This document shows positions 1-64,000 of a stretch of DNA of 64,000 bases, in pieces; positions within the stretch are counted from its first letter, which is position 1; each line of letters opens with the position of its first letter. The DNA lies in contig DCKO01000025.1 of assembly GCA_002320665.1 (NCBI GenBank), positions 21,482 to 85,481 of the forward strand. Reading direction: 5' to 3'. This stretch comes from Micavibrio sp. UBA1672. GTDB taxonomy: Bacteria; Pseudomonadota; Alphaproteobacteria; Micavibrionales; Micavibrionaceae. The translations under genes were made by a program, and so were the position numbers. Below the pieces are notes generated by a model. The model had not been told where the DNA came from. It searched no databases and worked only from the letters and a program-made list of their open reading frames with translations.

Positions 1-2
1 AT

Positions 3-392
3 ACGGATGAGCAAAATCACGACACGATCGAGATTAAGCTTAAGAATAAATCCGGCAAATATATCCTTGCAGAAATAGCAGGAATTACCTCTCGTGAAGA
101 CGCAGAAAACAGCCGATGTTCTCTATTCGTTTCACGTGAAACGCTTCCCGATCTCTCAAGCAACGATGAATATTACGTAGATGACCTAAAAGGCTTGACC
201 GTAAAGAGCCAAAATAATGAAGAAATAGGCAAGGTTATTGATGTGCAAAATTATGGCGCTGGCCCCCTGCTAGAAATTCAGCCAAAATCGGCTAATTCCT
301 ACTTCCTACCCTTTCGTGATGAGAACATAGTGGACGTTGATTTAGAAAGCGGTATTGTTATTGTGCAAAACCAAGATGATTTTATTTTATGA
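3..392 (+). CDS. rimM: 16S rRNA processing protein RimM, C-terminal part (5' end outside window)
   Basis: Frame 3 is open from the window edge. The translation ...SSNDEYYVDDLKGLTVKSQNNEEIGKVIDVQNYGAGPLLEIQPK... looks like the RimM PRC-barrel C-terminus. It lies upstream of trmD-rplS, as in the conserved rpsP-rimM-trmD-rplS operon. Confidence 0.8.
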   Translation, partial: TDEQNHDTIEIKLKNKSGKYILAEIAGITSREDAENSRCSLFVSRETLPDLSSNDEYYVDDLKGLTVKSQNNEEIGKVIDVQNYGAGPLLEIQPKSANSYFLPFRDENIVDVDLESGIVIVQNQDDFIL

Positions 393-1066
393 AGATCAAC
401 TATTTTATATTTGACTTTGATGGTGTGGTTGCGGATACGGAAGATGTCTTCGCCAAGTTTGACTGCCAGATCATCAGCGAATATCTTGCAAAAGCAGGTT
501 TTGACCACACAATTCCTTATGAAGAAATGCGAGGTTTGGCAGGCATACCGGGTGAAGAGAAATTCTGCCGTATATGTCATAACCATAATATTGATCCAGA
601 GCCACTCGCAGAAAGTTTCACGAAAGAGCGTACAAAACGCAGAAAATCACTGTTTGAGAACCATCCAGTTTCCCTTGGTAAAAACTTAAGGCAATTTTTA
701 GCACAAATAGATGGGCGTTTTGCGCTAGCGACGAATAAAGAAAAGCATAAATTGGATAATGACATAAAAGTTATGGGGGTAGATGCTCTTTTTCCGACTA
801 TGGTGAGTTGCGATCCGCCATTACGTCGCAAGCCAGAACCCGATGTTATTATAGAGGCTATGAAACGCCTTAATGCCCAGCCAAAGAAATGCGCCTATAT
901 TGGCGACAATGTATCTGATATTAAAGCGGCTATTGCAGCTAACGTTACCCCTATTGGCTTTGTTATTGATAGTGTAATTGACAAAGAAGCACATGGCACA
1001 AAATTAAAAGATGCTGGTGCCGCCATGATTATCAGTGACTTTACAGACTTACTGCCTTACAAATAG
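389..1066 (+). CDS. HAD-superfamily hydrolase/phosphatase
   Basis: 225-aa ORF with N-terminal FDFDGVVADTE (HAD motif I, DxDG) and a late GDNVSD motif. Its ATG overlaps the rimM stop (ATGA). Confidence 0.75.
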   Translation: MKINYFIFDFDGVVADTEDVFAKFDCQIISEYLAKAGFDHTIPYEEMRGLAGIPGEEKFCRICHNHNIDPEPLAESFTKERTKRRKSLFENHPVSLGKNLRQFLAQIDGRFALATNKEKHKLDNDIKVMGVDALFPTMVSCDPPLRRKPEPDVIIEAMKRLNAQPKKCAYIGDNVSDIKAAIAANVTPIGFVIDSVIDKEAHGTKLKDAGAAMIISDFTDLLPYK

Positions 1067-1070
1067 ATCT

Positions 1071-1796
1071 ATGAGTAAATCACCTTGGCACGTTAATATC
1101 CTTACTCTTTTTCCCGAGATGTTCCCGGGTAGTTTGGGGCAATCCTTATCCGGTAAGGCTCTTGAAAAGGGCTTATGGTCATATGATACCGTTAATATGC
1201 GTGATTTTGGGCATGGCGTACATAAGGCTGTTGATGATACGCCTTTTGGTGGAGGGGCCGGTATGGTTTTGCGCGCCGATGTGCTTGAGGATGCCCTGCT
1301 CTCTTTACCTCATAAGGCTGCTAAGAACATCTATATGTCACCGAGGGGCAAACCATTGACTCAAAACAAGGTTACTGAGCTTACTAAGATACCGGAAATA
1401 ACCATTCTATGCGGACGCTATGAAGGTGTTGATCAACGCTTGCTGGATGCGCATAATTTTGAAGAAGTCAGTATTGGCGATTATGTTCTTTCAGGCGGGG
1501 AGCCTGCCGCTATTATCCTAATGGATGCGTGTATTCGTCTTTTGGACGGGGTAATGGGGAACACGCAAACCCCTGATGAAGAAAGTTTTTCCAACGGTTT
1601 GCTGGAATATCCTCATTATACAAAGCCTGCAAGCTGGACGGATTCCAGTGGCGCTCAACATGATGTGCCGGAAGTCCTAACATCAGGCCATCACAAGAAG
1701 ATTGCGCAGTGGCGCAAAGAGCGCTCCGAAGCGATTACAAAGCAAAACAGGCCTGACCTTTGGGAAATCCATAAAAACAAAGAAAAGAGCTTGTAA
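1071..1796 (+). CDS. trmD: tRNA (guanine37-N1)-methyltransferase TrmD
   Basis: MSKSPWHVNILTLFPEMFPG, GRYEGVDQR and SIGDYVLSGGE are typical TrmD motifs. I took ATG 1071 as the start rather than in-frame GTG 1035, which would overlap the HAD gene. Confidence 0.95.
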   Translation: MSKSPWHVNILTLFPEMFPGSLGQSLSGKALEKGLWSYDTVNMRDFGHGVHKAVDDTPFGGGAGMVLRADVLEDALLSLPHKAAKNIYMSPRGKPLTQNKVTELTKIPEITILCGRYEGVDQRLLDAHNFEEVSIGDYVLSGGEPAAIILMDACIRLLDGVMGNTQTPDEESFSNGLLEYPHYTKPASWTDSSGAQHDVPEVLTSGHHKKIAQWRKERSEAITKQNRPDLWEIHKNKEKSL

Positions 1797-1920
1797 ATTG
1801 GCGTAAAATCCTATACAAGGACGCCAACTCATTAGAGTTATCCATAAAAAGAGAATTGAGCCGCCGGGCTTTTATAGTGAAAGCTTCGAAATCGGGCTCT
1901 GAGAAAAAGGATTAAAGAAG

Positions 1921-2355
1921 ATGAATACATTACAGAAATTCGAAGCCAAGCAACTTGCAAAGCTTCAAGAAGCAAAGCAAGTTCCTGCGTTTTCACCAGG
2001 GGACACAATCAAAGTTAACGTGAAAGTTAAAGAAGGGACACGTGAGCGTATTCAGGCTTATGAAGGCGTTTGTATTGCCCGTGGCGGTTCAGGCGTGAAT
2101 GAGACTTTTACAGTCCGTAAAATCAGCTATGGCGAAGGTGTTGAGCGTGTATTTCCACTTTGGAGTTCACGTGTTGACTCAATTGAATTGGTGCGCCGTG
2201 GTTCTGTTCGTCGTGCGAAACTTTACTACCTTCGTGATCGTCGCGGTAAATCTGCCCGTATCACAGAGCGTACAACTGGTCACGGTATTGAAGCCAGACC
2301 AGAAAAAGAGAAGAAGGCTCCTAAGACTAAGGCTAAAAAAGAAGCTAAGAAGTAA
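1921..2355 (+). CDS. rplS: 50S ribosomal protein L19
   Basis: [35 protein letters not shown]...[20 protein letters not shown]...RRAKLYYLR is a classic L19 sequence with a lysine-rich tail. A purine-rich RBS lies upstream. Confidence 0.97.
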
Positions 2356-2384
2356 TTACTTCTGCCTTTATTGGAATTTAAAGA

Positions 2385-2417
2385 GAGCGGCGCGTTTATT
2401 CGGGTCGCTTTTATTTT
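2385..2417 (+). terminator. Putative rho-independent terminator after rplS
   Basis: GAGCGGCGCG / CGGGTCGCTT forms an imperfect GC-rich stem (G-U wobbles, one mismatch), followed by TTTATTTT. Confidence 0.45.
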
Positions 2418-2491
2418 GCATATTTGTAACAGAACACTAAAAATCTTCGAATATTTTGGTAAGACCTATCCATTCAAAGCAGGAGGATGCC

Positions 2492-2875
2492 ATGCTTGTA
2501 ACCCCATTATATGCGGCTGTATTTGCGTTGATTTACGTGTATCTGTCTATTCGTGTGTATAAGCTGACGAACCAGAATGGTATATGTCCTGTCGGTGAAG
2601 AAAAATCCAAGATTGCGGCGGAAATTGCCAAGCATCAGAGCTTCTCCGAGTTTGTAGTTCTGGGCTTGATCCTGTTTTTCTTTCTGGAGATCTCCGGCGG
2701 GCCGCAAGTTCTGGTGCATGTTGCCGCTATAGCACTTGGTGTCGGGCGCTTAATGACCTCGTGCAGTTCCTGTCAGGAAAGCGCCACAAAGAAATATGAG
2801 AAGTTGGGGCCAGCCCTAAGCTATACTTCTATTGTGGCAGTATCCTTTGGAATCCTGTATTTCCGCTATTTCTAG
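2492..2875 (+). CDS. MAPEG-family membrane protein (YecN-like)
   Basis: AGGAGG RBS just before ATG 2492. Small 4-TM protein whose KHQSFSEFVVLGLILFFFLEISGG...VHVAAIALGVGRL segment resembles the MAPEG core (H-N-F-x-E-[YF]...E..G...H..G..L..R). Confidence 0.55.
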   Translation: MLVTPLYAAVFALIYVYLSIRVYKLTNQNGICPVGEEKSKIAAEIAKHQSFSEFVVLGLILFFFLEISGGPQVLVHVAAIALGVGRLMTSCSSCQESATKKYEKLGPALSYTSIVAVSFGILYFRYF

Positions 2876-3525
2876 CTTTCGTTTTGCAAGATCGCCTTGA
2901 TTTCCTCGGTCATTGTGCCGACTTTATCCTTCGTGGAATAAAGCTTGATCAGATTATTTTCAGGCGACATGAAATACATGAAAGATGAGTGATCCATCAT
3001 ATATTCATCCATCATCTCGTTTTCAACTTTGCTGGCATAGACCTTAAAGGAATCCTTGACCGCATCAATTTGTTCTTGAGAGCCTGTAAGTCCGACAAGT
3101 TTCGGGTGGTATTGCTCAACATAGGCTTTGATAATCTCTGGCGTATCGCGTTCGGGGTCGATAGAAATCAGCATGGGCTGGACCTTATCTTCCAACTCAC
3201 CAAGACCTTCCATGATTTTAGCCATGCGGCCTAATTCGGTTGGACACACAGCTGGACAATAGGTGAATCCAAAGAAGATCAGCTTGTACTGATCTGCGTA
3301 GTTTTCTTGTGTTACGGTCTCACCATCCTGATTAACAAGCTCAAAATCCCCACCAAGTTCGGGTACGCCCAAAGACATCCCCGTGGCCTTGGCTTCTTTC
3401 TTTTCCTCGGGCATTTCGATAACACCGCCAGCCAATTCCTGAGTCTTTTGATATTGTGTGATCCCCACACCGATCAACACACCAATCATGGCAAAGAAAA
3501 CAAGTCTTAGATATCTGTTTTTCAT
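2872..3525 (-). CDS. SCO1/SenC-family copper chaperone (thioredoxin fold)
   Basis: N-terminal TM anchor, an FGFTYCPAVCPTEL CxxxC motif, and a conserved downstream His (DHSSFMY). Confidence 0.85.
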   Translation of the reverse strand: MKNRYLRLVFFAMIGVLIGVGITQYQKTQELAGGVIEMPEEKKEAKATGMSLGVPELGGDFELVNQDGETVTQENYADQYKLIFFGFTYCPAVCPTELGRMAKIMEGLGELEDKVQPMLISIDPERDTPEIIKAYVEQYHPKLVGLTGSQEQIDAVKDSFKVYASKVENEMMDEYMMDHSSFMYFMSPENNLIKLYSTKDKVGTMTEEIKAILQNES

Positions 3526-3620
3526 GACGTCATCCCTTCTTAGATTTCATCAGTATTATTTCGCTGCGACACCTTGACAATTCGCACCGTAAAAGTAAAG
3601 CTGCTTTATTCAATTTACAG

Positions 3621-3690
3621 CCTTAGGGGTGCATATTTTGCTGAGATTATACCCTTGGAACCTGATGGTTAAAACCTGCGTAGGAAAAGG
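3621..3690 (+). promoter_or_regulatory. TPP (THI-box) riboswitch
   Basis: CCUUAGGGGUGC..GCUGAGAUUAUACCCUUGGAACCUGAUGGUUAAAACCUGCGUAGGAAAAGG carries the conserved GGGGUGC, CUGAGA, ACCC, AACCUGAU and GCGUAGG elements. P1 (CCUU 3621-3624 with AAGG 3687-3690) overlaps the AAGGA Shine-Dalgarno sequence 8 nt before ATG 3700. Confidence 0.8.
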
Positions 3691-3699
3691 AAAAACGCT

Positions 3700-4044
3700 A
3701 TGCCGCATATAATTGTTGAATACTCGAAAAACCTAGAAGAGCTTTTTGATCTGCCCGATATGCTGATTGACATGCATGAGGCTTTGGCCGGAAAAGGCAT
3801 TGAAAAGACGCGCATTAAAACCCGCGGCATTAGCATAGACCATGCGATTGTAGGCGATACAGGGCATGAGGGCGCGATGATGCATTGCACCCTACTCTTA
3901 CTAGAGGGGCGCGACATCGAGACCAAGAAAGACTACGGCGATGCCCTTCATCATGTCATGAGCCACAAGGTTGCCAATATCATTGATCACTGCGCCGTGA
4001 CGCTGGAAATTCGCGATATGGATCGCGATACGTATTATCTATAA
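3700..4044 (+). CDS. 5-carboxymethyl-2-hydroxymuconate isomerase (CHMI)-family tautomerase
   Basis: MPHIIVEYSKNLEE..DLP...GI...I..R...H.TL...GR parallels the HpcD/HpaF N-terminus, including Pro-1 after Met removal. Length of 114 aa fits the family. Confidence 0.8.
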   Translation: MPHIIVEYSKNLEELFDLPDMLIDMHEALAGKGIEKTRIKTRGISIDHAIVGDTGHEGAMMHCTLLLLEGRDIETKKDYGDALHHVMSHKVANIIDHCAVTLEIRDMDRDTYYL

Positions 4045-4072
4045 AAAATCATTGAAATATAATTATAAGTAA

Positions 4073-5874
<1,802 letters not shown>

Positions 5875-5875
<1 letters not shown>

Positions 5876-6561
5876 TGGACGCGGAAGACCAAGGTAATTT
5901 TCTTTCATTTTTCTTGGCTATTTTAAGCGCAAGTCTTATTGCATGGTCTATATGCATTTTACAATTTGAACTCCCACCTATTGAAAAATATATATCCAGC
6001 CTTGAAGAAAAATATAGTAAAAAGCAAGTAATTATAGATAAAGGGAGTCAACTATGGCAAATTACTGGACAAAGAATTCAAAGCGTAAAAATATTGCTAA
6101 CTATTATTAATCACGGCAAGCCTAATAGTGTTTCAAAATCCACATTAGTTGACGCTGAGATTGAGATGACTGATGCTCTATTACAAAGGTATTATTTAGC
6201 ACATAATGATAAATACGAAGACGCACTTGATGAGCAAAAAAAACGTGCACAAATAAAAAATACAATCCGTTCATTAGTACATAACGCTATTTATGGCGGA
6301 GCAGAACATGATAAAGCATTAGTAAAATACCAAAACCAACTTGTTGATGATTATTTTGATATCATGAACGTTGTTGCAAAAGAGAGAGATAAATTTAAAA
6401 AACAAATACATGAAAAAAGTATTGAGGTAAGAAAACTAAGAGACCGTTCTACATATATACAAATCATTTCTATATTCATATCTTTATGTGCGGCAAGATT
6501 GCTTGAATTTAGGTCTCTAGGAAACAAAATCTACAATTTTCTAAGAAATTTGAGGCAATAG
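5875..6561 (+). CDS. Hypothetical membrane-anchored coiled-coil protein (AT-rich orphan)
   Basis: 228 aa from ATG 5875, which overlaps the thiC stop as TGATG. It has one N-terminal and one C-terminal hydrophobic helix and a K/E-rich helical middle. I recognised no family. Confidence 0.5.
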
Positions 6562-6568
6562 TTAATAA

Positions 6569-7267
6569 TCACAAACTACTCTCAGGGCTATCATTCGGGT
6601 TGGTGGGGGTGGATTGTGCTTGCGGCTGCGCGTCGGCTTGTGGAGCGTTATCCCGTATCAGGGCTTTAACCTCTGGCATAAACTCTCTGAAATTATGTGC
6701 GGTGTCCCTGTCTTTTGAATCGGAGTCCAGCAAGATGAGCTGCGTGTTCGGATTATATTGGCTGAGCTCGCTATGGCGTTGTTTTCCGACGCGACGATAG
6801 GAGCGCATGGATGAGAGAATAAAATTCGTCGGGCAGTCAATCCCTTCGGGGCACTCCTTTCCCGCCAATGTCGGGTCCAGCAGCGTCAGTTGCGATAAAT
6901 TATGATTGGGCGCGGCCATCAAAGCGCCTGCTCCACCTGCACTATGGGCGATGATTTCGAATTGCTCTGGTTTATAGATATCATAATCGGCGTAATAGCC
7001 TTCAACGACACTATTCACCGCATCTTTGAAGTTTGAAAATACATTTTCGGGGTCGGCCTCATTCAGCTTTACCCCTGTCATATCAGGCAGGACCGTCGCC
7101 GCACCGCGCTCCATTGCTCCTCTGCGTAAATTTTGCATCAGATCATCAGAGGGCTTCATGTCAAAGCCTGAGAAGATAAAGGCTAGAGTGCTCGGGTTTT
7201 CGGGGATTATGACATGGCTTCTGATCCCGTTATAATCGACCAGTTTTTCTGTAACTTTATCGCTCAT
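6569..7267 (-). CDS. Alpha/beta-hydrolase-like protein, tandem paralog 2
   Basis: FEIIAHSAGGAG nucleophile elbow (G/A-x-S-x-G type), NLSQLTLLD, and a late H-x-FRE motif. It is a paralog of the adjacent gene. The C-terminal tail is Q/P-rich. Confidence 0.6.
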   Translation of the reverse strand: MSDKVTEKLVDYNGIRSHVIIPENPSTLAFIFSGFDMKPSDDLMQNLRRGAMERGAATVLPDMTGVKLNEADPENVFSNFKDAVNSVVEGYYADYDIYKPEQFEIIAHSAGGAGALMAAPNHNLSQLTLLDPTLAGKECPEGIDCPTNFILSSMRSYRRVGKQRHSELSQYNPNTQLILLDSDSKDRDTAHNFREFMPEVKALIRDNAPQADAQPQAQSTPTNPNDSPESSL

Positions 7268-7985
7268 ATTGCAAGTCCCATGGTATTAATAATTCTTGTT
7301 CGTGCATAGGATTTATTAGCTCTTCCTCGTTTAGCTCTTCTCCGCTTAGATCAGGCCTAGATATTGCGGGCGGCGCTAAATCTGTGACCAAGCGTCTTAT
7401 TTCCGGCAGAACTTCGCGGAAACAATGTCCGGTCTCAAAATCTTTTTTAGTATCAAACTGTGTATGTGTATTATGTTGATTGTTATCTCTCAGCCGTTTA
7501 TAGAGGTTTGCGCCGGAACGCTCGCAGGGTAAATAGGATGACGTAATAATATGCAAAGGGCAATCAAGCCCCCGTCCCCATTCTGGCGGCACGATTGTCA
7601 TATCAAGCAGCGTTAATTGTGATAGGTTGTAATCCTTGGCATTGTGTAAGGATGCAGCAGCTCCCGCGCTATGAGCAATGATCTCAAAGCTGTCAGGGCG
7701 GTAATTGCTCTTATCTTCAAAATAACCGTTAATAACAGCCTCCACAGCCGGAATAAAATTTTTATAAGCCTGTCTGCGATCTCTTGGACAGAGTTCCAAA
7801 TCGCTAAAATCAGGGCAAACAACAGCAGCTTGACGTCCCATAGCACCATGCCTGAGCGCCAACAGGAAGGTATCCTGTTTATGCATATTATAGCCCGGCA
7901 TAATAAACGCCAAACCACTGGGTTCTAACGGCACGCTAACATGTGTTTTAATGCCGCCATATTCAACAATTTTATCAATACTCAT
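7257..7985 (-). CDS. Alpha/beta-hydrolase-like protein, tandem paralog 1
   Basis: Shares FEIIAHSAG, NLSQLTLLD, DCP and H-x-FRE..PE blocks with 6569..7267. Its start lies 12 nt after the rmuC stop and its 3' end overlaps the next paralog by 11 nt. Confidence 0.6.
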   Translation of the reverse strand: MSIDKIVEYGGIKTHVSVPLEPSGLAFIMPGYNMHKQDTFLLALRHGAMGRQAAVVCPDFSDLELCPRDRRQAYKNFIPAVEAVINGYFEDKSNYRPDSFEIIAHSAGAAASLHNAKDYNLSQLTLLDMTIVPPEWGRGLDCPLHIITSSYLPCERSGANLYKRLRDNNQHNTHTQFDTKKDFETGHCFREVLPEIRRLVTDLAPPAISRPDLSGEELNEEELINPMHEQELLIPWDLQYER

Positions 7986-7997
7986 AGTTTTAAGTTT

Positions 7998-9233
7998 TTA
8001 AGCCCGCTTTTTTTCTGCTTCATCTTCACTTGTCATATTAATCATTCTTGGTTGATTTTCCAAGATTTTTGTTTCGCCAATATCCTCCAAGCCTGCTTTG
8101 GCGGCTTGCAGATCCTTGAATTTACGGGCAGCTGGCAAGACTTGACGCTCCATTGATCCTACGGCTGCATTATAGCCTGTCATTGCCGTATTGAGGGATT
8201 TCCCAACTTTTTCAAAGTGATCGGTGAACTTTAAGAAACGCTTATACAGATCAACACCCAGATCGGAAATATCCTTGGCATTTTGTGCGAGTTCAACCTG
8301 ACGCCAACTCATCCCGACCACACGAAGAAGGCTCATTAATAATGTAGGCGATGCTATAATTATATTCTGTGCAGCGGCATAATTCACCAGATCATGATCG
8401 GCCCTCAGCGCCATGGAATACACATGCTCGGATGGCAGGAAGAGCACTGTGAAATCCGGGCTATCTACATCCTCCCAGTAATTCTTACGGCCCAAAGCTT
8501 TGACATGATCACGAACCTGCTTGGCAACATTATGGACAAGCTGCTCATGCTCGGTTTCACTAATGTTTTCGGATAAGCGCTGAATGGATTCATTTAGAGG
8601 TGCTTTGGCATCGATAATGATATTAAAGCCGTCCTGCATACGGATAACCGCATCTGGGCGCTTGGTATTGGCATTATCAATAGAGACTTGCGTTTCATAG
8701 TGAACCCCCTTAATCAGCCCTGATTTTTCCAGCAAGCGCTCAAGTATATACTCACCCCAGACACCTTGCGCAGATGGGTCGCGCAGCGCCCCGACAAGAC
8801 GTGCAGTTTCGCGGTTTAAATTTCTAAGATCGTGACGTAAAGCCTCATCCGTTCCTTTGATTTGCTCGACGATACTGGATAGGTTTTTTAAGTGTTCCTG
8901 AACTGGCGTGACCATCTCTTTGATGGCTTTTTGCCTTGTATCTAGATCATGTGCACCATCTTTTTTCAAGTTTTCAAAGCGTTGCTGGGCGAGTTGCAGG
9001 AATTGCTCTTGAGAGGCGTTAAGGGCATTTTGCGCTGTTGCCTGAAAACGCTGGTCCAGTACTTTTCCAGCCTCCTCCCATGCTTCTTCTCTGGCTTTCA
9101 GCTGCGCCTTCAGCTCGATATTTTCTGCCGTATATTTCTGACGGGCGTTCATATAATAAAAGCCCATAACAGCAAGGCCGCAGGTGAAGGCTGCAAAAGC
9201 GATAAAGATGTTACTTAATGTAAAGACGTCCAT
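7998..9233 (-). CDS. rmuC: DNA recombination protein RmuC
   Basis: N-terminal TM helix, a long coiled coil, then a RmuC-type C-terminal domain (PDAVI...IIIDAKAPL...FLPSE...A...NIIIASPTTL-like). Confidence 0.9.
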   Translation of the reverse strand: MDVFTLSNIFIAFAAFTCGLAVMGFYYMNARQKYTAENIELKAQLKAREEAWEEAGKVLDQRFQATAQNALNASQEQFLQLAQQRFENLKKDGAHDLDTRQKAIKEMVTPVQEHLKNLSSIVEQIKGTDEALRHDLRNLNRETARLVGALRDPSAQGVWGEYILERLLEKSGLIKGVHYETQVSIDNANTKRPDAVIRMQDGFNIIIDAKAPLNESIQRLSENISETEHEQLVHNVAKQVRDHVKALGRKNYWEDVDSPDFTVLFLPSEHVYSMALRADHDLVNYAAAQNIIIASPTLLMSLLRVVGMSWRQVELAQNAKDISDLGVDLYKRFLKFTDHFEKVGKSLNTAMTGYNAAVGSMERQVLPAARKFKDLQAAKAGLEDIGETKILENQPRMINMTSEDEAEKKRA

Positions 9234-9309
9234 GAGCTTAATTGGCCTTTCGAGAGAAGTTTGCTAGTTTTAAGAATCAGTGAATAAAGCCTAGCACGCA
9301 TAACAACAA

Positions 9310-10008
9310 ATGAAAACAAAAAGAGAACAAAATTTCAAGAGAAATTCACAAGACGGTAATGCATTACTGTATGTGTTGATTGCAATTGTTTTATTTGCAG
9401 GACTTGGATTTACGCTGGCGCGGCAATCTCATAATCAGGGTGTATCCGAACTTGATGATGCCAGAGCGGAGCTCTATGCCGATCAGTTAATTGCCTATGC
9501 GGCGCAAGCTCAAAACTCTATTGACCAGATGTTGTTTTCCGGTAGCGAGATTGCTGATCTGGATTTTACACTACCCAGTGAAGCCGGATTTAATACAGCT
9601 CCCTATCACAATAAAGTCTATCATCCGACTGGAGGCGGGCTAATACCAAGTAGTTTAAATGATTCTATGAAAAAGGAAGCGTCCCCTACGCCGCCAGCAA
9701 GTTGGTATCTGGGACGCTTTAACAATGTCGAATGGAGTGATAGTACGAACCCTGATGTTATGTTGAGCGCTTATCAAATCACACGAGAAATTTGTGAGAA
9801 GATCAATATCAAAATTACAGGCTCTGATACTATTCCAGCGGTTACCGTACAGCCTCGGACACTTTTTGTTGATGATTCAAATTATTCGGGTTCGAATGAA
9901 GACCTAACAGTTGCCAGATGTCCTGATTGTGAAAATTATAAGGTTTTGTGCGTTTCAAATCCTGGTGTGAATATCTTTACGTTTTATGCTGTTTTGGCGG
10001 ATGAATGA
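9310..10008 (+). CDS. Hypothetical exported protein with a PilX_N-like N-terminus (possible pilus-associated protein)
   Basis: SQDGNALLYVLIAIVLFAGLGFTLA resembles the (Q/R)RG(A/S)xLxxxLxxLxxxxLLG N-terminal segment of PilX-type minor pilins. The C-terminal part is cysteine-rich. Confidence 0.4.
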   Translation: MKTKREQNFKRNSQDGNALLYVLIAIVLFAGLGFTLARQSHNQGVSELDDARAELYADQLIAYAAQAQNSIDQMLFSGSEIADLDFTLPSEAGFNTAPYHNKVYHPTGGGLIPSSLNDSMKKEASPTPPASWYLGRFNNVEWSDSTNPDVMLSAYQITREICEKINIKITGSDTIPAVTVQPRTLFVDDSNYSGSNEDLTVARCPDCENYKVLCVSNPGVNIFTFYAVLADE

Positions 10009-10013
10009 CTGGC

Positions 10014-10646
10014 TTATGCATAAGACAAAATAATGGCTTGAAGTTCGTTCAGGCCAATATCTTTGTGGCTGCTAGTGGCATGAATTTCGGGATAAGCCGC
10101 AGGGTGTTTCTTTAAAGTTTCTATGATCTTGTTGGTTCTCTTTTCGAGTTCCTGTGTTTTGATTTTATCGGTTTTAGTTAGAATAATGCGATAGGATACC
10201 GCCGTTTCATCCAACATTTTCATAAGCTCTAAGTCGCTATCTTTAAGGCCATGGCGAGAATCCACAAGAATAAATACACAACGTAGCGTCTGGCGACCAC
10301 GTAGATATTGATAAATGAGTTTGGTCCAAGCCTCGACTTTTGATTTTGAAACCTTGGCATAGCCATAACCTGGCATATCAATCATATAAAGCATATCACC
10401 AAGATTAAAGAAGTTGAGCTCTTGCGTACGGCCCGGTGTGTGTGATGTCCGAGCCAATGCTTTGCGGCCAGTGAGTGCGTTGATCAGGGAAGATTTGCCA
10501 ACATTAGAACGCCCCGCAAAAGCAATTTCAGATTTATCAGCATTGGGCAGTGTTGCAAGAGACACAACGCCCAGCATAAAATCGCAGGAACCAGAGAAAA
10601 TCTTCCGTGCTTCCTCCAGCTGCTTTTGTGAAAACTTGGTTTCCAT
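10014..10646 (-). CDS. engB: Ribosome-biogenesis GTPase EngB/YihA
   Basis: GRSNVGKSSLINALTG (G1), TPGRTQ (G2), DMPGYG (G3) and TKTDK (G4). Its start overlaps the yidC stop (TAATG). Confidence 0.93.
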   Translation of the reverse strand: METKFSQKQLEEARKIFSGSCDFMLGVVSLATLPNADKSEIAFAGRSNVGKSSLINALTGRKALARTSHTPGRTQELNFFNLGDMLYMIDMPGYGYAKVSKSKVEAWTKLIYQYLRGRQTLRCVFILVDSRHGLKDSDLELMKMLDETAVSYRIILTKTDKIKTQELEKRTNKIIETLKKHPAAYPEIHATSSHKDIGLNELQAIILSYA

Positions 10647-12553
10647 TATTTTTTCTTTTTCTTGCTTTTCTTGGGCTTGGGTGGCTTGATCTCTTTTGGT
10701 GCAGGCACACCGCTTTCTTCATCAAATAATGCTTTTTCTGCTTCATCTTCGGCCATTTCTATTAAAGGATGGACACCTGGCCCTTGCTCTACTTGCTCTT
10801 CCAGCTTTTGCTCGAATTGATCCTTGTTAAAAATATAAATCGGTACATTTAAAGAGCGCATGATGATTAGTTGCTGGATAATTCCGATCAAGCCACTAAA
10901 GGTCCAGTAAATAACCAAACCAGAGGCAAAGCCCGCCATAATCCATGTAATAAAGAATGGGAAAATAGTCATCATGTCACGCTGTATTTTATCCTGTGGC
11001 GGAGGATTAAGCTGTTTTTGTATAATCATGACAACCAACATCATGCAAGGCCAAGCACCAAACATCAGCACAGAAGGCAATTCATAAGGAAGAAGCCCAA
11101 ATAGATTAAAAAGGCTTGTCGGGTCACGCGCAGAGAGGTCTTGTATCCAACCAAAAAATGGCGCATGGCGTATCTCAATAGTAATAAATAGAATTTTATA
11201 AAAGGCAAAGAAGATGGGTATCTGTACCAAGATTGGCAAGCAACCGGACATCGGGTTTACCCCCTCTTTTTGGTATAGTTCCATAATTGATTTTTGAAGC
11301 TGCTCCTTATCATCCCCGTATTTTTCACGTAACTCAACAATTTTAGGAGAAACAACCTTCATCTTGGCGAATGAGCGGTATGATACATTTGTTAATGGAA
11401 ATACTGCTCCACGAATTAAAACAGTAAGCAAAATAATAGCAATTCCCATATTACCTACGGCTAAGCCCACATAATGCAACGCCACAAAGAATGGATAAGT
11501 GAAGAACCAGAACCAACCAAAGTCAACTGCAAGATCAATATTCTTAACACCTAACTCACGCTCGTAATCTTCTAATAAAAAGACTTTTTTGGCTCCGGCA
11601 AAAAGGTGATATGTATTTTCGGCAGAAGCACCATTCTTAATTTCACGAACAGGCGCTGTAAAGTCTGTCTGATATCTATTCCACATACGCTTCATAGGGC
11701 TTGGCGTATATTTAAAGCGGAATGTCATATTTATGTTTTGCTCTGGCATCAGAGCTGTAAGCCAGTACTTATCTGATATTCCGATCCAACCTGTTTCAGC
11801 TTGAAAGATTTCATTAGGCTCACTTTCCATGTCGTGGAAAGAACGCTGTTCAAGTTCACCGTTAAAATACCCCATAGGGCCTTCATGCATGACCCATGTG
11901 CTATGGTTGGTTCTAGGAATGCCTGTTTGGGATACAAGTGCATATGGGGCAAGCTCAACGGGTTTGCCTGAATTATTCAGGACTTTTTGGGTAATATTGA
12001 ACAGATAGTGTTCGTCTATGGTAATTTTACGTTCAAATATCAAACCTTGTCCGTTATCCCACTGCAATGTCACAGGATTGTCCTGTGTTAGCTTACGATT
12101 ACCTTTGACCGACCAGAGTGTCTCCCTGTCTGGTAAGCGAACAGATTTATCCGGTGAAATCCAGCCTAAATTTGCATATCGAGATTCAAGTGTCTTATCC
12201 GGCGAGAAAAGAACAACATTTTTTTCTTTTTCCAATGTTTCAAAATATTCGCGTAAAGACAGGTCATCAATGCGTCCACCTTTCAGGGAAATAGAGCCGT
12301 AAACCTGTCCGTTATCGAATGTCAGGCGCGGAGATTGCTTCAACGCTTCAGCGCGTTCTAGAGGCTCAAAATTAACAACTTCAGGATTTTTTAAAATAAG
12401 TTCCTGTCGGGCTAGTTTAGCTTTGCGCAAAGCCTCGCTTTGGGGTTTAAGAACATATACATCATATAAAAACCAAAGTGCTATCGATATAACGCCAAAA
12501 ATAAGGAGGTTGCGCATATCCTCCGGATGCATTTTATCTTTATCCTGATGCAT
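10646..12553 (-). CDS. yidC: Membrane protein insertase YidC
   Basis: 635 aa with an N-terminal TM, a large periplasmic domain, and the conserved C-terminal 5-TM core (NMGIAIILLTVLIR..., GVNPMSGCLPILVQIPIFFAFY). The C-terminus is lysine-rich. Confidence 0.95.
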   Translation of the reverse strand: MHQDKDKMHPEDMRNLLIFGVISIALWFLYDVYVLKPQSEALRKAKLARQELILKNPEVVNFEPLERAEALKQSPRLTFDNGQVYGSISLKGGRIDDLSLREYFETLEKEKNVVLFSPDKTLESRYANLGWISPDKSVRLPDRETLWSVKGNRKLTQDNPVTLQWDNGQGLIFERKITIDEHYLFNITQKVLNNSGKPVELAPYALVSQTGIPRTNHSTWVMHEGPMGYFNGELEQRSFHDMESEPNEIFQAETGWIGISDKYWLTALMPEQNINMTFRFKYTPSPMKRMWNRYQTDFTAPVREIKNGASAENTYHLFAGAKKVFLLEDYERELGVKNIDLAVDFGWFWFFTYPFFVALHYVGLAVGNMGIAIILLTVLIRGAVFPLTNVSYRSFAKMKVVSPKIVELREKYGDDKEQLQKSIMELYQKEGVNPMSGCLPILVQIPIFFAFYKILFITIEIRHAPFFGWIQDLSARDPTSLFNLFGLLPYELPSVLMFGAWPCMMLVVMIIQKQLNPPPQDKIQRDMMTIFPFFITWIMAGFASGLVIYWTFSGLIGIIQQLIIMRSLNVPIYIFNKDQFEQKLEEQVEQGPGVHPLIEMAEDEAEKALFDEESGVPAPKEIKPPKPKKSKKKKK

Positions 12554-12667
12554 GTAATAAACCCTTAAATGTCTTAAAGTATCTTTTTTCTGTAAATTTC
12601 GTGCAGCCGTTTATAGCGCATCAATAAGTACAAGGTAAACCACTAGATTGAAATATTTGCTTATTTC

Positions 12668-13030
12668 TTATGCTAATAGCTCAAGACGCTTTAAGCACCA
12701 TTTTAGATCTTTAAGAATTTGTTCATAGGAAACGGTTTCACTTTTCGCTCGCCCTACTAGAATATAATCATGTCCGCTTTTGCCTTTTACACCGATAATA
12801 TCAGCGGCAGCGGCACGCAAGCGGCGTTTGATTCTATTACGCGTTACAGCAGATTTGCTTATTTTTTTGCTGACTGTAAAGCCAATACGAGAAGGTCCTA
12901 TATCATTAGGCATTGTTTGAATTATGACTGTTTCAGAGACCCATTTCTTGCCCTTATTCTGGACAAGCAGAAATTCTTCCCGCTTTTTTAGGGAAAGAAG
13001 TTTTTGTCTTTGTGATTTGGTAGTTTTCAT
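12668..13030 (-). CDS. rnpA: Ribonuclease P protein component
   Basis: 120-aa basic protein with an RnpA-type RIGFTVSKKISKSAVTRNRIKRRLR motif, immediately downstream of rpmH. Confidence 0.9.
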   Translation of the reverse strand: MKTTKSQRQKLLSLKKREEFLLVQNKGKKWVSETVIIQTMPNDIGPSRIGFTVSKKISKSAVTRNRIKRRLRAAAADIIGVKGKSGHDYILVGRAKSETVSYEQILKDLKWCLKRLELLA

Positions 13031-13063
13031 TGGCCCCTCACATCTTAAGGGGAATAGCGCATA

Positions 13064-13198
13064 TTAAGCTGAGAGCTTTTTACGGCCTTTAGCACGGCGA
13101 CGAGCCAAAACAGCGCGACCATTGCGTGTTGACATACGGCTGCGGAAACCATGGCGGCGAGCGCGAACTACACGGCTGGGCTGGAATGTACGTTTCAT
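13064..13198 (-). CDS. rpmH: 50S ribosomal protein L34
   Basis: Not in the ORF track (44 aa). My manual translation is [44 protein letters not shown], a canonical L34. Confidence 0.95.
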
Positions 13199-13249
13199 AG
13201 GTTTAACCTTCTAAATCTAAATTCGTGCTAAAATTCTTTATAGCGCGCG

Positions 13250-13278
13250 TTTATAACGGGTTAAACGGTCCTTGTCAA
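13250..13278 (-). promoter_or_regulatory. Sigma-70-type promoter for rpmH-rnpA(-yidC-engB)
   Basis: On the minus strand: TTGACA (13273-13278), a 17-nt spacer, then TATAAA (13250-13255), about 50 nt upstream of the rpmH ATG. Confidence 0.5.
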
Positions 13279-13306
13279 ATATCTTGTGCTATTTTTTTTA
13301 AAGTTC

Positions 13307-13597
13307 TTATTGCTGGATCAGGTTTGCTTTCAGGCTTATTTTTTTACCTGTAAAGTGATCAGCGCTAAGCGTTATAGTTTTGTGTTTTTCAAAGCTACCA
13401 TTTAGTTCTTCAGGCACATGGCCGATCAGGAACTGGCCTTCATATAAAACAGCATGAACCGAACGGTCTTCGGCATTAAAAAGAACTGTTTCAGCACGAA
13501 TATAAGCCGGATCATTGAACTGGATTAGAGGACAATTATCAGAATCCAATAGGATTTCTGCGTTTACAACCTGATCATTTACTAGAATTTGTCCCAT
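13307..13597 (-). CDS. Hypothetical small protein (96 aa)
   Basis: Only long ORF in this interval. It is co-oriented with the upstream orphan 13656..14369 across a 58-nt gap. I recognised no motif. Confidence 0.4.
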   Translation of the reverse strand: MGQILVNDQVVNAEILLDSDNCPLIQFNDPAYIRAETVLFNAEDRSVHAVLYEGQFLIGHVPEELNGSFEKHKTITLSADHFTGKKISLKANLIQQ

Positions 13598-13655
13598 GAT
13601 AGAACCTCATAAAATTAAACCTAATACAGTCTAAATTATGTGGGTTTATAAAGGG

Positions 13656-14369
13656 TTAATTAGATGTTCCGACTTGGAACTGTATTTTAGTGGCATCAGA
13701 TTCTAAATTATCAAATTGAAACTGACGGAAATCAAAATCTTGATTATCTGCCTGTGGCCCTTCAGTTCCAGTATTATTTAGGTAAATCAAGCCAGCATCT
13801 CTCGCTTGTAAAGTTGTTGATTCAAGTATTTCTCTCGCCGTCTGTAAATTATCTGCTTTTTCTCTTAAATTATCCGCTTCTTCTTGGAGTGTTGCTTGCC
13901 CTGCTCTCAAGTTAGCGTAATCAATCATTGGCGATATCATTAAATCAGTATCAACAGAATCGGAAATGGCCTTATCATATTCGGCGACCAAATCTTCTAT
14001 AGATTCAGGATCATCAATATTATGACCATACCCCAATGTAGCGCTAGTTTCGTTATATGCATCTACAGCTATTTGCATAGCTGAATTATAATTTATGCGC
14101 ATAGCTTCGAGATAATCAGGCATCGCATAATATGTTGCCCCCATCTTAACATCGTCCATGCCTGCATCTACTAATTTACTTGGGTCCAATGCATTTCCAG
14201 ATAAAGCCGGATTAGATTTGAGCGCATTTATTTCATCAATACCAAGGTTTTCGGGTGCCCATGGCATCAAAGTATCATCCCCTGTTTGAACCATCACATA
14301 TATTGATCTGGCATCAGCCGAGGTATCATGAACAAATTTTGTTGTTAATTCGCCGCCTTGATCCGCCAT
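13656..14369 (-). CDS. Hypothetical acidic protein (237 aa)
   Basis: Long ORF preceded by a purine-rich stretch (GGGGAAATATT-ATG). It is acidic, has a short coiled-coil segment (QEEADNLREKADNLQTAREILE) and no signal peptide. I recognised no family. Confidence 0.45.
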   Translation of the reverse strand: MADQGGELTTKFVHDTSADARSIYVMVQTGDDTLMPWAPENLGIDEINALKSNPALSGNALDPSKLVDAGMDDVKMGATYYAMPDYLEAMRINYNSAMQIAVDAYNETSATLGYGHNIDDPESIEDLVAEYDKAISDSVDTDLMISPMIDYANLRAGQATLQEEADNLREKADNLQTAREILESTTLQARDAGLIYLNNTGTEGPQADNQDFDFRQFQFDNLESDATKIQFQVGTSN

Positions 14370-14513
14370 AATATTTCCCCTAACTACGAGTTTTTATTAT
14401 TTAATAACCAAACTATAGAAAAAATAGTAATTATTGCAATAGTTTTCTCCTGTATCTCGACAAACCTGTTTACAGGCGATATATGTTTTCTCCACGAAAT
14501 ATAAGGAATAAAC

Positions 14514-15917
14514 ATGGCACCAAGAACGCTATATGAAAAAATCTGGGATGATCACGTTATTGAACGTTCTGATGATGGAACTTGTCTTATTTATATAGAC
14601 CGTCATCTCGTTCATGAGGTAACTTCGCCGCAGGCCTTTGAAGGGCTGCGTATGGCTGGGCGTAAGGTTCATAATCTAGATGCTACATTGGCGGTGATGG
14701 ATCACAATGTACCGACATCTGATCGCTCTGAACCGATTGAGCAAGAAGATAGCCGAATCCAAGTGGAAACTCTGAGTAATAATTGTCAGGAATTCGGCGT
14801 TCAACTTTTTGATCTATTCGATAAGCGCCAAGGTATTGTCCATGTGATCGGGCCAGAACAAGGCTTTACCCAGCCCGGCATGACGATTGTTTGTGGTGAC
14901 AGTCACACGAGCACTCATGGTGCGTTTGGCGCTCTGGCTTTCGGGATTGGGACATCTGAAGTTGAGCATGTACTCGCGACACAAACCCTTATTCAAAAGC
15001 CATCAAAGAATATGCGTATTACTGTTGATGGTAAGCTTCCCGCGGGCGTAACTGCCAAAGATATGATTTTGGCAATTATTGGTGAAATCGGGACATCTGG
15101 TGGCAATGGGCATGTGATTGAGTATGCTGGTGAAGCTGTAAGAAACCTCTCTATGGCTGGACGAATGACAATATGCAACATGTCGATCGAAGGCGGCGCG
15201 CGCGCCGGTATGGTGGCGCCGGATGAGACAACATTTGAGTATATTAAAGGTCGTCCGATGGCGCCTAAAGGTGAAAACTGGGATAAGGCTGTCGCCTATT
15301 GGAAGACGTTATTTTCTGATGAAGGGGCTTCTTATGATAAGGAAGTTGTCCTTAAGGCCGAGGATATTGCTCCGATTGTGACATGGGGCACAACACCGGA
15401 GGATATCGTGCCTATCACTGGCAACGTGCCTGCACCTGAGGATTTTGATGATCCCGATAAGCAACAATCAGCTAAAAGGATGCTGGAGTATATGGGGCTT
15501 GAGGCTGGAACGAAGATGCAAGATATCCCGATTGATGTAGTTTTCATCGGCTCTTGTACGAATTCGCGCATTGAGGACTTAAGGGAAGTTGCAGAAATCG
15601 CTAAAGGTAAAAAAGTAGCTAGCAGCGTAAATGCGATGGTCGTGCCGGGTTCCGGCCTTGTTAAAGAACAAGCCGAGACAGAAGGTATTGCTGATATCTT
15701 GATCGAGGCAGGATTTGACTGGCGTGAACCAGGCTGCTCCATGTGCTTAGGTATGAATCCCGACCAATTAAAACCGGGCCAGCGCTGCGCTTCAACATCA
15801 AACCGAAATTTTGAAGGCCGCCAAGGCCGTGGTGGCAGGACGCATTTGCTCTCACCCGGAATGGCAGCAGCGGCAGCCATCACTGGTAAACTAACCGATG
15901 TACGTGATCTTAGCTAA
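14514..15917 (+). CDS. leuC: 3-isopropylmalate dehydratase large subunit
   Basis: [15 protein letters not shown]..., [21 protein letters not shown] and [11 protein letters not shown] are aconitase-family LeuC motifs. Confidence 0.97.
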
Positions 15918-15923
15918 GGTCGC

Positions 15924-16568
15924 TTAATTTCTAATTTCAATTTGCAAGGTTGGGCTGAGGCAATCGATATTGCCTTCGGGGCAAATACCAAAGCGGTTAT
16001 CTTTATTATCGGCATCTTCCAGATTTTGGCGAACGGCAGAACCAAATTTAAAGCTCCAGCTATCATTTCCTAATAACTTGAAATTACCTATACAGCGCCA
16101 TGCTTCTTTTGCCTCAGACTGCTCACTACTGTCTTCATTCGGCGTTACCACGCTTGAACAATCCCCTAGCCCACTTAAAAAAGCATTCTCATTCGGGATC
16201 TGTTTATCAAATGACAACGTCAATTGTTGATCTGATAGATACGTATTCTCCAAACATGATACGGGCTTAAATGATTCCGAAAATCTATGGCAATCTTCCT
16301 GACTGAGAGATAGATAACTGCCTTCCAAGTCTTTGGGTAAACTTAAATCCAGAGGCTTTTTTGTAAGAATCTCTTCGGATTGTTCTGGCTCTTTCTTATT
16401 CGGCGCAATATTAACATCAGGGGTTTTATCTACCTGATGAACGGTTATGTCTGATGGCTCGATAACAACATTGACCTGTTCATCACGTTCGCCAGTATCT
16501 TGCGAAAACAATGTAAATGTTGTTGCAAGTAATACATTTTTTAAAACCTGATTTATACGTTTGGCCAT
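15924..16568 (-). CDS. Hypothetical secreted cysteine-containing protein
   Basis: N-terminal signal-like segment (NVLLATTFTLFSQ), six Cys in the mature part, and an acidic N-terminal half. It converges on the leuC stop with a 6-nt gap. Confidence 0.5.
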   Translation of the reverse strand: MAKRINQVLKNVLLATTFTLFSQDTGERDEQVNVVIEPSDITVHQVDKTPDVNIAPNKKEPEQSEEILTKKPLDLSLPKDLEGSYLSLSQEDCHRFSESFKPVSCLENTYLSDQQLTLSFDKQIPNENAFLSGLGDCSSVVTPNEDSSEQSEAKEAWRCIGNFKLLGNDSWSFKFGSAVRQNLEDADNKDNRFGICPEGNIDCLSPTLQIEIRN

Positions 16569-16672
16569 TATTATCTGTTAAACTCTAAAAGCTTTTATTT
16601 CAACTTACCGCAAAAGCACTTATACTATTCACTATAATATTAACGGGCCTTATAGAGCAAATATTCCGTATT

Positions 16673-17377
16673 ATGTATATAAAAAAAAGTAAAACATTAG
16701 ATTACTGGCCGGATAGCTTTGATTTCGAGACTGATCCTGTGTGTCAGGAGCAGTTCAAACCCTTCATTATTGATGAACTTGATAAGCTCAAAGCTTATGA
16801 TCAGCAAAGACCGGACGATATTACATATATCTTTCATGAACATGCAGAGCGCGTTTCGGGCAATGTCTATAAAACCTGCATCCATATGGGTTTGGGTGAA
16901 AAGATTGCAAATAATATGAAATGGCTCTCTATGCCTCATGATATTGGGAAACGCCTTCTGCCCATTGATCTCTGGGATATGGAAGAAAAGCCTACGAGCA
17001 AGCTAAAGCAATTCAGGCGCACTCATACCCTATTGGGCGTGCAGATCGTTCTGGAGTACTTTCCTCAACTTGAGCACCCATTCAAGGATTTAATGATTGA
17101 AATTATGGCGTATCACCATGAGCAAATGAATGGCGAAGGCACACACAGGATCAGTGGTGATATGCTCTCGGCCCCGGTGCGCTTGATGTCTATTATCGAG
17201 GCCTATGATGGCTGGCGGATATGGCGACCTCATTACGGGGAACGCGATATTTCTATCCCCGGTGTTCTCAAGCGCATGCGCGAGGAAAAGGGTGCAGACA
17301 TTTTTGATATGGAATTCTTCGAAGCCTTTGCAGAAATGAAAATGATCGAGTATAACGAGCAGCAGAAAACAGGATGA
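16673..17377 (+). CDS. Stand-alone HD-domain protein of the HD-GYP type with a degenerate GYP motif
   Basis: HDIGKRLLP (HD motif) followed by YHHEQMNGEGTH, which aligns to HHE-x-x-DG-x-GYP with GYP replaced by GTH. There is no receiver or other sensor domain. Confidence 0.7.
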   Translation: MYIKKSKTLDYWPDSFDFETDPVCQEQFKPFIIDELDKLKAYDQQRPDDITYIFHEHAERVSGNVYKTCIHMGLGEKIANNMKWLSMPHDIGKRLLPIDLWDMEEKPTSKLKQFRRTHTLLGVQIVLEYFPQLEHPFKDLMIEIMAYHHEQMNGEGTHRISGDMLSAPVRLMSIIEAYDGWRIWRPHYGERDISIPGVLKRMREEKGADIFDMEFFEAFAEMKMIEYNEQQKTG

Positions 17378-17381
17378 ATTT

Positions 17382-18080
17382 ATGCCCTTTAGAATAATTT
17401 TGACTTTTTTACTTTTCTTGATCTGCTCTTTTCCTACATGGGCGGAAGAAGACCCTGATCTCAAGGCTAAATTTCTGAGTGCATGGGAAGCGCATCAAAA
17501 ATCTTTACCGACAACTGTTGCACTTGAGAAAACTGATGAGCCGAATATCTATAATTTTGAAACGGCCCTGTTTCCCTATAGAGGTAAATTGCAGGTCAAT
17601 AATATCCTGATTAGCCGCGACCTTGATTATTATTATGATTACAATCTGGGCGCTGAATATGCCCTAAAAGGCGTCGCAGAGACTGAGTTACTGGATATTT
17701 CCAGTGATGACCTTTATAGGAAATATCCGCAAAGCCAGCAATTATGGGCCAAAGAGCAATATCTCTTTTGGGATGACAGCCAAAAGAAATGGCTCAGCGC
17801 AGATGAGTGGAAAAATGCTTCTGCTGTCGTCAGTCACGAAGAGATGACATCGCCTTACAACAAGCCATGTGTTGTAACAGAGACACTCATGACAATCTGG
17901 CCATTTTTAGTGATATTACTATTTCTCATGATCTTTCTTGCCAGAATCAAGCAATTGCAAAAGCAGCAATTCGAGAAATTTGACCTTAGCATAGAACGAC
18001 AGCTTGAATCTTTGGAATTACAAAAACAATCACTTGAATTACAAAGAGAAATTCTTAAAGTCCTAAAGCAAAAGACATAA
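17382..18080 (+). CDS. Hypothetical exported protein with a C-terminal TM anchor and coiled coil
   Basis: Signal peptide (ILTFLLFLICSFPTWAEE), a late TM helix (IWPFLVILLFLMIFLA), then a repeated LESLELQKQSLELQ segment. It starts 4 nt after the HD gene stop and ends 19 nt before leuD. Confidence 0.5.
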   Translation: MPFRIILTFLLFLICSFPTWAEEDPDLKAKFLSAWEAHQKSLPTTVALEKTDEPNIYNFETALFPYRGKLQVNNILISRDLDYYYDYNLGAEYALKGVAETELLDISSDDLYRKYPQSQQLWAKEQYLFWDDSQKKWLSADEWKNASAVVSHEEMTSPYNKPCVVTETLMTIWPFLVILLFLMIFLARIKQLQKQQFEKFDLSIERQLESLELQKQSLELQREILKVLKQKT

Positions 18081-18099
18081 CAATAATTAAGAGCTAAAG

Positions 18100-18705
18100 A
18101 TGGAACCATTTAAGACCCTTCGCGCAAAGGCTGCGCCTTTGGATATGATCAATGTTGATACGGACGTGATTGTGCCCAAGCAATTCCTAAAAACCGTTAA
18201 ACGCACTGGGCTTGGCGTGAATGCATTTTTTGATATTCGCTACAATGACGATGGCAGCGAAAAAGAAGATTTTTCCTTGAACAAGCCCGAACATAAAGGC
18301 GCTGAGATTTTAATCACTGGCAAGAATTTTGGCTGTGGCTCTTCGCGAGAGCATGCGCCTTGGGCTATTTTGGATATGGGCTTTCGCTGTGTTATCTCCG
18401 CTGGTTTTGCTGATATTTTTCACAATAATTGTTTTAAAAATGGTATTTTGCCTATTACTCTGCCCCAAGAGCAAGTTGACCAGTTAATGGATGAAGCCAA
18501 GAATAACCCTGATGATTTACTGGAAATTGATTTGGAAAAACAAACCGTTACACGTGGCAACAAGTTTAAGTTTGACTTTGAGATTGACCCGTTCCGCAAG
18601 CATTGCCTCCTCAATGGTTTGGATGATATCGGCTTGACCTTACAAAAAGAGAACGCTATCACGACATTCGAGAAAAAAAGAGCACAAGACAAACCTTGGC
18701 TGTAA
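18100..18705 (+). CDS. leuD: 3-isopropylmalate dehydratase small subunit
   Basis: NVDTDVIVPKQFLK and GKNFGCGSSREHAPWA are typical LeuD motifs. Confidence 0.95.
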   Translation: MEPFKTLRAKAAPLDMINVDTDVIVPKQFLKTVKRTGLGVNAFFDIRYNDDGSEKEDFSLNKPEHKGAEILITGKNFGCGSSREHAPWAILDMGFRCVISAGFADIFHNNCFKNGILPITLPQEQVDQLMDEAKNNPDDLLEIDLEKQTVTRGNKFKFDFEIDPFRKHCLLNGLDDIGLTLQKENAITTFEKKRAQDKPWL

Positions 18706-18721
18706 GAAATAAGGATCACTC

Positions 18722-19804
18722 ATGAGTTATAAACTACAAATTCTGGCTGGCGATGGCATTGGCCCGGAAATCATGGCTGAAGTCAAAAAGCTGATTGGCT
18801 GGATTAACGAGACAACAGATACCAAAATTGAAACTGCTGATGGGCTTATTGGCGGTGCATCTTATGATGAATTCGGTGAGCCATTGACAGATGAAACGCT
18901 TGAGGTTTCAAAAGCTTGTGATGCCGTCATTCTTGGTTCTGTAGGTGGTCCGAAATGGGATGGTGTTGATTACAACGAACGCCCCGAGGCTGGTCTCCTG
19001 AAACTTCGTAAGGAACTTGATTTATTTGCAAATTTACGCCCAGCCCTAGTCTTTGATGCGCTAATTGATGCATCTACCCTTAAGCCTGAAATTGTTAAGG
19101 GGCTGGATATATTGATTGTGCGCGAACTTACTGGCGGTGTTTATTTCGGTGAGCCGCGCGGTATCGAAGATTTAGGCAATGGTGAGCGACGCGGCGTAAA
19201 TACGCAAGTTTATACAACATCAGAGATAAACCGCGTGGCGTGTGTAGCCTTTGATCTGGCCCGCAAGCGCAGCAACAAAGTTACGTCTTGCGAAAAAGCC
19301 AATGTGATGGAAAGTGGTAAGTTGTGGCGCGAAGATGTCACGGCGCTTCATAAGGCTGAATTTAGCGATGTTGAACTTGAACATATGTATGCTGATAATT
19401 GCGCGATGCAGCTTTTGCGTAATCCTTCGCAATTTGATGTGATTGTTACGGATAATCTCTTTGGTGATATTCTTTCCGACGAAGCCGCTATGCTGACAGG
19501 ATCGCTTGGGATGTTGCCATCGGCCTCTCTTGGCGTGGAAGGATCATCCGCCGTGTATGAACCTGTTCATGGCTCTGCGCCGGATATTGCAGGACAAGGC
19601 GTGGCGAACCCGCTTGCAACAATCCTGAGTTTTGCGATGTGCTTGAGATATTCTTTAGACGAGCAAGACCTGGCACAGAAAATTGAAGATGGCGTTCAAA
19701 AAGTTCTTACCGATGGTTTAAGAACCCCCGACATCATGGCGGATAATTGCAAGAAAATCTCGACATCCGAAATGGGAGATGCTCTAATAGAAGCTATTAA
19801 ATAA
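18722..19804 (+). CDS. leuB: 3-isopropylmalate dehydrogenase
   Basis: [60 protein letters not shown]. Confidence 0.97.
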
Positions 19805-19828
19805 ATTGCTATTAGAAAAGGGTTTCGA

Positions 19829-20317
19829 ATGATCACGAGTATCATACTGGCCTTACATTTTATGGGCGTTGTGCCACTAGAGTCTGCTTATTGGTCTTTA
19901 TACATAGTTTCTGCGGTTCTTATCCTTGCAGAAATAGGTGTGGTATCTTTTGGTATGTTGGCATTTAACGGTTTTCTAGCATTTTATGCTGCGATAACCC
20001 TACATTTTCTTAATTCTCAGGTCTTTGGTGTTTCGATTAGCTGGAGTATTATTTTCAGCGTTGCTTTAATTGAGTTCGTATCCATTTTTATTGCCCTTTT
20101 TATTTGGAACAAAATTAAGAATATTAAGACAGAAACCGGTGCAGAAGGTATGGTTGGTCAAAAGGCCAAGATCGTTAGCTGGGATGGTTTCAAAGGAAAA
20201 GTTCGCTATGAAGGCGAAATCTGGATAGCAGAATCAGAAAAAGAGATGGATTTAAACAAAGATGATAATGTGTCGATTGAATCCGTCGGTAAAATGAAAT
20301 TAAATGTTAAAGCCTAA
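19829..20317 (+). CDS. NfeD-family membrane protein
   Basis: Multi-TM N-terminus plus a C-terminal OB-like soluble domain (GKVRYEGEIWIAES...). It sits directly upstream of an SPFH gene, the canonical NfeD-SPFH pair. Confidence 0.75.
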   Translation: MITSIILALHFMGVVPLESAYWSLYIVSAVLILAEIGVVSFGMLAFNGFLAFYAAITLHFLNSQVFGVSISWSIIFSVALIEFVSIFIALFIWNKIKNIKTETGAEGMVGQKAKIVSWDGFKGKVRYEGEIWIAESEKEMDLNKDDNVSIESVGKMKLNVKA

Positions 20318-20332
20318 ATATAGGAGAAAATT

Positions 20333-21088
20333 ATGCCCTTTTTTGCAGTTATACTCGTTGTCGCTTTTGTATATATATTAGGCTCTATCAGAATTATCCA
20401 AGAGTATGAACGTGGTGTGGTTTACACACTAGGTCGATATACAAGTAACCGTGGGCCGGGCTTTAGACTTGTATTTCTATTTGTCCAAAGAGTATTGCTG
20501 GTTGATATGCGTATCCGCACCGAGGATATCCCGCCGCAAGATGTAATTTCAAAGGATAACGTTTCCGTAAAGGTTAATGCGATTGTTTTCTACCGCGTTG
20601 TTGATCCGGGTCATGCGGTTAACAAGGTTGAAGATTTCTCTATGGCAACTAGCCAGCTTGCGCAGACCACAATGCGCTCTGTGTTGGGTAAGCATGATCT
20701 GGATGAAATGCTTGCGCAGCGTGAAGAGCTGAACGAAGCTGTGCAGGAAATCCTGGACCAGCAGACCGAAGGTTGGGGTATCAAGATCACGAATGTCGAG
20801 ATCAAAAATGTTGATATTGATCCGACAATGGTGCGCGCGATTGCCAAGCAAGCCGAGGCCGAGCGTTCAAGACGTGCAAAGATCATCAATGCGGAAGGTG
20901 AATTGCAGGCAGCTAAACAGCTTGATGAAGCTGCAGCCATCCTGGCAAAACGCCCTGAAACTATGCAGCTTAGATATCTTGGTACGATGAGTGATTTTAC
21001 CAATGCCAAGGGTAATACGATTGTTTTGCCCTTGCCGATGGATTTGCTGGGTGCGCTTAATAAGATTGCAGCGCCAGCTAAGAAATAG
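20333..21088 (+). CDS. SPFH/band-7 (stomatin-like) protein
   Basis: An N-terminal TM followed by IIQEYERGVVYTLGRY, TEDIPPQDVISKDNVSVKVNAIVFYRVVDP and AEAERSRRAKIINAEGE. Confidence 0.9.
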   Translation: MPFFAVILVVAFVYILGSIRIIQEYERGVVYTLGRYTSNRGPGFRLVFLFVQRVLLVDMRIRTEDIPPQDVISKDNVSVKVNAIVFYRVVDPGHAVNKVEDFSMATSQLAQTTMRSVLGKHDLDEMLAQREELNEAVQEILDQQTEGWGIKITNVEIKNVDIDPTMVRAIAKQAEAERSRRAKIINAEGELQAAKQLDEAAAILAKRPETMQLRYLGTMSDFTNAKGNTIVLPLPMDLLGALNKIAAPAKK

Positions 21089-21090
21089 GC

Positions 21091-21117
21091 AAAAAAAGAG
21101 CCGGATTTCTCCAGCCC
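21091..21117 (-). terminator. Rho-independent terminator of the pilin gene
   Basis: The minus-strand RNA GGGCUGGA-GAAA-UCCGGCUC gives an 8-bp stem (two G-U pairs) with a GNRA loop, followed by U7. It lies 34 nt after the pilin stop. Confidence 0.6.
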
Positions 21118-21150
21118 TTTCACGAATTTCTGTCTAACTATCCGTTTTCA

Positions 21151-21855
21151 TTAACCTTGTATGCGTATCAGCATGGCACATGCATCAGCCTGGCTGTCTT
21201 CATCATAGGCGCCAGCAGCACCACAAGCAGCACCACCATCACCACCAGCAGAACCCGTTGTTGGGTCGCCATCATCAACTTTGCGGTCAATACGAGCCGC
21301 TTCAAGAGGCTGAAGACCAACGCCATTACCAGTGTTAACTGTAGCTATTGATAAATAATGCCCTGCTCTTGGGTTGGCAAGCAAACCGATTGCAGCGCCA
21401 CCAGCAGTGTAACCAGGTACAAATTCATTACCATCAATATTTGTGTCCAGGAAGCTGTTTGCCGCATCAAGACCTGAAATCAGATCAGCCGCTTCAAGCT
21501 GTAAGAAAAATGCTATTGATTCTGCATCTGCAAGTGCGCCAGCATTAAGAGGTGCAGCTTCAAGACGCTGGTTACCATTTGAAGCTGGATTACAAACACC
21601 ATCATTACAATTTGTAATTCTGTTGTTGGCATTCTGCATATCGCCAGGGAAGGAATCATACATATCGCGGAATGTACCAACGGCCGCGTCAACAGCTTTA
21701 ATTTGTGCCACTGTAGATGTTACTTGTGTATTAGCGATCATCTCCTGACCTTTCAGGATACCACCAACAAGCAAACCAATAATAATCATAACAACCGCCA
21801 ATTCGACAAGCGTAAAGCCCTCATCATTGCGGATAGAGTCGTACTGAGTAGTCAT
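21151..21855 (-). CDS. Type IV pilin (prepilin with N-methylation site)
   Basis: MTTQYDSIRNDEG|FTLVELAVVMIIIGLLVGG is a class III signal with Glu+5. AGGAGA RBS before ATG 21855. There are two Cys pairs in the C-terminal half. I rejected the longer ORF start at 21939. Confidence 0.85.
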   Translation of the reverse strand: MTTQYDSIRNDEGFTLVELAVVMIIIGLLVGGILKGQEMIANTQVTSTVAQIKAVDAAVGTFRDMYDSFPGDMQNANNRITNCNDGVCNPASNGNQRLEAAPLNAGALADAESIAFFLQLEAADLISGLDAANSFLDTNIDGNEFVPGYTAGGAAIGLLANPRAGHYLSIATVNTGNGVGLQPLEAARIDRKVDDGDPTTGSAGGDGGAACGAAGAYDEDSQADACAMLIRIQG

Positions 21856-22039
21856 AGTATTCTCCTTTATAAGAATAGATAGAATTTTAATAGTTGTGTT
21901 TAAGTAAGAAGTAGTTAAAGAACGTGCTGGACAGCACAAAGCGAATCATACACATCTTTTTCCATTTCTAAAAGCCTCAATATGTTCAGAATGATTTATT
22001 TTGCTAAAAAAACATTTAAAAACAGAGGGGTAAGTTCTC

Positions 22040-22072
22040 AAAAAGACAAAATGATAAGTTTTTATTTTGTCT
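22040..22072 (-). terminator. Rho-independent terminator after the AraC-family gene
   Basis: Minus-strand AGACAAAAU / AUUUUGUCU forms a perfect 9-bp stem with an 11-nt loop, followed by UUUUU. It lies 37 nt after the stop at 22109. Confidence 0.65.
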
Positions 22073-22108
22073 AGAGCAACATTATGTATAAAATATAGAC
22101 GTTTTGAT

Positions 22109-23179
22109 CTAGCCAATCATATTTTTGCGGTATTCTCTGGGGCTGCGCCCTTCGATTTCTTTGAAAACACGGTTAAAGGATGGCAGAGAATTAAAGCCAA
22201 CTTCCTCTGAAATGACCTTAATACTGATATCAGTTTCCAAAAGCATTCTTTTTGCATCCTCAACTCGGTGTTCATTCAGGATCGTTGGAAAAGATTTCTT
22301 GAAATGGACATTAATAATCTTTGAAACAAGGCTTTCCGATAACTCTAATTCCTTGGCCAGATCTGATCTGGAGTAACCTGTTTCATGATAAATTTTTTCT
22401 AATGCCAATAAATCCTCGATCTTCTTGGCAACGTCCAGTTCTTTTTCACTTAAAATATCTGCACGTGGCTTAGCGTCCCTAAGGCTTAGAGATTGCGGAT
22501 AAATACGTAGTAGACTTGTATTAATAAGGTAAATAAAAGCCAGCCCCAAGACTGTGCGCAAGATAACGGAATTTTCCTGATATTGGCTATTACCTAGGCT
22601 CAGCATAAAAGATGCTAGCAGAAAAATATTAACGAAAACTAGCGAAAGGATCACCCAATATCTTTCATTTCCAGATTTCTGCCTGTTAATGAGTGTAAAT
22701 AAATCTCGCCTGAACCATATAATCAACAAGCTAAGAGCACCAGCAATCATACCTGTAATATTAAGCCAACCGGAAAAATCGTTACATTTATCAATATATT
22801 TGCAATATTCTACGGTTGTGCTCTTGGTAATGATGATCGAGGCCAGCAGAGCCAATGGCACGAATAGCAACACCCCCCACTCTGCCAGTTTTGGGTTACT
22901 CTTGGCATGAGCCATTTGTATTATAAGAAGGGCGCTAATTGATGGGCCATAGCTCCATAGCGCCCAGTTTATGATGCTATAATAAGGTATAGCCTCGGAA
23001 ATATAGCGCTCCGCTAGATCAGCAAAAAAGGCTGCGCCTAAAATAAAAAAATAAATACACGGCAAAAGTATTGAATTGATATTTTGTGCCCGAAATACGA
23101 TATAAACAAGGATATAGACACACTGAAATACTCCCAAAAGCGAGAGAACCTCCTGTAAATTGAACTGGAACTGGTTCAT
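22109..23179 (-). CDS. AraC-family transcriptional regulator with a polytopic membrane N-terminal domain
   Basis: The first ~230 aa form six to seven hydrophobic helices. The C-terminal ~100 aa are a typical AraC double HTH (SRSDLAKELELSESLVSKIINVHFKKSF...VGFNSLPSFNRVFKEIEGRSPREYR). Confidence 0.85.
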   Translation of the reverse strand: MNQFQFNLQEVLSLLGVFQCVYILVYIVFRAQNINSILLPCIYFFILGAAFFADLAERYISEAIPYYSIINWALWSYGPSISALLIIQMAHAKSNPKLAEWGVLLFVPLALLASIIITKSTTVEYCKYIDKCNDFSGWLNITGMIAGALSLLIIWFRRDLFTLINRQKSGNERYWVILSLVFVNIFLLASFMLSLGNSQYQENSVILRTVLGLAFIYLINTSLLRIYPQSLSLRDAKPRADILSEKELDVAKKIEDLLALEKIYHETGYSRSDLAKELELSESLVSKIINVHFKKSFPTILNEHRVEDAKRMLLETDISIKVISEEVGFNSLPSFNRVFKEIEGRSPREYRKNMIG

Positions 23180-23193
23180 TTTTTTAAATGCCC

Positions 23194-23940
23194 TTACTTG
23201 TATTTGGGTACATTATCACATAACGGGTCTTTTTGGGCTTCCTCTTCGGATAAAATCTGGTTGCATATATGTGCCAACATTTGATTTACCTCTTGGGGCT
23301 GTAATTTCTCTGCCGAGGATTTTAGAATTTCGACCATTACTGTATAGGCAAGCTCTTTGTCTCCCTTTTCCCGTAAAACAAAGGACGGTATTTGTTTTGT
23401 GAATATAGGGATATCTTCCTTTTTATGATTTGCCAATTCTTTTGCTAGCTCAAGGGCTGTCTCATGGTCTTTCATATTTTTTCGGGCGACAACAACGGCT
23501 TGTAGTAAAAATCGCCATTTTTCATCTTCAGTGCGCAAGCCTATTTCTCTAAGGTAGGATAAAACAGGACGAAACCTTTCCGGCTCTTGAAGAGAACTAA
23601 AATAATATGCAGCTAAATAAGGTATGTAATTAGAAGTAGAATCCAGATAATCTTCTACATAAAACCAGTCTGTCAAAGTCTCGTATTTATAATCTTTTAG
23701 CGCTGTTACGCGGCCACCACTATCGCCCATATTCTGGATCATGATCCCTATAATGCGGTAGGCGAATTGAGAATCGCCCAGACCATAAAGCGCGGCATAT
23801 TTCTTATTCGGCGCGGGTGGCACATTACTCCATTCTGCCTGAAGGTTTCTAGAATAGAGCCAAAAAACAACATTTATTATCAAAGCCATTGCAAAGATAT
23901 ATATGACTTTTTTTTCTGCTTTTTTAGAGGCGTTAAGCAT
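23194..23940 (-). CDS. Hypothetical membrane-anchored helical protein
   Basis: One N-terminal TM (IYIFAMALIINVVFWLY) followed by a ~210-aa predicted periplasmic alpha-helical domain. It is tightly packed between the ABC-2 permease and the AraC gene. Confidence 0.45.
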   Translation of the reverse strand: MLNASKKAEKKVIYIFAMALIINVVFWLYSRNLQAEWSNVPPAPNKKYAALYGLGDSQFAYRIIGIMIQNMGDSGGRVTALKDYKYETLTDWFYVEDYLDSTSNYIPYLAAYYFSSLQEPERFRPVLSYLREIGLRTEDEKWRFLLQAVVVARKNMKDHETALELAKELANHKKEDIPIFTKQIPSFVLREKGDKELAYTVMVEILKSSAEKLQPQEVNQMLAHICNQILSEEEAQKDPLCDNVPKYK

Positions 23941-23948
23941 AGAAAGAC

Positions 23949-24713
23949 CTAGAATTGCCGTCTAATAAAATCCAGTAGAACAGCATTGATGATAAGAAAA
24001 TAAAAGACAAGACATTGCCCGATTATAAAGTAAATGGCAAAAAGATCACTGCTATAACCGTAAATCAGCCAGTTATTCTGAGCCATTAAATCGAGGCGTG
24101 GTATAAGAATGGAGACCAGATTCATCATCATATCAAGGGCCACATGGCTTTCAACAAGCTTAGATTCTATAATCCCCAATATCTGCCCCATCATGCGCGC
24201 CAAAATATAGAAGGCTGACAAGGCCATAGCAGCATTGGAAGCACTCGACATATAAAGAGCAAAGAAAAAGGCTGTGTTAACCATGATTATACTTTCCACG
24301 GTTAAGCTTAGGCCCCAGACCCACGCCCCACCGAAATCTTGCCGCAAATAATTCATTCCACAAACAAGAGCCAAAACAGCAAGGCTTAGCATGATTGCTA
24401 TGATATTGAACGCCATAGAATATGACAAAACAAAGGATATCCGCCCTATTGGCCTTGAGAGCAAAAACTCGACATCTTTGCTGTCATATGATTTTCGTAC
24501 AAAAAATATGACAAAGAGGCAAAGTCCTAGCACCGCGGCAATTCGAAGGCTTCCAGCGATAAAAACAACAGCAAATATATCCTGCTCGATAATAGCCGAG
24601 CTGCCTAGAAATACAGAAAGACTGGTTCCAACGACTAGGACCAGAAATAAGGCCAGTACCAGTCGATCACGCAAAGCCGCTATTAGAACATATTTAATCA
24701 GTGATGGAGACAT
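23949..24713 (-). CDS. ABC-2-type transporter permease
   Basis: Six hydrophobic helices, and the E-F-LLSRPIGR-x-x-F-VLS motif after TM2 that is typical of ABC-2 permease families (E-x-LL-[ST]-x-P-[IV]-x-R). Confidence 0.6.
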   Translation of the reverse strand: MSPSLIKYVLIAALRDRLVLALFLVLVVGTSLSVFLGSSAIIEQDIFAVVFIAGSLRIAAVLGLCLFVIFFVRKSYDSKDVEFLLSRPIGRISFVLSYSMAFNIIAIMLSLAVLALVCGMNYLRQDFGGAWVWGLSLTVESIIMVNTAFFFALYMSSASNAAMALSAFYILARMMGQILGIIESKLVESHVALDMMMNLVSILIPRLDLMAQNNWLIYGYSSDLFAIYFIIGQCLVFYFLIINAVLLDFIRRQF

Positions 24714-24737
24714 AAGCTAACTCAGAGATATTATTGC

Positions 24738-26636
24738 TTATAGTTTAAACGGTCTGCGGTCGCCAGAGAACTTACGGTACAGATCCTTATCTGTCGCATG
24801 AATAGTATCAGCACCGTCCTCAATTATTGTAGCCTTTATAAAAATAACCAATTCTGTTTTTGAAATTAAGTCATTTTGTTTCTTAAACAAAGACCCGACA
24901 ATCGGCATCTCACCTAGAACAGGCACGCCTTCTTGTAAATTTGTGGTTCGGTCCTGCAACAAACCACCCATCACGATGGCTTGGCCAGAGGAAACATTAA
25001 CAACAGTATCGATTTCCTGCACATTAACCTCTGGTATTAATGATTCAAGGTTGGCCGCGCCAGGAATTGTAGAGGCTGCAAAGGCTACACCTGGGTCGCG
25101 TTCTGTGCCGACAACACGTGTGACTGTTGGACGCAATGCCAATGAAATTTTTCTAGTATCCAGATTGATAGAAGGCTGAACGTTCACAAGAACCCCTTCT
25201 GGAACACTATTAATCGTTGAGTCAATTTCGACCGTATCGATATCTCCATCATCATCTTTATCTGTTGATTCAACTTCAATTTCAAAGAAGACCTGATTGG
25301 TTGCAACATTCAAGACAGCAGATTGGTTGTTGAGCGTTGTTAAGCGGGGGCTTGCCAAAGCGCGTACTGTACCAAAACCGGAGATTGCTTGCACCAAGGC
25401 CTCCAGATCATTTCCCAGGTAGCCAAGAGTAAAGTTATTGGGATTTGTACCGGACAGAGAAGAGCCGATCGGCGCTGTTACCAGACCTCTTGTTAAACCT
25501 GACGCAGCGGTATTAAGAGATGTTGCACCACCACTAGACAGAAAGTTACCGAATCCCTCAGGGCCAAGGGATAGAGCCTGCCAATCAATCCCCGTGATAT
25601 ATTCATCAAACAGATTTACTTCGAAAATCTTGGCTTCGATCAACACCTGAGATGTCACTGCTTTCTTTAAAACTTCCAGATATGCCTGAACTTCTTTTTG
25701 TTGCTTTTCAGTTGCATAAATATTGACCATACCGGCCTGTTTGTTGATCGAGAACTGCGTTGAGGCCTCGCCATCCCCTGTGCTGCTACCGAAATCATCA
25801 TTACCGGCATCGACTGGCAAGGATTCCACATTCAAGACCACTTCGCGGTCATCTTGATTATTCGTACTTCCGTTTTCGGAATTAACAGGGTTCGAAGGAG
25901 CTGCAGTAATTCTCGGATCTCGGTTTGTCCGCAAAGCAGACCCTCTTGCGCCTCCTAATATCTGAGAAAGTCCAGCTTCCAATTCACCCCAAAAATCAGA
26001 ATTACTCTCAGAGCTAGCAGAAAATGATGACCCAGTGTCAGCACCATCTCCAGAAACCACAGAAACATTCGTGCTAACAGCACCCTGATTATTTCTTATG
26101 AAACTCAAATAATCGATTTTGTAAAGTTTATTGTAAGGTGTATCCAACTCTACACGTAAGAAGTCTTCTTCAAATTTATAGCGCAATCCAGCAATATCAG
26201 AAATTCGCTTGATAACGACATCAAAAGGCTTGTTTCTGGCAGTAAATATAATAGACCCCCTGATATTCGGGTCTAGTTCAAGATCGTAATCAGCTTGTTT
26301 TGCCAACTCAAATAATACGTCTCTAATCGGTACAGATTGGTCAACAGCAACAGAGACCAAAGGCATTGGCTGGATGCTGGAGGTTGCCGTCGAGACATAA
26401 GGCTGCATCTCGGGAATTCCTACTCTATTGGAAGTATCGCTTGATGGTGTTTCGAGTTCAGGTGTACGCTCTGCCAAGCCATCACGGTAATCTTGTATCT
26501 CCATATTTCCGGCTCTGTCTGCTCTGGTGTAATTATGCGCCAAATCACAAGCCGACAAGGAAAAACAAACCAATATTGCCGGAAATAGTCCGAAAGGTTT
26601 ACTGGTTGTGTTTTTCAACTTTTGTAAAACAAACAT
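24738..26636 (-). CDS. Secretin, MshL-type lipoprotein (T4P/T2SS secretin family)
   Basis: Lipobox VCFSLSAC. N0-like domain (VSVAVDQSVPIRDVLFELAKQADYDLELDPNIRG). C-terminal secretin core (VLIEAKIFEV..., PRLTTLNNQSAVLNV, GQAIVMGGLLQDR...GVPVLGEMPIVGSLFK). I took ATG 26636 as the start rather than 26690. Confidence 0.9.
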   Translation of the reverse strand: MFVLQKLKNTTSKPFGLFPAILVCFSLSACDLAHNYTRADRAGNMEIQDYRDGLAERTPELETPSSDTSNRVGIPEMQPYVSTATSSIQPMPLVSVAVDQSVPIRDVLFELAKQADYDLELDPNIRGSIIFTARNKPFDVVIKRISDIAGLRYKFEEDFLRVELDTPYNKLYKIDYLSFIRNNQGAVSTNVSVVSGDGADTGSSFSASSESNSDFWGELEAGLSQILGGARGSALRTNRDPRITAAPSNPVNSENGSTNNQDDREVVLNVESLPVDAGNDDFGSSTGDGEASTQFSINKQAGMVNIYATEKQQKEVQAYLEVLKKAVTSQVLIEAKIFEVNLFDEYITGIDWQALSLGPEGFGNFLSSGGATSLNTAASGLTRGLVTAPIGSSLSGTNPNNFTLGYLGNDLEALVQAISGFGTVRALASPRLTTLNNQSAVLNVATNQVFFEIEVESTDKDDDGDIDTVEIDSTINSVPEGVLVNVQPSINLDTRKISLALRPTVTRVVGTERDPGVAFAASTIPGAANLESLIPEVNVQEIDTVVNVSSGQAIVMGGLLQDRTTNLQEGVPVLGEMPIVGSLFKKQNDLISKTELVIFIKATIIEDGADTIHATDKDLYRKFSGDRRPFKL

Positions 26637-26841
26637 AATATACTTAGCCCCTAGGAAATTTGATAAAGACATATGAAAGAAACAGAACAATCAAGGCGGA
26701 CGCCCATCAAGATTCCAACATAACTATATTGCGCTGTATGGTATGAAATATCGACTAGTTTTGGCAATAAGCTTCTTATTAGCTGTGAATAACTTAGTGC
26801 TAATATGGGAATTATTTTTTGAACTACAGAGCAAATTTAGC

Positions 26842-28833
26842 TTATTCAATACCTGCCAAAGGCGGTTCCCACTTATCATTTGATGCAGTGGCCTGCCAAT
26901 TCAGAATCACATCACCACTATGCGGGAATCCTAAACGGTCATTGTAATGAGCTAGTATTGCATCTCTGGTATCTTTATCATCTGTATTTGATACTGTTTC
27001 AAAAAGACGTTCAGCCTCACTAATGTCATTACGCGTGGCCATTTTCTTAATATATGGGATACTATCTACGCCGGCAGACAGGTTTCTGAAACCGGCCCCT
27101 AATAAAAGTCCAGTATATTTCGTATGTGAAGCCATTTCACCGCAAATACTGACAGGGAGGTTTTGTTTATTAGCCGCCGTAGCTATGTCTTTTAATGTTT
27201 CCAGAACAGCCGGTTCCGTTGGGTCATAAGCTTCAAGGTTTTCATCACTATAGCGATCAGGACCAATAATTTTTGCAATAAGATCATTCGAGCCCACCGA
27301 AATAAAATCAGCATTTAGCTTTCCTCTTTTTAAGGCATGAACGCCAGCAACGGTTTCAATCATTGCACCTACAGGGATCTTGGTCTTTACACCTTGCTTT
27401 GAGCATTCTTCCTCAAGCATCTGTCTGACTGGATCAAGGTCTGCATTAGAATTAACCATAGGCACCATAAGTTTAATCTTGGGCTTACGCCCCTCATCTT
27501 CCATTTTTTTGGCTAATAGAGCTATGTCTTCAATAAGACGCTTTGTTAGTTTTTCTTGATCCTGAGCACGTTTTTCTTCATCTATATTACCGTTTTTATC
27601 AAGAACTGGATATTTATCTCCCGCCAGATCCGGTGTTCTGATTGTTGCTTCAATATCTCCACAATTCCTTAAGTTACACTCAATGATGTGGAAGTAATTA
27701 TGGTCATTTTGCTTAAACTTAGATGATTATGTTTCACTTTCTTTGTCATAGCGCATGTCTGCAGCAACTTCAGTTCGATACAGTCCAATACTAACAGGGT
27801 TAGTCTCTCTAATCATATGTGATTCAAAAGAAGCAGCATAATTAGCGTGTATATTGACTTTCTCTCCATCTCTGGTTTTAACAGATTTGGTTTTGGTAGA
27901 ATCCTTAGCTAGTGCCTGAAATTGTTCTTCCCGTTTATCAACTTCACCTTCATAACCTTTGATAACACTTTTATTTGGATGAAGTAAAACCATGTTTTCG
28001 GAGCCATCCATAACAATAGGATCACGGTTCTTGATATGCTTCATATCATCTTGCTTGAGCCTGCCATAAGGAATGCCCAAAGCATCAATAATAATAGCTG
28101 CATGGCTTTCTAAACTTCCTTCATCGACCAAAACACCACTAACCTTCTTTTCTCCGGTCTCGGAATCACAAAGAGCGGATACTGCACTTAAGGATATTGA
28201 AGGCATAATCAGTATATCACCTTTTTTAACATCATTGATTGCTGATAAGGTTTTATCCGGATGCAAATGGTGTTGCATCGTTGCTCTGTGTTGTTGCAGT
28301 TCTGTCGCTCTGGCCCTAAGGTACTCATCGCCCATAGCCATGAATGTTGAAATTTGTTCTTCATAGAAACCATCAAGTGCAACTTCTGCAGATTGCCCGC
28401 TTTTTATAAGTGTCTGAATTCCTTCTTTAAATGTATGATCACTAACCATTCGGACTTCAGCACCCAGCACCTCTTTTACAATATCCTGTATCTCTATCGG
28501 GGCATTTTCTGCATCACTCAGATAGTTTTCGTAGGTTGTGATCGCTCTCTTGTGCGCATCTTCAAAACGTGAGAGCTGTTCTTCTACAAAGCTCTTTTTT
28601 CTGGCTTCCTGTTGTTCTATCGGCAATAAGTTGAATTCTTCTTCAGTGCGTCCAAAAACTTTTTCATACTCTTCATCTGACGGCTTTATACGGCTGATAT
28701 CAACAATATAAGCCTCCCCCACAGCCATTTTCGGACTCGAGAAATAAGCCGGAACGACCTGTGCACCATGCTTGTCATCAAAATGAGCGGCCAGCTCTGT
28801 TTTTCCATCTTGAGGATCGTCTGTCATTATCAC
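26842..28833 (-). pseudogene. PEP-utilising enzyme (PTS Enzyme I/PtsI-like) interrupted by one in-frame TAA
   Basis: ORFs 27727..28833 and 26842..27504 share a frame, and the only interruption is TAA at 27727-27729. Motifs present: LESHAAIIIDALGIPYG (phospho-His), GLYRTE, IRTPDLAGDK (in the bridging segment), VGSNDL and ICGEMA. Confidence 0.75.
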
Positions 28834-28894
28834 CCTATTATTTTTGCGTTATATTATAGAAATATTATTTATTGCGCAAGAAATAAGGCTCGGG

Positions 28895-30037
28895 TTACTC
28901 ACTGAAAGAAATACGGGATGTATCCACTGAATCCAACGCCCCGTGGCTTTCACGTGATTGTTTGACCAGATTTGCTTGCTGGATTTTTATTTTCATATCT
29001 GACGGCTTATCAGAATTTGAAATTGCCGATTCATCGGAAATCAGACCCTCTATATAAAGATTAAGTAAGGATTGATCGAATGTCATCATGCCCAGAGAGT
29101 TATTTTGCTCCATCACGTCATGGATTTTTCCGATCTCGCCTTTAAGGATCAAGTCACGGACAAAACCCTGATTCAGCAAAACTTCAATTGCCGGAGACAT
29201 GCCTCCTTCCAGATTTGGAAGCAATCTTTGCGAAATAATGGCCTTCAAATTCATGGAAAGATTCAATCTGATCTGGTTATGAAACTCCTCCGGGAACAGG
29301 TTTACAATACGCTCAATGGCCTGATAAGAGTTGTTCGTGTGGATCGTTGCCAAACATAAATGTCCGGTTTCCGAGATCGACAAGGCTTGCTCCATAACCT
29401 CACGATCACGTATCTCCCCGACCAGAATAACATCCGGTCTTTGACGCAGGGAATTTTTCATCGCGGTGGCAAAGCTTTCCGTATCAACACCCACTTCACG
29501 CTGTGTAACAACACAACCTTTATGCTCATGAAAAAATTCGATCGGGTCTTCAATTGTAATGATGTGGCCCTGACTGTTGCGGTTACGCTGATCGATCATA
29601 GCCGCCAGAGAAGTTGATTTACCAGAACCTGTCATACCTGTAACAAGAATCAATCCTCTTTTTTCCATAGAGAGTTGTTCAAGAATTTTAGGTAGTTTCA
29701 ATTCCTCAAAGCTTGGAATTTCCGATGTAATGCGGCGAATAACCAATGCAGGAAACTGACGCTGTTGCATAACATTGATACGAAATCGACCATGTTCTCC
29801 CATATCCAACGCTGTATTCAGCTCAAGATTAGCCTCGAAATCACGTTTTTGGCGGTTTGTCAGCATTGATGTCAGGATTTCATTAATATCATCCGGTGAT
29901 AGACTATATTCTGAAAGATTAACTAGACCGCTATCGCCACGCAAGGATGGTGGAAAACCCACTGTCAGGTATAAGTCACTGGCTTTGTGCTCATGCATAC
30001 TATTCAAGTATTGGAATATCTTAGGTGGTGTCGTCAA
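28895..30037 (-). CDS. pilU: PilT-family retraction ATPase, PilU-like
   Basis: ASDLYLTVGFPP, Walker A GMTGSGKSTSLAAMID, Asp/His boxes (IITIEDPIEF, VGEIRD, TGHLCLATIHTNN). It is the second of two tandem PilT paralogs and overlaps pilT by 4 nt. Confidence 0.85.
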   Translation of the reverse strand: MTTPPKIFQYLNSMHEHKASDLYLTVGFPPSLRGDSGLVNLSEYSLSPDDINEILTSMLTNRQKRDFEANLELNTALDMGEHGRFRINVMQQRQFPALVIRRITSEIPSFEELKLPKILEQLSMEKRGLILVTGMTGSGKSTSLAAMIDQRNRNSQGHIITIEDPIEFFHEHKGCVVTQREVGVDTESFATAMKNSLRQRPDVILVGEIRDREVMEQALSISETGHLCLATIHTNNSYQAIERIVNLFPEEFHNQIRLNLSMNLKAIISQRLLPNLEGGMSPAIEVLLNQGFVRDLILKGEIGKIHDVMEQNNSLGMMTFDQSLLNLYIEGLISDESAISNSDKPSDMKIKIQQANLVKQSRESHGALDSVDTSRISFSE

Positions 30038-31206
30038 AACGAATATCCTCCGTCTTCACTATCTCCTTGATCCGAGCTGCTCATATTCATGGATAGTTCT
30101 TCCCCGCCAATGCGGCCACCGCCCATAGAGGCTGAAGCATAGCCCTCATCACGCTCCCCACCTTCTGTTTCACTCTCTTCAGAGCTTTTTAGCAAGGCAC
30201 GTCTGGCTTCGTCTTTATCGATAATGCCGCCTTCTAGTAAATTACTGATTGCATCTTCCATGGTGATCATGCCGTAGCGTGAGCCTGTTTGCATCATGGA
30301 GTACATTTGCGGCACCTGATTCTCACGTATAAGATTTCGAACAGCATTTGTACCAACTAGAATTTCGAAAGCACCAACACGCCCTCCTCCCACTTTCTTT
30401 AAAAGTGTCTGTGCGACCACACCTTGCAAGGAACTGGAGAGCATAGCGCGCACCATTTCTTTATCGGCGCTGGGGAATACATCGATAATACGATCAATGG
30501 TTTTTGATGCTGAATTCGAGTGCAATGTGCCAAAAACAAGGTGACCTGTTTCAGCTGCTGTCAGAGCAAGTGATATTGTTTCATGATCACGCATCTCTCC
30601 GACCAGAATAACATCAGGGTCCTCACGCAGCGCACTTTTCAACGCTCTTGCGAAGCTATTTGTATCTTGACCAACCTCACGGTGGTTGATTAGTGATTTC
30701 TTTGATGTGTGAAAGAATTCAACAGGGTCTTCAATTGTCAAAACGTGTTTGGCATGATGAATATTAATATGATTAATCATAGAGGCCAATGTCGTTGATT
30801 TACCAGATCCTGTCGGACCAGTTACAAGCACAATACCTTTTTCAAGCTCAGCAAAGCGGCGTATGACAGGCGGTAAATCGAGTTGTTCCATTGTCGGTAT
30901 ATCACCAGGAATAGTCCTAAAAACTGCTGATGTTCCCAGACGGGTTGTAAACGCGTTTACACGAAAACGGGCCTTTTCACCCAGTGCAATAGCAAAGTCC
31001 AGCTCCATATCTTTTTCAAACTGGGAACGTTGATCCTCTGACATGACGGAATACAGCATTGTTCTGATGTCATCACTACCAAGAGAATCTGCCTTAACTC
31101 TCTTCATTGTTCCGCTAACACGAATGATCGGCGGATTACCGGCACTTAAATGTAAGTCCGATGCATTATTTTGCATTGTAAAGGCAAGAAGTTGCGTAAG
31201 ATCCAA
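30034..31206 (-). CDS. pilT: Twitching-motility ATPase PilT
   Basis: MDLTQLLAFTMQNNASDLHLSAGNPP, GPTGSGKSTTLASMINHIN, LTIEDPVEF, VGEMRD, TGHLVFGTLHSNS, AVRNLIRE. TTG start with an AAGGAGA RBS. There is a ~45-aa acidic Gly/Ser/Glu-rich C-terminal extension. Confidence 0.9.
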   Translation of the reverse strand: MDLTQLLAFTMQNNASDLHLSAGNPPIIRVSGTMKRVKADSLGSDDIRTMLYSVMSEDQRSQFEKDMELDFAIALGEKARFRVNAFTTRLGTSAVFRTIPGDIPTMEQLDLPPVIRRFAELEKGIVLVTGPTGSGKSTTLASMINHINIHHAKHVLTIEDPVEFFHTSKKSLINHREVGQDTNSFARALKSALREDPDVILVGEMRDHETISLALTAAETGHLVFGTLHSNSASKTIDRIIDVFPSADKEMVRAMLSSSLQGVVAQTLLKKVGGGRVGAFEILVGTNAVRNLIRENQVPQMYSMMQTGSRYGMITMEDAISNLLEGGIIDKDEARRALLKSSEESETEGGERDEGYASASMGGGRIGGEELSMNMSSSDQGDSEDGGYSF

Positions 31207-31343
31207 AAGACGTCTCCTTAAACTTTTTTATGATACGCAGAAAAAATATCCGGAAGTTCCCAGCTACTCACCTTCTCTTTGTACCTGAATTTTCTAAAGG
31301 GAACGTAAATTTTTTTATTATTTTTGGCATGATTTTGCATTTT

Positions 31344-32099
31344 TTATGAAGTTCCTTGCGTTAAGAGTAAGATATAGAGGGATAATATCAAGGCCGGTCC
31401 AAAAGGAAACTTAGCTTCCTTCACGATATATTTCCAGACAAGCCCAATGGCTACGCCGAGAACACCAGATAGAATCAGAAAATAAGACAGGTTTGAAAGT
31501 CCTAGCCATAGGCCGGAAGCTGCTGCAAATTTTACATCGCCTAAACCAAGCGCTTGTTTATTCAGAATTTTTCCAGTCAGCATACCCATGAGCCAAAATA
31601 TAAATGAAAAAACTACCGCCCCTGCCCCATATTCAATTAAATAGATGGATATATCCAGACCGTTACTAGCACCAATATAAGCAAGCCTTATAAGGCCAAA
31701 AGATGCTACGATAATAACCAGAATATCCGGCAGTCTTTTATGCTCTAGATCAATCAGAAATAGCGCAATAAGAAATGGTATAGTGAATATAATGATAAGG
31801 GCTTGCACCGTCATACCAAAGGCAGCATATATTCCCAAACATAGTAAGGCGCTACATATTTCCTGTAGCGGGTAAAATACCGAGACCTTGGAACCACATT
31901 GGCGGCATTGCCCTTTATTTACAGCCCAAGATAATAATGGAATAAGGTCGATTGCCGTTAAGGCTTTACCACAGGCCGAGCATGATGATCTTTTAGAAAT
32001 CCAATCTTTATTTCGTGGAATACGATAGGACAAAGCAGAGGCAAAGCTACCCATAATCAATCCTAAGACGGTGAAAATAACAATGCCTGTAAAATCCAT
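31344..32099 (-). CDS. pilD: Prepilin peptidase / N-methyltransferase (A24 family)
   Basis: CSACGKAL...CRQCGSKV zinc-binding pairs, DLEHKRLPD (first catalytic Asp), and LGLGDVKFAAASG (the GxGDxK second Asp). Confidence 0.9.
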   Translation of the reverse strand: MDFTGIVIFTVLGLIMGSFASALSYRIPRNKDWISKRSSCSACGKALTAIDLIPLLSWAVNKGQCRQCGSKVSVFYPLQEICSALLCLGIYAAFGMTVQALIIIFTIPFLIALFLIDLEHKRLPDILVIIVASFGLIRLAYIGASNGLDISIYLIEYGAGAVVFSFIFWLMGMLTGKILNKQALGLGDVKFAAASGLWLGLSNLSYFLILSGVLGVAIGLVWKYIVKEAKFPFGPALILSLYILLLTQGTS

Positions 32100-32116
32100 A
32101 ATTTTTTGATTACTGG

Positions 32117-32995
32117 CTATCTGATTTGTGCCAGACGCTCGAAAACAGCATCTCTTGGTATTGTGCGCCCCGAGCCATATAAAGTATCAACTTCAAGAGC
32201 TTCTTCGTAATATTTTATGGCGTTATCCGTATCACCATGTTGATCATAAATTATTGCCATATTGTAGATATGGTTGGCATTATGTGGCTCCATGCTAGAG
32301 GCCACGCCCAAATATCTAAGCGCTGAAGGGAAATCACCAGATTTTGAATAAGCGAATGCCAATTGAGAAACTATACCTACATTATCTGCATTATCCTGAT
32401 ATAGCTCTAGTAAACGTCTTTGCGCTACAGCTGGATAGCGCGTTGCAAGAAGCCCCAGCATATTTTGTTTTACATCAAGGTTATCTGGATCGAGCTTTGA
32501 AATTTTTTCATAAACTTTCATGGCTTCGTCAAAACGTCCAAGTTTTTGTAGGGATATTGCTTTTCCCATTAAAACACGACCATCATCACCAATTTTTCTT
32601 TCCAGCATTTCATACAAGTCCAGCGCAGAATCAAAGCGTCCTAAGGATATTGCACGTTCGGCAGCCACCAACTGAGAGCTTGTTGTACCAGCATCCTGAT
32701 CTCTGCGGACAACAACATAAGGTGCAGCGGGACGCTCCCGTGGGCTATACAGAACAGGTCCTTGGCTCCCCATCTCGCCTCTAGAGACATCATCCGAGTC
32801 ATAATATGTAGGCGAATCCATGGTTGGTTCACTTGCTGCAGTCGGGCCAGATATTGTATTCCCCTCAATTTGTGGGATTTCATCAAAGTCATCTGGCGGC
32901 ATATCCTGCGCGAAAGATGCTGATGTTACACTTGCGGACAACGCGAAAATGCACGCCGTAAAGACTAGTTTTTTGTATTTTATTGATAACGGCAT
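32117..32995 (-). CDS. Secreted TPR-repeat protein (PilF/MshN/Tgl-like candidate)
   Basis: Signal peptide MPLSIKYKKLVFTACIFALSASVTSASFAQ, followed by several TPR-like units (AISLGRFDSALDLYE, AISLQKLGRFDEAMKVYEK, AFAYSKSGDFPSALRYL, AIIYDQHGDTDNAIKYYEEAL). An alternative ATG at 33079 would overlap the ABC gene stop. Confidence 0.7.
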   Translation of the reverse strand: MPLSIKYKKLVFTACIFALSASVTSASFAQDMPPDDFDEIPQIEGNTISGPTAASEPTMDSPTYYDSDDVSRGEMGSQGPVLYSPRERPAAPYVVVRRDQDAGTTSSQLVAAERAISLGRFDSALDLYEMLERKIGDDGRVLMGKAISLQKLGRFDEAMKVYEKISKLDPDNLDVKQNMLGLLATRYPAVAQRRLLELYQDNADNVGIVSQLAFAYSKSGDFPSALRYLGVASSMEPHNANHIYNMAIIYDQHGDTDNAIKYYEEALEVDTLYGSGRTIPRDAVFERLAQIR

Positions 32996-33075
32996 ATTAG
33001 GCACACCCGAGAAATATGGACAGAAATATTGAAAGACAGAACGTCTTAGCAGAATCATATTGCATAAGGAGTATA

Positions 33076-33810
33076 TCATGCAGCGGCCTGCCCCTCAATA
33101 AAATCAAGGAAAGCATGCTCAAGATTTTTTGTGGATGTTTTTTTCTTCAGATTTTGTGGTGTCCCGACATATTGAATCCGGCCATTAAATAAGACTGCAA
33201 CACGGTCACAGATTTCATCCATATCCGCCAGAATATGAGAACTTAAAAATATCATTTTATCCTTATGCTTAACCTGCCCGATCATATCCTTCACTTTTGA
33301 TCTGGCCATTGGATCAAGGCCACTCATTGGTTCATCCAGAATCATAACATCACAATCAGTTAAGAGCGTACCCATAAGGCCTAGCTTTTGACGCATACCT
33401 TTGGAATAAGTGTTAACTTTACGCTTTAGAGCAGCTCTATCCAAGGCCAGCGCGTCTGCAGCATTATAGACTTCGTCTTCTGAAATGCTTTTTTTATACA
33501 GGCCGAGCGAGAATTTTATGAATTCCATACCCGTTAAAAACCATGGTGGTTCGAATTTTTCAGGTAAGTAAGCCATATTCTTTTTACTTGTGGCATTATC
33601 GCGTGCCTGATTATTAATCAGGATTTCACCTTCATCCTGATTTCTTAAGGATAAGATGCACTTGATTAAAGTGGTTTTTCCTGCACCGTTCAAACCAATC
33701 AGACCGAAGATTTCACCATGATTAATCTCCAGATTTACCTCTTCGATGACGGGCTTGTCAGTATATGTAACGGAAACATCTTTTATAGATAAAGCGACTG
33801 TTTTACTCAT
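33076..33810 (-). CDS. ABC transporter ATP-binding protein
   Basis: Walker A GLNGAGKTT, Q-loop, signature YSKGMRQKL, Walker B VMILDEPMSGLD, and H-loop SSHIL. Confidence 0.9.
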   Translation of the reverse strand: MSKTVALSIKDVSVTYTDKPVIEEVNLEINHGEIFGLIGLNGAGKTTLIKCILSLRNQDEGEILINNQARDNATSKKNMAYLPEKFEPPWFLTGMEFIKFSLGLYKKSISEDEVYNAADALALDRAALKRKVNTYSKGMRQKLGLMGTLLTDCDVMILDEPMSGLDPMARSKVKDMIGQVKHKDKMIFLSSHILADMDEICDRVAVLFNGRIQYVGTPQNLKKKTSTKNLEHAFLDFIEGQAAA

Positions 33811-33834
33811 AATAATCTATAACTACTTATATTG

Positions 33835-34404
33835 TTATTCACCCATTAAAAAGATACGTTGATCCAAGTTAAACCGCTGGTTTGTCTTTAATTTGATTGG
33901 ATAAATAGTATTGGTAAATGCATCCAGCCATTTAAGTTCGATGTAATCCTTATATACAACCAGATCAAGAATTTCCTCGGGGATTGAATCTGGCTTTACA
34001 CGTTGATTATTAAGCCATATTGTCCAGTCTTTTTCTGTTTTGAAGGCGATACCCCCAAGTTTTATTTCCCGAATTCCCCTATTTGGTGTGAATTCATCTT
34101 CACTATTTAACTCTTGCTCGGTGGGCGCCTTTACAAAGCCTCTGCTTTCTTTCATTTCCTTGATGGATTGGTGTTGCCAGAATGTGAAGAACAACGATGG
34201 ATATGACTTGTTTTTAGCTGGTTTTGTTGGTGTTTTTGGTATTTCAGGCTGCTCATTTTCAACAGATTCAGGCGGAGGAGGCATCCCCTCAATCTTTATA
34301 ATATCTTCTTCTTGTGCATAAGTTTTAGGTATGCTTAGAGCTGTCAGGCTCGTGCACATAACACATAAAAAAGCAAAATATAAACTTGTCTGTTTTACCT
34401 TCAT
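33835..34404 (-). CDS. Hypothetical periplasmic protein (PilP/MshK-position candidate)
   Basis: Signal peptide, a Pro-rich linker (MPPPPESVENEQPEIPKTPTKP), then a small beta-rich C-terminal domain (IKLGGIAFKTEKDWTIWLNNQRV). The assignment rests on architecture and gene position only. Confidence 0.35.
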   Translation of the reverse strand: MKVKQTSLYFAFLCVMCTSLTALSIPKTYAQEEDIIKIEGMPPPPESVENEQPEIPKTPTKPAKNKSYPSLFFTFWQHQSIKEMKESRGFVKAPTEQELNSEDEFTPNRGIREIKLGGIAFKTEKDWTIWLNNQRVKPDSIPEEILDLVVYKDYIELKWLDAFTNTIYPIKLKTNQRFNLDQRIFLMGE

Positions 34405-35052
34405 TTATCTATTCCTTTGCTCGTCCCCTATAACCTGGGATTCCGGAATAATTGTACGCCAAGATAGCTTTACCTCACCCTTGACCAAAACAGGGCTAGA
34501 GCCTGCTGCGATAGCACGCAGTACTGCTGCACTGATATCGCGAGACCTTGTGACAGTGATCGCATCAACAGATAGATGTCCGGGCAAAGTTTGCTGCGCC
34601 AAATCAATATATTTATATATATCCGAGTCATCAAAGGCTTCTATTTCAATTTCAACAGGGCTGTACAAGATTTTGTGCTTCGCTTTTTGAGCTTCTTCAT
34701 TATTTTCAACCGTACCAGATTTTACGCTGACTACAGCTGATATGACGTTAGAGCTTTCTTGCACCTGATTGAAAATGGCTTTGGCCATACTCCGTTCCTG
34801 ATTGTTGAAAAACCCTTGCTCTTTCAACAAATCAAACTCGTTTTGTTGCTCGTCTAATTGTTCGAATTCTATTTTCAAACGATCAATATCAGATGTTAAA
34901 CCACTGACACTTCTTCTAAGTTTTGTTAAATCACGCTCCGACGATTCTTGCATAGGCACCATATATAGATATACGAGCGCTGCCATACTTGCATTTAAGA
35001 CAATAAGTATCAGCAATAGAATTATTCGTCTTGGCCCTATTATATTGATCAT
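34405..35052 (-). CDS. Hypothetical bitopic protein (PilO/GspM/MshJ-like architecture)
   Basis: Short cytoplasmic N-terminus, one TM (IILLLILIVLNASMAALVYLYMV), a coiled coil, then a ~100-aa periplasmic domain. It is translationally coupled on both sides (ATGA overlap upstream, TAA-ATG abutting downstream). Confidence 0.4.
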   Translation of the reverse strand: MINIIGPRRIILLLILIVLNASMAALVYLYMVPMQESSERDLTKLRRSVSGLTSDIDRLKIEFEQLDEQQNEFDLLKEQGFFNNQERSMAKAIFNQVQESSNVISAVVSVKSGTVENNEEAQKAKHKILYSPVEIEIEAFDDSDIYKYIDLAQQTLPGHLSVDAITVTRSRDISAAVLRAIAAGSSPVLVKGEVKLSWRTIIPESQVIGDEQRNR

Positions 35053-36644
35053 AGTTGCGGCCCCTCAATTGTAATTTCCGCGACATAGTCCTGCTGCTTG
35101 TTTTTCGTCCCTATTTGTCCGGTTTCAACAACGATCTCTTCGCTGTATTCATAATCTTCAAGGAACTTTGTAACTTTTACCGTATGGTCCTTTAGCAAAG
35201 TCTGTAGTTTTTCCTGTAATTTTCGGACCTCCATATTGCCCTTTAAAACATCGGCGTCACTTGGGAAGGTCATTTGCATAGTCGCGATATAATTGGGTGG
35301 TGCTTGTTGTTGCCCGCGACCAGACGTGAAACGTGACAAGAAATTCTCACCGCGCTTTACATTCATATTGTCGATACGCAGATCACGCCCCAAGCCTATA
35401 GAAATTTTCTGGACCAGATCCAGAATATTGACTTGCCTCTTTTCCAGTTTATCGTGAATAGTCAAAGAGCTTTGTATTAACTGAATATCAAAGCCCATAT
35501 CCTGTTTGCGTTTAACTTCTTGATTATACCGTAACTGAAGCGTTGACCGACGGTTTTCGTATTCTTCTATTTGTTCCCAGTTCTGGTTCAGATCATCAAA
35601 TTTATTCATTAAATCATAGGCCTGATACCCAGCACCTAACACCAGAAGAACCGAGACCAAGGTAGCAATTTGTCTGGGTTGGGAAACTTTATCAATTTCC
35701 TTAGCCTTTAGAGGAAGGATAAACTTGCTTTTACCGCCAGCCCAAGCAACATGAAGCACATCTGCATATTTAGGATCTTGCTGATAACCAAGCGGAATTT
35801 TAAGGTAATCGGCGGCTTCTTGCGCATTTATATGATGATAATTGCATGGCGTTTCGATCATATTTCCCAGCATCTCTCCTGTCTGGGAATCGGAAATAAA
35901 AATAACATCCAGCCCATCATCAGCATTAAAACCAAATCTGGAAAGGTAGCTCATAGTGGCTTTAAATTCCTGATGAACATCTTCTGATATTTGTACAGGA
36001 TCGTCCTCGTTATCAGATATTGGCGTCATACGTGTAAGAGCTAATTCACCGTTATTGATAACAACCTGACGTAAACCTCCGCCTTTATGCATACCGATAA
36101 AAATCTTCCATTTAGATTTCTTATGCCCTTTAGAATGGATTTTCTCGGAGAGTTTTTTAACCATGTCAGAGGATTCGATAGGCAAAAGACAAAAACCGGC
36201 GATCGGTGCTAAAGATTTATTTGTGGCGGCAAGAACCTTTTTAAAGTTTTCTGTCGCCGGAATAGCTGCAAAAATATACAGCCCCCCGGATTTTAGTTTC
36301 TTTTTTGTTTTTTTATCTTCCTTTAAGGGTAATGCTGCGCGTACAGGATAATTCTGGAAAGCCACCATAAGCTTACGTTTGATCACGTTTTGCTTATCCA
36401 TGATACTGACTTTGGGGATACGTTCCTTTCGATAATGTTGTTCGACCATGTCATTTAGAACAAGAACAGGCTTACCTTTACAGTCTCTGGATAAAATCTG
36501 AGCTACATTGTCGACAAAACCGTCAGCATCCCACGGAACAGTATCAATCAGACGCACGCCTTTGGAGCTGTTACTATATACAAATAGTGCTTCATCAGAA
36601 ACTAGTAGGACTGTTCTAGAAGGTGTCAAAAACGAAAGTGACAT
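35049..36644 (-). CDS. Hypothetical bitopic protein (GspL/MshI-like; PilM-PilN fusion architecture)
   Basis: 531 aa: a ~325-aa cytoplasmic domain, a single TM (IATLVSVLLVLGAGY, about residues 326-342), and a ~190-aa coiled-coil/periplasmic domain. It lies directly downstream of pilB-pilC. I saw no sequence motif; the call is from architecture only. Confidence 0.4.
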   Translation of the reverse strand: MSLSFLTPSRTVLLVSDEALFVYSNSSKGVRLIDTVPWDADGFVDNVAQILSRDCKGKPVLVLNDMVEQHYRKERIPKVSIMDKQNVIKRKLMVAFQNYPVRAALPLKEDKKTKKKLKSGGLYIFAAIPATENFKKVLAATNKSLAPIAGFCLLPIESSDMVKKLSEKIHSKGHKKSKWKIFIGMHKGGGLRQVVINNGELALTRMTPISDNEDDPVQISEDVHQEFKATMSYLSRFGFNADDGLDVIFISDSQTGEMLGNMIETPCNYHHINAQEAADYLKIPLGYQQDPKYADVLHVAWAGGKSKFILPLKAKEIDKVSQPRQIATLVSVLLVLGAGYQAYDLMNKFDDLNQNWEQIEEYENRRSTLQLRYNQEVKRKQDMGFDIQLIQSSLTIHDKLEKRQVNILDLVQKISIGLGRDLRIDNMNVKRGENFLSRFTSGRGQQQAPPNYIATMQMTFPSDADVLKGNMEVRKLQEKLQTLLKDHTVKVTKFLEDYEYSEEIVVETGQIGTKNKQQDYVAEITIEGPQL

Positions 36645-36687
36645 TGTTAAAAAAAAGCCTGTGAAAAAATACGAACTGTGTGTCTTT

Positions 36688-37887
36688 TTAGCCGATAGCT
36701 TCCATCATATTGCCAAGATTCATATAGATCGGACCAAGGGAGCCAGCTGCTATCCAAACAATCACGAGTGCCAGTATAACAGTTAATGTCGGTTGAATCA
36801 TCTCAATTAGCGCATCTATAGCTTCATCCACATCTTTTGTATAAAATTCGCAAATCTGAATCAAAACAGGCGTCAGATTTCCTGATTCTTCACCAATTTT
36901 TACCATTCTTGTTACCATATTTGGAAATTCGCCTGATGCTCTGAAAGCATCGGAGAGCGGACTACCGGACTTAACGTAATGCTCGACTCCTTCCATAGCA
37001 TCAATCAATGCTAAATTGGATACAGTTTGACGTGCGGATTTAAGGCCATTCAGCACATCAATACCACTTTCGAAAAGCGCTCCAAATGTCTGGGCATATC
37101 TGGCGATAGATATTTTACGGATTAGCGGCCCGATAACAGGCATATTCAAATACATAACATCCATTTTATAGGCAATTTCATCCGATAATCGTCTGATTAT
37201 CATTAGAAATGACATAATTAATATAGGCACAACTAAAACAATGATTGCTCCATATATAGGTAGCCCTAATATCTTGAATTGCGGCTCAACAAAGAAATCC
37301 GAAGTTGACATGAGCGCCGTTGTATACCAAGGCAGTTCAATACTCAGATATTTTAAAAATCCTACAACCTGTGGAACAACCATGGTCATCATGAAAACAA
37401 TGGTAAAGAGGACAACTACGGTTACGATTATCGGATAGCGTGTCGCCTTCTTGATTTTGGATTGCATGGCATCCAGCCATTTAAGGTATTTCTCTAATTG
37501 CAAATAAGAGGATGTCAGGTCACCAGTGTCCTCACCTGCTTTGATAATTGATATAAAAAGAGGTTTAAAAACTTTTGGATGTTTTGCTAAAGCTTCGGAT
37601 AGTGATGCGCCGTCGCGGACATCACGATGAATTTCACTCATCATATCACGCATCATATCATTTTCTGCGCCATCTCGAATATCTCCCAAAGCATCAAGCA
37701 AGGGTACACCTGCGCTTTGCATTTGTTCCATATGAATAAAGAACTGGATTAGATCTCTAAGCTTTACCTTTTGCAGCGTAATAGTGGGTAGCGAGCTTTT
37801 CTTTTTTGTCAAAGAAGCACATTGAATTAATTCAAGCCCTGCACTTTGAAGCTGATTATGTAAGTCAACTTCGTTCATCGCCGCCAA
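36688..37887 (-). CDS. pilC: Type IV pilus platform protein PilC/GspF family
   Basis: Two GspF repeats with three TM segments. The conserved N-terminal coding sequence continues upstream of TTG 37887 to a TAA at 37960-37962 with no ATG/GTG/TTG (see finding). Coordinates given are the canonical-start ORF. Confidence 0.85.
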   Translation of the reverse strand: MAAMNEVDLHNQLQSAGLELIQCASLTKKKSSLPTITLQKVKLRDLIQFFIHMEQMQSAGVPLLDALGDIRDGAENDMMRDMMSEIHRDVRDGASLSEALAKHPKVFKPLFISIIKAGEDTGDLTSSYLQLEKYLKWLDAMQSKIKKATRYPIIVTVVVLFTIVFMMTMVVPQVVGFLKYLSIELPWYTTALMSTSDFFVEPQFKILGLPIYGAIIVLVVPILIMSFLMIIRRLSDEIAYKMDVMYLNMPVIGPLIRKISIARYAQTFGALFESGIDVLNGLKSARQTVSNLALIDAMEGVEHYVKSGSPLSDAFRASGEFPNMVTRMVKIGEESGNLTPVLIQICEFYTKDVDEAIDALIEMIQPTLTVILALVIVWIAAGSLGPIYMNLGNMMEAIG

Positions 37888-37983
37888 TGTCCCGCGGACA
37901 GGACGACCCTTTACATTTATGGCTCTGTACTTATAGCGTTCTATAGCTTTAACTCCAATTTAGACAAAAGAAAAGACTGACCA

Positions 37984-40068
37984 TTATTTTGTCAGGTCGA
38001 CAACCCGACTTAGTGCACTGAGGCTTGTTACACCTTCAAGTACTTTAAGAATGCCATCGTCCTTCATACTTTTGAAGCCTTTTTTAATAGCAACGTCCCT
38101 TAATTTTGCTTTTGACTCATTTTTGGCAACAACTTCATCTAACTCACTATCAAAAAGAAGAATTTCTGCGATCGCCACGCGCCCCTTATACCCCTTGCCC
38201 ATGCAACTATCACAGCCCTTTTCCGAATGGGTGTAAATAGGCGGCAGGTTGGAACGGCCAACACCTATAATCTCGACTTCTTCATCTGTGGGTTTATGTT
38301 CAACCTTACAATCCTCACATAAGCGACGAGCCAAACGCTGGGCGAATACGGCGATAATGGCTCCTGCCAACATGCCGGGTTTCATGCCAAGGTCTAAAAG
38401 TCGCGGAATTGCACCAAAAGAATCATTGGTGTGAAGCGAGGTAAAAACCTGATGTCCTGTCATAGCCGCTTTCAGAGCCATTTCAGCAGTTGTTTTATCT
38501 CGAATCTCACCAATGAAGATAATATCGGGGTCTTGACGCAAAAGCGCTTTAATACCATCCGCAAACTCAAGCACGCCTTCACGAACATGTGTTTGACGAA
38601 TCATTGGCAAGGAATATTCAACTGGGTCTTCCAAAGTCTGGATATTGACCTGAACATCATTCACTTCGTTGAGCATAGAATAAAGCGTTGTTGTTTTACC
38701 ACTACCCGTCGGGCCAGTCACAATGATAATGCCCTCAGGTCTTGAATTAGCCTTATTAATTTTTTCTTTGTTTTCATCACTAAAGCCGAGACCTGATAAA
38801 GGCATAATACTTGCGCTTTTATCCAGAACACGAAGAACTATATTCTCGCCATTCACTGTTGGGAGTGAAGACACACGGAAATCCGCTTCACGGCCACCAA
38901 TATTAAGATTAAAACGTCCATCTTGCGGGCTGAGCTTATCCGCAATATTCATCTCGGACATAATTTTTAGCCTTTGGGAAATACCATTCCAATGCTGTTT
39001 ATGGAGAATTTGAGCTGTAAACAAGACACCGTCAAGGCGATAACGCAACCGTACAAAGTTTTCTTCAGGTTCAAAATGCAAGTCAGAAGCGCCTATTTTT
39101 ACGGCCTCAAAAACAAGTGCATTCACGAGACGAACGATCGGGTGAGAAAAAGCCTCTTTCTCACTTAGTGCAGCGACATCCTTTTGTTCCGTCCCCTCCT
39201 CTAGCTCCTGAAGAATATCTTTGATTGAGCTTGCGTAACCATATGATGCATCAATCGCATCCGATAATACAGCAGGCGTAGTCACCAAAGGTCTAACATG
39301 CATGTCTTTGCTGATGAAACGGCGTAGTGTATCAAGCGCTACAACATCATGGGGATCAGACATTGCCACATATAATCTATTATTATCGATCGAGACAGGT
39401 AAAACCTGATGTTTTACGGCGGTCGATTTATCCAAAAGCTCAAGTGCTTCGCTATCAACAATTGTATTTTTGGGGTCGAACAACCCATAGCCAGAGCTTT
39501 CAGCAAGGAAACCGATTAGGTCTGATTCTTCAATAAAACCTAACTCTACAAGAATTTCTCCAAGCATTTTTTTAGAGATTTTCTTTTCTTGCAAAGCTAC
39601 GTTTAGCTGGTCTTCGGTAATCAAGCCAGATGCGACCATCTGATCACCGATCCGGCCAGTATTTGCCTTTTTGCCATGCTGTTGTGCTTGAGCTTCCACC
39701 TCTGCTAAATGCTCTTCTTCATTTACCCCAAGCTCTTTTGTAGGAGGCTTCACTGAGCTAATTATCCCAGCTTCGGAAGATTCAACTTGTCCGGTGGGTG
39801 TTTCAATTTGTTCAGGAGCATTTTCCTGAATTGTAGATGATTCAGATGCCACCATATCAGGATTCATATCTAGCTGATCCATTCCAAAATCATCTGTACT
39901 ATTATGAGAAGTTTCTGCCTCTGATGTTTGCGTAGCTTCTAGCCCGTCTTCTACACTCACGTTAAAATCCACCTCTTCATCTTGATTGAATACAGGCGGT
40001 GTATCTTTCTTTTTTTCAGACAGCATTTCTTCTGTCTCTGGCGAAATATTAAGTTCTATATCGTCCAT
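37984..40068 (-). CDS. pilB: Type IV pilus assembly ATPase, PilB/MshE (GspE family), with tandem MshEN-type motifs
   Basis: Walker A GPTGSGKTTTLYSML, LEDPVEY, IGEIRD, TGHQVFTSLHTND, and a tetracysteine CEDC...CDSC motif. Residues 139-191 hold the tandem RLGxxLLxxGLI...L...L motifs. A 138-aa acidic extension sits at the N-terminus. Confidence 0.92.
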   Translation of the reverse strand: MDDIELNISPETEEMLSEKKKDTPPVFNQDEEVDFNVSVEDGLEATQTSEAETSHNSTDDFGMDQLDMNPDMVASESSTIQENAPEQIETPTGQVESSEAGIISSVKPPTKELGVNEEEHLAEVEAQAQQHGKKANTGRIGDQMVASGLITEDQLNVALQEKKISKKMLGEILVELGFIEESDLIGFLAESSGYGLFDPKNTIVDSEALELLDKSTAVKHQVLPVSIDNNRLYVAMSDPHDVVALDTLRRFISKDMHVRPLVTTPAVLSDAIDASYGYASSIKDILQELEEGTEQKDVAALSEKEAFSHPIVRLVNALVFEAVKIGASDLHFEPEENFVRLRYRLDGVLFTAQILHKQHWNGISQRLKIMSEMNIADKLSPQDGRFNLNIGGREADFRVSSLPTVNGENIVLRVLDKSASIMPLSGLGFSDENKEKINKANSRPEGIIIVTGPTGSGKTTTLYSMLNEVNDVQVNIQTLEDPVEYSLPMIRQTHVREGVLEFADGIKALLRQDPDIIFIGEIRDKTTAEMALKAAMTGHQVFTSLHTNDSFGAIPRLLDLGMKPGMLAGAIIAVFAQRLARRLCEDCKVEHKPTDEEVEIIGVGRSNLPPIYTHSEKGCDSCMGKGYKGRVAIAEILLFDSELDEVVAKNESKAKLRDVAIKKGFKSMKDDGILKVLEGVTSLSALSRVVDLTK

Positions 40069-40231
40069 AATACCATGATATACAGCTTACTAGGCGAGCT
40101 ATATTCTCTTTGTTAAAGTTTTAGAAAAACGCAGTAAAAATGATAATCATACCAATCCAAGCTTATTTTTATCATGGAAAGGTTAAAAAAAACCTACGAT
40201 AGCGGGAAATATAAGAAAAGTCTTAATTAAG

Positions 40232-40270
40232 AAAAATAAGCGCATAATTTGTTGCTATGCGCTTATTTTT
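40232..40270 (-). terminator. Rho-independent terminator after glnII (bidirectional in shape)
   Basis: Perfect 15-nt inverted repeat AAAAATAAGCGCATA / TATGCGCTTATTTTT with a 9-nt loop. The minus-strand RNA ends in a U-tract, 32 nt after the stop at 40302. Confidence 0.75.
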
Positions 40271-40301
40271 TGAAATTTATAAAATCTTACGACCTATTCA
40301 A

Positions 40302-41417
40302 TTACTCAGCTGCGATCGCTGTAACTGAAGCGTCTTTACGCGGCCATGAGGTAAATGTGAATAAAGTTTCATCAATACCGCAAATTGTGGCACTAATTCT
40401 TGCCGCTACAAGGTAAGGATCAGAGTTGGCACCCGGACGACGATCTTCAAAATAGCCATAGCCTTTAAGTGCAACAGGTTTTGGAATACGAATTGAACAT
40501 CCACGGTCAGCTTCACCGGCTTTGAATGTGTTAATGTCACATGTTTCATGCAAGCCTGTAAGACGATCAGCCAAACCGGCACCATAAAGAATAACGTGTT
40601 CTTTGTGCTTTTTACCAAGAGCTTCAACAGCAGCTTCAATAGCAGCCTTACCCTTAGACTTGTCGCGTGTGTCATTTGTAGAAACGTTTGTGTGCATACC
40701 TGCACCGTTCCAATCACCTTTTACTGGCTTGTTGTCCAGAGAAACACCAACACCATATTCTTCACCTACACGGTAAAGCAACCAACGGGCAATATGCATT
40801 TCATCTGTCACGCGAAGCGCTGAAGCTGGTTCTTTTGGATCACCACGGAAACCAATTTGGAATTCCCATTGTCCGGGCATCACTTCCGCATTAATTCCGT
40901 AGAACATTAAACCGGCATCGAGGCAAAGCTGGGCGTGGTCTTCGGCGATTTCGCGGCCAAAAATTTCATCGGCACCGACACCACAATAATATGGGCCTTG
41001 CGGACCCGGGTAACCGTGTTTAGGCCAGCCAAGAGGTGTTCTGTTTTTGAATAATGTGTATTCCTGTTCAAAACCAAACCATGGGTCTTGAGCACTTGCA
41101 CCAGCATCCAAAACAGCACGTAATTGTGCGCGTGAATTTGATTCATGCGGTGTGCCATCAGGGTTATTGACTTCGCACATTACCAAGTAATTGCCTTCGC
41201 CGCGGACAGGATCCTTAACGAAGTGAACTGGTTGAAGGATACAGTCTGAGTCACTACCGTCAGCCTGCATTGTAGAAGAGCCATCAAAGCTCCATTCTGG
41301 GAAATCCTCAATATCAGGATTAGCACCCAGATCAACAACACGTGCCTTGGAACGAAGACAGCGCGTAGGCACAGCACCATCAAGCCAAATATATTCGGCT
41401 AAAGTAAAATTAGGCAT
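40302..41417 (-). CDS. glnII: Glutamine synthetase, type II (eukaryote-like GSII)
   Basis: AEYIWLDG...RSK, FDGSST, GWPKHGYPGPQGPYYCGVGA, PGQWEFQIG, DWNGAGMHTN and SIRIP are hallmark GSII blocks. Confidence 0.9.
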   Translation of the reverse strand: MPNFTLAEYIWLDGAVPTRCLRSKARVVDLGANPDIEDFPEWSFDGSSTMQADGSDSDCILQPVHFVKDPVRGEGNYLVMCEVNNPDGTPHESNSRAQLRAVLDAGASAQDPWFGFEQEYTLFKNRTPLGWPKHGYPGPQGPYYCGVGADEIFGREIAEDHAQLCLDAGLMFYGINAEVMPGQWEFQIGFRGDPKEPASALRVTDEMHIARWLLYRVGEEYGVGVSLDNKPVKGDWNGAGMHTNVSTNDTRDKSKGKAAIEAAVEALGKKHKEHVILYGAGLADRLTGLHETCDINTFKAGEADRGCSIRIPKPVALKGYGYFEDRRPGANSDPYLVAARISATICGIDETLFTFTSWPRKDASVTAIAAE

Positions 41418-41557
41418 TTGTAATCTCCTTGATCAACTAAATATTTTTCTGATTCATTAACATACTCGCTGAAAAATTCAAGCTTTTTCGGGAATTATTA
41501 TATTCCTCAGCCCGCGCAGAGCTTTATTTCCATGAGATCAGGTAGAATGAAACAAAA

Positions 41558-42991
41558 TTAGGCAGAACGAAGAATTTCTTTCGCAAAATCACTTAAGGAA
41601 TCATCACGTGCGCCCATAATAATGATACGGTCGCCTGTTTTTGCTTCTTTTACAAAGTACGGTTTAATTTTTTCACGATTCTCGAACCAGAGTGCCTTTT
41701 TGCCTTTATTGATCAATCCATCAATAATATGAGCCGAGGTTACAGAGCGATCGACTGTCCCGCCAGCGTAATACACCTCGGGCATTATGATGATATCTTC
41801 GTCTGACATATTGCGGCTAAAGGCCTCTATAATCTCTTGCCCCATCAGACGTAAAGGACCAAAACCGTGGGGCTGAAACATAATAATAAGACGACCATCA
41901 AAAGACTTTAGTGTTTCAAGGCTAGCCGAGATTTTATCAGGATTATGCGCGAAGTCATCAATAATAGTTATACCGTTTTGCTCCCCGACATATTCGAGGC
42001 GTCTTTTGATTCCTTCAAATGAGAGAAGCCCTTCAATTGCTGATGTTACATTTACCCCACCAACTAAAGCTGCCCCTATAGCGGCAAGAGCATTCATAAT
42101 ATTATGCTTACCTGGCACTTTAAGGCTAACACGATAGAGCTGTCCTGTATGATTAAGTGTGAACTCAGTGCCATGTTTTGTATATTTTATATTATCTGCA
42201 AATAAATCTGCGGCTTTGTCTGAAAGGCTATAGCTTATTATTTTTGCAGAACCGCTTAGGCTACCAGCAATATTTTTCAGGCGTATATCGTCTATATTAA
42301 TGATAATGGCTTTTTTTGCTCTACTCAGAAATTTTTGGAAATAGCTTTCGATTTCTTCAATTGATTTATGATCCAGCGCAATATTATTCAACACAGCAAT
42401 ATCCGGCGTGTAATGCTCAATTGATCCATCGCTCTCATCAAGCTCGGCGATGAACAAGTCAGGATTTCCCACTTTAATATCTTGAAATGGGCCGGAGAAG
42501 TTTTTGACTTTACCGCCATTGACCACTGTAGGGTTATTGCCTGTAGCTGCAAATATTGTACCGATCATTCCGGTAACCGTTGATTTACCGCTTGTTCCAG
42601 CAATACCAATTGATGTTTTTGCCTTATTAAAAACCTCCGCTAGCAATTTACCTCGTTTGATAATGGGAATATCCATATCTTTAGCGCCTTTGACATCGGG
42701 AATTGTTTCTTCAATTGCTGTTGAGACTACTAGATAATCACAGCCCTTTACTCCGTTTCCATCCTGAGGGCATAAGACTATACCCAAATCTTTGAGCATT
42801 TTAAATTTTTCTGGTGATTTACCGTGATCGTAGGAACGATCAGACCCTAGCACTTCATGCCCACGTTGCTTAAGAAAAACAGAAAGCGGCATCATGCCGC
42901 TTCCGCCTATTCCACAAAAGAAATATTTCTTTATATCTGTCAAAATACGCCTATTCCGCAAATAACGGTGTCGGACCGGAGACTGCCTCAC
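41558..42991 (-). CDS. Mur ligase family protein (MurC/Mpl-like paralog)
   Basis: N-terminal Rossmann FFCGIGGSGMMPL...GSD, P-loop IGIAGTSGKSTVTGM, ELDESDGS, and DFAHNPDKI. The start is ambiguous: GTG 42991 overlaps the upstream gene by 41 nt, while TTG 42943 would give MTDIKKYFFCGIGG. Confidence 0.65.
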   Translation of the reverse strand: MRQSPVRHRYLRNRRILTDIKKYFFCGIGGSGMMPLSVFLKQRGHEVLGSDRSYDHGKSPEKFKMLKDLGIVLCPQDGNGVKGCDYLVVSTAIEETIPDVKGAKDMDIPIIKRGKLLAEVFNKAKTSIGIAGTSGKSTVTGMIGTIFAATGNNPTVVNGGKVKNFSGPFQDIKVGNPDLFIAELDESDGSIEHYTPDIAVLNNIALDHKSIEEIESYFQKFLSRAKKAIIINIDDIRLKNIAGSLSGSAKIISYSLSDKAADLFADNIKYTKHGTEFTLNHTGQLYRVSLKVPGKHNIMNALAAIGAALVGGVNVTSAIEGLLSFEGIKRRLEYVGEQNGITIIDDFAHNPDKISASLETLKSFDGRLIIMFQPHGFGPLRLMGQEIIEAFSRNMSDEDIIIMPEVYYAGGTVDRSVTSAHIIDGLINKGKKALWFENREKIKPYFVKEAKTGDRIIIMGARDDSLSDFAKEILRSA

Positions 42992-43685
42992 CAGAATCTA
43001 CTGGCGGTACAATTGCTGTTCCTCCCGAATTTTTTGAAGGCGTAGCTTCTGTAGTTTCACCAGTACCAAGACGCTCTAAAATAGTTTCTAAACTTCCTTT
43101 ATCCTGCGCTTCGACAGCAGAGTCATCTGACATATTCTGCTCTTGCATCATCTGCTCTCTTTCACCACGGCGCCATATTTTGGCGGGTTCTTTGTTTTTA
43201 TCGCTATTCATGCGTGGTGCAGCCGGACGAAATTCCTCAAGATCATATTCTTCAGGTTGTTTGATGTCAGGGCTATTATGCTTTGGCAAGTCATTGGGCA
43301 CGATGGCTTCTTGAGAGAAATCAACAGCAATCACATCAGGATAATGGAACAATGATTTCGAAGCATAATCCCAAGCCATACCAGCTGGCGTTCCCCAAAT
43401 CGCTTTGGTTTCAAGACTAGGTGCAACGGTCATGGTTATACGTCTGTTACCTGGCGCCATACAATCAAGCTTCATATCATTTTCAGATTTCATGATGTTC
43501 ATTTTTTGCGGCGGGTTTATCTGATACCGGATTTTGTCTACCCAGACATCACAGCGGGCATTTTCTGCACCAGGTGTAATAATTTTCACGGTCTGATTGG
43601 ATTTCTCGACGGCATAACCACATGCAGCAAGAATTACAACCGAAGAAAGAGATAAAATTTTAATGGTATTTTGACGTAAAGGCAT
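42951..43685 (-). CDS. Hypothetical lipoprotein
   Basis: Lipobox SSVVILAAC after a basic N-terminus. The C-terminal third is acidic/Pro-rich and probably disordered. Confidence 0.55.
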   Translation of the reverse strand: MPLRQNTIKILSLSSVVILAACGYAVEKSNQTVKIITPGAENARCDVWVDKIRYQINPPQKMNIMKSENDMKLDCMAPGNRRITMTVAPSLETKAIWGTPAGMAWDYASKSLFHYPDVIAVDFSQEAIVPNDLPKHNSPDIKQPEEYDLEEFRPAAPRMNSDKNKEPAKIWRRGEREQMMQEQNMSDDSAVEAQDKGSLETILERLGTGETTEATPSKNSGGTAIVPPVDSGEAVSGPTPLFAE

Positions 43686-43813
43686 TTGACGTTTTCCGAT
43701 ACACTAGAGTTACTCGACAACAAGACCTCACGACCATAGCTTAAAACTGTAGCCATGACAATAGGATAGCAAGCAAGCTTGCCATTTATGCTACATAAAT
43801 TTTTCAAGCGCTC

Positions 43814-46393
43814 TTATGCATCAAACACCAATTTATCATCCTTGAGTGTCACCTTGACGGTTTCGCCTTCGGTAAATTCACCTTTCAGGATGAGTTCGGC
43901 AAGCTCATTTTGTAGCTCGGTCTGGATAACCCGTTTAAGCGGGCGCGCTCCATAGACAGGATCATATCCTTTATCTCCAATCCACTTCTTGGCATCTTCA
44001 CTTACTTCTATATCAAGTCGTTGAGCCTTGAGAAGTTTGCGCAAATAACCGAGTTGAATATCGATAATACCCGTCAGGTTTTCTCTGGATAGACGAGAGA
44101 AGAGCAAAATTTCATCCAATCTGTTCAAAAACTCCGGTCTGAAAGCATCGCGTACTTCACTCATAACGGCCTCGCGAACGCTTTCAACTTTCTCGCCTTC
44201 TTTGAGACTAACCAAAAACTCACTGCCAAGGTTCGAGGTTAAAATCAGCACCGTATTGCTGAAATCGACCGTTCGCCCCTGCCCGTCCGTCAAACGTCCT
44301 TCATCGAGGACCTGAAGCAGGACATTAAAGACATCGGGATGAGCTTTTTCAATCTCGTCAAAGAGCACAACCTGATACGGCCTGCGGCGTACAGCCTCTG
44401 TCAAAGCGCCGCCTTCATCATAGCCGACATAGCCTGGCGGTGCGCCGATCATCCGTGAGACGGAGTGTTTCTCCATGTATTCGGACATGTCCATGCGTAT
44501 CATTGCAGTTTCATCATCGAATAGGAATTCCGCCAATGTTTTGGTCAGCTCGGTTTTTCCTACACCCGTTGGGCCCAAGAACAGGAATGAGCCGATAGGA
44601 CGGCGTGGGTCTTGCAGGCCAGAGCGAGAGCGACGGATAGCATTAGAGACAGCCTCAACGGCCTCATCCTGCCCGATCACTCTTTGTCTGAGGCTATCTT
44701 CCATATGAAGCAGCTTTTCGCGTTCACCTTCCATCATTTTATCGACCGGAATGCCAGTCCATTTTCCAACGATATAAGCAATATCATTCGCCGTAACTTC
44801 TTCATTGATAATATTTTCTTCTTGCGTTTCAGAGACATCTGTCAGCTTCTTCTCAAGCTCCGGTATGGTCGCATATTTTAATTCACTGGCACGCGCCCAG
44901 TTTCGCTCGCGCTCGGCCTGTTCAAGCTCAATACGAGCCTTATCAAGGCTTTCAGTCAGTTTCTGGCCCGCATTTAGCTTTTCTTTTTCCGCCTGCCATT
45001 GAGATGTTAAGTCCGCCGACTTCGCTTCAGCTTCGTTTAGCTCTTCTTCAAGCTTTTCCAAGCGCTCCTGAGACGCTTTATCTTTTTCCTTATTCAAGGC
45101 CTCTTTTTCGATTTTTAGCTGGATGATACGGCGATCAAGTTCGTCGATCTCCTCCGGCTTACTATCTACCTGCATGCGCAATCTGGCGGCTGCTTCGTCC
45201 ACAAGGTCAATAGCCTTATCCGGCAAGAATCGATCCGTGATATAGCGATTAGATAATGTTGTCGCAGCAACTATTGCTGCATCAGTAATACGAACTCCGT
45301 GGTGTAATTCGTATTTCTCCTTGATCCCACGCAGAATAGAAATTGTATCCTCAACTGTTGGCTCTTCTACAAAGACCGGCTGGAAACGCCGTGCAAGAGC
45401 GGCATCTTTTTCGATATGCTTACGGTACTCATCCAGCGTGGTTGCGCCGACCATATGCAGCACACCTCTAGCCAATGCAGGTTTTAGCATATTTGATGCA
45501 TCCATTGCGCCGTCTGCTTTTCCGGCTCCTACTAGCGTGTGAAGCTCATCAAGGAAGAGAATAATCTCACCAGTGGCATTTTCAATTTCATCGATAACAG
45601 CTTTTAAGCGTTCTTCGAATTCACCGCGATATTTAGCCCCTGCCAAAAGCGCGCCCAAATCCAAAGACATCAAGCGTTTATCGCGCAAAGATTCTGGCAC
45701 ATCATTTTTGACAATGCGCTGCGCCAGACCTTCGATAATGGCGGTCTTACCAACGCCCGGTTCACCGATTAAAACGGGATTGTTTTTTGTACGTCGAGAA
45801 AGGACCTGTATTGTGCGCCGAATTTCTTCTTCGCGTCCAATGATCGGATCAATTTTTCCTTCACTGGCAGCCTTCGTCAGATCACGCGCGTATCTTTCAA
45901 GCGCATCAAATTGATCTTCGGCTGTTGCGGAATCTGCTGTTTTACCTTTTCTGATCTGGTTAATAGCCTGATTAAGAACCTCGTCACTCAAGCCTGCATT
46001 TTCCAACATCTCAGAAATATCAGAGCGTTTTGCTAAGACCATGGCTTGCAAGACTCTCTCAGCTGTAACAAAGCTATCTCCTGCCTTTGATGAGATGTCT
46101 TCAGCATTGGCCATGATTTTTGCCAAATCAGATGAAATTCGAAGCTGTCCCGCACCAGAGCCCTGCACGACCGGAAATTTGGCAATTGCTTTCTCGCATC
46201 CTGAAACCAGATCCTGCGCCTTAACACCTGCGACTTGTAACACCTTACGGATATGCGCATCCGTATCATCCAGCATAACTTTGAGAAAATGTTCAGGCTC
46301 AAGGGATTGGTGATTATACCGCAGAGCCAAAGTTTGTGCTTGCTGTAAGAAGCCTTTTGTTTTTTCCGTATATTTATCGAAATTCATGGGCAA
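43814..46393 (-). CDS. clpB: ATP-dependent chaperone ClpB
   Basis: 859 aa with two AAA+ modules ([20 protein letters not shown]), a long middle coiled coil, and the Clp N-domain. Confidence 0.97.
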
Positions 46394-46473
46394 CCTTTTG
46401 AATACTGAAATTGAGTAAAACCAAGAGAGTCTTACTTAGCAAAAAACAAGGAAAAATTAAAATGATATAAATC

Positions 46474-46503
46474 AAAAAAGCGTTCCTGAGACAGAACGCT
46501 TTT
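46474..46503 (-). terminator. Rho-independent terminator after the DUF4167 gene
   Basis: Minus-strand AAAAGCGUUC-UGUCUCAG-GAACGCUUUU, followed by UUGAUUU. It lies 30 nt after the stop at 46534. Confidence 0.7.
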
Positions 46504-46533
46504 GTATAAGTAGATTAATAAATACTTATTTTC

Positions 46534-46968
46534 TTAATCGGCAGATTCCATTTCTTTCTCTTCGACCGGAATATTATCACCAAGAATGCTGGCGGGAAGA
46601 CTTAGATCATCAGAAGATGCAGATTTTTTCTGCTCCTGAATTGGTGCCGTGCCATCAAAATCATCACTGTTGTTCACTTCACCGGAAATGCGGTCAGTCA
46701 CTTTTTCAAGATCAAATGTGCCATTTGCCTCATTGATGATACGTATATAGTGCTCCGCATGCTGATAATAGCTCTCGGCAAGAATGCGATCACCTGCAGA
46801 AATAGAGTCTTTTGCCAAAGCCAGATATTTTTCAGCTACCTGATGCGCAGTGCCTCTGATACGAACATCCGGTCCGTTGCTATCATAGACTTGCGCGCGT
46901 TTCTGGTTACTGCGACGTCCTCCATTGCTTCGGCTTCTTTGTCTTCTATTCGATGTTCCGTGTCTCAT
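46534..46968 (-). CDS. DUF4167-domain protein
   Basis: Arg-rich N-terminus (MRHGTSNRRQRSRSNGGRR), then YDSNGPDVRIRGTAHQVAEKYLALAKDS...AESYYQHAEHY, as in the alphaproteobacterial DUF4167 family. I preferred ATG 46968 as the start over 47004. Confidence 0.75.
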   Translation of the reverse strand: MRHGTSNRRQRSRSNGGRRSNQKRAQVYDSNGPDVRIRGTAHQVAEKYLALAKDSISAGDRILAESYYQHAEHYIRIINEANGTFDLEKVTDRISGEVNNSDDFDGTAPIQEQKKSASSDDLSLPASILGDNIPVEEKEMESAD

Positions 46969-47192
46969 GTTTCCAACTTCACCAGTCTTAAAAAAGTTAT
47001 ACAAATACCTGATTCAATATATAAAATTTAGGCACAAAACTCTACTCTGCGCGATATAGTTATGCACAGCTAAATTCAAATATTGATATTAGCTAACCCG
47101 ACTAAATTCTCTGTAATTCCGCTAATGTCGTCGAGTGATCTTAAGGTACTTGCAACCACCTTTCCGGCGCAACCCGAAAGGTAAAAAAAAAA

Positions 47193-48050
47193 TCATTTAT
47201 CCCCACAGGAGATTTCCACAACCCGCGGCTGGCCTGCGATATCCACATGAACGCATCGTTCTGAAAATCCATAAGTTTCCGCGAGTCGCATCACATCGTC
47301 TTTCTGGTTATACCCAATTTCAAACAAGCCGTATTTGCCTTGAACCATGATATTTTTTAGACGTGAAAAAATTTCTTTGTATGGCGTTAATCCATCCTTG
47401 CCACCATCAAGTGCTAGAATCGGGTCATGATTCTTCACCTCGGCAGGCAGATTCTCTATGTCTTGATTCGAGATATAGGGCGGATTAGATACGACGAGAT
47501 CAAATTTATTTTCAAAATTTGTGTCCCAGCTTCCTTCTATAAATTTAATTTTGCTCTCCAAACCTAGATTTTTTGCATTTTCTTTGGCCACGGCCAGAGC
47601 CTTTTGAGAAATATCGAGGGCGACGCCATTGGCGTCAGGGAATTCTTTAAGCAAAGCCATCAGGATGCAGCCTGTTCCTGTGCCCATATCCAGAATTGTG
47701 TCCGGTGGATTATCTTTATAAAGCTCAATAGCGCGCTCGATAATAGTTTCCGTATCGGCTCTGGGGTCTAGTGTCTCTGGTGTAACCTTAAAATCCAGCC
47801 CCCAGAAAGAACCCACACCATAAATCCTTGAAATCGGCTTACCATTAAGCCGTTCGTTTAAATCTTGACGAATTAGTCTCAGTTGATCAGCCGAAATTTC
47901 TTTATCAGGATAAGCAATGATATCCGACCAGTCCAAACCTGTTCTGTTGTGAAGGATAATCCTCGCCTCTTGCGCGGCCACATCAGCATCTGCTGATTCC
48001 AGTTTTTTAGACAAAGAATCATACAATTGCTTTAAGGATGACGGAAGCAC
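47193..48050 (-). CDS. prmC: Release-factor glutamine N5-methyltransferase PrmC (HemK)
   Basis: SAM motif ILDMGTGTGCI and catalytic VVSNPPY, immediately after prfA. I took GTG 48050 as the start (1 nt after the prfA stop). The longest ORF reaches 48095. Confidence 0.9.
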   Translation of the reverse strand: MLPSSLKQLYDSLSKKLESADADVAAQEARIILHNRTGLDWSDIIAYPDKEISADQLRLIRQDLNERLNGKPISRIYGVGSFWGLDFKVTPETLDPRADTETIIERAIELYKDNPPDTILDMGTGTGCILMALLKEFPDANGVALDISQKALAVAKENAKNLGLESKIKFIEGSWDTNFENKFDLVVSNPPYISNQDIENLPAEVKNHDPILALDGGKDGLTPYKEIFSRLKNIMVQGKYGLFEIGYNQKDDVMRLAETYGFSERCVHVDIAGQPRVVEISCGDK

Positions 48051-48051
48051 C

Positions 48052-49116
48052 TTAATTCTCCAGAGAAGCCAGAGATGCAGCCTGATCCTCGGCAATCAGA
48101 GAATCAATAACTTCATCCAGAGCTTCGCCGCTCACCACTTCTTCCAATTTATAAAGTGTCAAATTAATGCGGTGATCTGTTAAGCGCCCTTGCGGATAGT
48201 TATAGGTACGAATTCGCTCGGAGCGGTCACCTGATCCAACTTGTGATTTACGATCTTCCGCGCGCTCATCGGCAAGTTGTTGACGCTGCAAATCGTAAAG
48301 GCGTGTTCTCAGGACTTTCATGGCTTTATCGCGGTTTTTGTGCTGGGATCGCTCTTCCTGCATTTCGACAACAACCCCCGTTGGAATATGTGTAAGCCGC
48401 ACGGCACTGTCGGTTGTGTTAACATGCTGACCACCCGCACCTTGAGAACGATACGTATCGACACGTAAGTCTTCGGTTCGGATTTCAATATCCACTTCCT
48501 CAGCCTCAGGTAGTACAGCCACTGTTGCCGCTGATGTATGTACCCGCCCCTGTGTTTCCGTTTTGGGCACGCGCTGCACGCGGTGCACACCTGATTCAAA
48601 CTTTAATTTCGAAAAAACATTTTGACCTGTGATCTGGGCGACAACCTCTTTATAACCGCCAATATCATTTTCGGAAGCCTCGAGCACCTCAACGCGCCAG
48701 CCCATTTTAGCAGCATAGCCCTTATACATGGTGAACAGATCAGCCGCAAAAAGTGCGGCCTCATCCCCGCCGGTTCCGGCTCTGATTTCTAAAATTGCGT
48801 TTTTGGTATCGGCCTCATCCTTTGGAATAAGAGCAAGCTTGATTTGTTGCTCCAATTCGGGAATACGTTTATCCAAGGCTAGTAATTCCTCCTTGGCCAT
48901 ATCCTTCATTTCCGGATCATTAAGAAGTTCTTGCAAATCCTGCTTTTCACTTTCAGCATTTCCCAATTCATCAATGGCTTCGACAACGGGGCTAAGCTCG
49001 GCGTATTCCATGGAAAGCTTGGTAAATTCATCTCCTGCCAGATTTCCGGCAGACATAAGCGCAGCCAATTCTTCGTGGCGTTTTTTGATCGTTGAGAGCT
49101 TTTCATTCATAGACAT
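48052..49116 (-). CDS. prfA: Peptide chain release factor 1
   Basis: PET-type recognition region ([14 protein letters not shown]) and the GGQ motif ([22 protein letters not shown]). Confidence 0.97.
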
Positions 49117-49227
49117 TTTATTTTTGTTTTCTTGCCTGTTTGTTAACCAAATTCCCTTACAAGTACTTAAGGGGAATTACATACGTGAAGTTGACACGTC
49201 AATAAAGAAAATAATGGCAGTTCTTTT

Positions 49228-49776
49228 ATGAATAATATTGATATCGCATTTCTGACAGAAATAATTGGCTATACCGCCCTGTTCTTCGGGCTTCTTTCTT
49301 TTCAATTTAAAAGCGGCAAAAAAATATTAGCTTTGCAGGCTGTGATGTGTTTTTTTTGGTATTCTCATTATGCCTTAAGTGGCGCTTATGTTGGTGCGTT
49401 TATGGCAGCTGTCGGCTTTTTTAGAAACGGTTTGGCGTGTGTTCTTCCTGATAAATACATTAAAAAACTGGCTATAATTTCTTCTATTATTGCCTTAGCC
49501 ATCGGATTTTCAGTGGCTGAGTCTTATATATATTTGACGGCAATGTTTGGAACTTTATTGAATAACGTGTCTGTTTTAAAAAGAAACAAACCAGCCCAAC
49601 TAAGAATTTTCCGTATCATTTCAGAATTTTTCTGGCTGACTTATTCTATATCTGTTTTATCTGTTCCAGGTATGATCTTTGGCATTTCCCTAATTAGCTC
49701 TAATATAATCGGGTTTTTCAGGCATGAAAAAGATTTCATTAGACATTATAAAGCAGGCCTTATTCAGAAGAACTAG
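49228..49776 (+). CDS. YgjV-like inner membrane protein
   Basis: 182 aa and ~5 TM helices. The N-terminal pattern IGYTALFFGLLSFQFKSGKKILALQAVMCFFWYSHYALSGA resembles the YgjV family. Confidence 0.5.
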   Translation: MNNIDIAFLTEIIGYTALFFGLLSFQFKSGKKILALQAVMCFFWYSHYALSGAYVGAFMAAVGFFRNGLACVLPDKYIKKLAIISSIIALAIGFSVAESYIYLTAMFGTLLNNVSVLKRNKPAQLRIFRIISEFFWLTYSISVLSVPGMIFGISLISSNIIGFFRHEKDFIRHYKAGLIQKN

Positions 49777-50674
49777 GCTCCTCTTGCAATTCGAATTGCA
49801 TCAAGTGATCAACGTTCAAAGGTATGTTACGGCGCACTTGTGATTTTTTGCCCAAGGGCTGCAGAGCCTTACCGTTCACAACAATTTCTACTCCTCCAGC
49901 ATTCCCCAGCGACATTGTAAGACCGGGACTATCGGGCACAAAATACTGATCACCTGTTTTCAAGACCTCAGATACCAGAATTTTTCGGTTCTGGTCTTTA
50001 ATTTCGACCCAGCTATCCTCCTTGATGTTCAGGATGATACCTTTTTTATTGACCACTTCTTCTGGCGCTACAGAATTATCCTCAATCACCATCTCGGTTT
50101 CATCTGCACTTTCTTCATTTAAAACACTGACATTTTTAGGCACTTGTTCAAGTACTGATGCCTCTTCCTTTATTATATCTTCCGGTTCATTCAGCAAGTT
50201 ACTGGAACGCGCCTCTACACGCTCTGGAACAGGTGGAATATATTCAATTGCCGTACGATCATTATATTGTAATGACGTCCAATAATATATGCCTGCACCG
50301 ACCATTATTAGTGATAATAAGACAAGCCAGAATGCTGGTACTTTGCTTTCTTCTGCAGGTATAGGCAAAGATGGTTTTTCATTCGCAACATTGCTTAAAT
50401 ATTGCCTTTTGAACATATCAACGGCTTGATCACCATCAAGATCAAGATACTCGGCGTAGCTACGTACAAAGCCAATTGCATAAACGCGTCCCGGCAGCTT
50501 TTCAATATCTCCATTTTCAATGGCCTCAATCTGGCATTCACGAATTCGGAGTGTTCTTTCAATATCTTGGAGGCTTTGTTCGTAATGCACGCGCGTAGCA
50601 CGCAAAATTTCCCCGATAGTTTGTTCCTTACCGGCATAATTTTCGGTTTCTAGCGCCTGAGCTTGCTCTGCCAT
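49760..50674 (-). CDS. rodZ: RodZ-like cytoskeleton protein (HTH + TM + DUF4115)
   Basis: N-terminal XRE-type HTH (IGEILRATRVHYEQSLQDIERTLRIRECQIEAIENG...GFVRSYAEYL), a single TM, and a C-terminal beta domain (SWVEIKDQNRKILVSEVLKTGDQYFVP...GNAGGVEIVVNG). Confidence 0.75.
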   Translation of the reverse strand: MAEQAQALETENYAGKEQTIGEILRATRVHYEQSLQDIERTLRIRECQIEAIENGDIEKLPGRVYAIGFVRSYAEYLDLDGDQAVDMFKRQYLSNVANEKPSLPIPAEESKVPAFWLVLLSLIMVGAGIYYWTSLQYNDRTAIEYIPPVPERVEARSSNLLNEPEDIIKEEASVLEQVPKNVSVLNEESADETEMVIEDNSVAPEEVVNKKGIILNIKEDSWVEIKDQNRKILVSEVLKTGDQYFVPDSPGLTMSLGNAGGVEIVVNGKALQPLGKKSQVRRNIPLNVDHLMQFELQEEPSSSE

Positions 50675-50702
50675 AACAGAGCATATCTTACATTATTTCT
50701 GG

Positions 50703-51929
50703 CTAATCTTCCAGCCCATATGCAGCATGAAGCGAACGAACTGCGAGTTCTGTGTAATCTTCTTCGATCAGTACACTGATTTTGATTTCAGACGTCGATA
50801 TAACCTCAATATTTATGCCCTTATCTGCCAAAGTCTGGAACATGGTATTAGCCACACCGGCATGGCTTTTCATACCAATTCCAACCACAGAAATCTTGGC
50901 TACATTTTCATTAACGGCAATATCCTGATAGTTAAGCGTCACATCATCCTTGAGGACTTTCTTAGCGCGCTCAAGATCTGTACGCGGCACAGTAAATGTC
51001 ATGTCGGTCAAGCCATCTTGAGATATGTTCTGAACGATCATATCAACATTGATGGCTGCGGCGGCCAATGGCTTGAAGAGTTTTGCAGCTACGCCGGGCA
51101 CGTCTTCCACGCCGATTACTGTTATTTTAGATTCATCTTTCTGGTGGGCAATGCCACTAACGAGTTCCTGTTCCACGATATCTTCCTCTTTCGTCACTAA
51201 TGTTCCTTTACGGTCACTGCCGATAAACTCTCCAAAGCTGGAGAGCACCTGTATTGGCACGCCGCTTTTTGCACCCATTTCAACAGAGCGCGTTTGCAAA
51301 ACTTTGCTTCCCAAGGATGCAAGTTCGAGCATTTCCTCATAGGAAATTTTATTTAACTTGCGCGCTTTGGGTGCAATTCTGGGATCAGCGGTATAAACGC
51401 CATCAACATCGGTATAGATATCACAACGATCAGCTTCAAGTGCAGCAGCGACTGCTACGGCGGAGGTATCTGATCCACCGCGTCCCAATGTTGATATTCT
51501 GTTTTGTGCGGTGACACCTTGGAATCCCGGTACAACAACGACCTCTCCTGCTTCAAGGCGCTTATTAATCTCGGCTGTATCAATATCCTCAATACGGGCC
51601 TTACCATGAACATTATTTGTCTTAATTGGAATCTGCCAGCCAAGCCAAGACCGCGCAGTGATTCCCCTTTTCTGAAGGGCCATCGCCATCAAACCTGCCG
51701 TGATCTGCTCACCACTGGAGACAACCGTGTCATATTCTCGTACATCATGCATGGGGCTAATTTCCGTGCAATAGCCGACCAGTCTGTTTGTAACGCCGGA
51801 CATAGCAGAAACAACGACTGCAACCTTATTACCCGCTTCAACTTCCTTAACGATTTTGCCAGCAGCATTTTCGATGCGTTCAATATCTGCTACCGATGTG
51901 CCACCAAATTTTGCAACTATTACAGCCAT
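50703..51929 (-). CDS. lysC: Aspartate kinase
   Basis: IVAKFGGTSVADIERI, VVSAMSGVTN, LGRGGSDTSAVAVAAAL, and two C-terminal ACT domains. Confidence 0.95.
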   Translation of the reverse strand: MAVIVAKFGGTSVADIERIENAAGKIVKEVEAGNKVAVVVSAMSGVTNRLVGYCTEISPMHDVREYDTVVSSGEQITAGLMAMALQKRGITARSWLGWQIPIKTNNVHGKARIEDIDTAEINKRLEAGEVVVVPGFQGVTAQNRISTLGRGGSDTSAVAVAAALEADRCDIYTDVDGVYTADPRIAPKARKLNKISYEEMLELASLGSKVLQTRSVEMGAKSGVPIQVLSSFGEFIGSDRKGTLVTKEEDIVEQELVSGIAHQKDESKITVIGVEDVPGVAAKLFKPLAAAAINVDMIVQNISQDGLTDMTFTVPRTDLERAKKVLKDDVTLNYQDIAVNENVAKISVVGIGMKSHAGVANTMFQTLADKGINIEVISTSEIKISVLIEEDYTELAVRSLHAAYGLED

Positions 51930-52015
51930 ATTTTCTCAGCTCTTTATTTATACTCTTGTTTTTACAAAGAAGGTTATCCATACTGTTATTAAAATAAAAA
52001 ATCAAAGAGAATGTG

Positions 52016-52753
52016 ATGAATACGGCGCAAAAAACCACAATAAATGCCGAAGAGATTGAACATTTTTCCAAAACATCGGATCAATGGTGGGATGAAAACG
52101 GTCCTTTCAAACCTTTGCATAGATTAAACCCTGTTCGGATAAAGTATATTAAAGACCAGATCTGTACGCATTTTGATATTGATCCAGATAAGGCTCAACC
52201 ATTTAAGAACCTAAAGATTTTGGATATAGGTTGCGGCGGTGGCTTGGTTTGTGAACCTATGGCGCGTCTAGGCGCAAAAACCAGTGGTATTGATGCCGAT
52301 CAGAAGGCTATTGCTTGTGCAAAAGAACATGCCACACTTCAAGACCTTGATATTGAATATATTTGCGGTGATGCTGCTGACTTAAAACAAAAATACGATG
52401 TTGTACTCGCACTTGAGATTATCGAGCATGTTAATACGCCGTGCGAATTTGTCTCTATATGCAAAACGCTTTTGAAGCCGGATAGCATTGTTATTTTCTC
52501 GACCTTGAACAGGACTGCAAAATCCTATGCGCTTGGTATTGTGGCAGCAGAATATATCTTGCGTTGGGTGCCGACCGGGACGCATTCATGGAAAAAATTT
52601 ATCAAGCCATCTGAACTGGCACGTTTTGCACGGGCACAAAATTTTGATATAATAGATGTGTCTGGGTTAATATTTAATCCGATCAAAAATGAATTTTGTT
52701 TGTCAGAGAATGATCTTGATGTGAATTATTTTATGAGTGTAAGGAATGCATAA
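52016..52753 (+). CDS. ubiG: Ubiquinone biosynthesis O-methyltransferase UbiG
   Basis: EEIEHFSKTSDQWWDENGPFKPLHRLNPVRIKYI, SAM motif ILDIGCGGGLVCEPMARLGA, and EIIEHV. The start is ATG 52016 (GTG 52013 is also possible). Confidence 0.9.
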   Translation: MNTAQKTTINAEEIEHFSKTSDQWWDENGPFKPLHRLNPVRIKYIKDQICTHFDIDPDKAQPFKNLKILDIGCGGGLVCEPMARLGAKTSGIDADQKAIACAKEHATLQDLDIEYICGDAADLKQKYDVVLALEIIEHVNTPCEFVSICKTLLKPDSIVIFSTLNRTAKSYALGIVAAEYILRWVPTGTHSWKKFIKPSELARFARAQNFDIIDVSGLIFNPIKNEFCLSENDLDVNYFMSVRNA

Positions 52754-52954
52754 ATGAATACATTTTTACTGACTATTACCCTGATTGCGATGCTGCTGGT
52801 TGTTGTTGTATTGGTTATTGGTATGGTTGCCATGGTCAAAGGCGGCGAATTCAATACAAAATACGGGAACAAACTCATGCAAGCCCGCGTTATCTTGCAA
52901 GGTGTGGCTTTGGGTTTTATTGCCATTGCTTTTATGGCTACTCATGGGTCATAA
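52754..52954 (+). CDS. Twin-transmembrane-helix small protein (HIG1-domain-like)
   Basis: 66 aa with two TM helices and an NKLMQARVILQGVAL motif, as in the bacterial HIG1 family. Its start abuts the ubiG stop (TAAATG). Confidence 0.65.
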   Translation: MNTFLLTITLIAMLLVVVVLVIGMVAMVKGGEFNTKYGNKLMQARVILQGVALGFIAIAFMATHGS

Positions 52955-52993
52955 TCCCGTTTCCTTTTCTGTTTTTTCTAACGGAGTTTTTCT

Positions 52994-53758
52994 ATGAAAA
53001 TTTTAGTGCCTATCAAACGTGTTGTTGATTATAACGTCAAAATTAGAGTCAAATCCGATCAAAGCGGTGTTGATCTTGCCAATGTAAAAATGTCGGTTAA
53101 TCCCTTTGACGAGATTGCCGTTGAAGAAGCTGTGCGTTTGAAAGAGGCCGGAAAAGCAACTGAAATTGTTGCTGTAACTATCGGCCCTGAAAAGGCGCAA
53201 GAACAACTTCGTACAGCTATGGCTGTGGGGGCGGATCGCGGAATTTTGGTTCAAACAGACCAGCCGATTGATTTAGGCGGTGTTGAGCCTTTAGCGGTTG
53301 CAAAAACGCTTAAGGCCATCATTGAGAAAGAAAGCCCTGATCTTGTTATTATGGGCAAGCAATCAATTGATGATGATTCCAACCAGACCGGCCAGATGCT
53401 TGCCGCCCTTTTGGGGTGGGCGCAAGGGACTTTTGCTTCCAAGCTTGAGATTGAAGATAGTAGCGCCAAAGTTACGCGTGAGATTGATGGCGGGCTGGAG
53501 ACAATTTCTGTAAATCTTCCAGCGATTGTGACCACAGATTTACGCCTGAACGAGCCACGCTATGCGAAACTGCCTGATATTATGAAGGCCAAGAAAAAGC
53601 AGCTGGATGTTCTAGACCCATCCGAGCTCGGGTTTTCTTATGAGCCACGCCTGAATGTGGTTAGCGTTAGCGAGCCGGAAGAGCGCAAAGGCGGCATTAA
53701 GGTGGCTTCTGTGGATGAGTTGATCGAGAAGCTTAAGAACGAAGCCAAAGTTATTTAA
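52994..53758 (+). CDS. etfB: Electron transfer flavoprotein beta subunit
   Basis: [19 protein letters not shown]...[16 protein letters not shown]...[17 protein letters not shown]. Confidence 0.95.
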
Positions 53759-53771
53759 GGGGGATATTAAA

Positions 53772-54701
53772 ATGAGCATATTAATTTTAGCAGAACATGA
53801 TGGAAAAGAACTTTCGCCTGTGACTTTGAACGTTATTGGGGCAGCCACTAAAATCGGCGGTGATATTCATATTCTGGTTTGCGGTAAGGATTGTGATTCA
53901 ATCGCCCAAGCTGCGGCCTCTATTTCTAGTGTTTCCAAAGTTATTAAGGCCGATAATGAAGTTTTAGAACATCATCTTGCCGAAAATATTGCACCAATTA
54001 TTGTTGATCTAGCCAAGGATTACACCCATGTGCTCGCCCCTGCTACGACATTTGGCAAGAATATCCTGCCACGGGCTGCGGCTTTGCTAGATGTTCAACA
54101 AATATCGGATATTATCGTCATAGAGGATGCCGAGACCTTTAAGCGTCCGGTTTATGCGGGTAATGCCATAGCAACAGTAAAGTCCTCAGATTCTATTAAA
54201 TTAATTACAGTGCGCGGTACGAATTTTGATCCGGTAGAGGCCGCAGGCGGCTCGGCATCTGTTGAAGAATACAGTGTCACGGCATCTCAAGATTTATCCT
54301 CTTTTGTTTCGGCGGAGCTTTCTGAATCCGAGCGGCCTGAGCTGACCAGTGCGAAAGTTGTAGTGTCTGGTGGGCGCGGTGTTGGTTCCGAGGAAAAATT
54401 CGAGCTTATCGAGCAGCTAGCCGACAAACTAGGCGGCGCGGTTGGCGCTTCGCGCGCAGCAGTTGATGCTGGCTATGTTCCCAATGATTATCAGGTTGGA
54501 CAAACCGGTAAAGTTGTTGCTCCGGAACTCTATATCGCGGTCGGGATATCCGGTGCAATCCAGCATTTGGCAGGAATGAAAGATTCCAAAGTGATTGTTG
54601 CTATCAATAGAGATGAAGACGCGCCAATCTTTTCTGTCGCTGATTATGGCCTTGTCGCTGATTTGTTTGACGCCGTGCCGGAATTGATTGAAAAATTGTG
54701 A
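53772..54701 (+). CDS. etfA: Electron transfer flavoprotein alpha subunit
   Basis: ILAEHDG..., [52 protein letters not shown]. Confidence 0.95.
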
Positions 54702-54777
54702 TTTTCTTGCACAACCGATAATAAAGCATATATATTCTTTCATATAAACTTAAATATTAATTTACAAGGTGGTATTT

Positions 54778-55029
54778 ATGACTGATTACTGGGTGTCTAT
54801 ACAAAGAGATAGAAATAGGTCCGAAACTGCATTATTTTCTAATTTTAGAAAAAAAGCTGGTGATCTAGGCATCAATACTCTTACGCACGAGCCTACAGAT
54901 AACCGTATTAATGCCAAAGTTAGCTTTGATGGGAGTGTTGATGAACTTGCTCAAAAAGTAGCTAGTATTACTGGTGACACCGCTACGGTTTCAACAAAGC
55001 GGGACACCGTGTTTTTGACGCCGATTTAG
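54778..55029 (+). CDS. Hypothetical small protein (83 aa)
   Basis: AAGGTGG RBS 6 nt before ATG 54778. It lies in an AT-rich interval. I recognised no motif. Confidence 0.35.
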   Translation: MTDYWVSIQRDRNRSETALFSNFRKKAGDLGINTLTHEPTDNRINAKVSFDGSVDELAQKVASITGDTATVSTKRDTVFLTPI

Positions 55030-55084
55030 AACAATTTCAAAACTGGTTAATCTTCTTTTTAATTTAATATACAAATTAATAGTT

Positions 55085-55861
55085 ATGTCTAGTATTTTTG
55101 GCTCATTATTCAATAGAGAAGATAAAGATAGAGGCCCTATTGGTAAAAAAGACTATGAAAGGGGTTTGAGAAGCTTTTCTGTTAAGCTCTTGGAGAGTCC
55201 TGATCAACTTCCGGATTCTATATATCAATGTTATGAGCCTGATCCACATAAAGCGCAACTTTCTGTACTTTTTGCCTTACAAACGGGATGCTATGATGCG
55301 GGCTTAATGATGTACCACCCATTAGATAATCCCGCTTCACCATCAATTAATCATATACAAGTGATGATACGAGATAATTATGATTACAGCACAGCAACAC
55401 ATATAGATACAAAAATAGAAACTTCAGCTGAAAGGCATTATATCAGCCAAAAAGACACTTTGGCGTGCCTCAATAACATTTCGGAGGGGCACAGTACATA
55501 TATCGTTCACCCTGATGATATTACGTGGACAGATTTTGATGCAGAAAATGATAAGTTTAATTATGTATTCAATAAACCGCATGTAGATTTTCTGGAGCTA
55601 CCATCATTTATGCAGCTTTATTTACCTTTCTATAGAGGGTCCGGCAAAGGGTTGGTTCATGCTCCTGCCTGCTTGACTGAAGGCACTGCCCCGCTTAGAA
55701 AAATTGATATAACACAAATCTCAATCAACCATCAAAACCTTAGTACTGAGGATATAAAATTTCAAACCCGTTTTTATGAAATGTTGGAGCAAGATCCACG
55801 TCATCAGCATGCTAAAATGAAACATGAGAATACCGAGAGAAATTTAGAGCTGGATTTTTAG
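55085..55861 (+). CDS. Hypothetical protein (258 aa)
   Basis: Long AT-rich ORF with no signal peptide or TM and no recognised motif. Its 3' end overlaps the converging pentapeptide gene by 4 nt. Confidence 0.45.
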   Translation: MSSIFGSLFNREDKDRGPIGKKDYERGLRSFSVKLLESPDQLPDSIYQCYEPDPHKAQLSVLFALQTGCYDAGLMMYHPLDNPASPSINHIQVMIRDNYDYSTATHIDTKIETSAERHYISQKDTLACLNNISEGHSTYIVHPDDITWTDFDAENDKFNYVFNKPHVDFLELPSFMQLYLPFYRGSGKGLVHAPACLTEGTAPLRKIDITQISINHQNLSTEDIKFQTRFYEMLEQDPRHQHAKMKHENTERNLELDF

Positions 55862-57150
55862 CCTTCTTTCTCTTTTAGCCTGAAAACTGGACGGGATTCA
55901 TCGCGGTCGAATTTCGCACCCGTTGTTATTGCATCATCCAGATTAGCTCCATCAAGCTTAGCCCCTGTGAAATCCGCATTAGAGAGGTCTGCACCTGTGA
56001 AATCCGCTTGTGCCAAGTCTGCATTGATAAACAATGAATCCTTTAGGTTTGCATTTGTAAAATCTGCATAGCGCATTTTGGCTTCTGTGAAATCACATGG
56101 ATTAAATCGACTTGTTCCACCAGCGCCTAAAAGAAGCGCAGAGCAATCTACGCCCTTAAGCGAAGCATGAGAAAAATTACAGCTTTTGAAAGATGAACCG
56201 CGTAAATCGGCATCTTCCATATCACATTTACGGAAATCCGATCCGTCCAGAACAGCGCTTTGTAACTGTATTTTATATAGATTCATCCCAAAAAACTTGG
56301 CAAGCGGCGCTTTGATAGCCGTCATACGCTCCATTTTTAAAGAGCCAAGTACGCGTAAATCAATATTACTTAAATCAAGCTGTGCACCTGTTTTTCCTTT
56401 AGTGGCAAGCCATTCTTTGTGTTCTTCGAGCAATTGCGGTAAGGGTTTACCCAGATCAGCGACCGATTGTCCGACATTTTCATCTGTGATTGCGCTGGAT
56501 AAATCAATGCCCTGATCTTTCAAGTGATCCAGTTTGATACCTGTCAAGATAGCGGAAGATATATTTGCACCTTCCAACTTTGCCCCGCCAATATCGGCAT
56601 TGGATAAGTCAGCACCTTCTAAAGATGCCCCTTTTAGGTCGGCATTGGACACATTCGCTCCCACCATCATGGCATCAGAAAAGTCAGCTTTTGAAGCCAT
56701 AGAGCCAACTAGTTTTGCGCCGCTTAGGTTTGCGCCTCTAAAATTCACGGCTTGCGGATAGGCATACTCGCCTTCTCCGGCAATGCCACCGACCCGTAAA
56801 TCTGCTGATTCCAAATCGGCTCCCTCCAGATTAGCATCTTCAATTCTTGCGCCACGCAGGTCAGAGCGGACAAACTTTGTCTGATATAGGTTTGATCGAC
56901 TTAAATTACAGGCATATAGTGTTGCTTGCTCGAAATTGGTATAGGATAAATCCATATCCGACATGTCGCAGCCAGTAAAATTGGCCTGACTTAAATTTTT
57001 TCTGTTTAGGGAAAGGCCACTTAAATCAGTACTTTCCAAATGCGCACGACGCCCGCCGATCCGACCTTCCAGAAAACGGTTATGAAGATCAACTAGAGCG
57101 TTAAGCTGTTCTTGAGAAATCTTTTCAAGACCATCTTTTTCTGAAGGCAT
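55858..57150 (-). CDS. Pentapeptide-repeat protein with two repeat modules
   Basis: Dozens of A(D/N)LxG-type pentapeptides (ANLEGADLESADL, ADLKGASLEGADLSNADIGGAKLEGANI, ADFTGADLSNADFTGAKLDGANL). Each of the two blocks is preceded by a similar helix (LVDLHNRFLEGRIGGRRAHL and LLEEHKEWLATKGKTGAQLDL). Confidence 0.85.
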   Translation of the reverse strand: MPSEKDGLEKISQEQLNALVDLHNRFLEGRIGGRRAHLESTDLSGLSLNRKNLSQANFTGCDMSDMDLSYTNFEQATLYACNLSRSNLYQTKFVRSDLRGARIEDANLEGADLESADLRVGGIAGEGEYAYPQAVNFRGANLSGAKLVGSMASKADFSDAMMVGANVSNADLKGASLEGADLSNADIGGAKLEGANISSAILTGIKLDHLKDQGIDLSSAITDENVGQSVADLGKPLPQLLEEHKEWLATKGKTGAQLDLSNIDLRVLGSLKMERMTAIKAPLAKFFGMNLYKIQLQSAVLDGSDFRKCDMEDADLRGSSFKSCNFSHASLKGVDCSALLLGAGGTSRFNPCDFTEAKMRYADFTNANLKDSLFINADLAQADFTGADLSNADFTGAKLDGANLDDAITTGAKFDRDESRPVFRLKEKEG

Positions 57151-57263
57151 TTTTGAACTTTCCGATACTAAAGGTTTTTAGTGCTAACCAAGACAGAACT
57201 CATGTTTAAGTAACTCAGAATATCATATTTTTTATTAAGAAAACCCTACGCAAAAGGCATTTT

Positions 57264-57857
57264 TTAATAAACATTTTGAAAATATAGCAGAAAATCAAAA
57301 ATATCCTTATTCTGCCAAAAAGCTTCACCTTGAATAACGTATATGATTCTACCTGTATCTGTGACAATAAAAGTTGTAGGCAATTTAATAACGTTCAAAT
57401 TATCCTGAATTTTGTTTTTATGATCGTAATAAGAAGCAAATGTTCCAAGGTCATATCTATCTATGAAATTAATTACCTTTTCCAGATTATCATTCGTATC
57501 GATAGAAATTGCCATAACTTCCCATGGTGCACGGGCAAATTGTAGATGCAGCCTCAATTTCTTGAGTGACGGTAACTCCTTAACACAGGGTGCGCACCAT
57601 GTTGCCCATACATTCACGACTAGATATTTCCCTCTGTAATCGCGAAATGTTTTTTCTTCTCCTATAGGGTCTAAAAAAGGGATATCTGAAATAAATATCT
57701 TGTCATCAAGTTTTTTAAAATCCTTGAAATAGGTTACGATTTGTTTTTCCTTTACTCGTAAATCCCTGACGCTTTTTGCCCAGTAGAAAAAAGACAAGCA
57801 CGATAAGAAGAAAAACAGAGCAATCCAGAAGAAGTATTTTTGAAACCAGCCTTGCAT
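57264..57857 (-). CDS. TlpA/ResA-like membrane-anchored thiol:disulfide oxidoreductase
   Basis: N-terminal TM and a thioredoxin-fold WATWCAPCVKELPSL CxxC motif. Confidence 0.8.
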   Translation of the reverse strand: MQGWFQKYFFWIALFFFLSCLSFFYWAKSVRDLRVKEKQIVTYFKDFKKLDDKIFISDIPFLDPIGEEKTFRDYRGKYLVVNVWATWCAPCVKELPSLKKLRLHLQFARAPWEVMAISIDTNDNLEKVINFIDRYDLGTFASYYDHKNKIQDNLNVIKLPTTFIVTDTGRIIYVIQGEAFWQNKDIFDFLLYFQNVY

Positions 57858-57950
57858 ATTAATTTTGTATTTTTGTTATAATTAAATTTAGGTATTTTCT
57901 TTTATTGCTTCACAAGATAGATATTATGCTTGGTTTGAAAGGAAATTTAA

Positions 57951-58103
57951 ATGAAAAATCTAAAATTGCATATTCTGGTCTTATTTCTTGCTATTGGACT
58001 GGCTGGATGTGGTGTTAAGCCGTCTTCGGTTGATGCCCCGCAAGGCAATGATCAGGATAGTTTCCCGCATACCTACCCTAATGAAGAAACACGTGAAGAA
58101 TAA
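57951..58103 (+). CDS. Small lipoprotein (50 aa) upstream of lysA
   Basis: Not in the ORF track. My manual translation is MKNLKLHILVLFLAIGLAGCGVKPSSVDAPQGNDQDSFPHTYPNEETREE, with lipobox LAGC. Its position before lysA matches the small lipoprotein gene common in proteobacteria. Confidence 0.55.
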   Translation: MKNLKLHILVLFLAIGLAGCGVKPSSVDAPQGNDQDSFPHTYPNEETREE

Positions 58104-58112
58104 TAGCCAGCT

Positions 58113-59387
58113 ATGATTGATTTTTTCTCAGCCAAAAACGGCATCTTGCATGCAGAGGACGTGCCTTTGACACATTTAGCCACCGAGTTTGGCACGCCTC
58201 TTTATGTTTATTCTCAGGCCTCGATTGAATATCAATTCAAAACGCTGTCTGATGCGCTCAAAAAACACCTGCCAGCAGATCGTCAGCCATTACTCTGTTA
58301 TGCCTGTAAAGCCAATTCCAATATCGCCATTCTTAGTTTACTTAAATCTTTGGGAAGCGGTCTCGAGATTGTTTCCGAAGGTGAATTGGCACGCGGTCTA
58401 AAAGCAGGCTTTGAAGGTCAAAAAATTATTTCCACGAGCTTTGGCAAGAGCAAGGCCGAAATATCAGCATGCCTTGATACGGATATCCTGCAATTCAATA
58501 TTGAATGCGTGGATGAACTTAACAGCATCAGCGAAACAGCCAAAGCCAAGAACAAGCAAGCCGATGTTGTGTTCCGTATTAACCCCGATGTGGCTGGTGG
58601 AGGTCATGATAAAATTAATACAGGGCGTAAAGAAGATAAATTCGGGAATAATGCCGATAAAATTCTGGAGCTATATAAACTAGCAGAAAGCCTTGATAAT
58701 ATTCAGCCTGTTGGCGTTTCCGTTCATATAGGATCACAGGTTTTTAATGTGCAATCCTTTAAGCCTGCTTTTGAAAAGCTAGCCGAGATTGTTAAACTTT
58801 TACGCTCTAACGGGCATGAAGTTCGTGTTCTTGATATAGGTGGCGGTTTTCCCATCATTTATAATGATGAGAATAACCTTGATCTAGACTCTTATGCACA
58901 GTGGGTACGGGATATTATCCTGCCGCTGGATGTGGATATCCAAATGGAGCCTGGACGCTATATGGTTGGGAATGCAGGTGTTTTACTTTCGCGTGTGGAA
59001 TACATCAAAACCACAGACGTACGGCAGTTTATGGTGCTGGATTCCGGTATGAATGATTTAATTCGCCCTGCCCTATATGAGTCGTTTCATCTGATTGAGG
59101 CTGTCGAGCACCGTGATGCGGAAATCGAGACTTATGATGTCGTCGGGCCGATTTGTGAAAGTGGTGATATTTTTGCCAAGAACCGACAGATACAAAACGT
59201 CAATGCAGGTGATCTTGTTGTCTTTCGATCCGCTGGTGCATATGGTTATACAATGGCTTCAAATTACAATAGCCGCCCTCTTCCCGCGGAAGTTCTGGTT
59301 AGCGGTAATCAGTACAAATTGATTAATAAACGCCAATCACTTGATGAGATGATGGCGCGGGAATCAATTCCCGAGTGGGTAAAATAG
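58113..59387 (+). CDS. lysA: Diaminopimelate decarboxylase
   Basis: TPLYVYS, YACKANSN (PLP Lys), HIGSQ, LDIGGGF, EPGR, GPICESGD, AGAYG. Confidence 0.95.
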   Translation: MIDFFSAKNGILHAEDVPLTHLATEFGTPLYVYSQASIEYQFKTLSDALKKHLPADRQPLLCYACKANSNIAILSLLKSLGSGLEIVSEGELARGLKAGFEGQKIISTSFGKSKAEISACLDTDILQFNIECVDELNSISETAKAKNKQADVVFRINPDVAGGGHDKINTGRKEDKFGNNADKILELYKLAESLDNIQPVGVSVHIGSQVFNVQSFKPAFEKLAEIVKLLRSNGHEVRVLDIGGGFPIIYNDENNLDLDSYAQWVRDIILPLDVDIQMEPGRYMVGNAGVLLSRVEYIKTTDVRQFMVLDSGMNDLIRPALYESFHLIEAVEHRDAEIETYDVVGPICESGDIFAKNRQIQNVNAGDLVVFRSAGAYGYTMASNYNSRPLPAEVLVSGNQYKLINKRQSLDEMMARESIPEWVK

Positions 59388-59435
59388 ATAATTAGTTGAT
59401 GCGTTTTTAAACACTTCGCTATATCCTGAAATAAT

Positions 59436-62132
59436 ATGCTTGATCCGTTAGATTACGAAAATAGACCCTATCTGGATAAGCTTGCCCGCAAACGCAGGCT
59501 GGCTTACTTATCTTTGAGTATTGAAAAGATTGGCTTGCATTTCTGGCGCCCTGTTTTCTGGTGTTTGTTCTTCTTTGGGCTATGGATGCTGGAACTTCCA
59601 GATATGCTTGGGAAGTGGGCTATTTATGCTTGCTTGCTACTTTTTGTCGGCGGCCTGTTTTATTTTATTCGCAAAGATATTTTTTCTTATCAACGCCCTG
59701 ATAAAAGCCGTATTGATGCTGCCATTGAAGCTACAAGTAATATTCTGCGCGGTGAAATCGAGGTTATTGAAGATGACTTGGCCAATCCAAAAAAACATGA
59801 AACGCGCGAGTTATGGGGGCGGTTTCAAAAATATATTCTATCGCAGTTTAAAAAACTAAGAGCACCATGGCCGCGCTCTGTGGTTATTCGTCAAGACCCT
59901 TATGGTTTAAGGTTTTTGGCGCTTCTGACGTTTATTACTGGTGTAGCTTTTGCCGGACATGATTGGCAATATCGTATAAGTAAATCCTTGCTTCCATTTG
60001 CACCTATTTTATGGAGTAAGGAAGCAGGCAAAGATATTCAGCTCTGGATTACGCCGCCGGAATATACATCCTTACCGCAAATTCATGTAGAGGGCAGCGG
60101 ACAACTGGCAGAAGCCGTACCTATACCAGAAGGCAGTGAGATTAAAATTAGGGTGCGTTCGGCCTATGGGTCTTGGTTTGCGCCTTATATGATTGAAAAT
60201 GGAAAGCATGTTGCCCTGCCTTCTCTTGGTGATCAGTATTATGGTCTTGATAAAATTATTGAAGACGGCGAAGAAATGCAGATCAAGCAATTCTACCGCA
60301 CGCTTGCCTATTGGCCATATGAGTTAAAAGTTGACCAACCTCCCACTATTCGCATTGCTGGACCGGAAAAAGACGAAGAGGTTGAAGGGGCTGAAGAGCT
60401 TGAAACGGATACTCAGGAAAATAATGAAGTCAGTGAAAGTATAGAACCTTTCGAAGTTATGCCTAATGGTCAGCTTCGTTTTGCGCTAGAGCTTTTTGAC
60501 GATTACAGCGTAACTGATCTGGAAATGTCTATGACCTTGGATGATGTCGTAGAAGAAGCACCTCTTGGAGAGCCCTATGATGATCAGCGCCTTGTGATGT
60601 CACCGCCGGAAATTGATTTTAGAATTGACCCTATTTACGATCTGACATGGCATAGCTGGGCTGGGTTACCCGTTATTATTAACTTCAAGGCAAAAGACCA
60701 TAAAGGCCAATATGCGACCCTAGCCCCGATCAAGCTTGTCCTGCCGGAGCGGGAATTTGAGCATCCCGTTGCCAAGTCTTTGATTGCATCGCGTAAAAAG
60801 CTCGCATGGAATTATAAGGATGATTTCCTCCAACTCTCCAGTGATATTGCAACCTTGCTGAGAGCGCCTGATTTCTTTGGTCATAATCCGGTTGTCTATT
60901 TGGCGATCAGAACGGCAAGCTTGCGCTTGGCCTATGCGAACAGGGAAATACAAACTCTGCGCACAGACGCGGCTAAGGCTGTGATCAAGTTGCTGTGGGA
61001 CGTTGCCATTGCTGTGGAAGATGGGAATTTGGCCCTTGCTTTGCGTGAATTGCAACAAGCCCAGAGAGATTTGGCCGAGGCCTTACGTGATCCGAACACA
61101 ACGCAAGAAGAGTTAGCCGAATTAACAGATCGCCTCCGTGAAAAGATGGCGCAATATTTCATGGAAATGCAGCGTGAGATGCAAAAGCGTCTGGCAGAAG
61201 GGCAAGATATTCCCTTGCTATCCGAAGAGCAGATGAAAAATGCCATCAGCCCTCAGAGCCTCTCACAGTTTATGGATCAGCTCCAGTCCCATTTGCAAAA
61301 TGGTGATACAAAATCTGCGCAGGAAATGCTCTCCCAGCTCCAGCGTATGATGCAGATGATGGATCCGTCTATGATGTCGGAAATGCCTGCTGATATGCAG
61401 ATGATGGAAAAAGGTATTAATGAGATTGAGGAACTTATCAAACGGCAGGAAAAGCTGCTGGAGCAAACGGAACAACAGGAAAGACTCCAGAGGTTTTTGC
61501 CCAAGCCTTCACCGGAAGGGCCTGATGCACAAGAAGAAACAGCACAAAATGAAGGTAGCTTTGATTTAGACGGGTTTCCACCGCCGCCATCACCTCAACA
61601 AAACCAAGAGAATACTGGTGATGATAATAGCTATTCATTTAGCCTTGATACAAAGCCACATAAGGTGGAGCAAGAAGCTTTGCGCTATATTTTGGGGCAA
61701 CTCATGATGAAGGCCGCGGAGAAAATTGATGAAATTCCAGAAAGCCTTGGCAAGGCCGAGCAGGAAATGCGTGGTTCATCAAAGTCTTTGGGGGAGAATG
61801 ATCCTAAGACGTCTATACCCCATCAGGAAAAGGCCATTGAATATTTAAAAGAAGGCCAACAACAACTCAGCCAGCAGCTTCAGCAACGCATGCAGCAGAT
61901 GATCGGCTTTGGTATGAGTGCTGGTTCACAGCAATATGATCCGCTCGGGCGACCCTATGGCGGCGAAGAAGATGACAATGGAAACGCGCATGGGTCAAAT
62001 GTGAAAGTGCCCGATGAAGCCGAAAGAAAGCGTATAGAGGAAATTTTGGAGCTTTTACGCAAGCGCTCCGGCGAACTTGACCGCCCTAGTGATGAGCGTG
62101 AGTATTATCGCCGCTTGCTGCGTCAGTTTTAG
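59436..62132 (+). CDS. TIGR02302/DUF4175-type alphaproteobacterial membrane protein with Gln-rich low-complexity regions
   Basis: 898 aa with 3 N-terminal TM helices, a large middle domain and a Q/E/M-rich low-complexity C-terminal third (QQLSQQLQQRMQQM). It follows lysA, as I recall for this family. Confidence 0.8.
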   Translation: MLDPLDYENRPYLDKLARKRRLAYLSLSIEKIGLHFWRPVFWCLFFFGLWMLELPDMLGKWAIYACLLLFVGGLFYFIRKDIFSYQRPDKSRIDAAIEATSNILRGEIEVIEDDLANPKKHETRELWGRFQKYILSQFKKLRAPWPRSVVIRQDPYGLRFLALLTFITGVAFAGHDWQYRISKSLLPFAPILWSKEAGKDIQLWITPPEYTSLPQIHVEGSGQLAEAVPIPEGSEIKIRVRSAYGSWFAPYMIENGKHVALPSLGDQYYGLDKIIEDGEEMQIKQFYRTLAYWPYELKVDQPPTIRIAGPEKDEEVEGAEELETDTQENNEVSESIEPFEVMPNGQLRFALELFDDYSVTDLEMSMTLDDVVEEAPLGEPYDDQRLVMSPPEIDFRIDPIYDLTWHSWAGLPVIINFKAKDHKGQYATLAPIKLVLPEREFEHPVAKSLIASRKKLAWNYKDDFLQLSSDIATLLRAPDFFGHNPVVYLAIRTASLRLAYANREIQTLRTDAAKAVIKLLWDVAIAVEDGNLALALRELQQAQRDLAEALRDPNTTQEELAELTDRLREKMAQYFMEMQREMQKRLAEGQDIPLLSEEQMKNAISPQSLSQFMDQLQSHLQNGDTKSAQEMLSQLQRMMQMMDPSMMSEMPADMQMMEKGINEIEELIKRQEKLLEQTEQQERLQRFLPKPSPEGPDAQEETAQNEGSFDLDGFPPPPSPQQNQENTGDDNSYSFSLDTKPHKVEQEALRYILGQLMMKAAEKIDEIPESLGKAEQEMRGSSKSLGENDPKTSIPHQEKAIEYLKEGQQQLSQQLQQRMQQMIGFGMSAGSQQYDPLGRPYGGEEDDNGNAHGSNVKVPDEAERKRIEEILELLRKRSGELDRPSDEREYYRRLLRQF

Positions 62133-63177
62133 CATGGCTGCCATCATGATGCTCTGCTTTATCTGCGTGTGATGCCTCTTTATGGGTATCTTCTGTTTTA
62201 TGAGCACTCTTTTCTTCGTGATGGTCTTGCTCTTCATGCATCATATTTTCCGGCTGTTTTAAGACAAAGCGGAAATGGATGTCATGGTGTTTTTTGAAAT
62301 TCTCATTGGCTTCCTTATGAAGTTTATATTCCGAGGTAAAAATCAGCTCTTCTTCACCTTCAGCGCTATGTTTGGGTGGCTCTATGTACCATGCCTCTGT
62401 GACGTGGTTATCTTTGTCACGAATAGAGGCCTCAATGAGTGGAATTTCTCTGACCTCACGGCCTAGATTGACAATTTTACCCTCAATATGAAGTTCATTA
62501 GCCGTCAGCGTTGACGTTACCTTATCAAAAACCAGATCTTCACCAGGCACCTCCATACCCATGCCGAGCAAACTGTAGAAGGCATGCATAGAGGTGTATT
62601 TTTTCATCATCGTGTCATTGAATAACAATAAAACTATAAATGAAATTACAAAAATGAATACGGCTACCCCGATCGAGACCAGCTTTTTATTTGCCATCTT
62701 GTTTTGAAGGATTTCCCTTTTACCCTCATCATTTTTTTCAGTGGCAAGTTCTGTTGTGCCATCTTCTGCTTGATCGCTATCTTCAGAACTTTCTTGTTGT
62801 TTTTCTTCTTCCCGAGATTCTTCTGCCCCCTCTTCTTCTGAATCATTATCGTGAGCATCTTCCGGTAACGTCTCTTCCTCCTGTCCTACTTTTTCCTCTG
62901 TAGAATTATCTTCAGGCTCTTGTTCCAGTTTTTCGGGCGCATCATTTTCAATTTCAGTTGTATCGTCCTTAACAACAAACTCTGTTGCATCGTCATGCGT
63001 GTCAGTTTCCTCTTGGGTGGACACGTCTTCAATAGCCTCATCTTCGGCCTTATCATCAATAGGGTCTTGATGCCAAACCTCAAGGCATTCCGTACACCGG
63101 ACTTTTACACCAGTTTTTCCTAAACCCTCTTTAGGGAAATTAAAACGGGTGCTACAGTTTGGACAAGTAAGAATCAT
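62086..63177 (-). CDS. MJ0042-type zinc-ribbon protein with TM, DUF3426-like domain and His-rich tail
   Basis: MILTCPNCSTRFNFP...VRCTECLEVWH zinc ribbon, a ~120-aa acidic linker, one TM, a beta-rich domain, and a C-terminal HHEEKSAHKTEDTHKEASHADKAEHHDGSHAK...HAHH tail. Confidence 0.7.
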   Translation of the reverse strand: MILTCPNCSTRFNFPKEGLGKTGVKVRCTECLEVWHQDPIDDKAEDEAIEDVSTQEETDTHDDATEFVVKDDTTEIENDAPEKLEQEPEDNSTEEKVGQEEETLPEDAHDNDSEEEGAEESREEEKQQESSEDSDQAEDGTTELATEKNDEGKREILQNKMANKKLVSIGVAVFIFVISFIVLLLFNDTMMKKYTSMHAFYSLLGMGMEVPGEDLVFDKVTSTLTANELHIEGKIVNLGREVREIPLIEASIRDKDNHVTEAWYIEPPKHSAEGEEELIFTSEYKLHKEANENFKKHHDIHFRFVLKQPENMMHEEQDHHEEKSAHKTEDTHKEASHADKAEHHDGSHAKTDAASGDNTHAHH

Positions 63178-63222
63178 TTTCTTTACGTTTTAAAAAAATT
63201 TTATAAAGGGATAAGCAGCATA

Positions 63223-63996
63223 ATGAAGTCTACAGCCTACCATAAAATCCTGATCTGGTTACCTTGTTTTTTTGTTTTTAGCATCCTCATCCACCCTGCC
63301 TATGCACAGGAAACACAAAATGAAGTCGTTAAATGTGAAGCCAGTGATTATGCCTGCGTGATAAAAACTTTAACAGAAACAGCGCAAAAGATAGATAACA
63401 CAGCTTGGCGTGATCAGGTTTACCGTGAAATTGTAAAAACTATGGCTGCCAAAGGGGATTTTGAATCCGCTTATGCACTGCTTGATTCCATAGAAACACC
63501 GGATACCAGAGCCTTATCTATACGCGGTATCGGGATGGCTGTTGCCGATCATAAATATGAGCCTGCTATTTATAATCAGATTTTTACAACACTTAGAGCG
63601 CATGCCGAAAAGATCGAGCACCCGCCCTCTTATGCTATTGCCTTGACCTATATTGCTATGTCACAGGCATTTGCGGGTGACAATGAAGGTTCTTGGGCAA
63701 CGGCAAAAACCATCGAAAACCAAGCCTTGCGCAACAAGGCCTATGGTGAGACTGCCGAGATACAGGCCGAGTACGGTGATTATAAAAATGCCAGACAAAG
63801 CATTGAATATATTGATACAGTATCTTTTCGAAATAAGGCCTATCACACAATTTCGAAGATTCTCAGCGATGCACAAAAATATGATGATGCTTATGATGCT
63901 GCTATGTCGATTGATAATCCCTATAAAAGAGCATTAGCAATCCAGTATATGCTGGACGGGCAAAACATAGAGCCTAATATGGAGGTCGCCCCTTAA
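63223..63996 (+). CDS. Hypothetical secreted helical-repeat protein
   Basis: Signal peptide (ILIWLPCFFVFSILIHPAYAQE), followed by ~35-aa helical repeats each ending in an R-x-x-A/R-N-K-A-Y-like motif (TRALSIRGIG, ALRNKAYGE, SFRNKAYHT, YKRALAIQ). Confidence 0.5.
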   Translation: MKSTAYHKILIWLPCFFVFSILIHPAYAQETQNEVVKCEASDYACVIKTLTETAQKIDNTAWRDQVYREIVKTMAAKGDFESAYALLDSIETPDTRALSIRGIGMAVADHKYEPAIYNQIFTTLRAHAEKIEHPPSYAIALTYIAMSQAFAGDNEGSWATAKTIENQALRNKAYGETAEIQAEYGDYKNARQSIEYIDTVSFRNKAYHTISKILSDAQKYDDAYDAAMSIDNPYKRALAIQYMLDGQNIEPNMEVAP

Positions 63997-64000
63997 TATC

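Follow-up and report, generated by a model that had tools for sequence, protein, structure and literature searches.

A 19-kb gene cluster on one strand of the genome of an uncultured marine Micavibrio-like alphaproteobacterium encodes, with a probability of about three in four, a self-contained, envelope-spanning type IV pilus (T4P) machine, which belongs to a distinct, deep-branching lineage characteristic of Micavibrio-like Alphaproteobacteria and is known here from its genes alone. It is a known machine in divergent form, conserved gene for gene across the group, and not a new kind of system; from its gene content, the encoded pilus is probably retractile. The cluster occupies positions 21151-40068 of the 64-kb stretch of DNA analyzed (the window), where the ORF list runs as an unbroken minus-strand series from 40068 down to 21151 with gaps of -4 to ~250 bp, as the initial annotation had described; all features below lie on this strand. 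Family assignments were made by Pfam and NCBIfam profile searches of the cluster ORFs. These agreed with the earlier calls for the PilB/GspE-type ATPase and its MshEN N-terminus, PilC, the prepilin peptidase (PilD), PilT and PilU, as well as for the lipoprotein secretin, ABC ATPase, TPR protein, AraC regulator and single pilin. Every core component of a type IV filament falls within the cluster coordinates, and the earlier view that one locus holds the complete set of T4P genes is supported.

Core components of the cluster

The extension ATPase (37984..40068) is a member of the PilB/GspE/MshE superfamily (T2SSE, 394 bits; MshEN, 64 bits). Besides an acidic extension at its N-terminus, it has tandem MshEN motifs that bind c-di-GMP (aa 139-190), an MshEN domain (aa 193-280) and a CxxC...CxxC motif in its C-terminal part; the c-di-GMP motif NF053729 is matched at 63 bits, above its cut-off (38). 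Its scores fall under the cut-offs of both the PilB model TIGR02538 (530 bits, cut-off 676) and the GspE model (497 bits, cut-off 630), and its identity is 37-40% to each of PilB, GspE and MshE. The nearest solved structures are PilF/PilB (436-405 bits), followed by GspE (348 bits), with matches that span the MshEN region. The MshEN motifs had been taken as pointing to MSHA, a reading that does not hold: MshEN is not specific to MSHA, and the best solved matches are the T4aP ATPases PilF and PilB. A neighbour-joining tree of 22 sequences places the ATPase in a separate clade with 100% bootstrap, outside the MshE clade (100%) and the sampled GspE sequences, which themselves form no supported clade (35%); the deep nodes of the tree are without support. 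The inner-membrane platform protein (36688..37887; T2SSF, 169 bits) belongs to the PilC/GspF/MshG family, scores 273 bits with the GspF model (cut-off 424) and is 27-30% identical to MshG, GspF-like and PilC proteins alike.

The prepilin peptidase/N-methyltransferase PilD (31344..32099) is assigned by A24_N_bact (88 bits) and Peptidase_A24 (57 bits). It is followed by the retraction ATPase PilT (30034..31206; TIGR01420, 476 bits, cut-off 319) and a PilU-type PilT paralogue (28895..30037; 427 bits with the same model). The PilT translation contains the AVRNLIRE motif, and, with a full-length match to P. aeruginosa PilT (3JVU; 423 bits), the protein is near-canonical; the AIRNLIRE motif is missing from the PilU translation. 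The next gene, Enzyme-I (PtsI)-like (26842..28833), had been listed as a cluster member. Its PEP-utilisers_N, PEP-utilizers and PEP-utilizers_C matches are split over two ORFs, a single reading frame broken by one in-frame TAA, and the gene is missing in locus L103, in every other relative compared and in the gene list of M. aeruginosavorus ARL-13; it is a disrupted, lineage-specific insertion outside the pilus system.

The secretin (24738..26690; Pfam Secretin, 116 bits) probably starts at 26636 and is a lipoprotein, with the lipobox LSAC followed by DLA; 18 of 20 orthologues carry a lipobox-like L[SAGT][AG]C-D motif. Among secretin models, MshL scores highest (217 bits, cut-off 250), followed by GspD (135 bits) and PilQ (94 bits, cut-off 284). 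Solved structures rank GspD (70 bits) over PilQ (43 bits), and direct sequence comparison gives 137 and 109 bits for MshL and 101 and 82 bits for GspD. A periplasmic TPR protein (32117..33079), matched by multiple Pfam TPR families and bearing a hydrophobic segment at aa 38-57, scores far under the cut-offs of PilW (40 bits) and Tgl (33 bits); a role as a secretin-assembly accessory in the manner of PilW, Tgl, MshN or TadD is possible.

The major pilin (21151..21858) is identified by the N_methyl family and a prepilin motif. Translation most likely starts at the ATG at 21858, in which case the leader has 13 aa (13-15 aa when orthologues are included), with G-1, F+1 and E+5, and the mature protein has ~222 aa with a Cys pair at the C-terminus. 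The GspG model matches its N-terminal helix alone (31 bits), and no solved pilin is matched. This prepilin motif is the only one in the whole 64-kb window, a scan of which found no minor pilins beside the cluster; a search limited to the cluster found no PilY1-like adhesin, PilZ or PilSR. Because separate prepilin operons exist in ARL-13, the minor pilins are, by analogy, probably encoded at other loci.

Alignment proteins and accessory genes

Downstream of the platform gene lies a PilM-PilN fusion of 531 aa with GspL/MshI-like architecture (35049..36644), in which an actin-like domain on the cytoplasmic side (aa ~10-310) is followed by a hydrophobic helix (~aa 320-345), a coiled coil and, at the C-terminus, an alpha/beta domain. 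It has no Pfam or NCBIfam match. Its AlphaFold2 (AF2) model is of moderate confidence (pLDDT 74.5), and Foldseek retrieves, as its top hits, PilM from P. aeruginosa and from Thermus (E 5e-10), and GspL cytoplasmic domains at E 2e-6. The gene invariably directly following it among the relatives compared encodes a bitopic protein in the PilO/GspM position (34405..35052), with an N-terminal TM helix (segment aa 1-34), a coiled coil and a C-terminal domain; hhalign gives a weak match (probability 8%) between it and the periplasmic portion of the PilM-PilN fusion. The putative PilP/MshK counterpart (33835..34404) keeps its place across related loci and is a secreted protein with a signal peptide, a hydrophobic N-terminus (aa 7-26) and a conserved C-terminal region of ~80 aa. 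Neither small protein has a family match or a PDB sequence match, and HMMs of the three alignment proteins match nothing in two MSH loci. A pilMNOP equivalent does appear to exist in disguise, composed of the modeled PilM-PilN fusion and two small proteins assigned as PilO and PilP by position and topology only. The initial annotation had recognized no canonical pilMNOPQ block; that statement stands in that the three proteins lie outside described families, and fails in that a PilM fold and a PilN-like part are found in the 531-aa AF2 model.

The ABC ATP-binding subunit (33076..33810; ABC_tran, 94 bits) is of the ABC-2 exporter (DrrA/GldA-like) type, with sub-cut-off scores for drrA (155 bits) and GldA (143 bits), and its place is conserved even in the distant high-GC locus L088. 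Always after the secretin gene among the relatives compared, a gene at 23949..24713 encodes a polytopic membrane protein that, from its hydrophobic segments and orthologue matches, is probably a divergent ABC-2 permease partnering this ATPase. The window protein itself has no profile match, and ABC2_membrane_2 and ABC2_membrane_4 are matched by 4 (best E 1e-4) and 3 of its 23 orthologues, respectively; the permease call of the initial annotation is weak for this gene. The embedded ABC transporter that the annotation described is supported. A membrane-anchored, all-helical TPR-like protein (23194..23940; AF2 pLDDT 89) carries conserved NVPPxP and QNxGDxGGR motifs, finds only generic TPR matches in Foldseek (E >= 0.04) and has 422 homologues, none of which has a name or a Pfam domain. 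In most relatives it is followed by an AraC-family regulator (22109..23179; HTH_18, 71 bits, aa 274-352) with an N-terminal domain of ~6 TM segments, which is missing from loci L016, L060 and L015.

Conservation across Micavibrio-like genomes

The order ATPase-PilC-PilMN-PilO?-PilP?-ABC-TPR-PilD-PilT-PilU-secretin-permease-TPR-like is kept in >50 Micavibrio-like genomes, with only one exception among the >50 related loci of sufficient length. Because it recurs in >50 independent genomes, the arrangement is not due to chance. A complete 2.35-Mb relative also keeps the AraC gene, the pilin and the SPFH flank, the glnII flank is conserved among relatives, and distant high-GC contigs carry an ATPase-PilC-PilMN-PilO?-PilP?-ABC module. 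For one Micavibrionales MAG, photoheterotrophy has been proposed (PMC9933672).

In the cultured predator M. aeruginosavorus ARL-13, GMV_1530-1544 agree with the cluster in all 15 genes and in their order, as judged by annotation and gene length rather than alignment; the AraC gene measures 1071 bp in both. The ARL-13 TPR (1590 bp) and PilMN (1767 bp) genes are longer than their window counterparts, the ATPase end adjoins a carboxylesterase gene (GMV_1545) instead of glnII, leuB directly adjoins the pilin gene, and the Enzyme-I-like insertion is absent. The ARL-13 pilin gene ranks with the most strongly expressed ones, its RNA-seq expression index rising from 34.5 in the attack phase to 196.5 in the prey-attachment phase, with parallel values of 0.1 to 18.5 for the secretin and 0.9 to 7.8 for PilT. 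For these genes the ARL-13 genome paper spoke of an "incomplete T2SS" and of "dispersed pil genes", and it never treated them as one system. The suggestion of an undescribed T4P subtype survives in part: the cluster lies outside the standard profile classes, yet genes that match it by annotation and length already figure in a published genome with RNA-seq values.

Relationship to known systems and predicted function

Profile classification does not place the components in one standard class: no equivalog model reaches its cut-off with the ATPase, with PilC or with the secretin. Tested as an MSH system, the cluster was rejected with no MshM, and as a T2SS with no GspC and no GspHIJK. With the T4aP systems of Pseudomonas aeruginosa, Myxococcus xanthus and Neisseria it shares a PilB-type ATPase, PilC, PilD, PilT plus PilU, the PilM fold, the G-1/F+1/E+5 pilin signature and a probable multi-locus organization in which, as in ARL-13, minor pilins lie at other sites. 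It differs from them in the fusion of PilM and PilN, in PilO/PilP counterparts without detectable similarity to known families, in a lipoprotein secretin for which PilQ is the lowest-scoring model, in the 13-15-aa pilin leader, in an ATPase under the PilB cut-off and in having nearly all genes at one locus. In M. xanthus, the PilGHI ABC transporter is needed for pilin export and pilus biogenesis; compared by description, each cluster has an ABC ATPase together with a membrane permease and one further protein that lacks known relatives. In the present cluster these genes are not contiguous, the ATPase following the PilP-position gene and the other two the secretin.

The initial annotation had read these traits as a mosaic. 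Because the ATPase and PilC are equidistant from the established classes and the ATPase forms its own clade, the mosaic look is better read, from the sequences, as deep divergence than as chimerism. A chimera that arose recently, when modules of T4aP, MSH, T2SS and Myxococcus-type systems were brought together by horizontal transfer, would account for components that differ in their best-scoring model class, and is nevertheless highly improbable: the whole order is conserved over an order-level group at 40-85% identity, G+C is even (0.38-0.44) and like that of the flanks, the housekeeping flank is conserved (glnII, and the SPFH gene in the complete relative), and the ATPase and PilC are near none of the classes. 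Plain membership of the MSHA (MSH) class, as in Vibrio cholerae, is quite unlikely, even though MshL is the best secretin model, the msh-type locus is the best-matching place in Aeromonas caviae for both ATPase and secretin, and the lipoprotein secretin, TPR protein, MshEN c-di-GMP ATPase and MshI-like fusion followed by two small proteins are common to both. The MshL score is under its cut-off, the ATPase falls outside the MshE clade, the MshM-type AAA ATPase demanded by the MSH model was not found by Pfam/NCBIfam, and the alignment proteins share no sequence similarity with MshI, MshJ or MshK; moreover, the cluster has a prepilin peptidase, which MSH loci lack, PilT/PilU, an ABC transporter and one pilin gene instead of an mshBACD-type operon.

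A type II secretion/pseudopilus machine that exports predator hydrolases during feeding, rather than a surface pilus, is unlikely. Such a machine would agree with the reading of the ARL-13 genome paper (a T2SS lacking GspCGHK), the strong feeding-phase induction of the secretin in ARL-13, the GspL-like fused assembly protein, a secretin nearer to solved GspD than PilQ, GspF as the top platform model and GspG, weakly, as the top model for the pilin N-terminus. Against these points, PilT and PilU are encoded and conserved inside the cluster, GspC and the GspH-K pseudopilins were not found (Pfam/NCBIfam on the cluster; prepilin scan of the window), the ATPase branches apart from the GspE sequences that were sampled, and the pilin is large (~222 aa) and, in ARL-13, one of the most strongly expressed genes. 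GspG is typically ~140 aa long, smaller than this pilin. Many bacteria take up DNA by means of retractile, T4aP-like pili with PilT, and a predator could profit from prey DNA; a primarily DNA-uptake (competence) pilus is still highly unlikely, with no ComEA, ComEC or DprA among the cluster genes and neither expression data nor cluster content pointing to uptake. Such a role would be compatible with adhesion.

In the divergent T4P machine favored here, PilD would cleave and N-methylate the prepilin, which would then be polymerized on the PilC platform. This step would be driven by the hexameric, PilB-like ATPase, whose MshEN N-terminus may render extension c-di-GMP-responsive. The modeled PilM-PilN fusion would anchor the motor and, with the putative PilO and PilP counterparts, form a bridge between the inner membrane and a lipoprotein secretin that pilots itself, the assembly of which is probably aided by the periplasmic TPR protein; PilT and PilU would retract the fibre. 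The ABC-2-type exporter and the membrane-anchored TPR-like protein may be fixed accessory parts functionally comparable to Myxococcus PilGHI, and pilin expression is probably controlled by the membrane-bound AraC regulator. The pilus would likely serve to adhere to surfaces or prey cells and to pull on them.

Gene content of the pilus cluster

The cluster extends from 40068 down to 21151 as an unbroken series of minus-strand ORFs separated by overlaps or gaps of -4 to about 250 bp, a close-packed arrangement that the ORF listing confirmed, and most gene labels of the initial annotation were likewise recovered in Pfam and NCBIfam scans. The series begins with a PilB/GspE-type ATPase (37984-40068; T2SSE, 394 bits) that carries a c-di-GMP-binding tandem motif at residues 139-190 (NF053729, 63 bits against a cut-off of 38) and an MshEN domain at residues 193-280, followed by a PilC/GspF platform protein (36688-37887). 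Downstream lie proteins of 531 aa (35049-36644), 215 aa (34405-35052) and 189 aa (33835-34404) that match no family, an ABC ATPase (33076-33810), a TPR protein (32117-33079), a two-domain prepilin peptidase (31344-32099), and PilT (30034-31206) and PilU (28895-30037), which reach 476 and 427 bits with TIGR01420 (curated cut-off 319). The remaining genes encode a secretin (24738-26690), proteins of 254 aa (23949-24713) and 248 aa (23194-23940), again without family match, an AraC regulator predicted to have about six membrane helices (22109-23179), and a pilin with a prepilin N-methylation motif (21151-21858). Residues 1-135 of the ATPase form an acidic, low-complexity N-terminal extension of ~135 aa preceding the c-di-GMP motif, and orthologue lengths of 635 to 702 aa suggest that it is variable. 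Promoter and terminator scans returned sites no more numerous than in shuffled sequence. Elsewhere in the window, a TPP riboswitch (RF00059, 63 bits, above the gathering score) was detected at 3615-3703 on the plus strand, upstream of a 596-aa ORF (4085-5875) that lies within the G+C-richest 2-kb segment of the window (0.51).

An Enzyme-I (PtsI)-like gene (26842-28833, minus strand) had also been counted as a member of the cluster, an assignment that we do not retain. It consists of two ORFs in one reading frame split by a single TAA at about 27727-27729, after '...KESET', and keeps the phospho-His motif (SHAAI) and the CGEMAS active-site region. Independent assemblies of this organism show the same TAA. 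No such gene occurs in a relative with a 74%-identical 531-aa protein, where PilU directly precedes the secretin, in any other related locus searched by tblastn, or in the gene list of the cultured predator Micavibrio aeruginosavorus ARL-13. The in-frame stop and this absence from relatives indicate a recent, disrupted insertion rather than a component of the machine, and a link from PTS signaling to the pilus was rejected because the gene is disrupted and found in this organism alone.

The most likely start codon of the pilin is the ATG at 21858. Its orthologues share a leader ending in Gly, followed by FTLVELAIVM, and a conserved C-terminal Cys pair. The leader measures 13-15 aa in the window pilin and in the orthologues of four related loci (L087, L045, L060 and L015). 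Usual type IVa leaders are shorter than this, and most type IVb leaders are longer; the mature N-terminus is a type IVa-like Phe despite the leader length. A six-frame scan of the whole 64-kb window found one credible prepilin signal, that of the cluster pilin, and neither a minor pilin set (FimU/PilVWXE) nor PilY1 was found in the window. The ARL-13 genome has further prepilin operons at GMV_212 and GMV_742-744, which suggests that the minor pilins are probably unlinked.

Assembly proteins outside known families

The 531-, 215-, 189- and 248-aa proteins and their orthologues gave nothing meaningful in Pfam or NCBIfam even at E <= 1, and HMMs of all five unassigned families found no match better than E 0.1 among the ORFs of reference MSH, T2SS and T4aP loci. 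The AlphaFold2 model of the 531-aa protein (pLDDT 74.5) combines an actin-like domain (residues 10-310) with a long hydrophobic helix, a coiled-coil segment and an alpha/beta domain at the C-terminus. Foldseek searches against the PDB ranked PilM of P. aeruginosa and Thermus at the top (E about 5e-10, probability 1.0), with FtsA next and, after it, GspL/EpsL cytoplasmic domains (E about 2e-6). The predicted fold and this ranking point to a PilM-PilN fusion with GspL/MshI architecture. The initial annotation, which recognized no canonical pilMNOPQ block, thus holds insofar as the 531-, 215- and 189-aa proteins match no family, and needs amending insofar as a PilM fold is present, fused to a PilN-like part.

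In the 215-aa protein, a membrane helix at the N-terminus precedes a coiled coil; the 189-aa protein carries a signal peptide and is conserved in a C-terminal block. Because both always follow the fusion gene, they are read as the putative counterparts of PilO and PilP, respectively. Their family profiles returned nothing except coiled-coil noise against PDB sequences, and the hhalign match between the C-terminal domain of the 215-aa family and that of the 531-aa family, in its periplasmic part, was weak (probability 8%, E 0.004) and is given no weight here. The 248-aa model (pLDDT 89) combines a membrane helix with a TPR-like helical repeat for which Foldseek retrieved generic TPR proteins only, and all 422 homologues of this protein are unnamed. 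The 254-aa protein is polytopic, with weak matches of some orthologues to ABC-2 permease families. Several cluster proteins define families that have no description.

Conservation and expression in relatives

A full-sensitivity profile search for the 531-aa family recovered 1028 cluster representatives at E <= 0.001, of which 254 reached E <= 1e-30. The protein occurs on contigs from marine metagenomes, Tara Oceans and JGI samples among them, and its named homologues are labeled Alphaproteobacteria bacterium, Micavibrio sp. or Rhodospirillales. Scanning a one-genome-per-species collection with the family alignment yielded 138 matching stretches, nearly all in MAGs labeled Micavibrio sp., Alphaproteobacteria bacterium, or Pseudobdellovibrionaceae/Bdellovibrionales; the last two labels arise because NCBI taxonomy files the genus Micavibrio in Bdellovibrionota/Pseudobdellovibrionaceae. 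In the literature, Micavibrionales are regarded as alphaproteobacterial (PMC9933672). These matches assign the window to an uncultured, marine, Micavibrio-like member of the Alphaproteobacteria. Single cluster-bearing contigs also occur in bins labeled Alcanivorax (L010) and Muriicola (L033), probably through mis-binning.

Comparison of the window proteins with 86 loci by tblastn showed that the order glnII-ATPase-PilC-531-215-189-ABC-TPR-PilD-PilT-PilU-secretin-254-248 is kept in all but one of more than 50 sufficiently long loci, at identities of about 40% to 85%, so that the gene order singled out in the initial annotation is a recurrent one. The sole exception (L045, JAGLMC010000047.1) passes directly from the TPR gene to the secretin, with PilD, PilT and PilU absent at the usual place. 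In a complete 2.35-Mb relative, the 248-aa gene is followed by AraC, pilin, SPFH (Band_7) and NfeD genes, matching the window, while the AraC gene is missing in a few lineages (L016, L060 and L015), where the pilin comes directly after the 248-aa gene. Three distant relatives of the 531-aa protein (L088, L089 and L090; 26-31% identity by tblastn) lie on metagenome contigs of 60-66% G+C and keep the local order PilC-531-215(-189). The homologue from L089 (P0372) is an orphan: it has no close relative among 5.8 billion proteins, and its best matches, the Micavibrio-type proteins, reach 27-30% identity.

The ABC ATPase, which is of a general ABC-2 exporter type, and the 254-aa and 248-aa genes are as conserved in position across the related loci (tblastn) as the core pilus genes, and the ABC ATPase follows the PilP-position gene even in one of the distant loci (L088). 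The only precedent found for an ABC transporter in a pilus locus is PilG-PilH-PilI of Myxococcus xanthus, which is required for pilus biogenesis, is said to act in pilin translocation, and recurs in the pil clusters of Myxococcales, Bdellovibrio and Desulfuromonadales. The likeness between the two sets would be one of function, proposed by analogy.

The same genes have been public in a cultured organism since 2011. According to Additional file 4 of the ARL-13 genome paper, GMV_1530 to GMV_1544 encode a prepilin (GMV_1530, 744 bp), an AraC protein (GMV_1531, 1071 bp), a hypothetical protein (GMV_1532, 765 bp), a membrane protein (GMV_1533, 771 bp), a secretin (GMV_1534, 1881 bp), a twitching-motility protein (GMV_1535, 1095 bp), PilT (GMV_1536, 1191 bp), a leader peptidase (GMV_1537, 825 bp), a TPR protein (GMV_1538, 1590 bp), an ABC protein (GMV_1539, 699 bp), three hypothetical proteins (GMV_1540, 693 bp; GMV_1541, 645 bp; GMV_1542, 1767 bp), a T2SS-F protein (GMV_1543, 1221 bp) and a T2/T4SS ATPase (GMV_1544, 1929 bp). 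Matched by annotation and gene length, not by sequence alignment, this series is the window cluster gene for gene. That paper speaks of an incomplete T2SS lacking GspCGHK and of 'multiple dispersed pil genes', and places GMV1530 among the highly expressed pili-related genes, without describing GMV_1530-GMV_1544 as one unit. Its expression indices for attack and attachment phase, respectively, are 34.5 and 196.5 for the pilin, 0.1 and 18.5 for the secretin, and 0.9 and 7.8 for PilT.

Class assignment and probable function

The ATPase scored below the cut-off of every class model, with 530 bits for PilB (TIGR02538, cut-off 676), 497 for GspE and 408 for TfpB; against solved structures, T4aP PilF/PilB came first (436-405 bits), then GspE (348). 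The TadA-type model gave 45 bits (TIGR03819, cut-off 373), the pilin does not resemble an Flp-type pilin, and the cluster does not correspond to a Tad/Flp pilus as defined by TadA/CpaF ATPase, TadB/C, RcpA and Flp pilin. A neighbor-joining tree (463 trimmed columns, 100 bootstraps, PilT and PilU as outgroup) was built with references from annotated records, comprising two msh-type loci, PilB of Acinetobacter and Neisseria, several other PilB-like ATPases, and GspE of Comamonas, Pseudomonas and Skermanella. In this tree, the Micavibrio-type and distant high-GC ATPases form a clade of their own (100% bootstrap) outside both the MshE pair (100%) and the PilB pair (100%), whereas the three GspE-type sequences have no supported grouping (35%) and every deep node is unsupported. 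Identity of the ATPase to each class is 37-40%, and for PilC the figure is 27-30%, whether the reference is MshG, GspF-like or PilC. The secretin leans to MshL in sequence comparisons: MshL is its best NCBIfam model (TIGR02519, 217 bits, cut-off 250), ahead of GspD (135) and PilQ (TIGR02515, 94, cut-off 284), and in blastp the MshL matches reached 137 and 109 bits, the GspD matches 101 and 82. Its lipobox is conserved across orthologues.

These features do not coincide with any standard definition. The PilT and PilU pair is that of a T4aP, with PilT canonical (423 bits to P. aeruginosa PilT over the full length), and the ATPase may loosely match PilB; however, separate PilM, PilN, PilO and PilP families are not matched, the PilM fold being fused to a PilN-like part, and the secretin is a lipoprotein for which MshL and GspD models outscore PilQ. 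Plain membership in the MSH class would accommodate the leaning of the secretin. MshM (an ExeA-like AAA ATPase), which is mandatory in the TXSScan MSH model (PMC6668835), had no match among the 17 ORFs, and the cluster contains a prepilin peptidase (31344-32099), unlike MSH loci, which lack one (PMC6668835); since, in addition, the ATPases of the two msh-type loci group together at 100% bootstrap to the exclusion of the Micavibrio clade, the cluster falls outside this class. A T2SS-like secretion machine, the reading applied to part of the cluster in the ARL-13 paper, is the main rival and is disfavored, because GspC and the minor pseudopilins GspH-K are absent from the cluster, the window holds a single prepilin motif, the retraction ATPases PilT and PilU lie inside the cluster, and the pilin is large and highly expressed.

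The cluster is real and, judged by sequence models, belongs to no standard class, as had been proposed. The accompanying idea of a mosaic composition is less well supported: the pattern fits one old, diverged lineage, placed where MSH and T2SS split off and T4aP is paraphyletic, rather than a set of modules acquired recently from several sources. An even G+C content and order-wide synteny agree with this one-lineage reading, and a recent chimera was rejected on both grounds as well as on the equal distance to all classes. Recent chimerism, plain MSHA membership and a dedicated competence pilus are all less likely still than a T2SS-like machine. The cluster is nevertheless that of a type IV pilus, and machines of this kind are very well known and already recognized as diverse; a published type IV filament survey counts 884 'generic' systems (PMC6668835), and Micavibrio appears in its supplements only in an ambiguous 'MIAE002 ... 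Tad_1' row.

The best-supported reading is that the cluster would encode a complete, retractile, c-di-GMP-responsive type IV pilus for adhesion, in which the TPR protein, the ABC transporter and the AraC regulator may each play a part. In predatory members, the pilus would most plausibly seize and hold prey, a role that the strong induction of the ARL-13 pilin and secretin in the attachment phase fits. A bolder proposal, which we regard as possible but rather unlikely, is a separate type IV filament class on a par with MSH or T4bP, serving epibiotic predators as an organelle to seize and hold prey under c-di-GMP control; such a class would have three hallmarks: PilMN-fusion, PilO and PilP families of its own, an ABC exporter that is obligatory and partnered by a membrane TPR-like protein, and a lipoprotein secretin that pilots itself.

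With the cluster, the poorly resolved zone between T4aP, MSH and T2SS gains a clearly bounded lineage, together with four families that neither Pfam nor NCBIfam contains (the PilMN fusion, the PilO-position and PilP-position proteins, and the membrane TPR-like protein). It is also the second lineage, after the Myxococcus-type pil clusters, with an ABC transporter fixed in the pilus locus, and this fixed gene set could help explain the role of such transporters in pilus biogenesis. For Micavibrio and its numerous uncultured relatives from the sea and fresh water, it provides a defined, conserved and expressed 15-gene candidate for prey attachment.

Follow-up and report, generated by a model that had tools for sequence, protein, structure and literature searches.

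The enzymes closest to the gene described here are the two types of Enzyme I. PTS Enzyme I (PtsI; E. coli, PDB 2HWG/2KX9; TIGR01417) is composed of an EIN domain, a phospho-His swivel and a PEP-binding TIM barrel, in that order, and the gene at our locus has the same domain order. EI-Ntr (PtsP) is the other type, and its gene usually lies between lysC and prfA in Alphaproteobacteria. In many Alphaproteobacteria the position between chvI-chvG and ahcY holds hprK, EIIA-Man and npr. A literature search returned nothing on the present gene or on its assembly accession.

The gene is encoded on the minus strand of a 64-kb stretch of DNA from Micavibrio sp. UBA1672, which was analysed whole and is called the window below. 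A preliminary description had read it as a full-length EI-like gene apart from one codon, located between pilU and the secretin gene of a pilus cluster. Our frame check bears this out: ORFs 27727..28833 and 26842..27504 (both minus strand) belong to one frame, 26842-28833, that has a single in-frame TAA at 27727-27729 and 662 sense codons in total, including the 74-codon bridge between the two ORFs. The parts of the gene are listed here.

26842..28833, minus strand: whole EI-like frame, a probable pseudogene (frame, Pfam domains, colinearity with E. coli EI 2HWG)
27730..28827, minus strand: N-terminal ORF of 366 codons, encoding EIN (HPr-binding), the phospho-His swivel and the first PEP-barrel strand, GLYRTE (Pfam, gene calls)
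28102-28104, minus strand: phospho-His codon, within the N-terminal ORF
27727..27729, minus strand: in-frame TAA with T as the next base, in the loop after GLYRTE (frame, contig comparison)
27505..27726, minus strand: bridge of 74 codons, encoding IRTPDLAGDK, the equivalent of E. coli EI R332/D335/K340 (frame, alignment)
26842..27504, minus strand: C-terminal ORF of 220 codons plus stop, encoding the remaining barrel, MIE(493), SND(516-517) and the catalytic Cys (ORF, Pfam, alignment)
27142-27144, minus strand: catalytic Cys codon, within the C-terminal ORF

A GTG at 28833 opens the frame and a TAA at 26842-26844 is its terminal stop. The ATG at 28827 is more likely than this GTG to be the start; it is preceded by AGGGTGA, and initiation there gives the 366-aa product reported by independent gene callers. 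The C-terminal ORF begins just ahead of the LMVPM strand.

Domain searches were run on the read-through translation (663 positions). All three Pfam domains of the family score above their cut-offs: PEP-utilisers_N (E 1.8e-14), the PEP-utilizers mobile (His) domain (1.6e-8) and PEP-utilizers_C (4.1e-40), the last of which matches residues 312-601 and crosses the stop at residue 369. The motifs present are LESH(244)AAI, GLYR(353)TE, IR(399)TPD(402)LAGDK(407), VGSN(516)D(517)L and IC(564)GEMA. An HMM alignment to the solved E. coli EI (2HWG) is colinear (residues 83-613 versus 36-551, E 4e-33), and E. coli EI residues H189, R296, R332, D335, K340, E431, N454/D455 and C502 all have conserved equivalents in the read-through product, with H244, C564, R353, R399, K407, E493, N516 and D517 among the aligned conserved residues. 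The alignment and motif positions thus agree with the preliminary description, which had noted an IRT-type PEP motif in the bridge and an intact phospho-His loop, VGSNDL and ICGEMA.

The gene falls within a clade with sharp limits, made up of 23 clusters that are 34-46% identical to it and encode proteins of 635-683 aa. All 22 other members are uninterrupted within this size range; none is split and none is a stand-alone N-fragment. One is annotated merely as a hypothetical protein. Below the clade, scores fall to canonical PtsP and PtsI at 24-29% identity. In a genome-collection scan with the clade alignment (generic SxGSNDL motif), the matches listed were only canonical EI at 24-29% identity and included no clade members.

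Several characters separate the gene from PtsI. Identity is ~25%, and the TIGR01417 score of 223.3 bits is below the equivalog cut-off of 341.7. The gene is a family-level relative of PTS Enzyme I and not a PtsI equivalog. The NPxLGxRG(I/A)R loop, which carries R358 in E. coli EI, has no counterpart in the window gene or in the whole clade; the charged segment that replaces it (…EEKRAQDQEKL…) contains an Arg, the equivalence of which to R358 is unproven. A QHRATMQHHLHPDK motif peculiar to it and a ~40-residue C-terminal tail also mark the clade. Sugar-PTS and HPr genes are absent nearby, no HPr/NPr or EIIA gene was found in the 64-kb window, and the window copy is broken by the TAA.

Outside the clade, the database search places EI-Ntr nearest, with identities of 26-29%. 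PtsP-type matches have an N-terminal GAF domain (PF13185/PF01590), whereas Pfam finds none in the window gene or the clade. The window gene is also not at the lysC-prfA site, which is occupied here by a RodZ-like gene and ygjV. The gene order at 46534-52753 is a ubiG-like methyltransferase, then lysC, the RodZ-like HTH protein, ygjV, prfA, prmC, DUF4167 and clpB, with ptsP absent between lysC and prfA, and the lineage may lack canonical EI-Ntr. Elsewhere in the window there is a TPP riboswitch at 3615-3703 (63 bits, above the gathering score) upstream of thiC (4085-5875), an ordinary arrangement. Positions 55858-57150 encode a 430-aa protein made up nearly entirely of pentapeptide repeats (Pfam E 2e-60).

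We examined the neighbourhoods of eight intact clade members. Five share the block trpFBA-accD-folC-chvI-chvG(-rapZ-like)-EI, bordered by ahcY-PAS kinase-tsaE-addBA. One (P0011) is part of a flagellar cluster, with fliM on one side and the genes of a CheY-like regulator, CheZ and MotB on the other, and one adjoins an aconitase gene. The flagellar-cluster member (L011/L012, 10001-13303) adjoins the CheY-like receiver and CheZ genes in a MAG that is labelled Zetaproteobacteria yet carries an alphaproteobacterial fliX. On L013, L014 and L099 (~9050-12000) the EI-like gene directly follows the RapZ-like gene, downstream of chvI-chvG. These placements hint that the clade could be a regulatory-PTS variant.

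The pilus cluster occupies 21151-40068 on the minus strand and is an unusual, conserved MSHA-like type IVa system. Its genes are, in order, a PilB/MshE-like ATPase (with a c-di-GMP-binding MshEN domain), PilC, three genes without a family match (531, 215 and 189 aa), an ABC ATPase, a TPR protein, a prepilin peptidase, PilT, PilU, the secretin, two membrane proteins that are likewise family-less, an AraC regulator and a prepilin-like protein. The same pilus gene order recurs in many Micavibrio-like MAGs (L100-L102), and secretin homologues with 55-75% identity are found in Alphaproteobacteria MAGs and Micavibrio sp., by which the organism is placed with the marine Micavibrio-like Alphaproteobacteria. 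The features around the EI-like gene are as follows.

28895-30037, minus strand: PilU-type retraction ATPase, upstream neighbour (TIGR01420, 427 bits, above the cut-off)
28834..28894, minus strand: spacer of 61 nt from the pilU stop to the EI start, holding a palindrome, a TATAAT box and the AGGGTGA ribosome-binding site; upstream insertion edge (sequence, palindrome search)
28865-28886: 22-nt palindrome TTATTTATTGCGCAAGAAATAA, directly after the pilU stop, at the upstream insertion edge (palindrome search)
26784..26795, minus strand: motif AAGTTATTCACA, downstream insertion edge (aligned against pilU-secretin spacers from L100, L101 and L102)
24738-26690, minus strand: secretin, MshL-like, downstream neighbour (profile match, homologue search)

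In 13 related loci that have both genes, pilU is followed by the secretin gene at a distance too short for a 2-kb gene, and a tblastn search of the ±6-8 kb flanks gave no EI match. The closest sister locus (L104; pilU 92% and secretin 75% identical) has a pilU-secretin gap of 162 nt. The EI-like gene is thus an insertion specific to this lineage. The motif AAGTTATnCACA occurs ~10-60 nt past the pilU stop in L100, L101 and L102 and past the EI gene in the window, and therefore brackets an insertion of ~2.1 kb that comprises the gene, 61 nt upstream and ~45 nt downstream. The sequence AAGTTAT(T/G/A)CACA is kept upstream of the secretin gene across lineages whose intergenic regions cannot otherwise be aligned. 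We regard it as a candidate promoter or operator for the secretin/AraC portion of the pilus genes. We infer that the spacer at 28834-28894 could hold a promoter, and a consensus promoter scan reported no match there.

A transposon-like insertion was considered and rejected, as the flanks have no terminal inverted repeats and no target duplications. Recent horizontal transfer was rejected as well: in GC, GC3 and synonymous codon usage the gene falls inside the range of its host. From the host-like composition and the lack of transposon-like repeats, the insertion would therefore be either ameliorated, and so old, or an intragenomic relocation. The preliminary description had suggested that the gene might couple PEP status to pilus activity and that EI-like genes be sought inside other T4P clusters. 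Such genes are present in none of the 13 related pilus loci, and none of the eight intact clade members is located in a pilus cluster, so this coupling is unsupported.

The stop itself is reproducible and real; errors of sequencing or assembly do not account for it. Fifteen public contigs (TARA stations, JGI 3300020433, NCBI MDSV01003432) encode the 366-aa N-fragment without any difference. The ten that we fetched comprise ENA re-assemblies, TARA Oceans scaffolds from several stations, JGI 3300020433 and NCBI MDSV01003432; they are 99.94-100% identical to the window at the DNA level over 2.2-6.6 kb and have the gene order pilT, pilU, EI-N, EI-C, secretin. The same TAA is present in all ten, in the context GAAACA-TAA-TCATCT (ACATAATCA), and the site GAAACATAATCATCT is identical in 10 of 10 loci. 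Error is excluded because these contigs derive from independent ocean metagenomes.

We also looked for an intact allele. With the read-through product as query, no protein spanning the stop was found in a collection of 5.8 billion sequences, and there is no match between 100% identity (the N-fragment) and 45% identity (the best full-length match). A query of the bridge plus the C-terminal part returned only the 220-aa C-fragment, at 75% query coverage; no database protein covers the 74-codon bridge. The nonsense allele appears to be fixed in the nearly clonal ocean population that was sampled. P0243 was considered as a deleted or rearranged allele and rejected: its contig, L103, consists of window DNA that runs at 27246 into an unrelated phage-like primase/helicase ORF; it has 3x coverage, is probably chimeric and was left out of the evidence. 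The primase/helicase side is L103 1-1097, the junction is inside the EI C-terminal part, and L010, from the same sample, ends at 27332. The junction is probably due to chimeric assembly, the alternative being a real insertion in some cells.

The ten loci contain four SNPs in 6.5 kb. Three are nonsynonymous and located downstream of the stop, in the C-terminal ORF (27431, 27389 and 27354), and the fourth is in the third-last codon of pilU; the count is thus three nonsynonymous SNPs downstream of the stop versus one in the remaining 5.7 kb, which are small numbers. P25L and V39E occur together on one haplotype (three contigs), and the position of V39E is hydrophobic (or Thr) in every aligned relative. 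T51P is near a contig end, with the SNP at 27354 being 22 nt from that end. No SNPs were found in pilT, the secretin gene or the N-fragment among these loci. Both haplotypes carry the TAA, and the stop therefore predates them. The pattern may point to relaxed constraint on the 3′ part, given three to four SNPs in a nearly clonal population, and on these small numbers we infer that this part would be free of selection.

The remainder of the frame is well preserved. There is no second lesion, the 662 codons being intact apart from the stop and all tested catalytic motifs being kept. At clade-conserved columns the window gene deviates at 18 of 114, mostly conservatively, which is comparable to the intact long-branch member P0023 (21 of 115). 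Because the rest of the frame is intact and divergence is not in excess, only the stop and the few SNPs speak for a dead gene. The preliminary description had called for comparison with relatives at the stop site; all 22 are uninterrupted there, and three have Tyr or Phe after "ET" (P0012 DTY, P0013 ETY, P0003 ETF), in a variable-length loop. The simplest ancestral codon would be a Tyr TAY, lost by a TAY-to-TAA transversion. Lys, Glu, Gln, Ser and Leu codons are likewise one step from TAA, and the alignment column is ambiguous because the window gene has a four-residue insertion at the stop. A possible second pseudogene, the "short" glutamine synthetase at 40302-41417, proved to be a full-length GlnII, and the window therefore shows no sign of genome-wide decay.

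Four other accounts of the interrupted frame were weighed. That one base change is all that mars the frame could suggest an artefact in an intact gene, as the preliminary description had allowed, but the identical TAA across samples, assemblers and providers (ENA, JGI, NCBI, TARA; ten contigs fetched, 15 on record) refutes this and the protein collection has no intact product, so that its probability is close to nil. A functional full-length EI might be made, perhaps at a low and regulated level, by read-through of the stop or by a suppressor tRNA. The downstream frame is open for 294 codons with all catalytic motifs kept, and the nonsense allele is fixed in all samples, both of which would fit this account; a recent pseudogene would equally leave an open frame of this length. 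Against it, the window's genes use TAA more than any other stop (33 of 57 genes, six in TAA-T context), and the genome encodes RF1 (48052-49116) and PrmC, the RF1 methylase (47193-48095). No tRNA was found within the 64-kb window. In model bacteria UAA-U terminates strongly, and no bacterium that recodes UAA as sense is known to us; read-through would therefore be only leaky and inefficient. The downstream polymorphisms, all nonsynonymous, also argue against a full-length product, and functional read-through is, in our estimate, highly unlikely. A natural split, in which the N-terminal ORF and the 220-aa C-terminal ORF give two subunits that reassemble into an active enzyme, was another option of the preliminary description. 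Both ORFs are predicted by gene callers, and the C-terminal one starts with ATG. The two products could not rebuild the PEP-binding barrel, though, because the untranslated bridge (27505-27726) holds IRTxDxxGDK with its R/D/K ligands and has no ATG, GTG or TTG in frame; the barrel would be short of two elements and key ligands. By eye there is no convincing ribosome-binding site before ATG 27504. With the key strand in the bridge and no split member in the clade, a two-subunit enzyme is extremely unlikely.

The truncation may instead be tolerated or useful, with the 366-residue EIN and phospho-His product serving as a phosphocarrier or sink with an HPr/NPr-like partner while only the 3′ part decays. 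The N-fragment comes with a ribosome-binding site and a start of its own, it is identical in 15 of 15 contigs, its 90% protein cluster is a single sequence with no amino-acid variant while the C-fragment cluster has variants, and all SNPs within the EI-like gene are downstream of the stop. The EIN domain of E. coli, on its own, is able to pass phosphate to HPr and take it back, which also counts in favour of this account. But zero variants in 1.1 kb are expected by chance at such low diversity, and pilT and the secretin gene have none either. In addition, no other clade member is a stand-alone N-fragment, the window lacks an HPr/NPr gene, and a barrel strand without its partners would form the end of the product. 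We consider a useful stub improbable. A broader version holds that the clade is a mobile regulatory module that recurrently lands beside motility machinery (the flagellar and CheY-CheZ genes in P0011, the pilus operon here) and that the 366-residue EIN-His fragment acts here as a phosphocarrier modulating pilus retraction (PilT/PilU) or the secretin operon; we regard this as very doubtful.

By far the most probable explanation is a lineage-specific EI-like insertion that has become a recent nonsense pseudogene. The preliminary description had listed a very recent pseudogene among its options, and this one has the most support: there is no record of an intact allele, every polymorphism downstream of the stop is nonsynonymous and TAA is the main stop. 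In this explanation a divergent EI-family gene without GAF would have inserted, as a gene-sized segment of ~2.1 kb, between pilU and the secretin gene of the MSHA-like pilus operon in one lineage of uncultured marine Micavibrio-like Alphaproteobacteria, and would have stayed long enough to acquire host composition. A single nonsense substitution (TAA) would then have cut the gene after the first strand of the PEP-binding TIM barrel. Translation is predicted to end at the TAA, and the next usable start is 74 codons on, beyond the IRTxDxxGDK strand with its essential PEP ligands; consequently no PEP-competent enzyme would be made, and at most a 366-residue stub of EIN and the His domain. The nonsense allele would have swept to fixation in the sampled, nearly clonal population, and the 3′ part would be starting to gather amino-acid-changing polymorphisms.

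If the gene is a one-lineage and already inactivated insertion, it gives no ground to argue for PTS control of type IV pili. It may instead be a case of early gene death, in which a nearly clonal planktonic population has fixed a nonsense mutation across ocean basins. The clade is an unnamed, small and divergent EI subfamily without GAF in uncultured marine Alphaproteobacteria and may be their version of the regulatory PTS. For annotation of the regulatory PTS in marine Alphaproteobacteria this is of minor help.

Compared with ordinary nonsense pseudogenes of free-living bacteria, the pattern at this locus is the same: a frame intact but for one disabling substitution, an allele fixed in a clonal population, and nonsynonymous polymorphisms that are beginning to appear downstream. 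Nothing in it is unusual for such pseudogenes, and the gene is distinctive only as an uncommon EI variant within a pilus operon.
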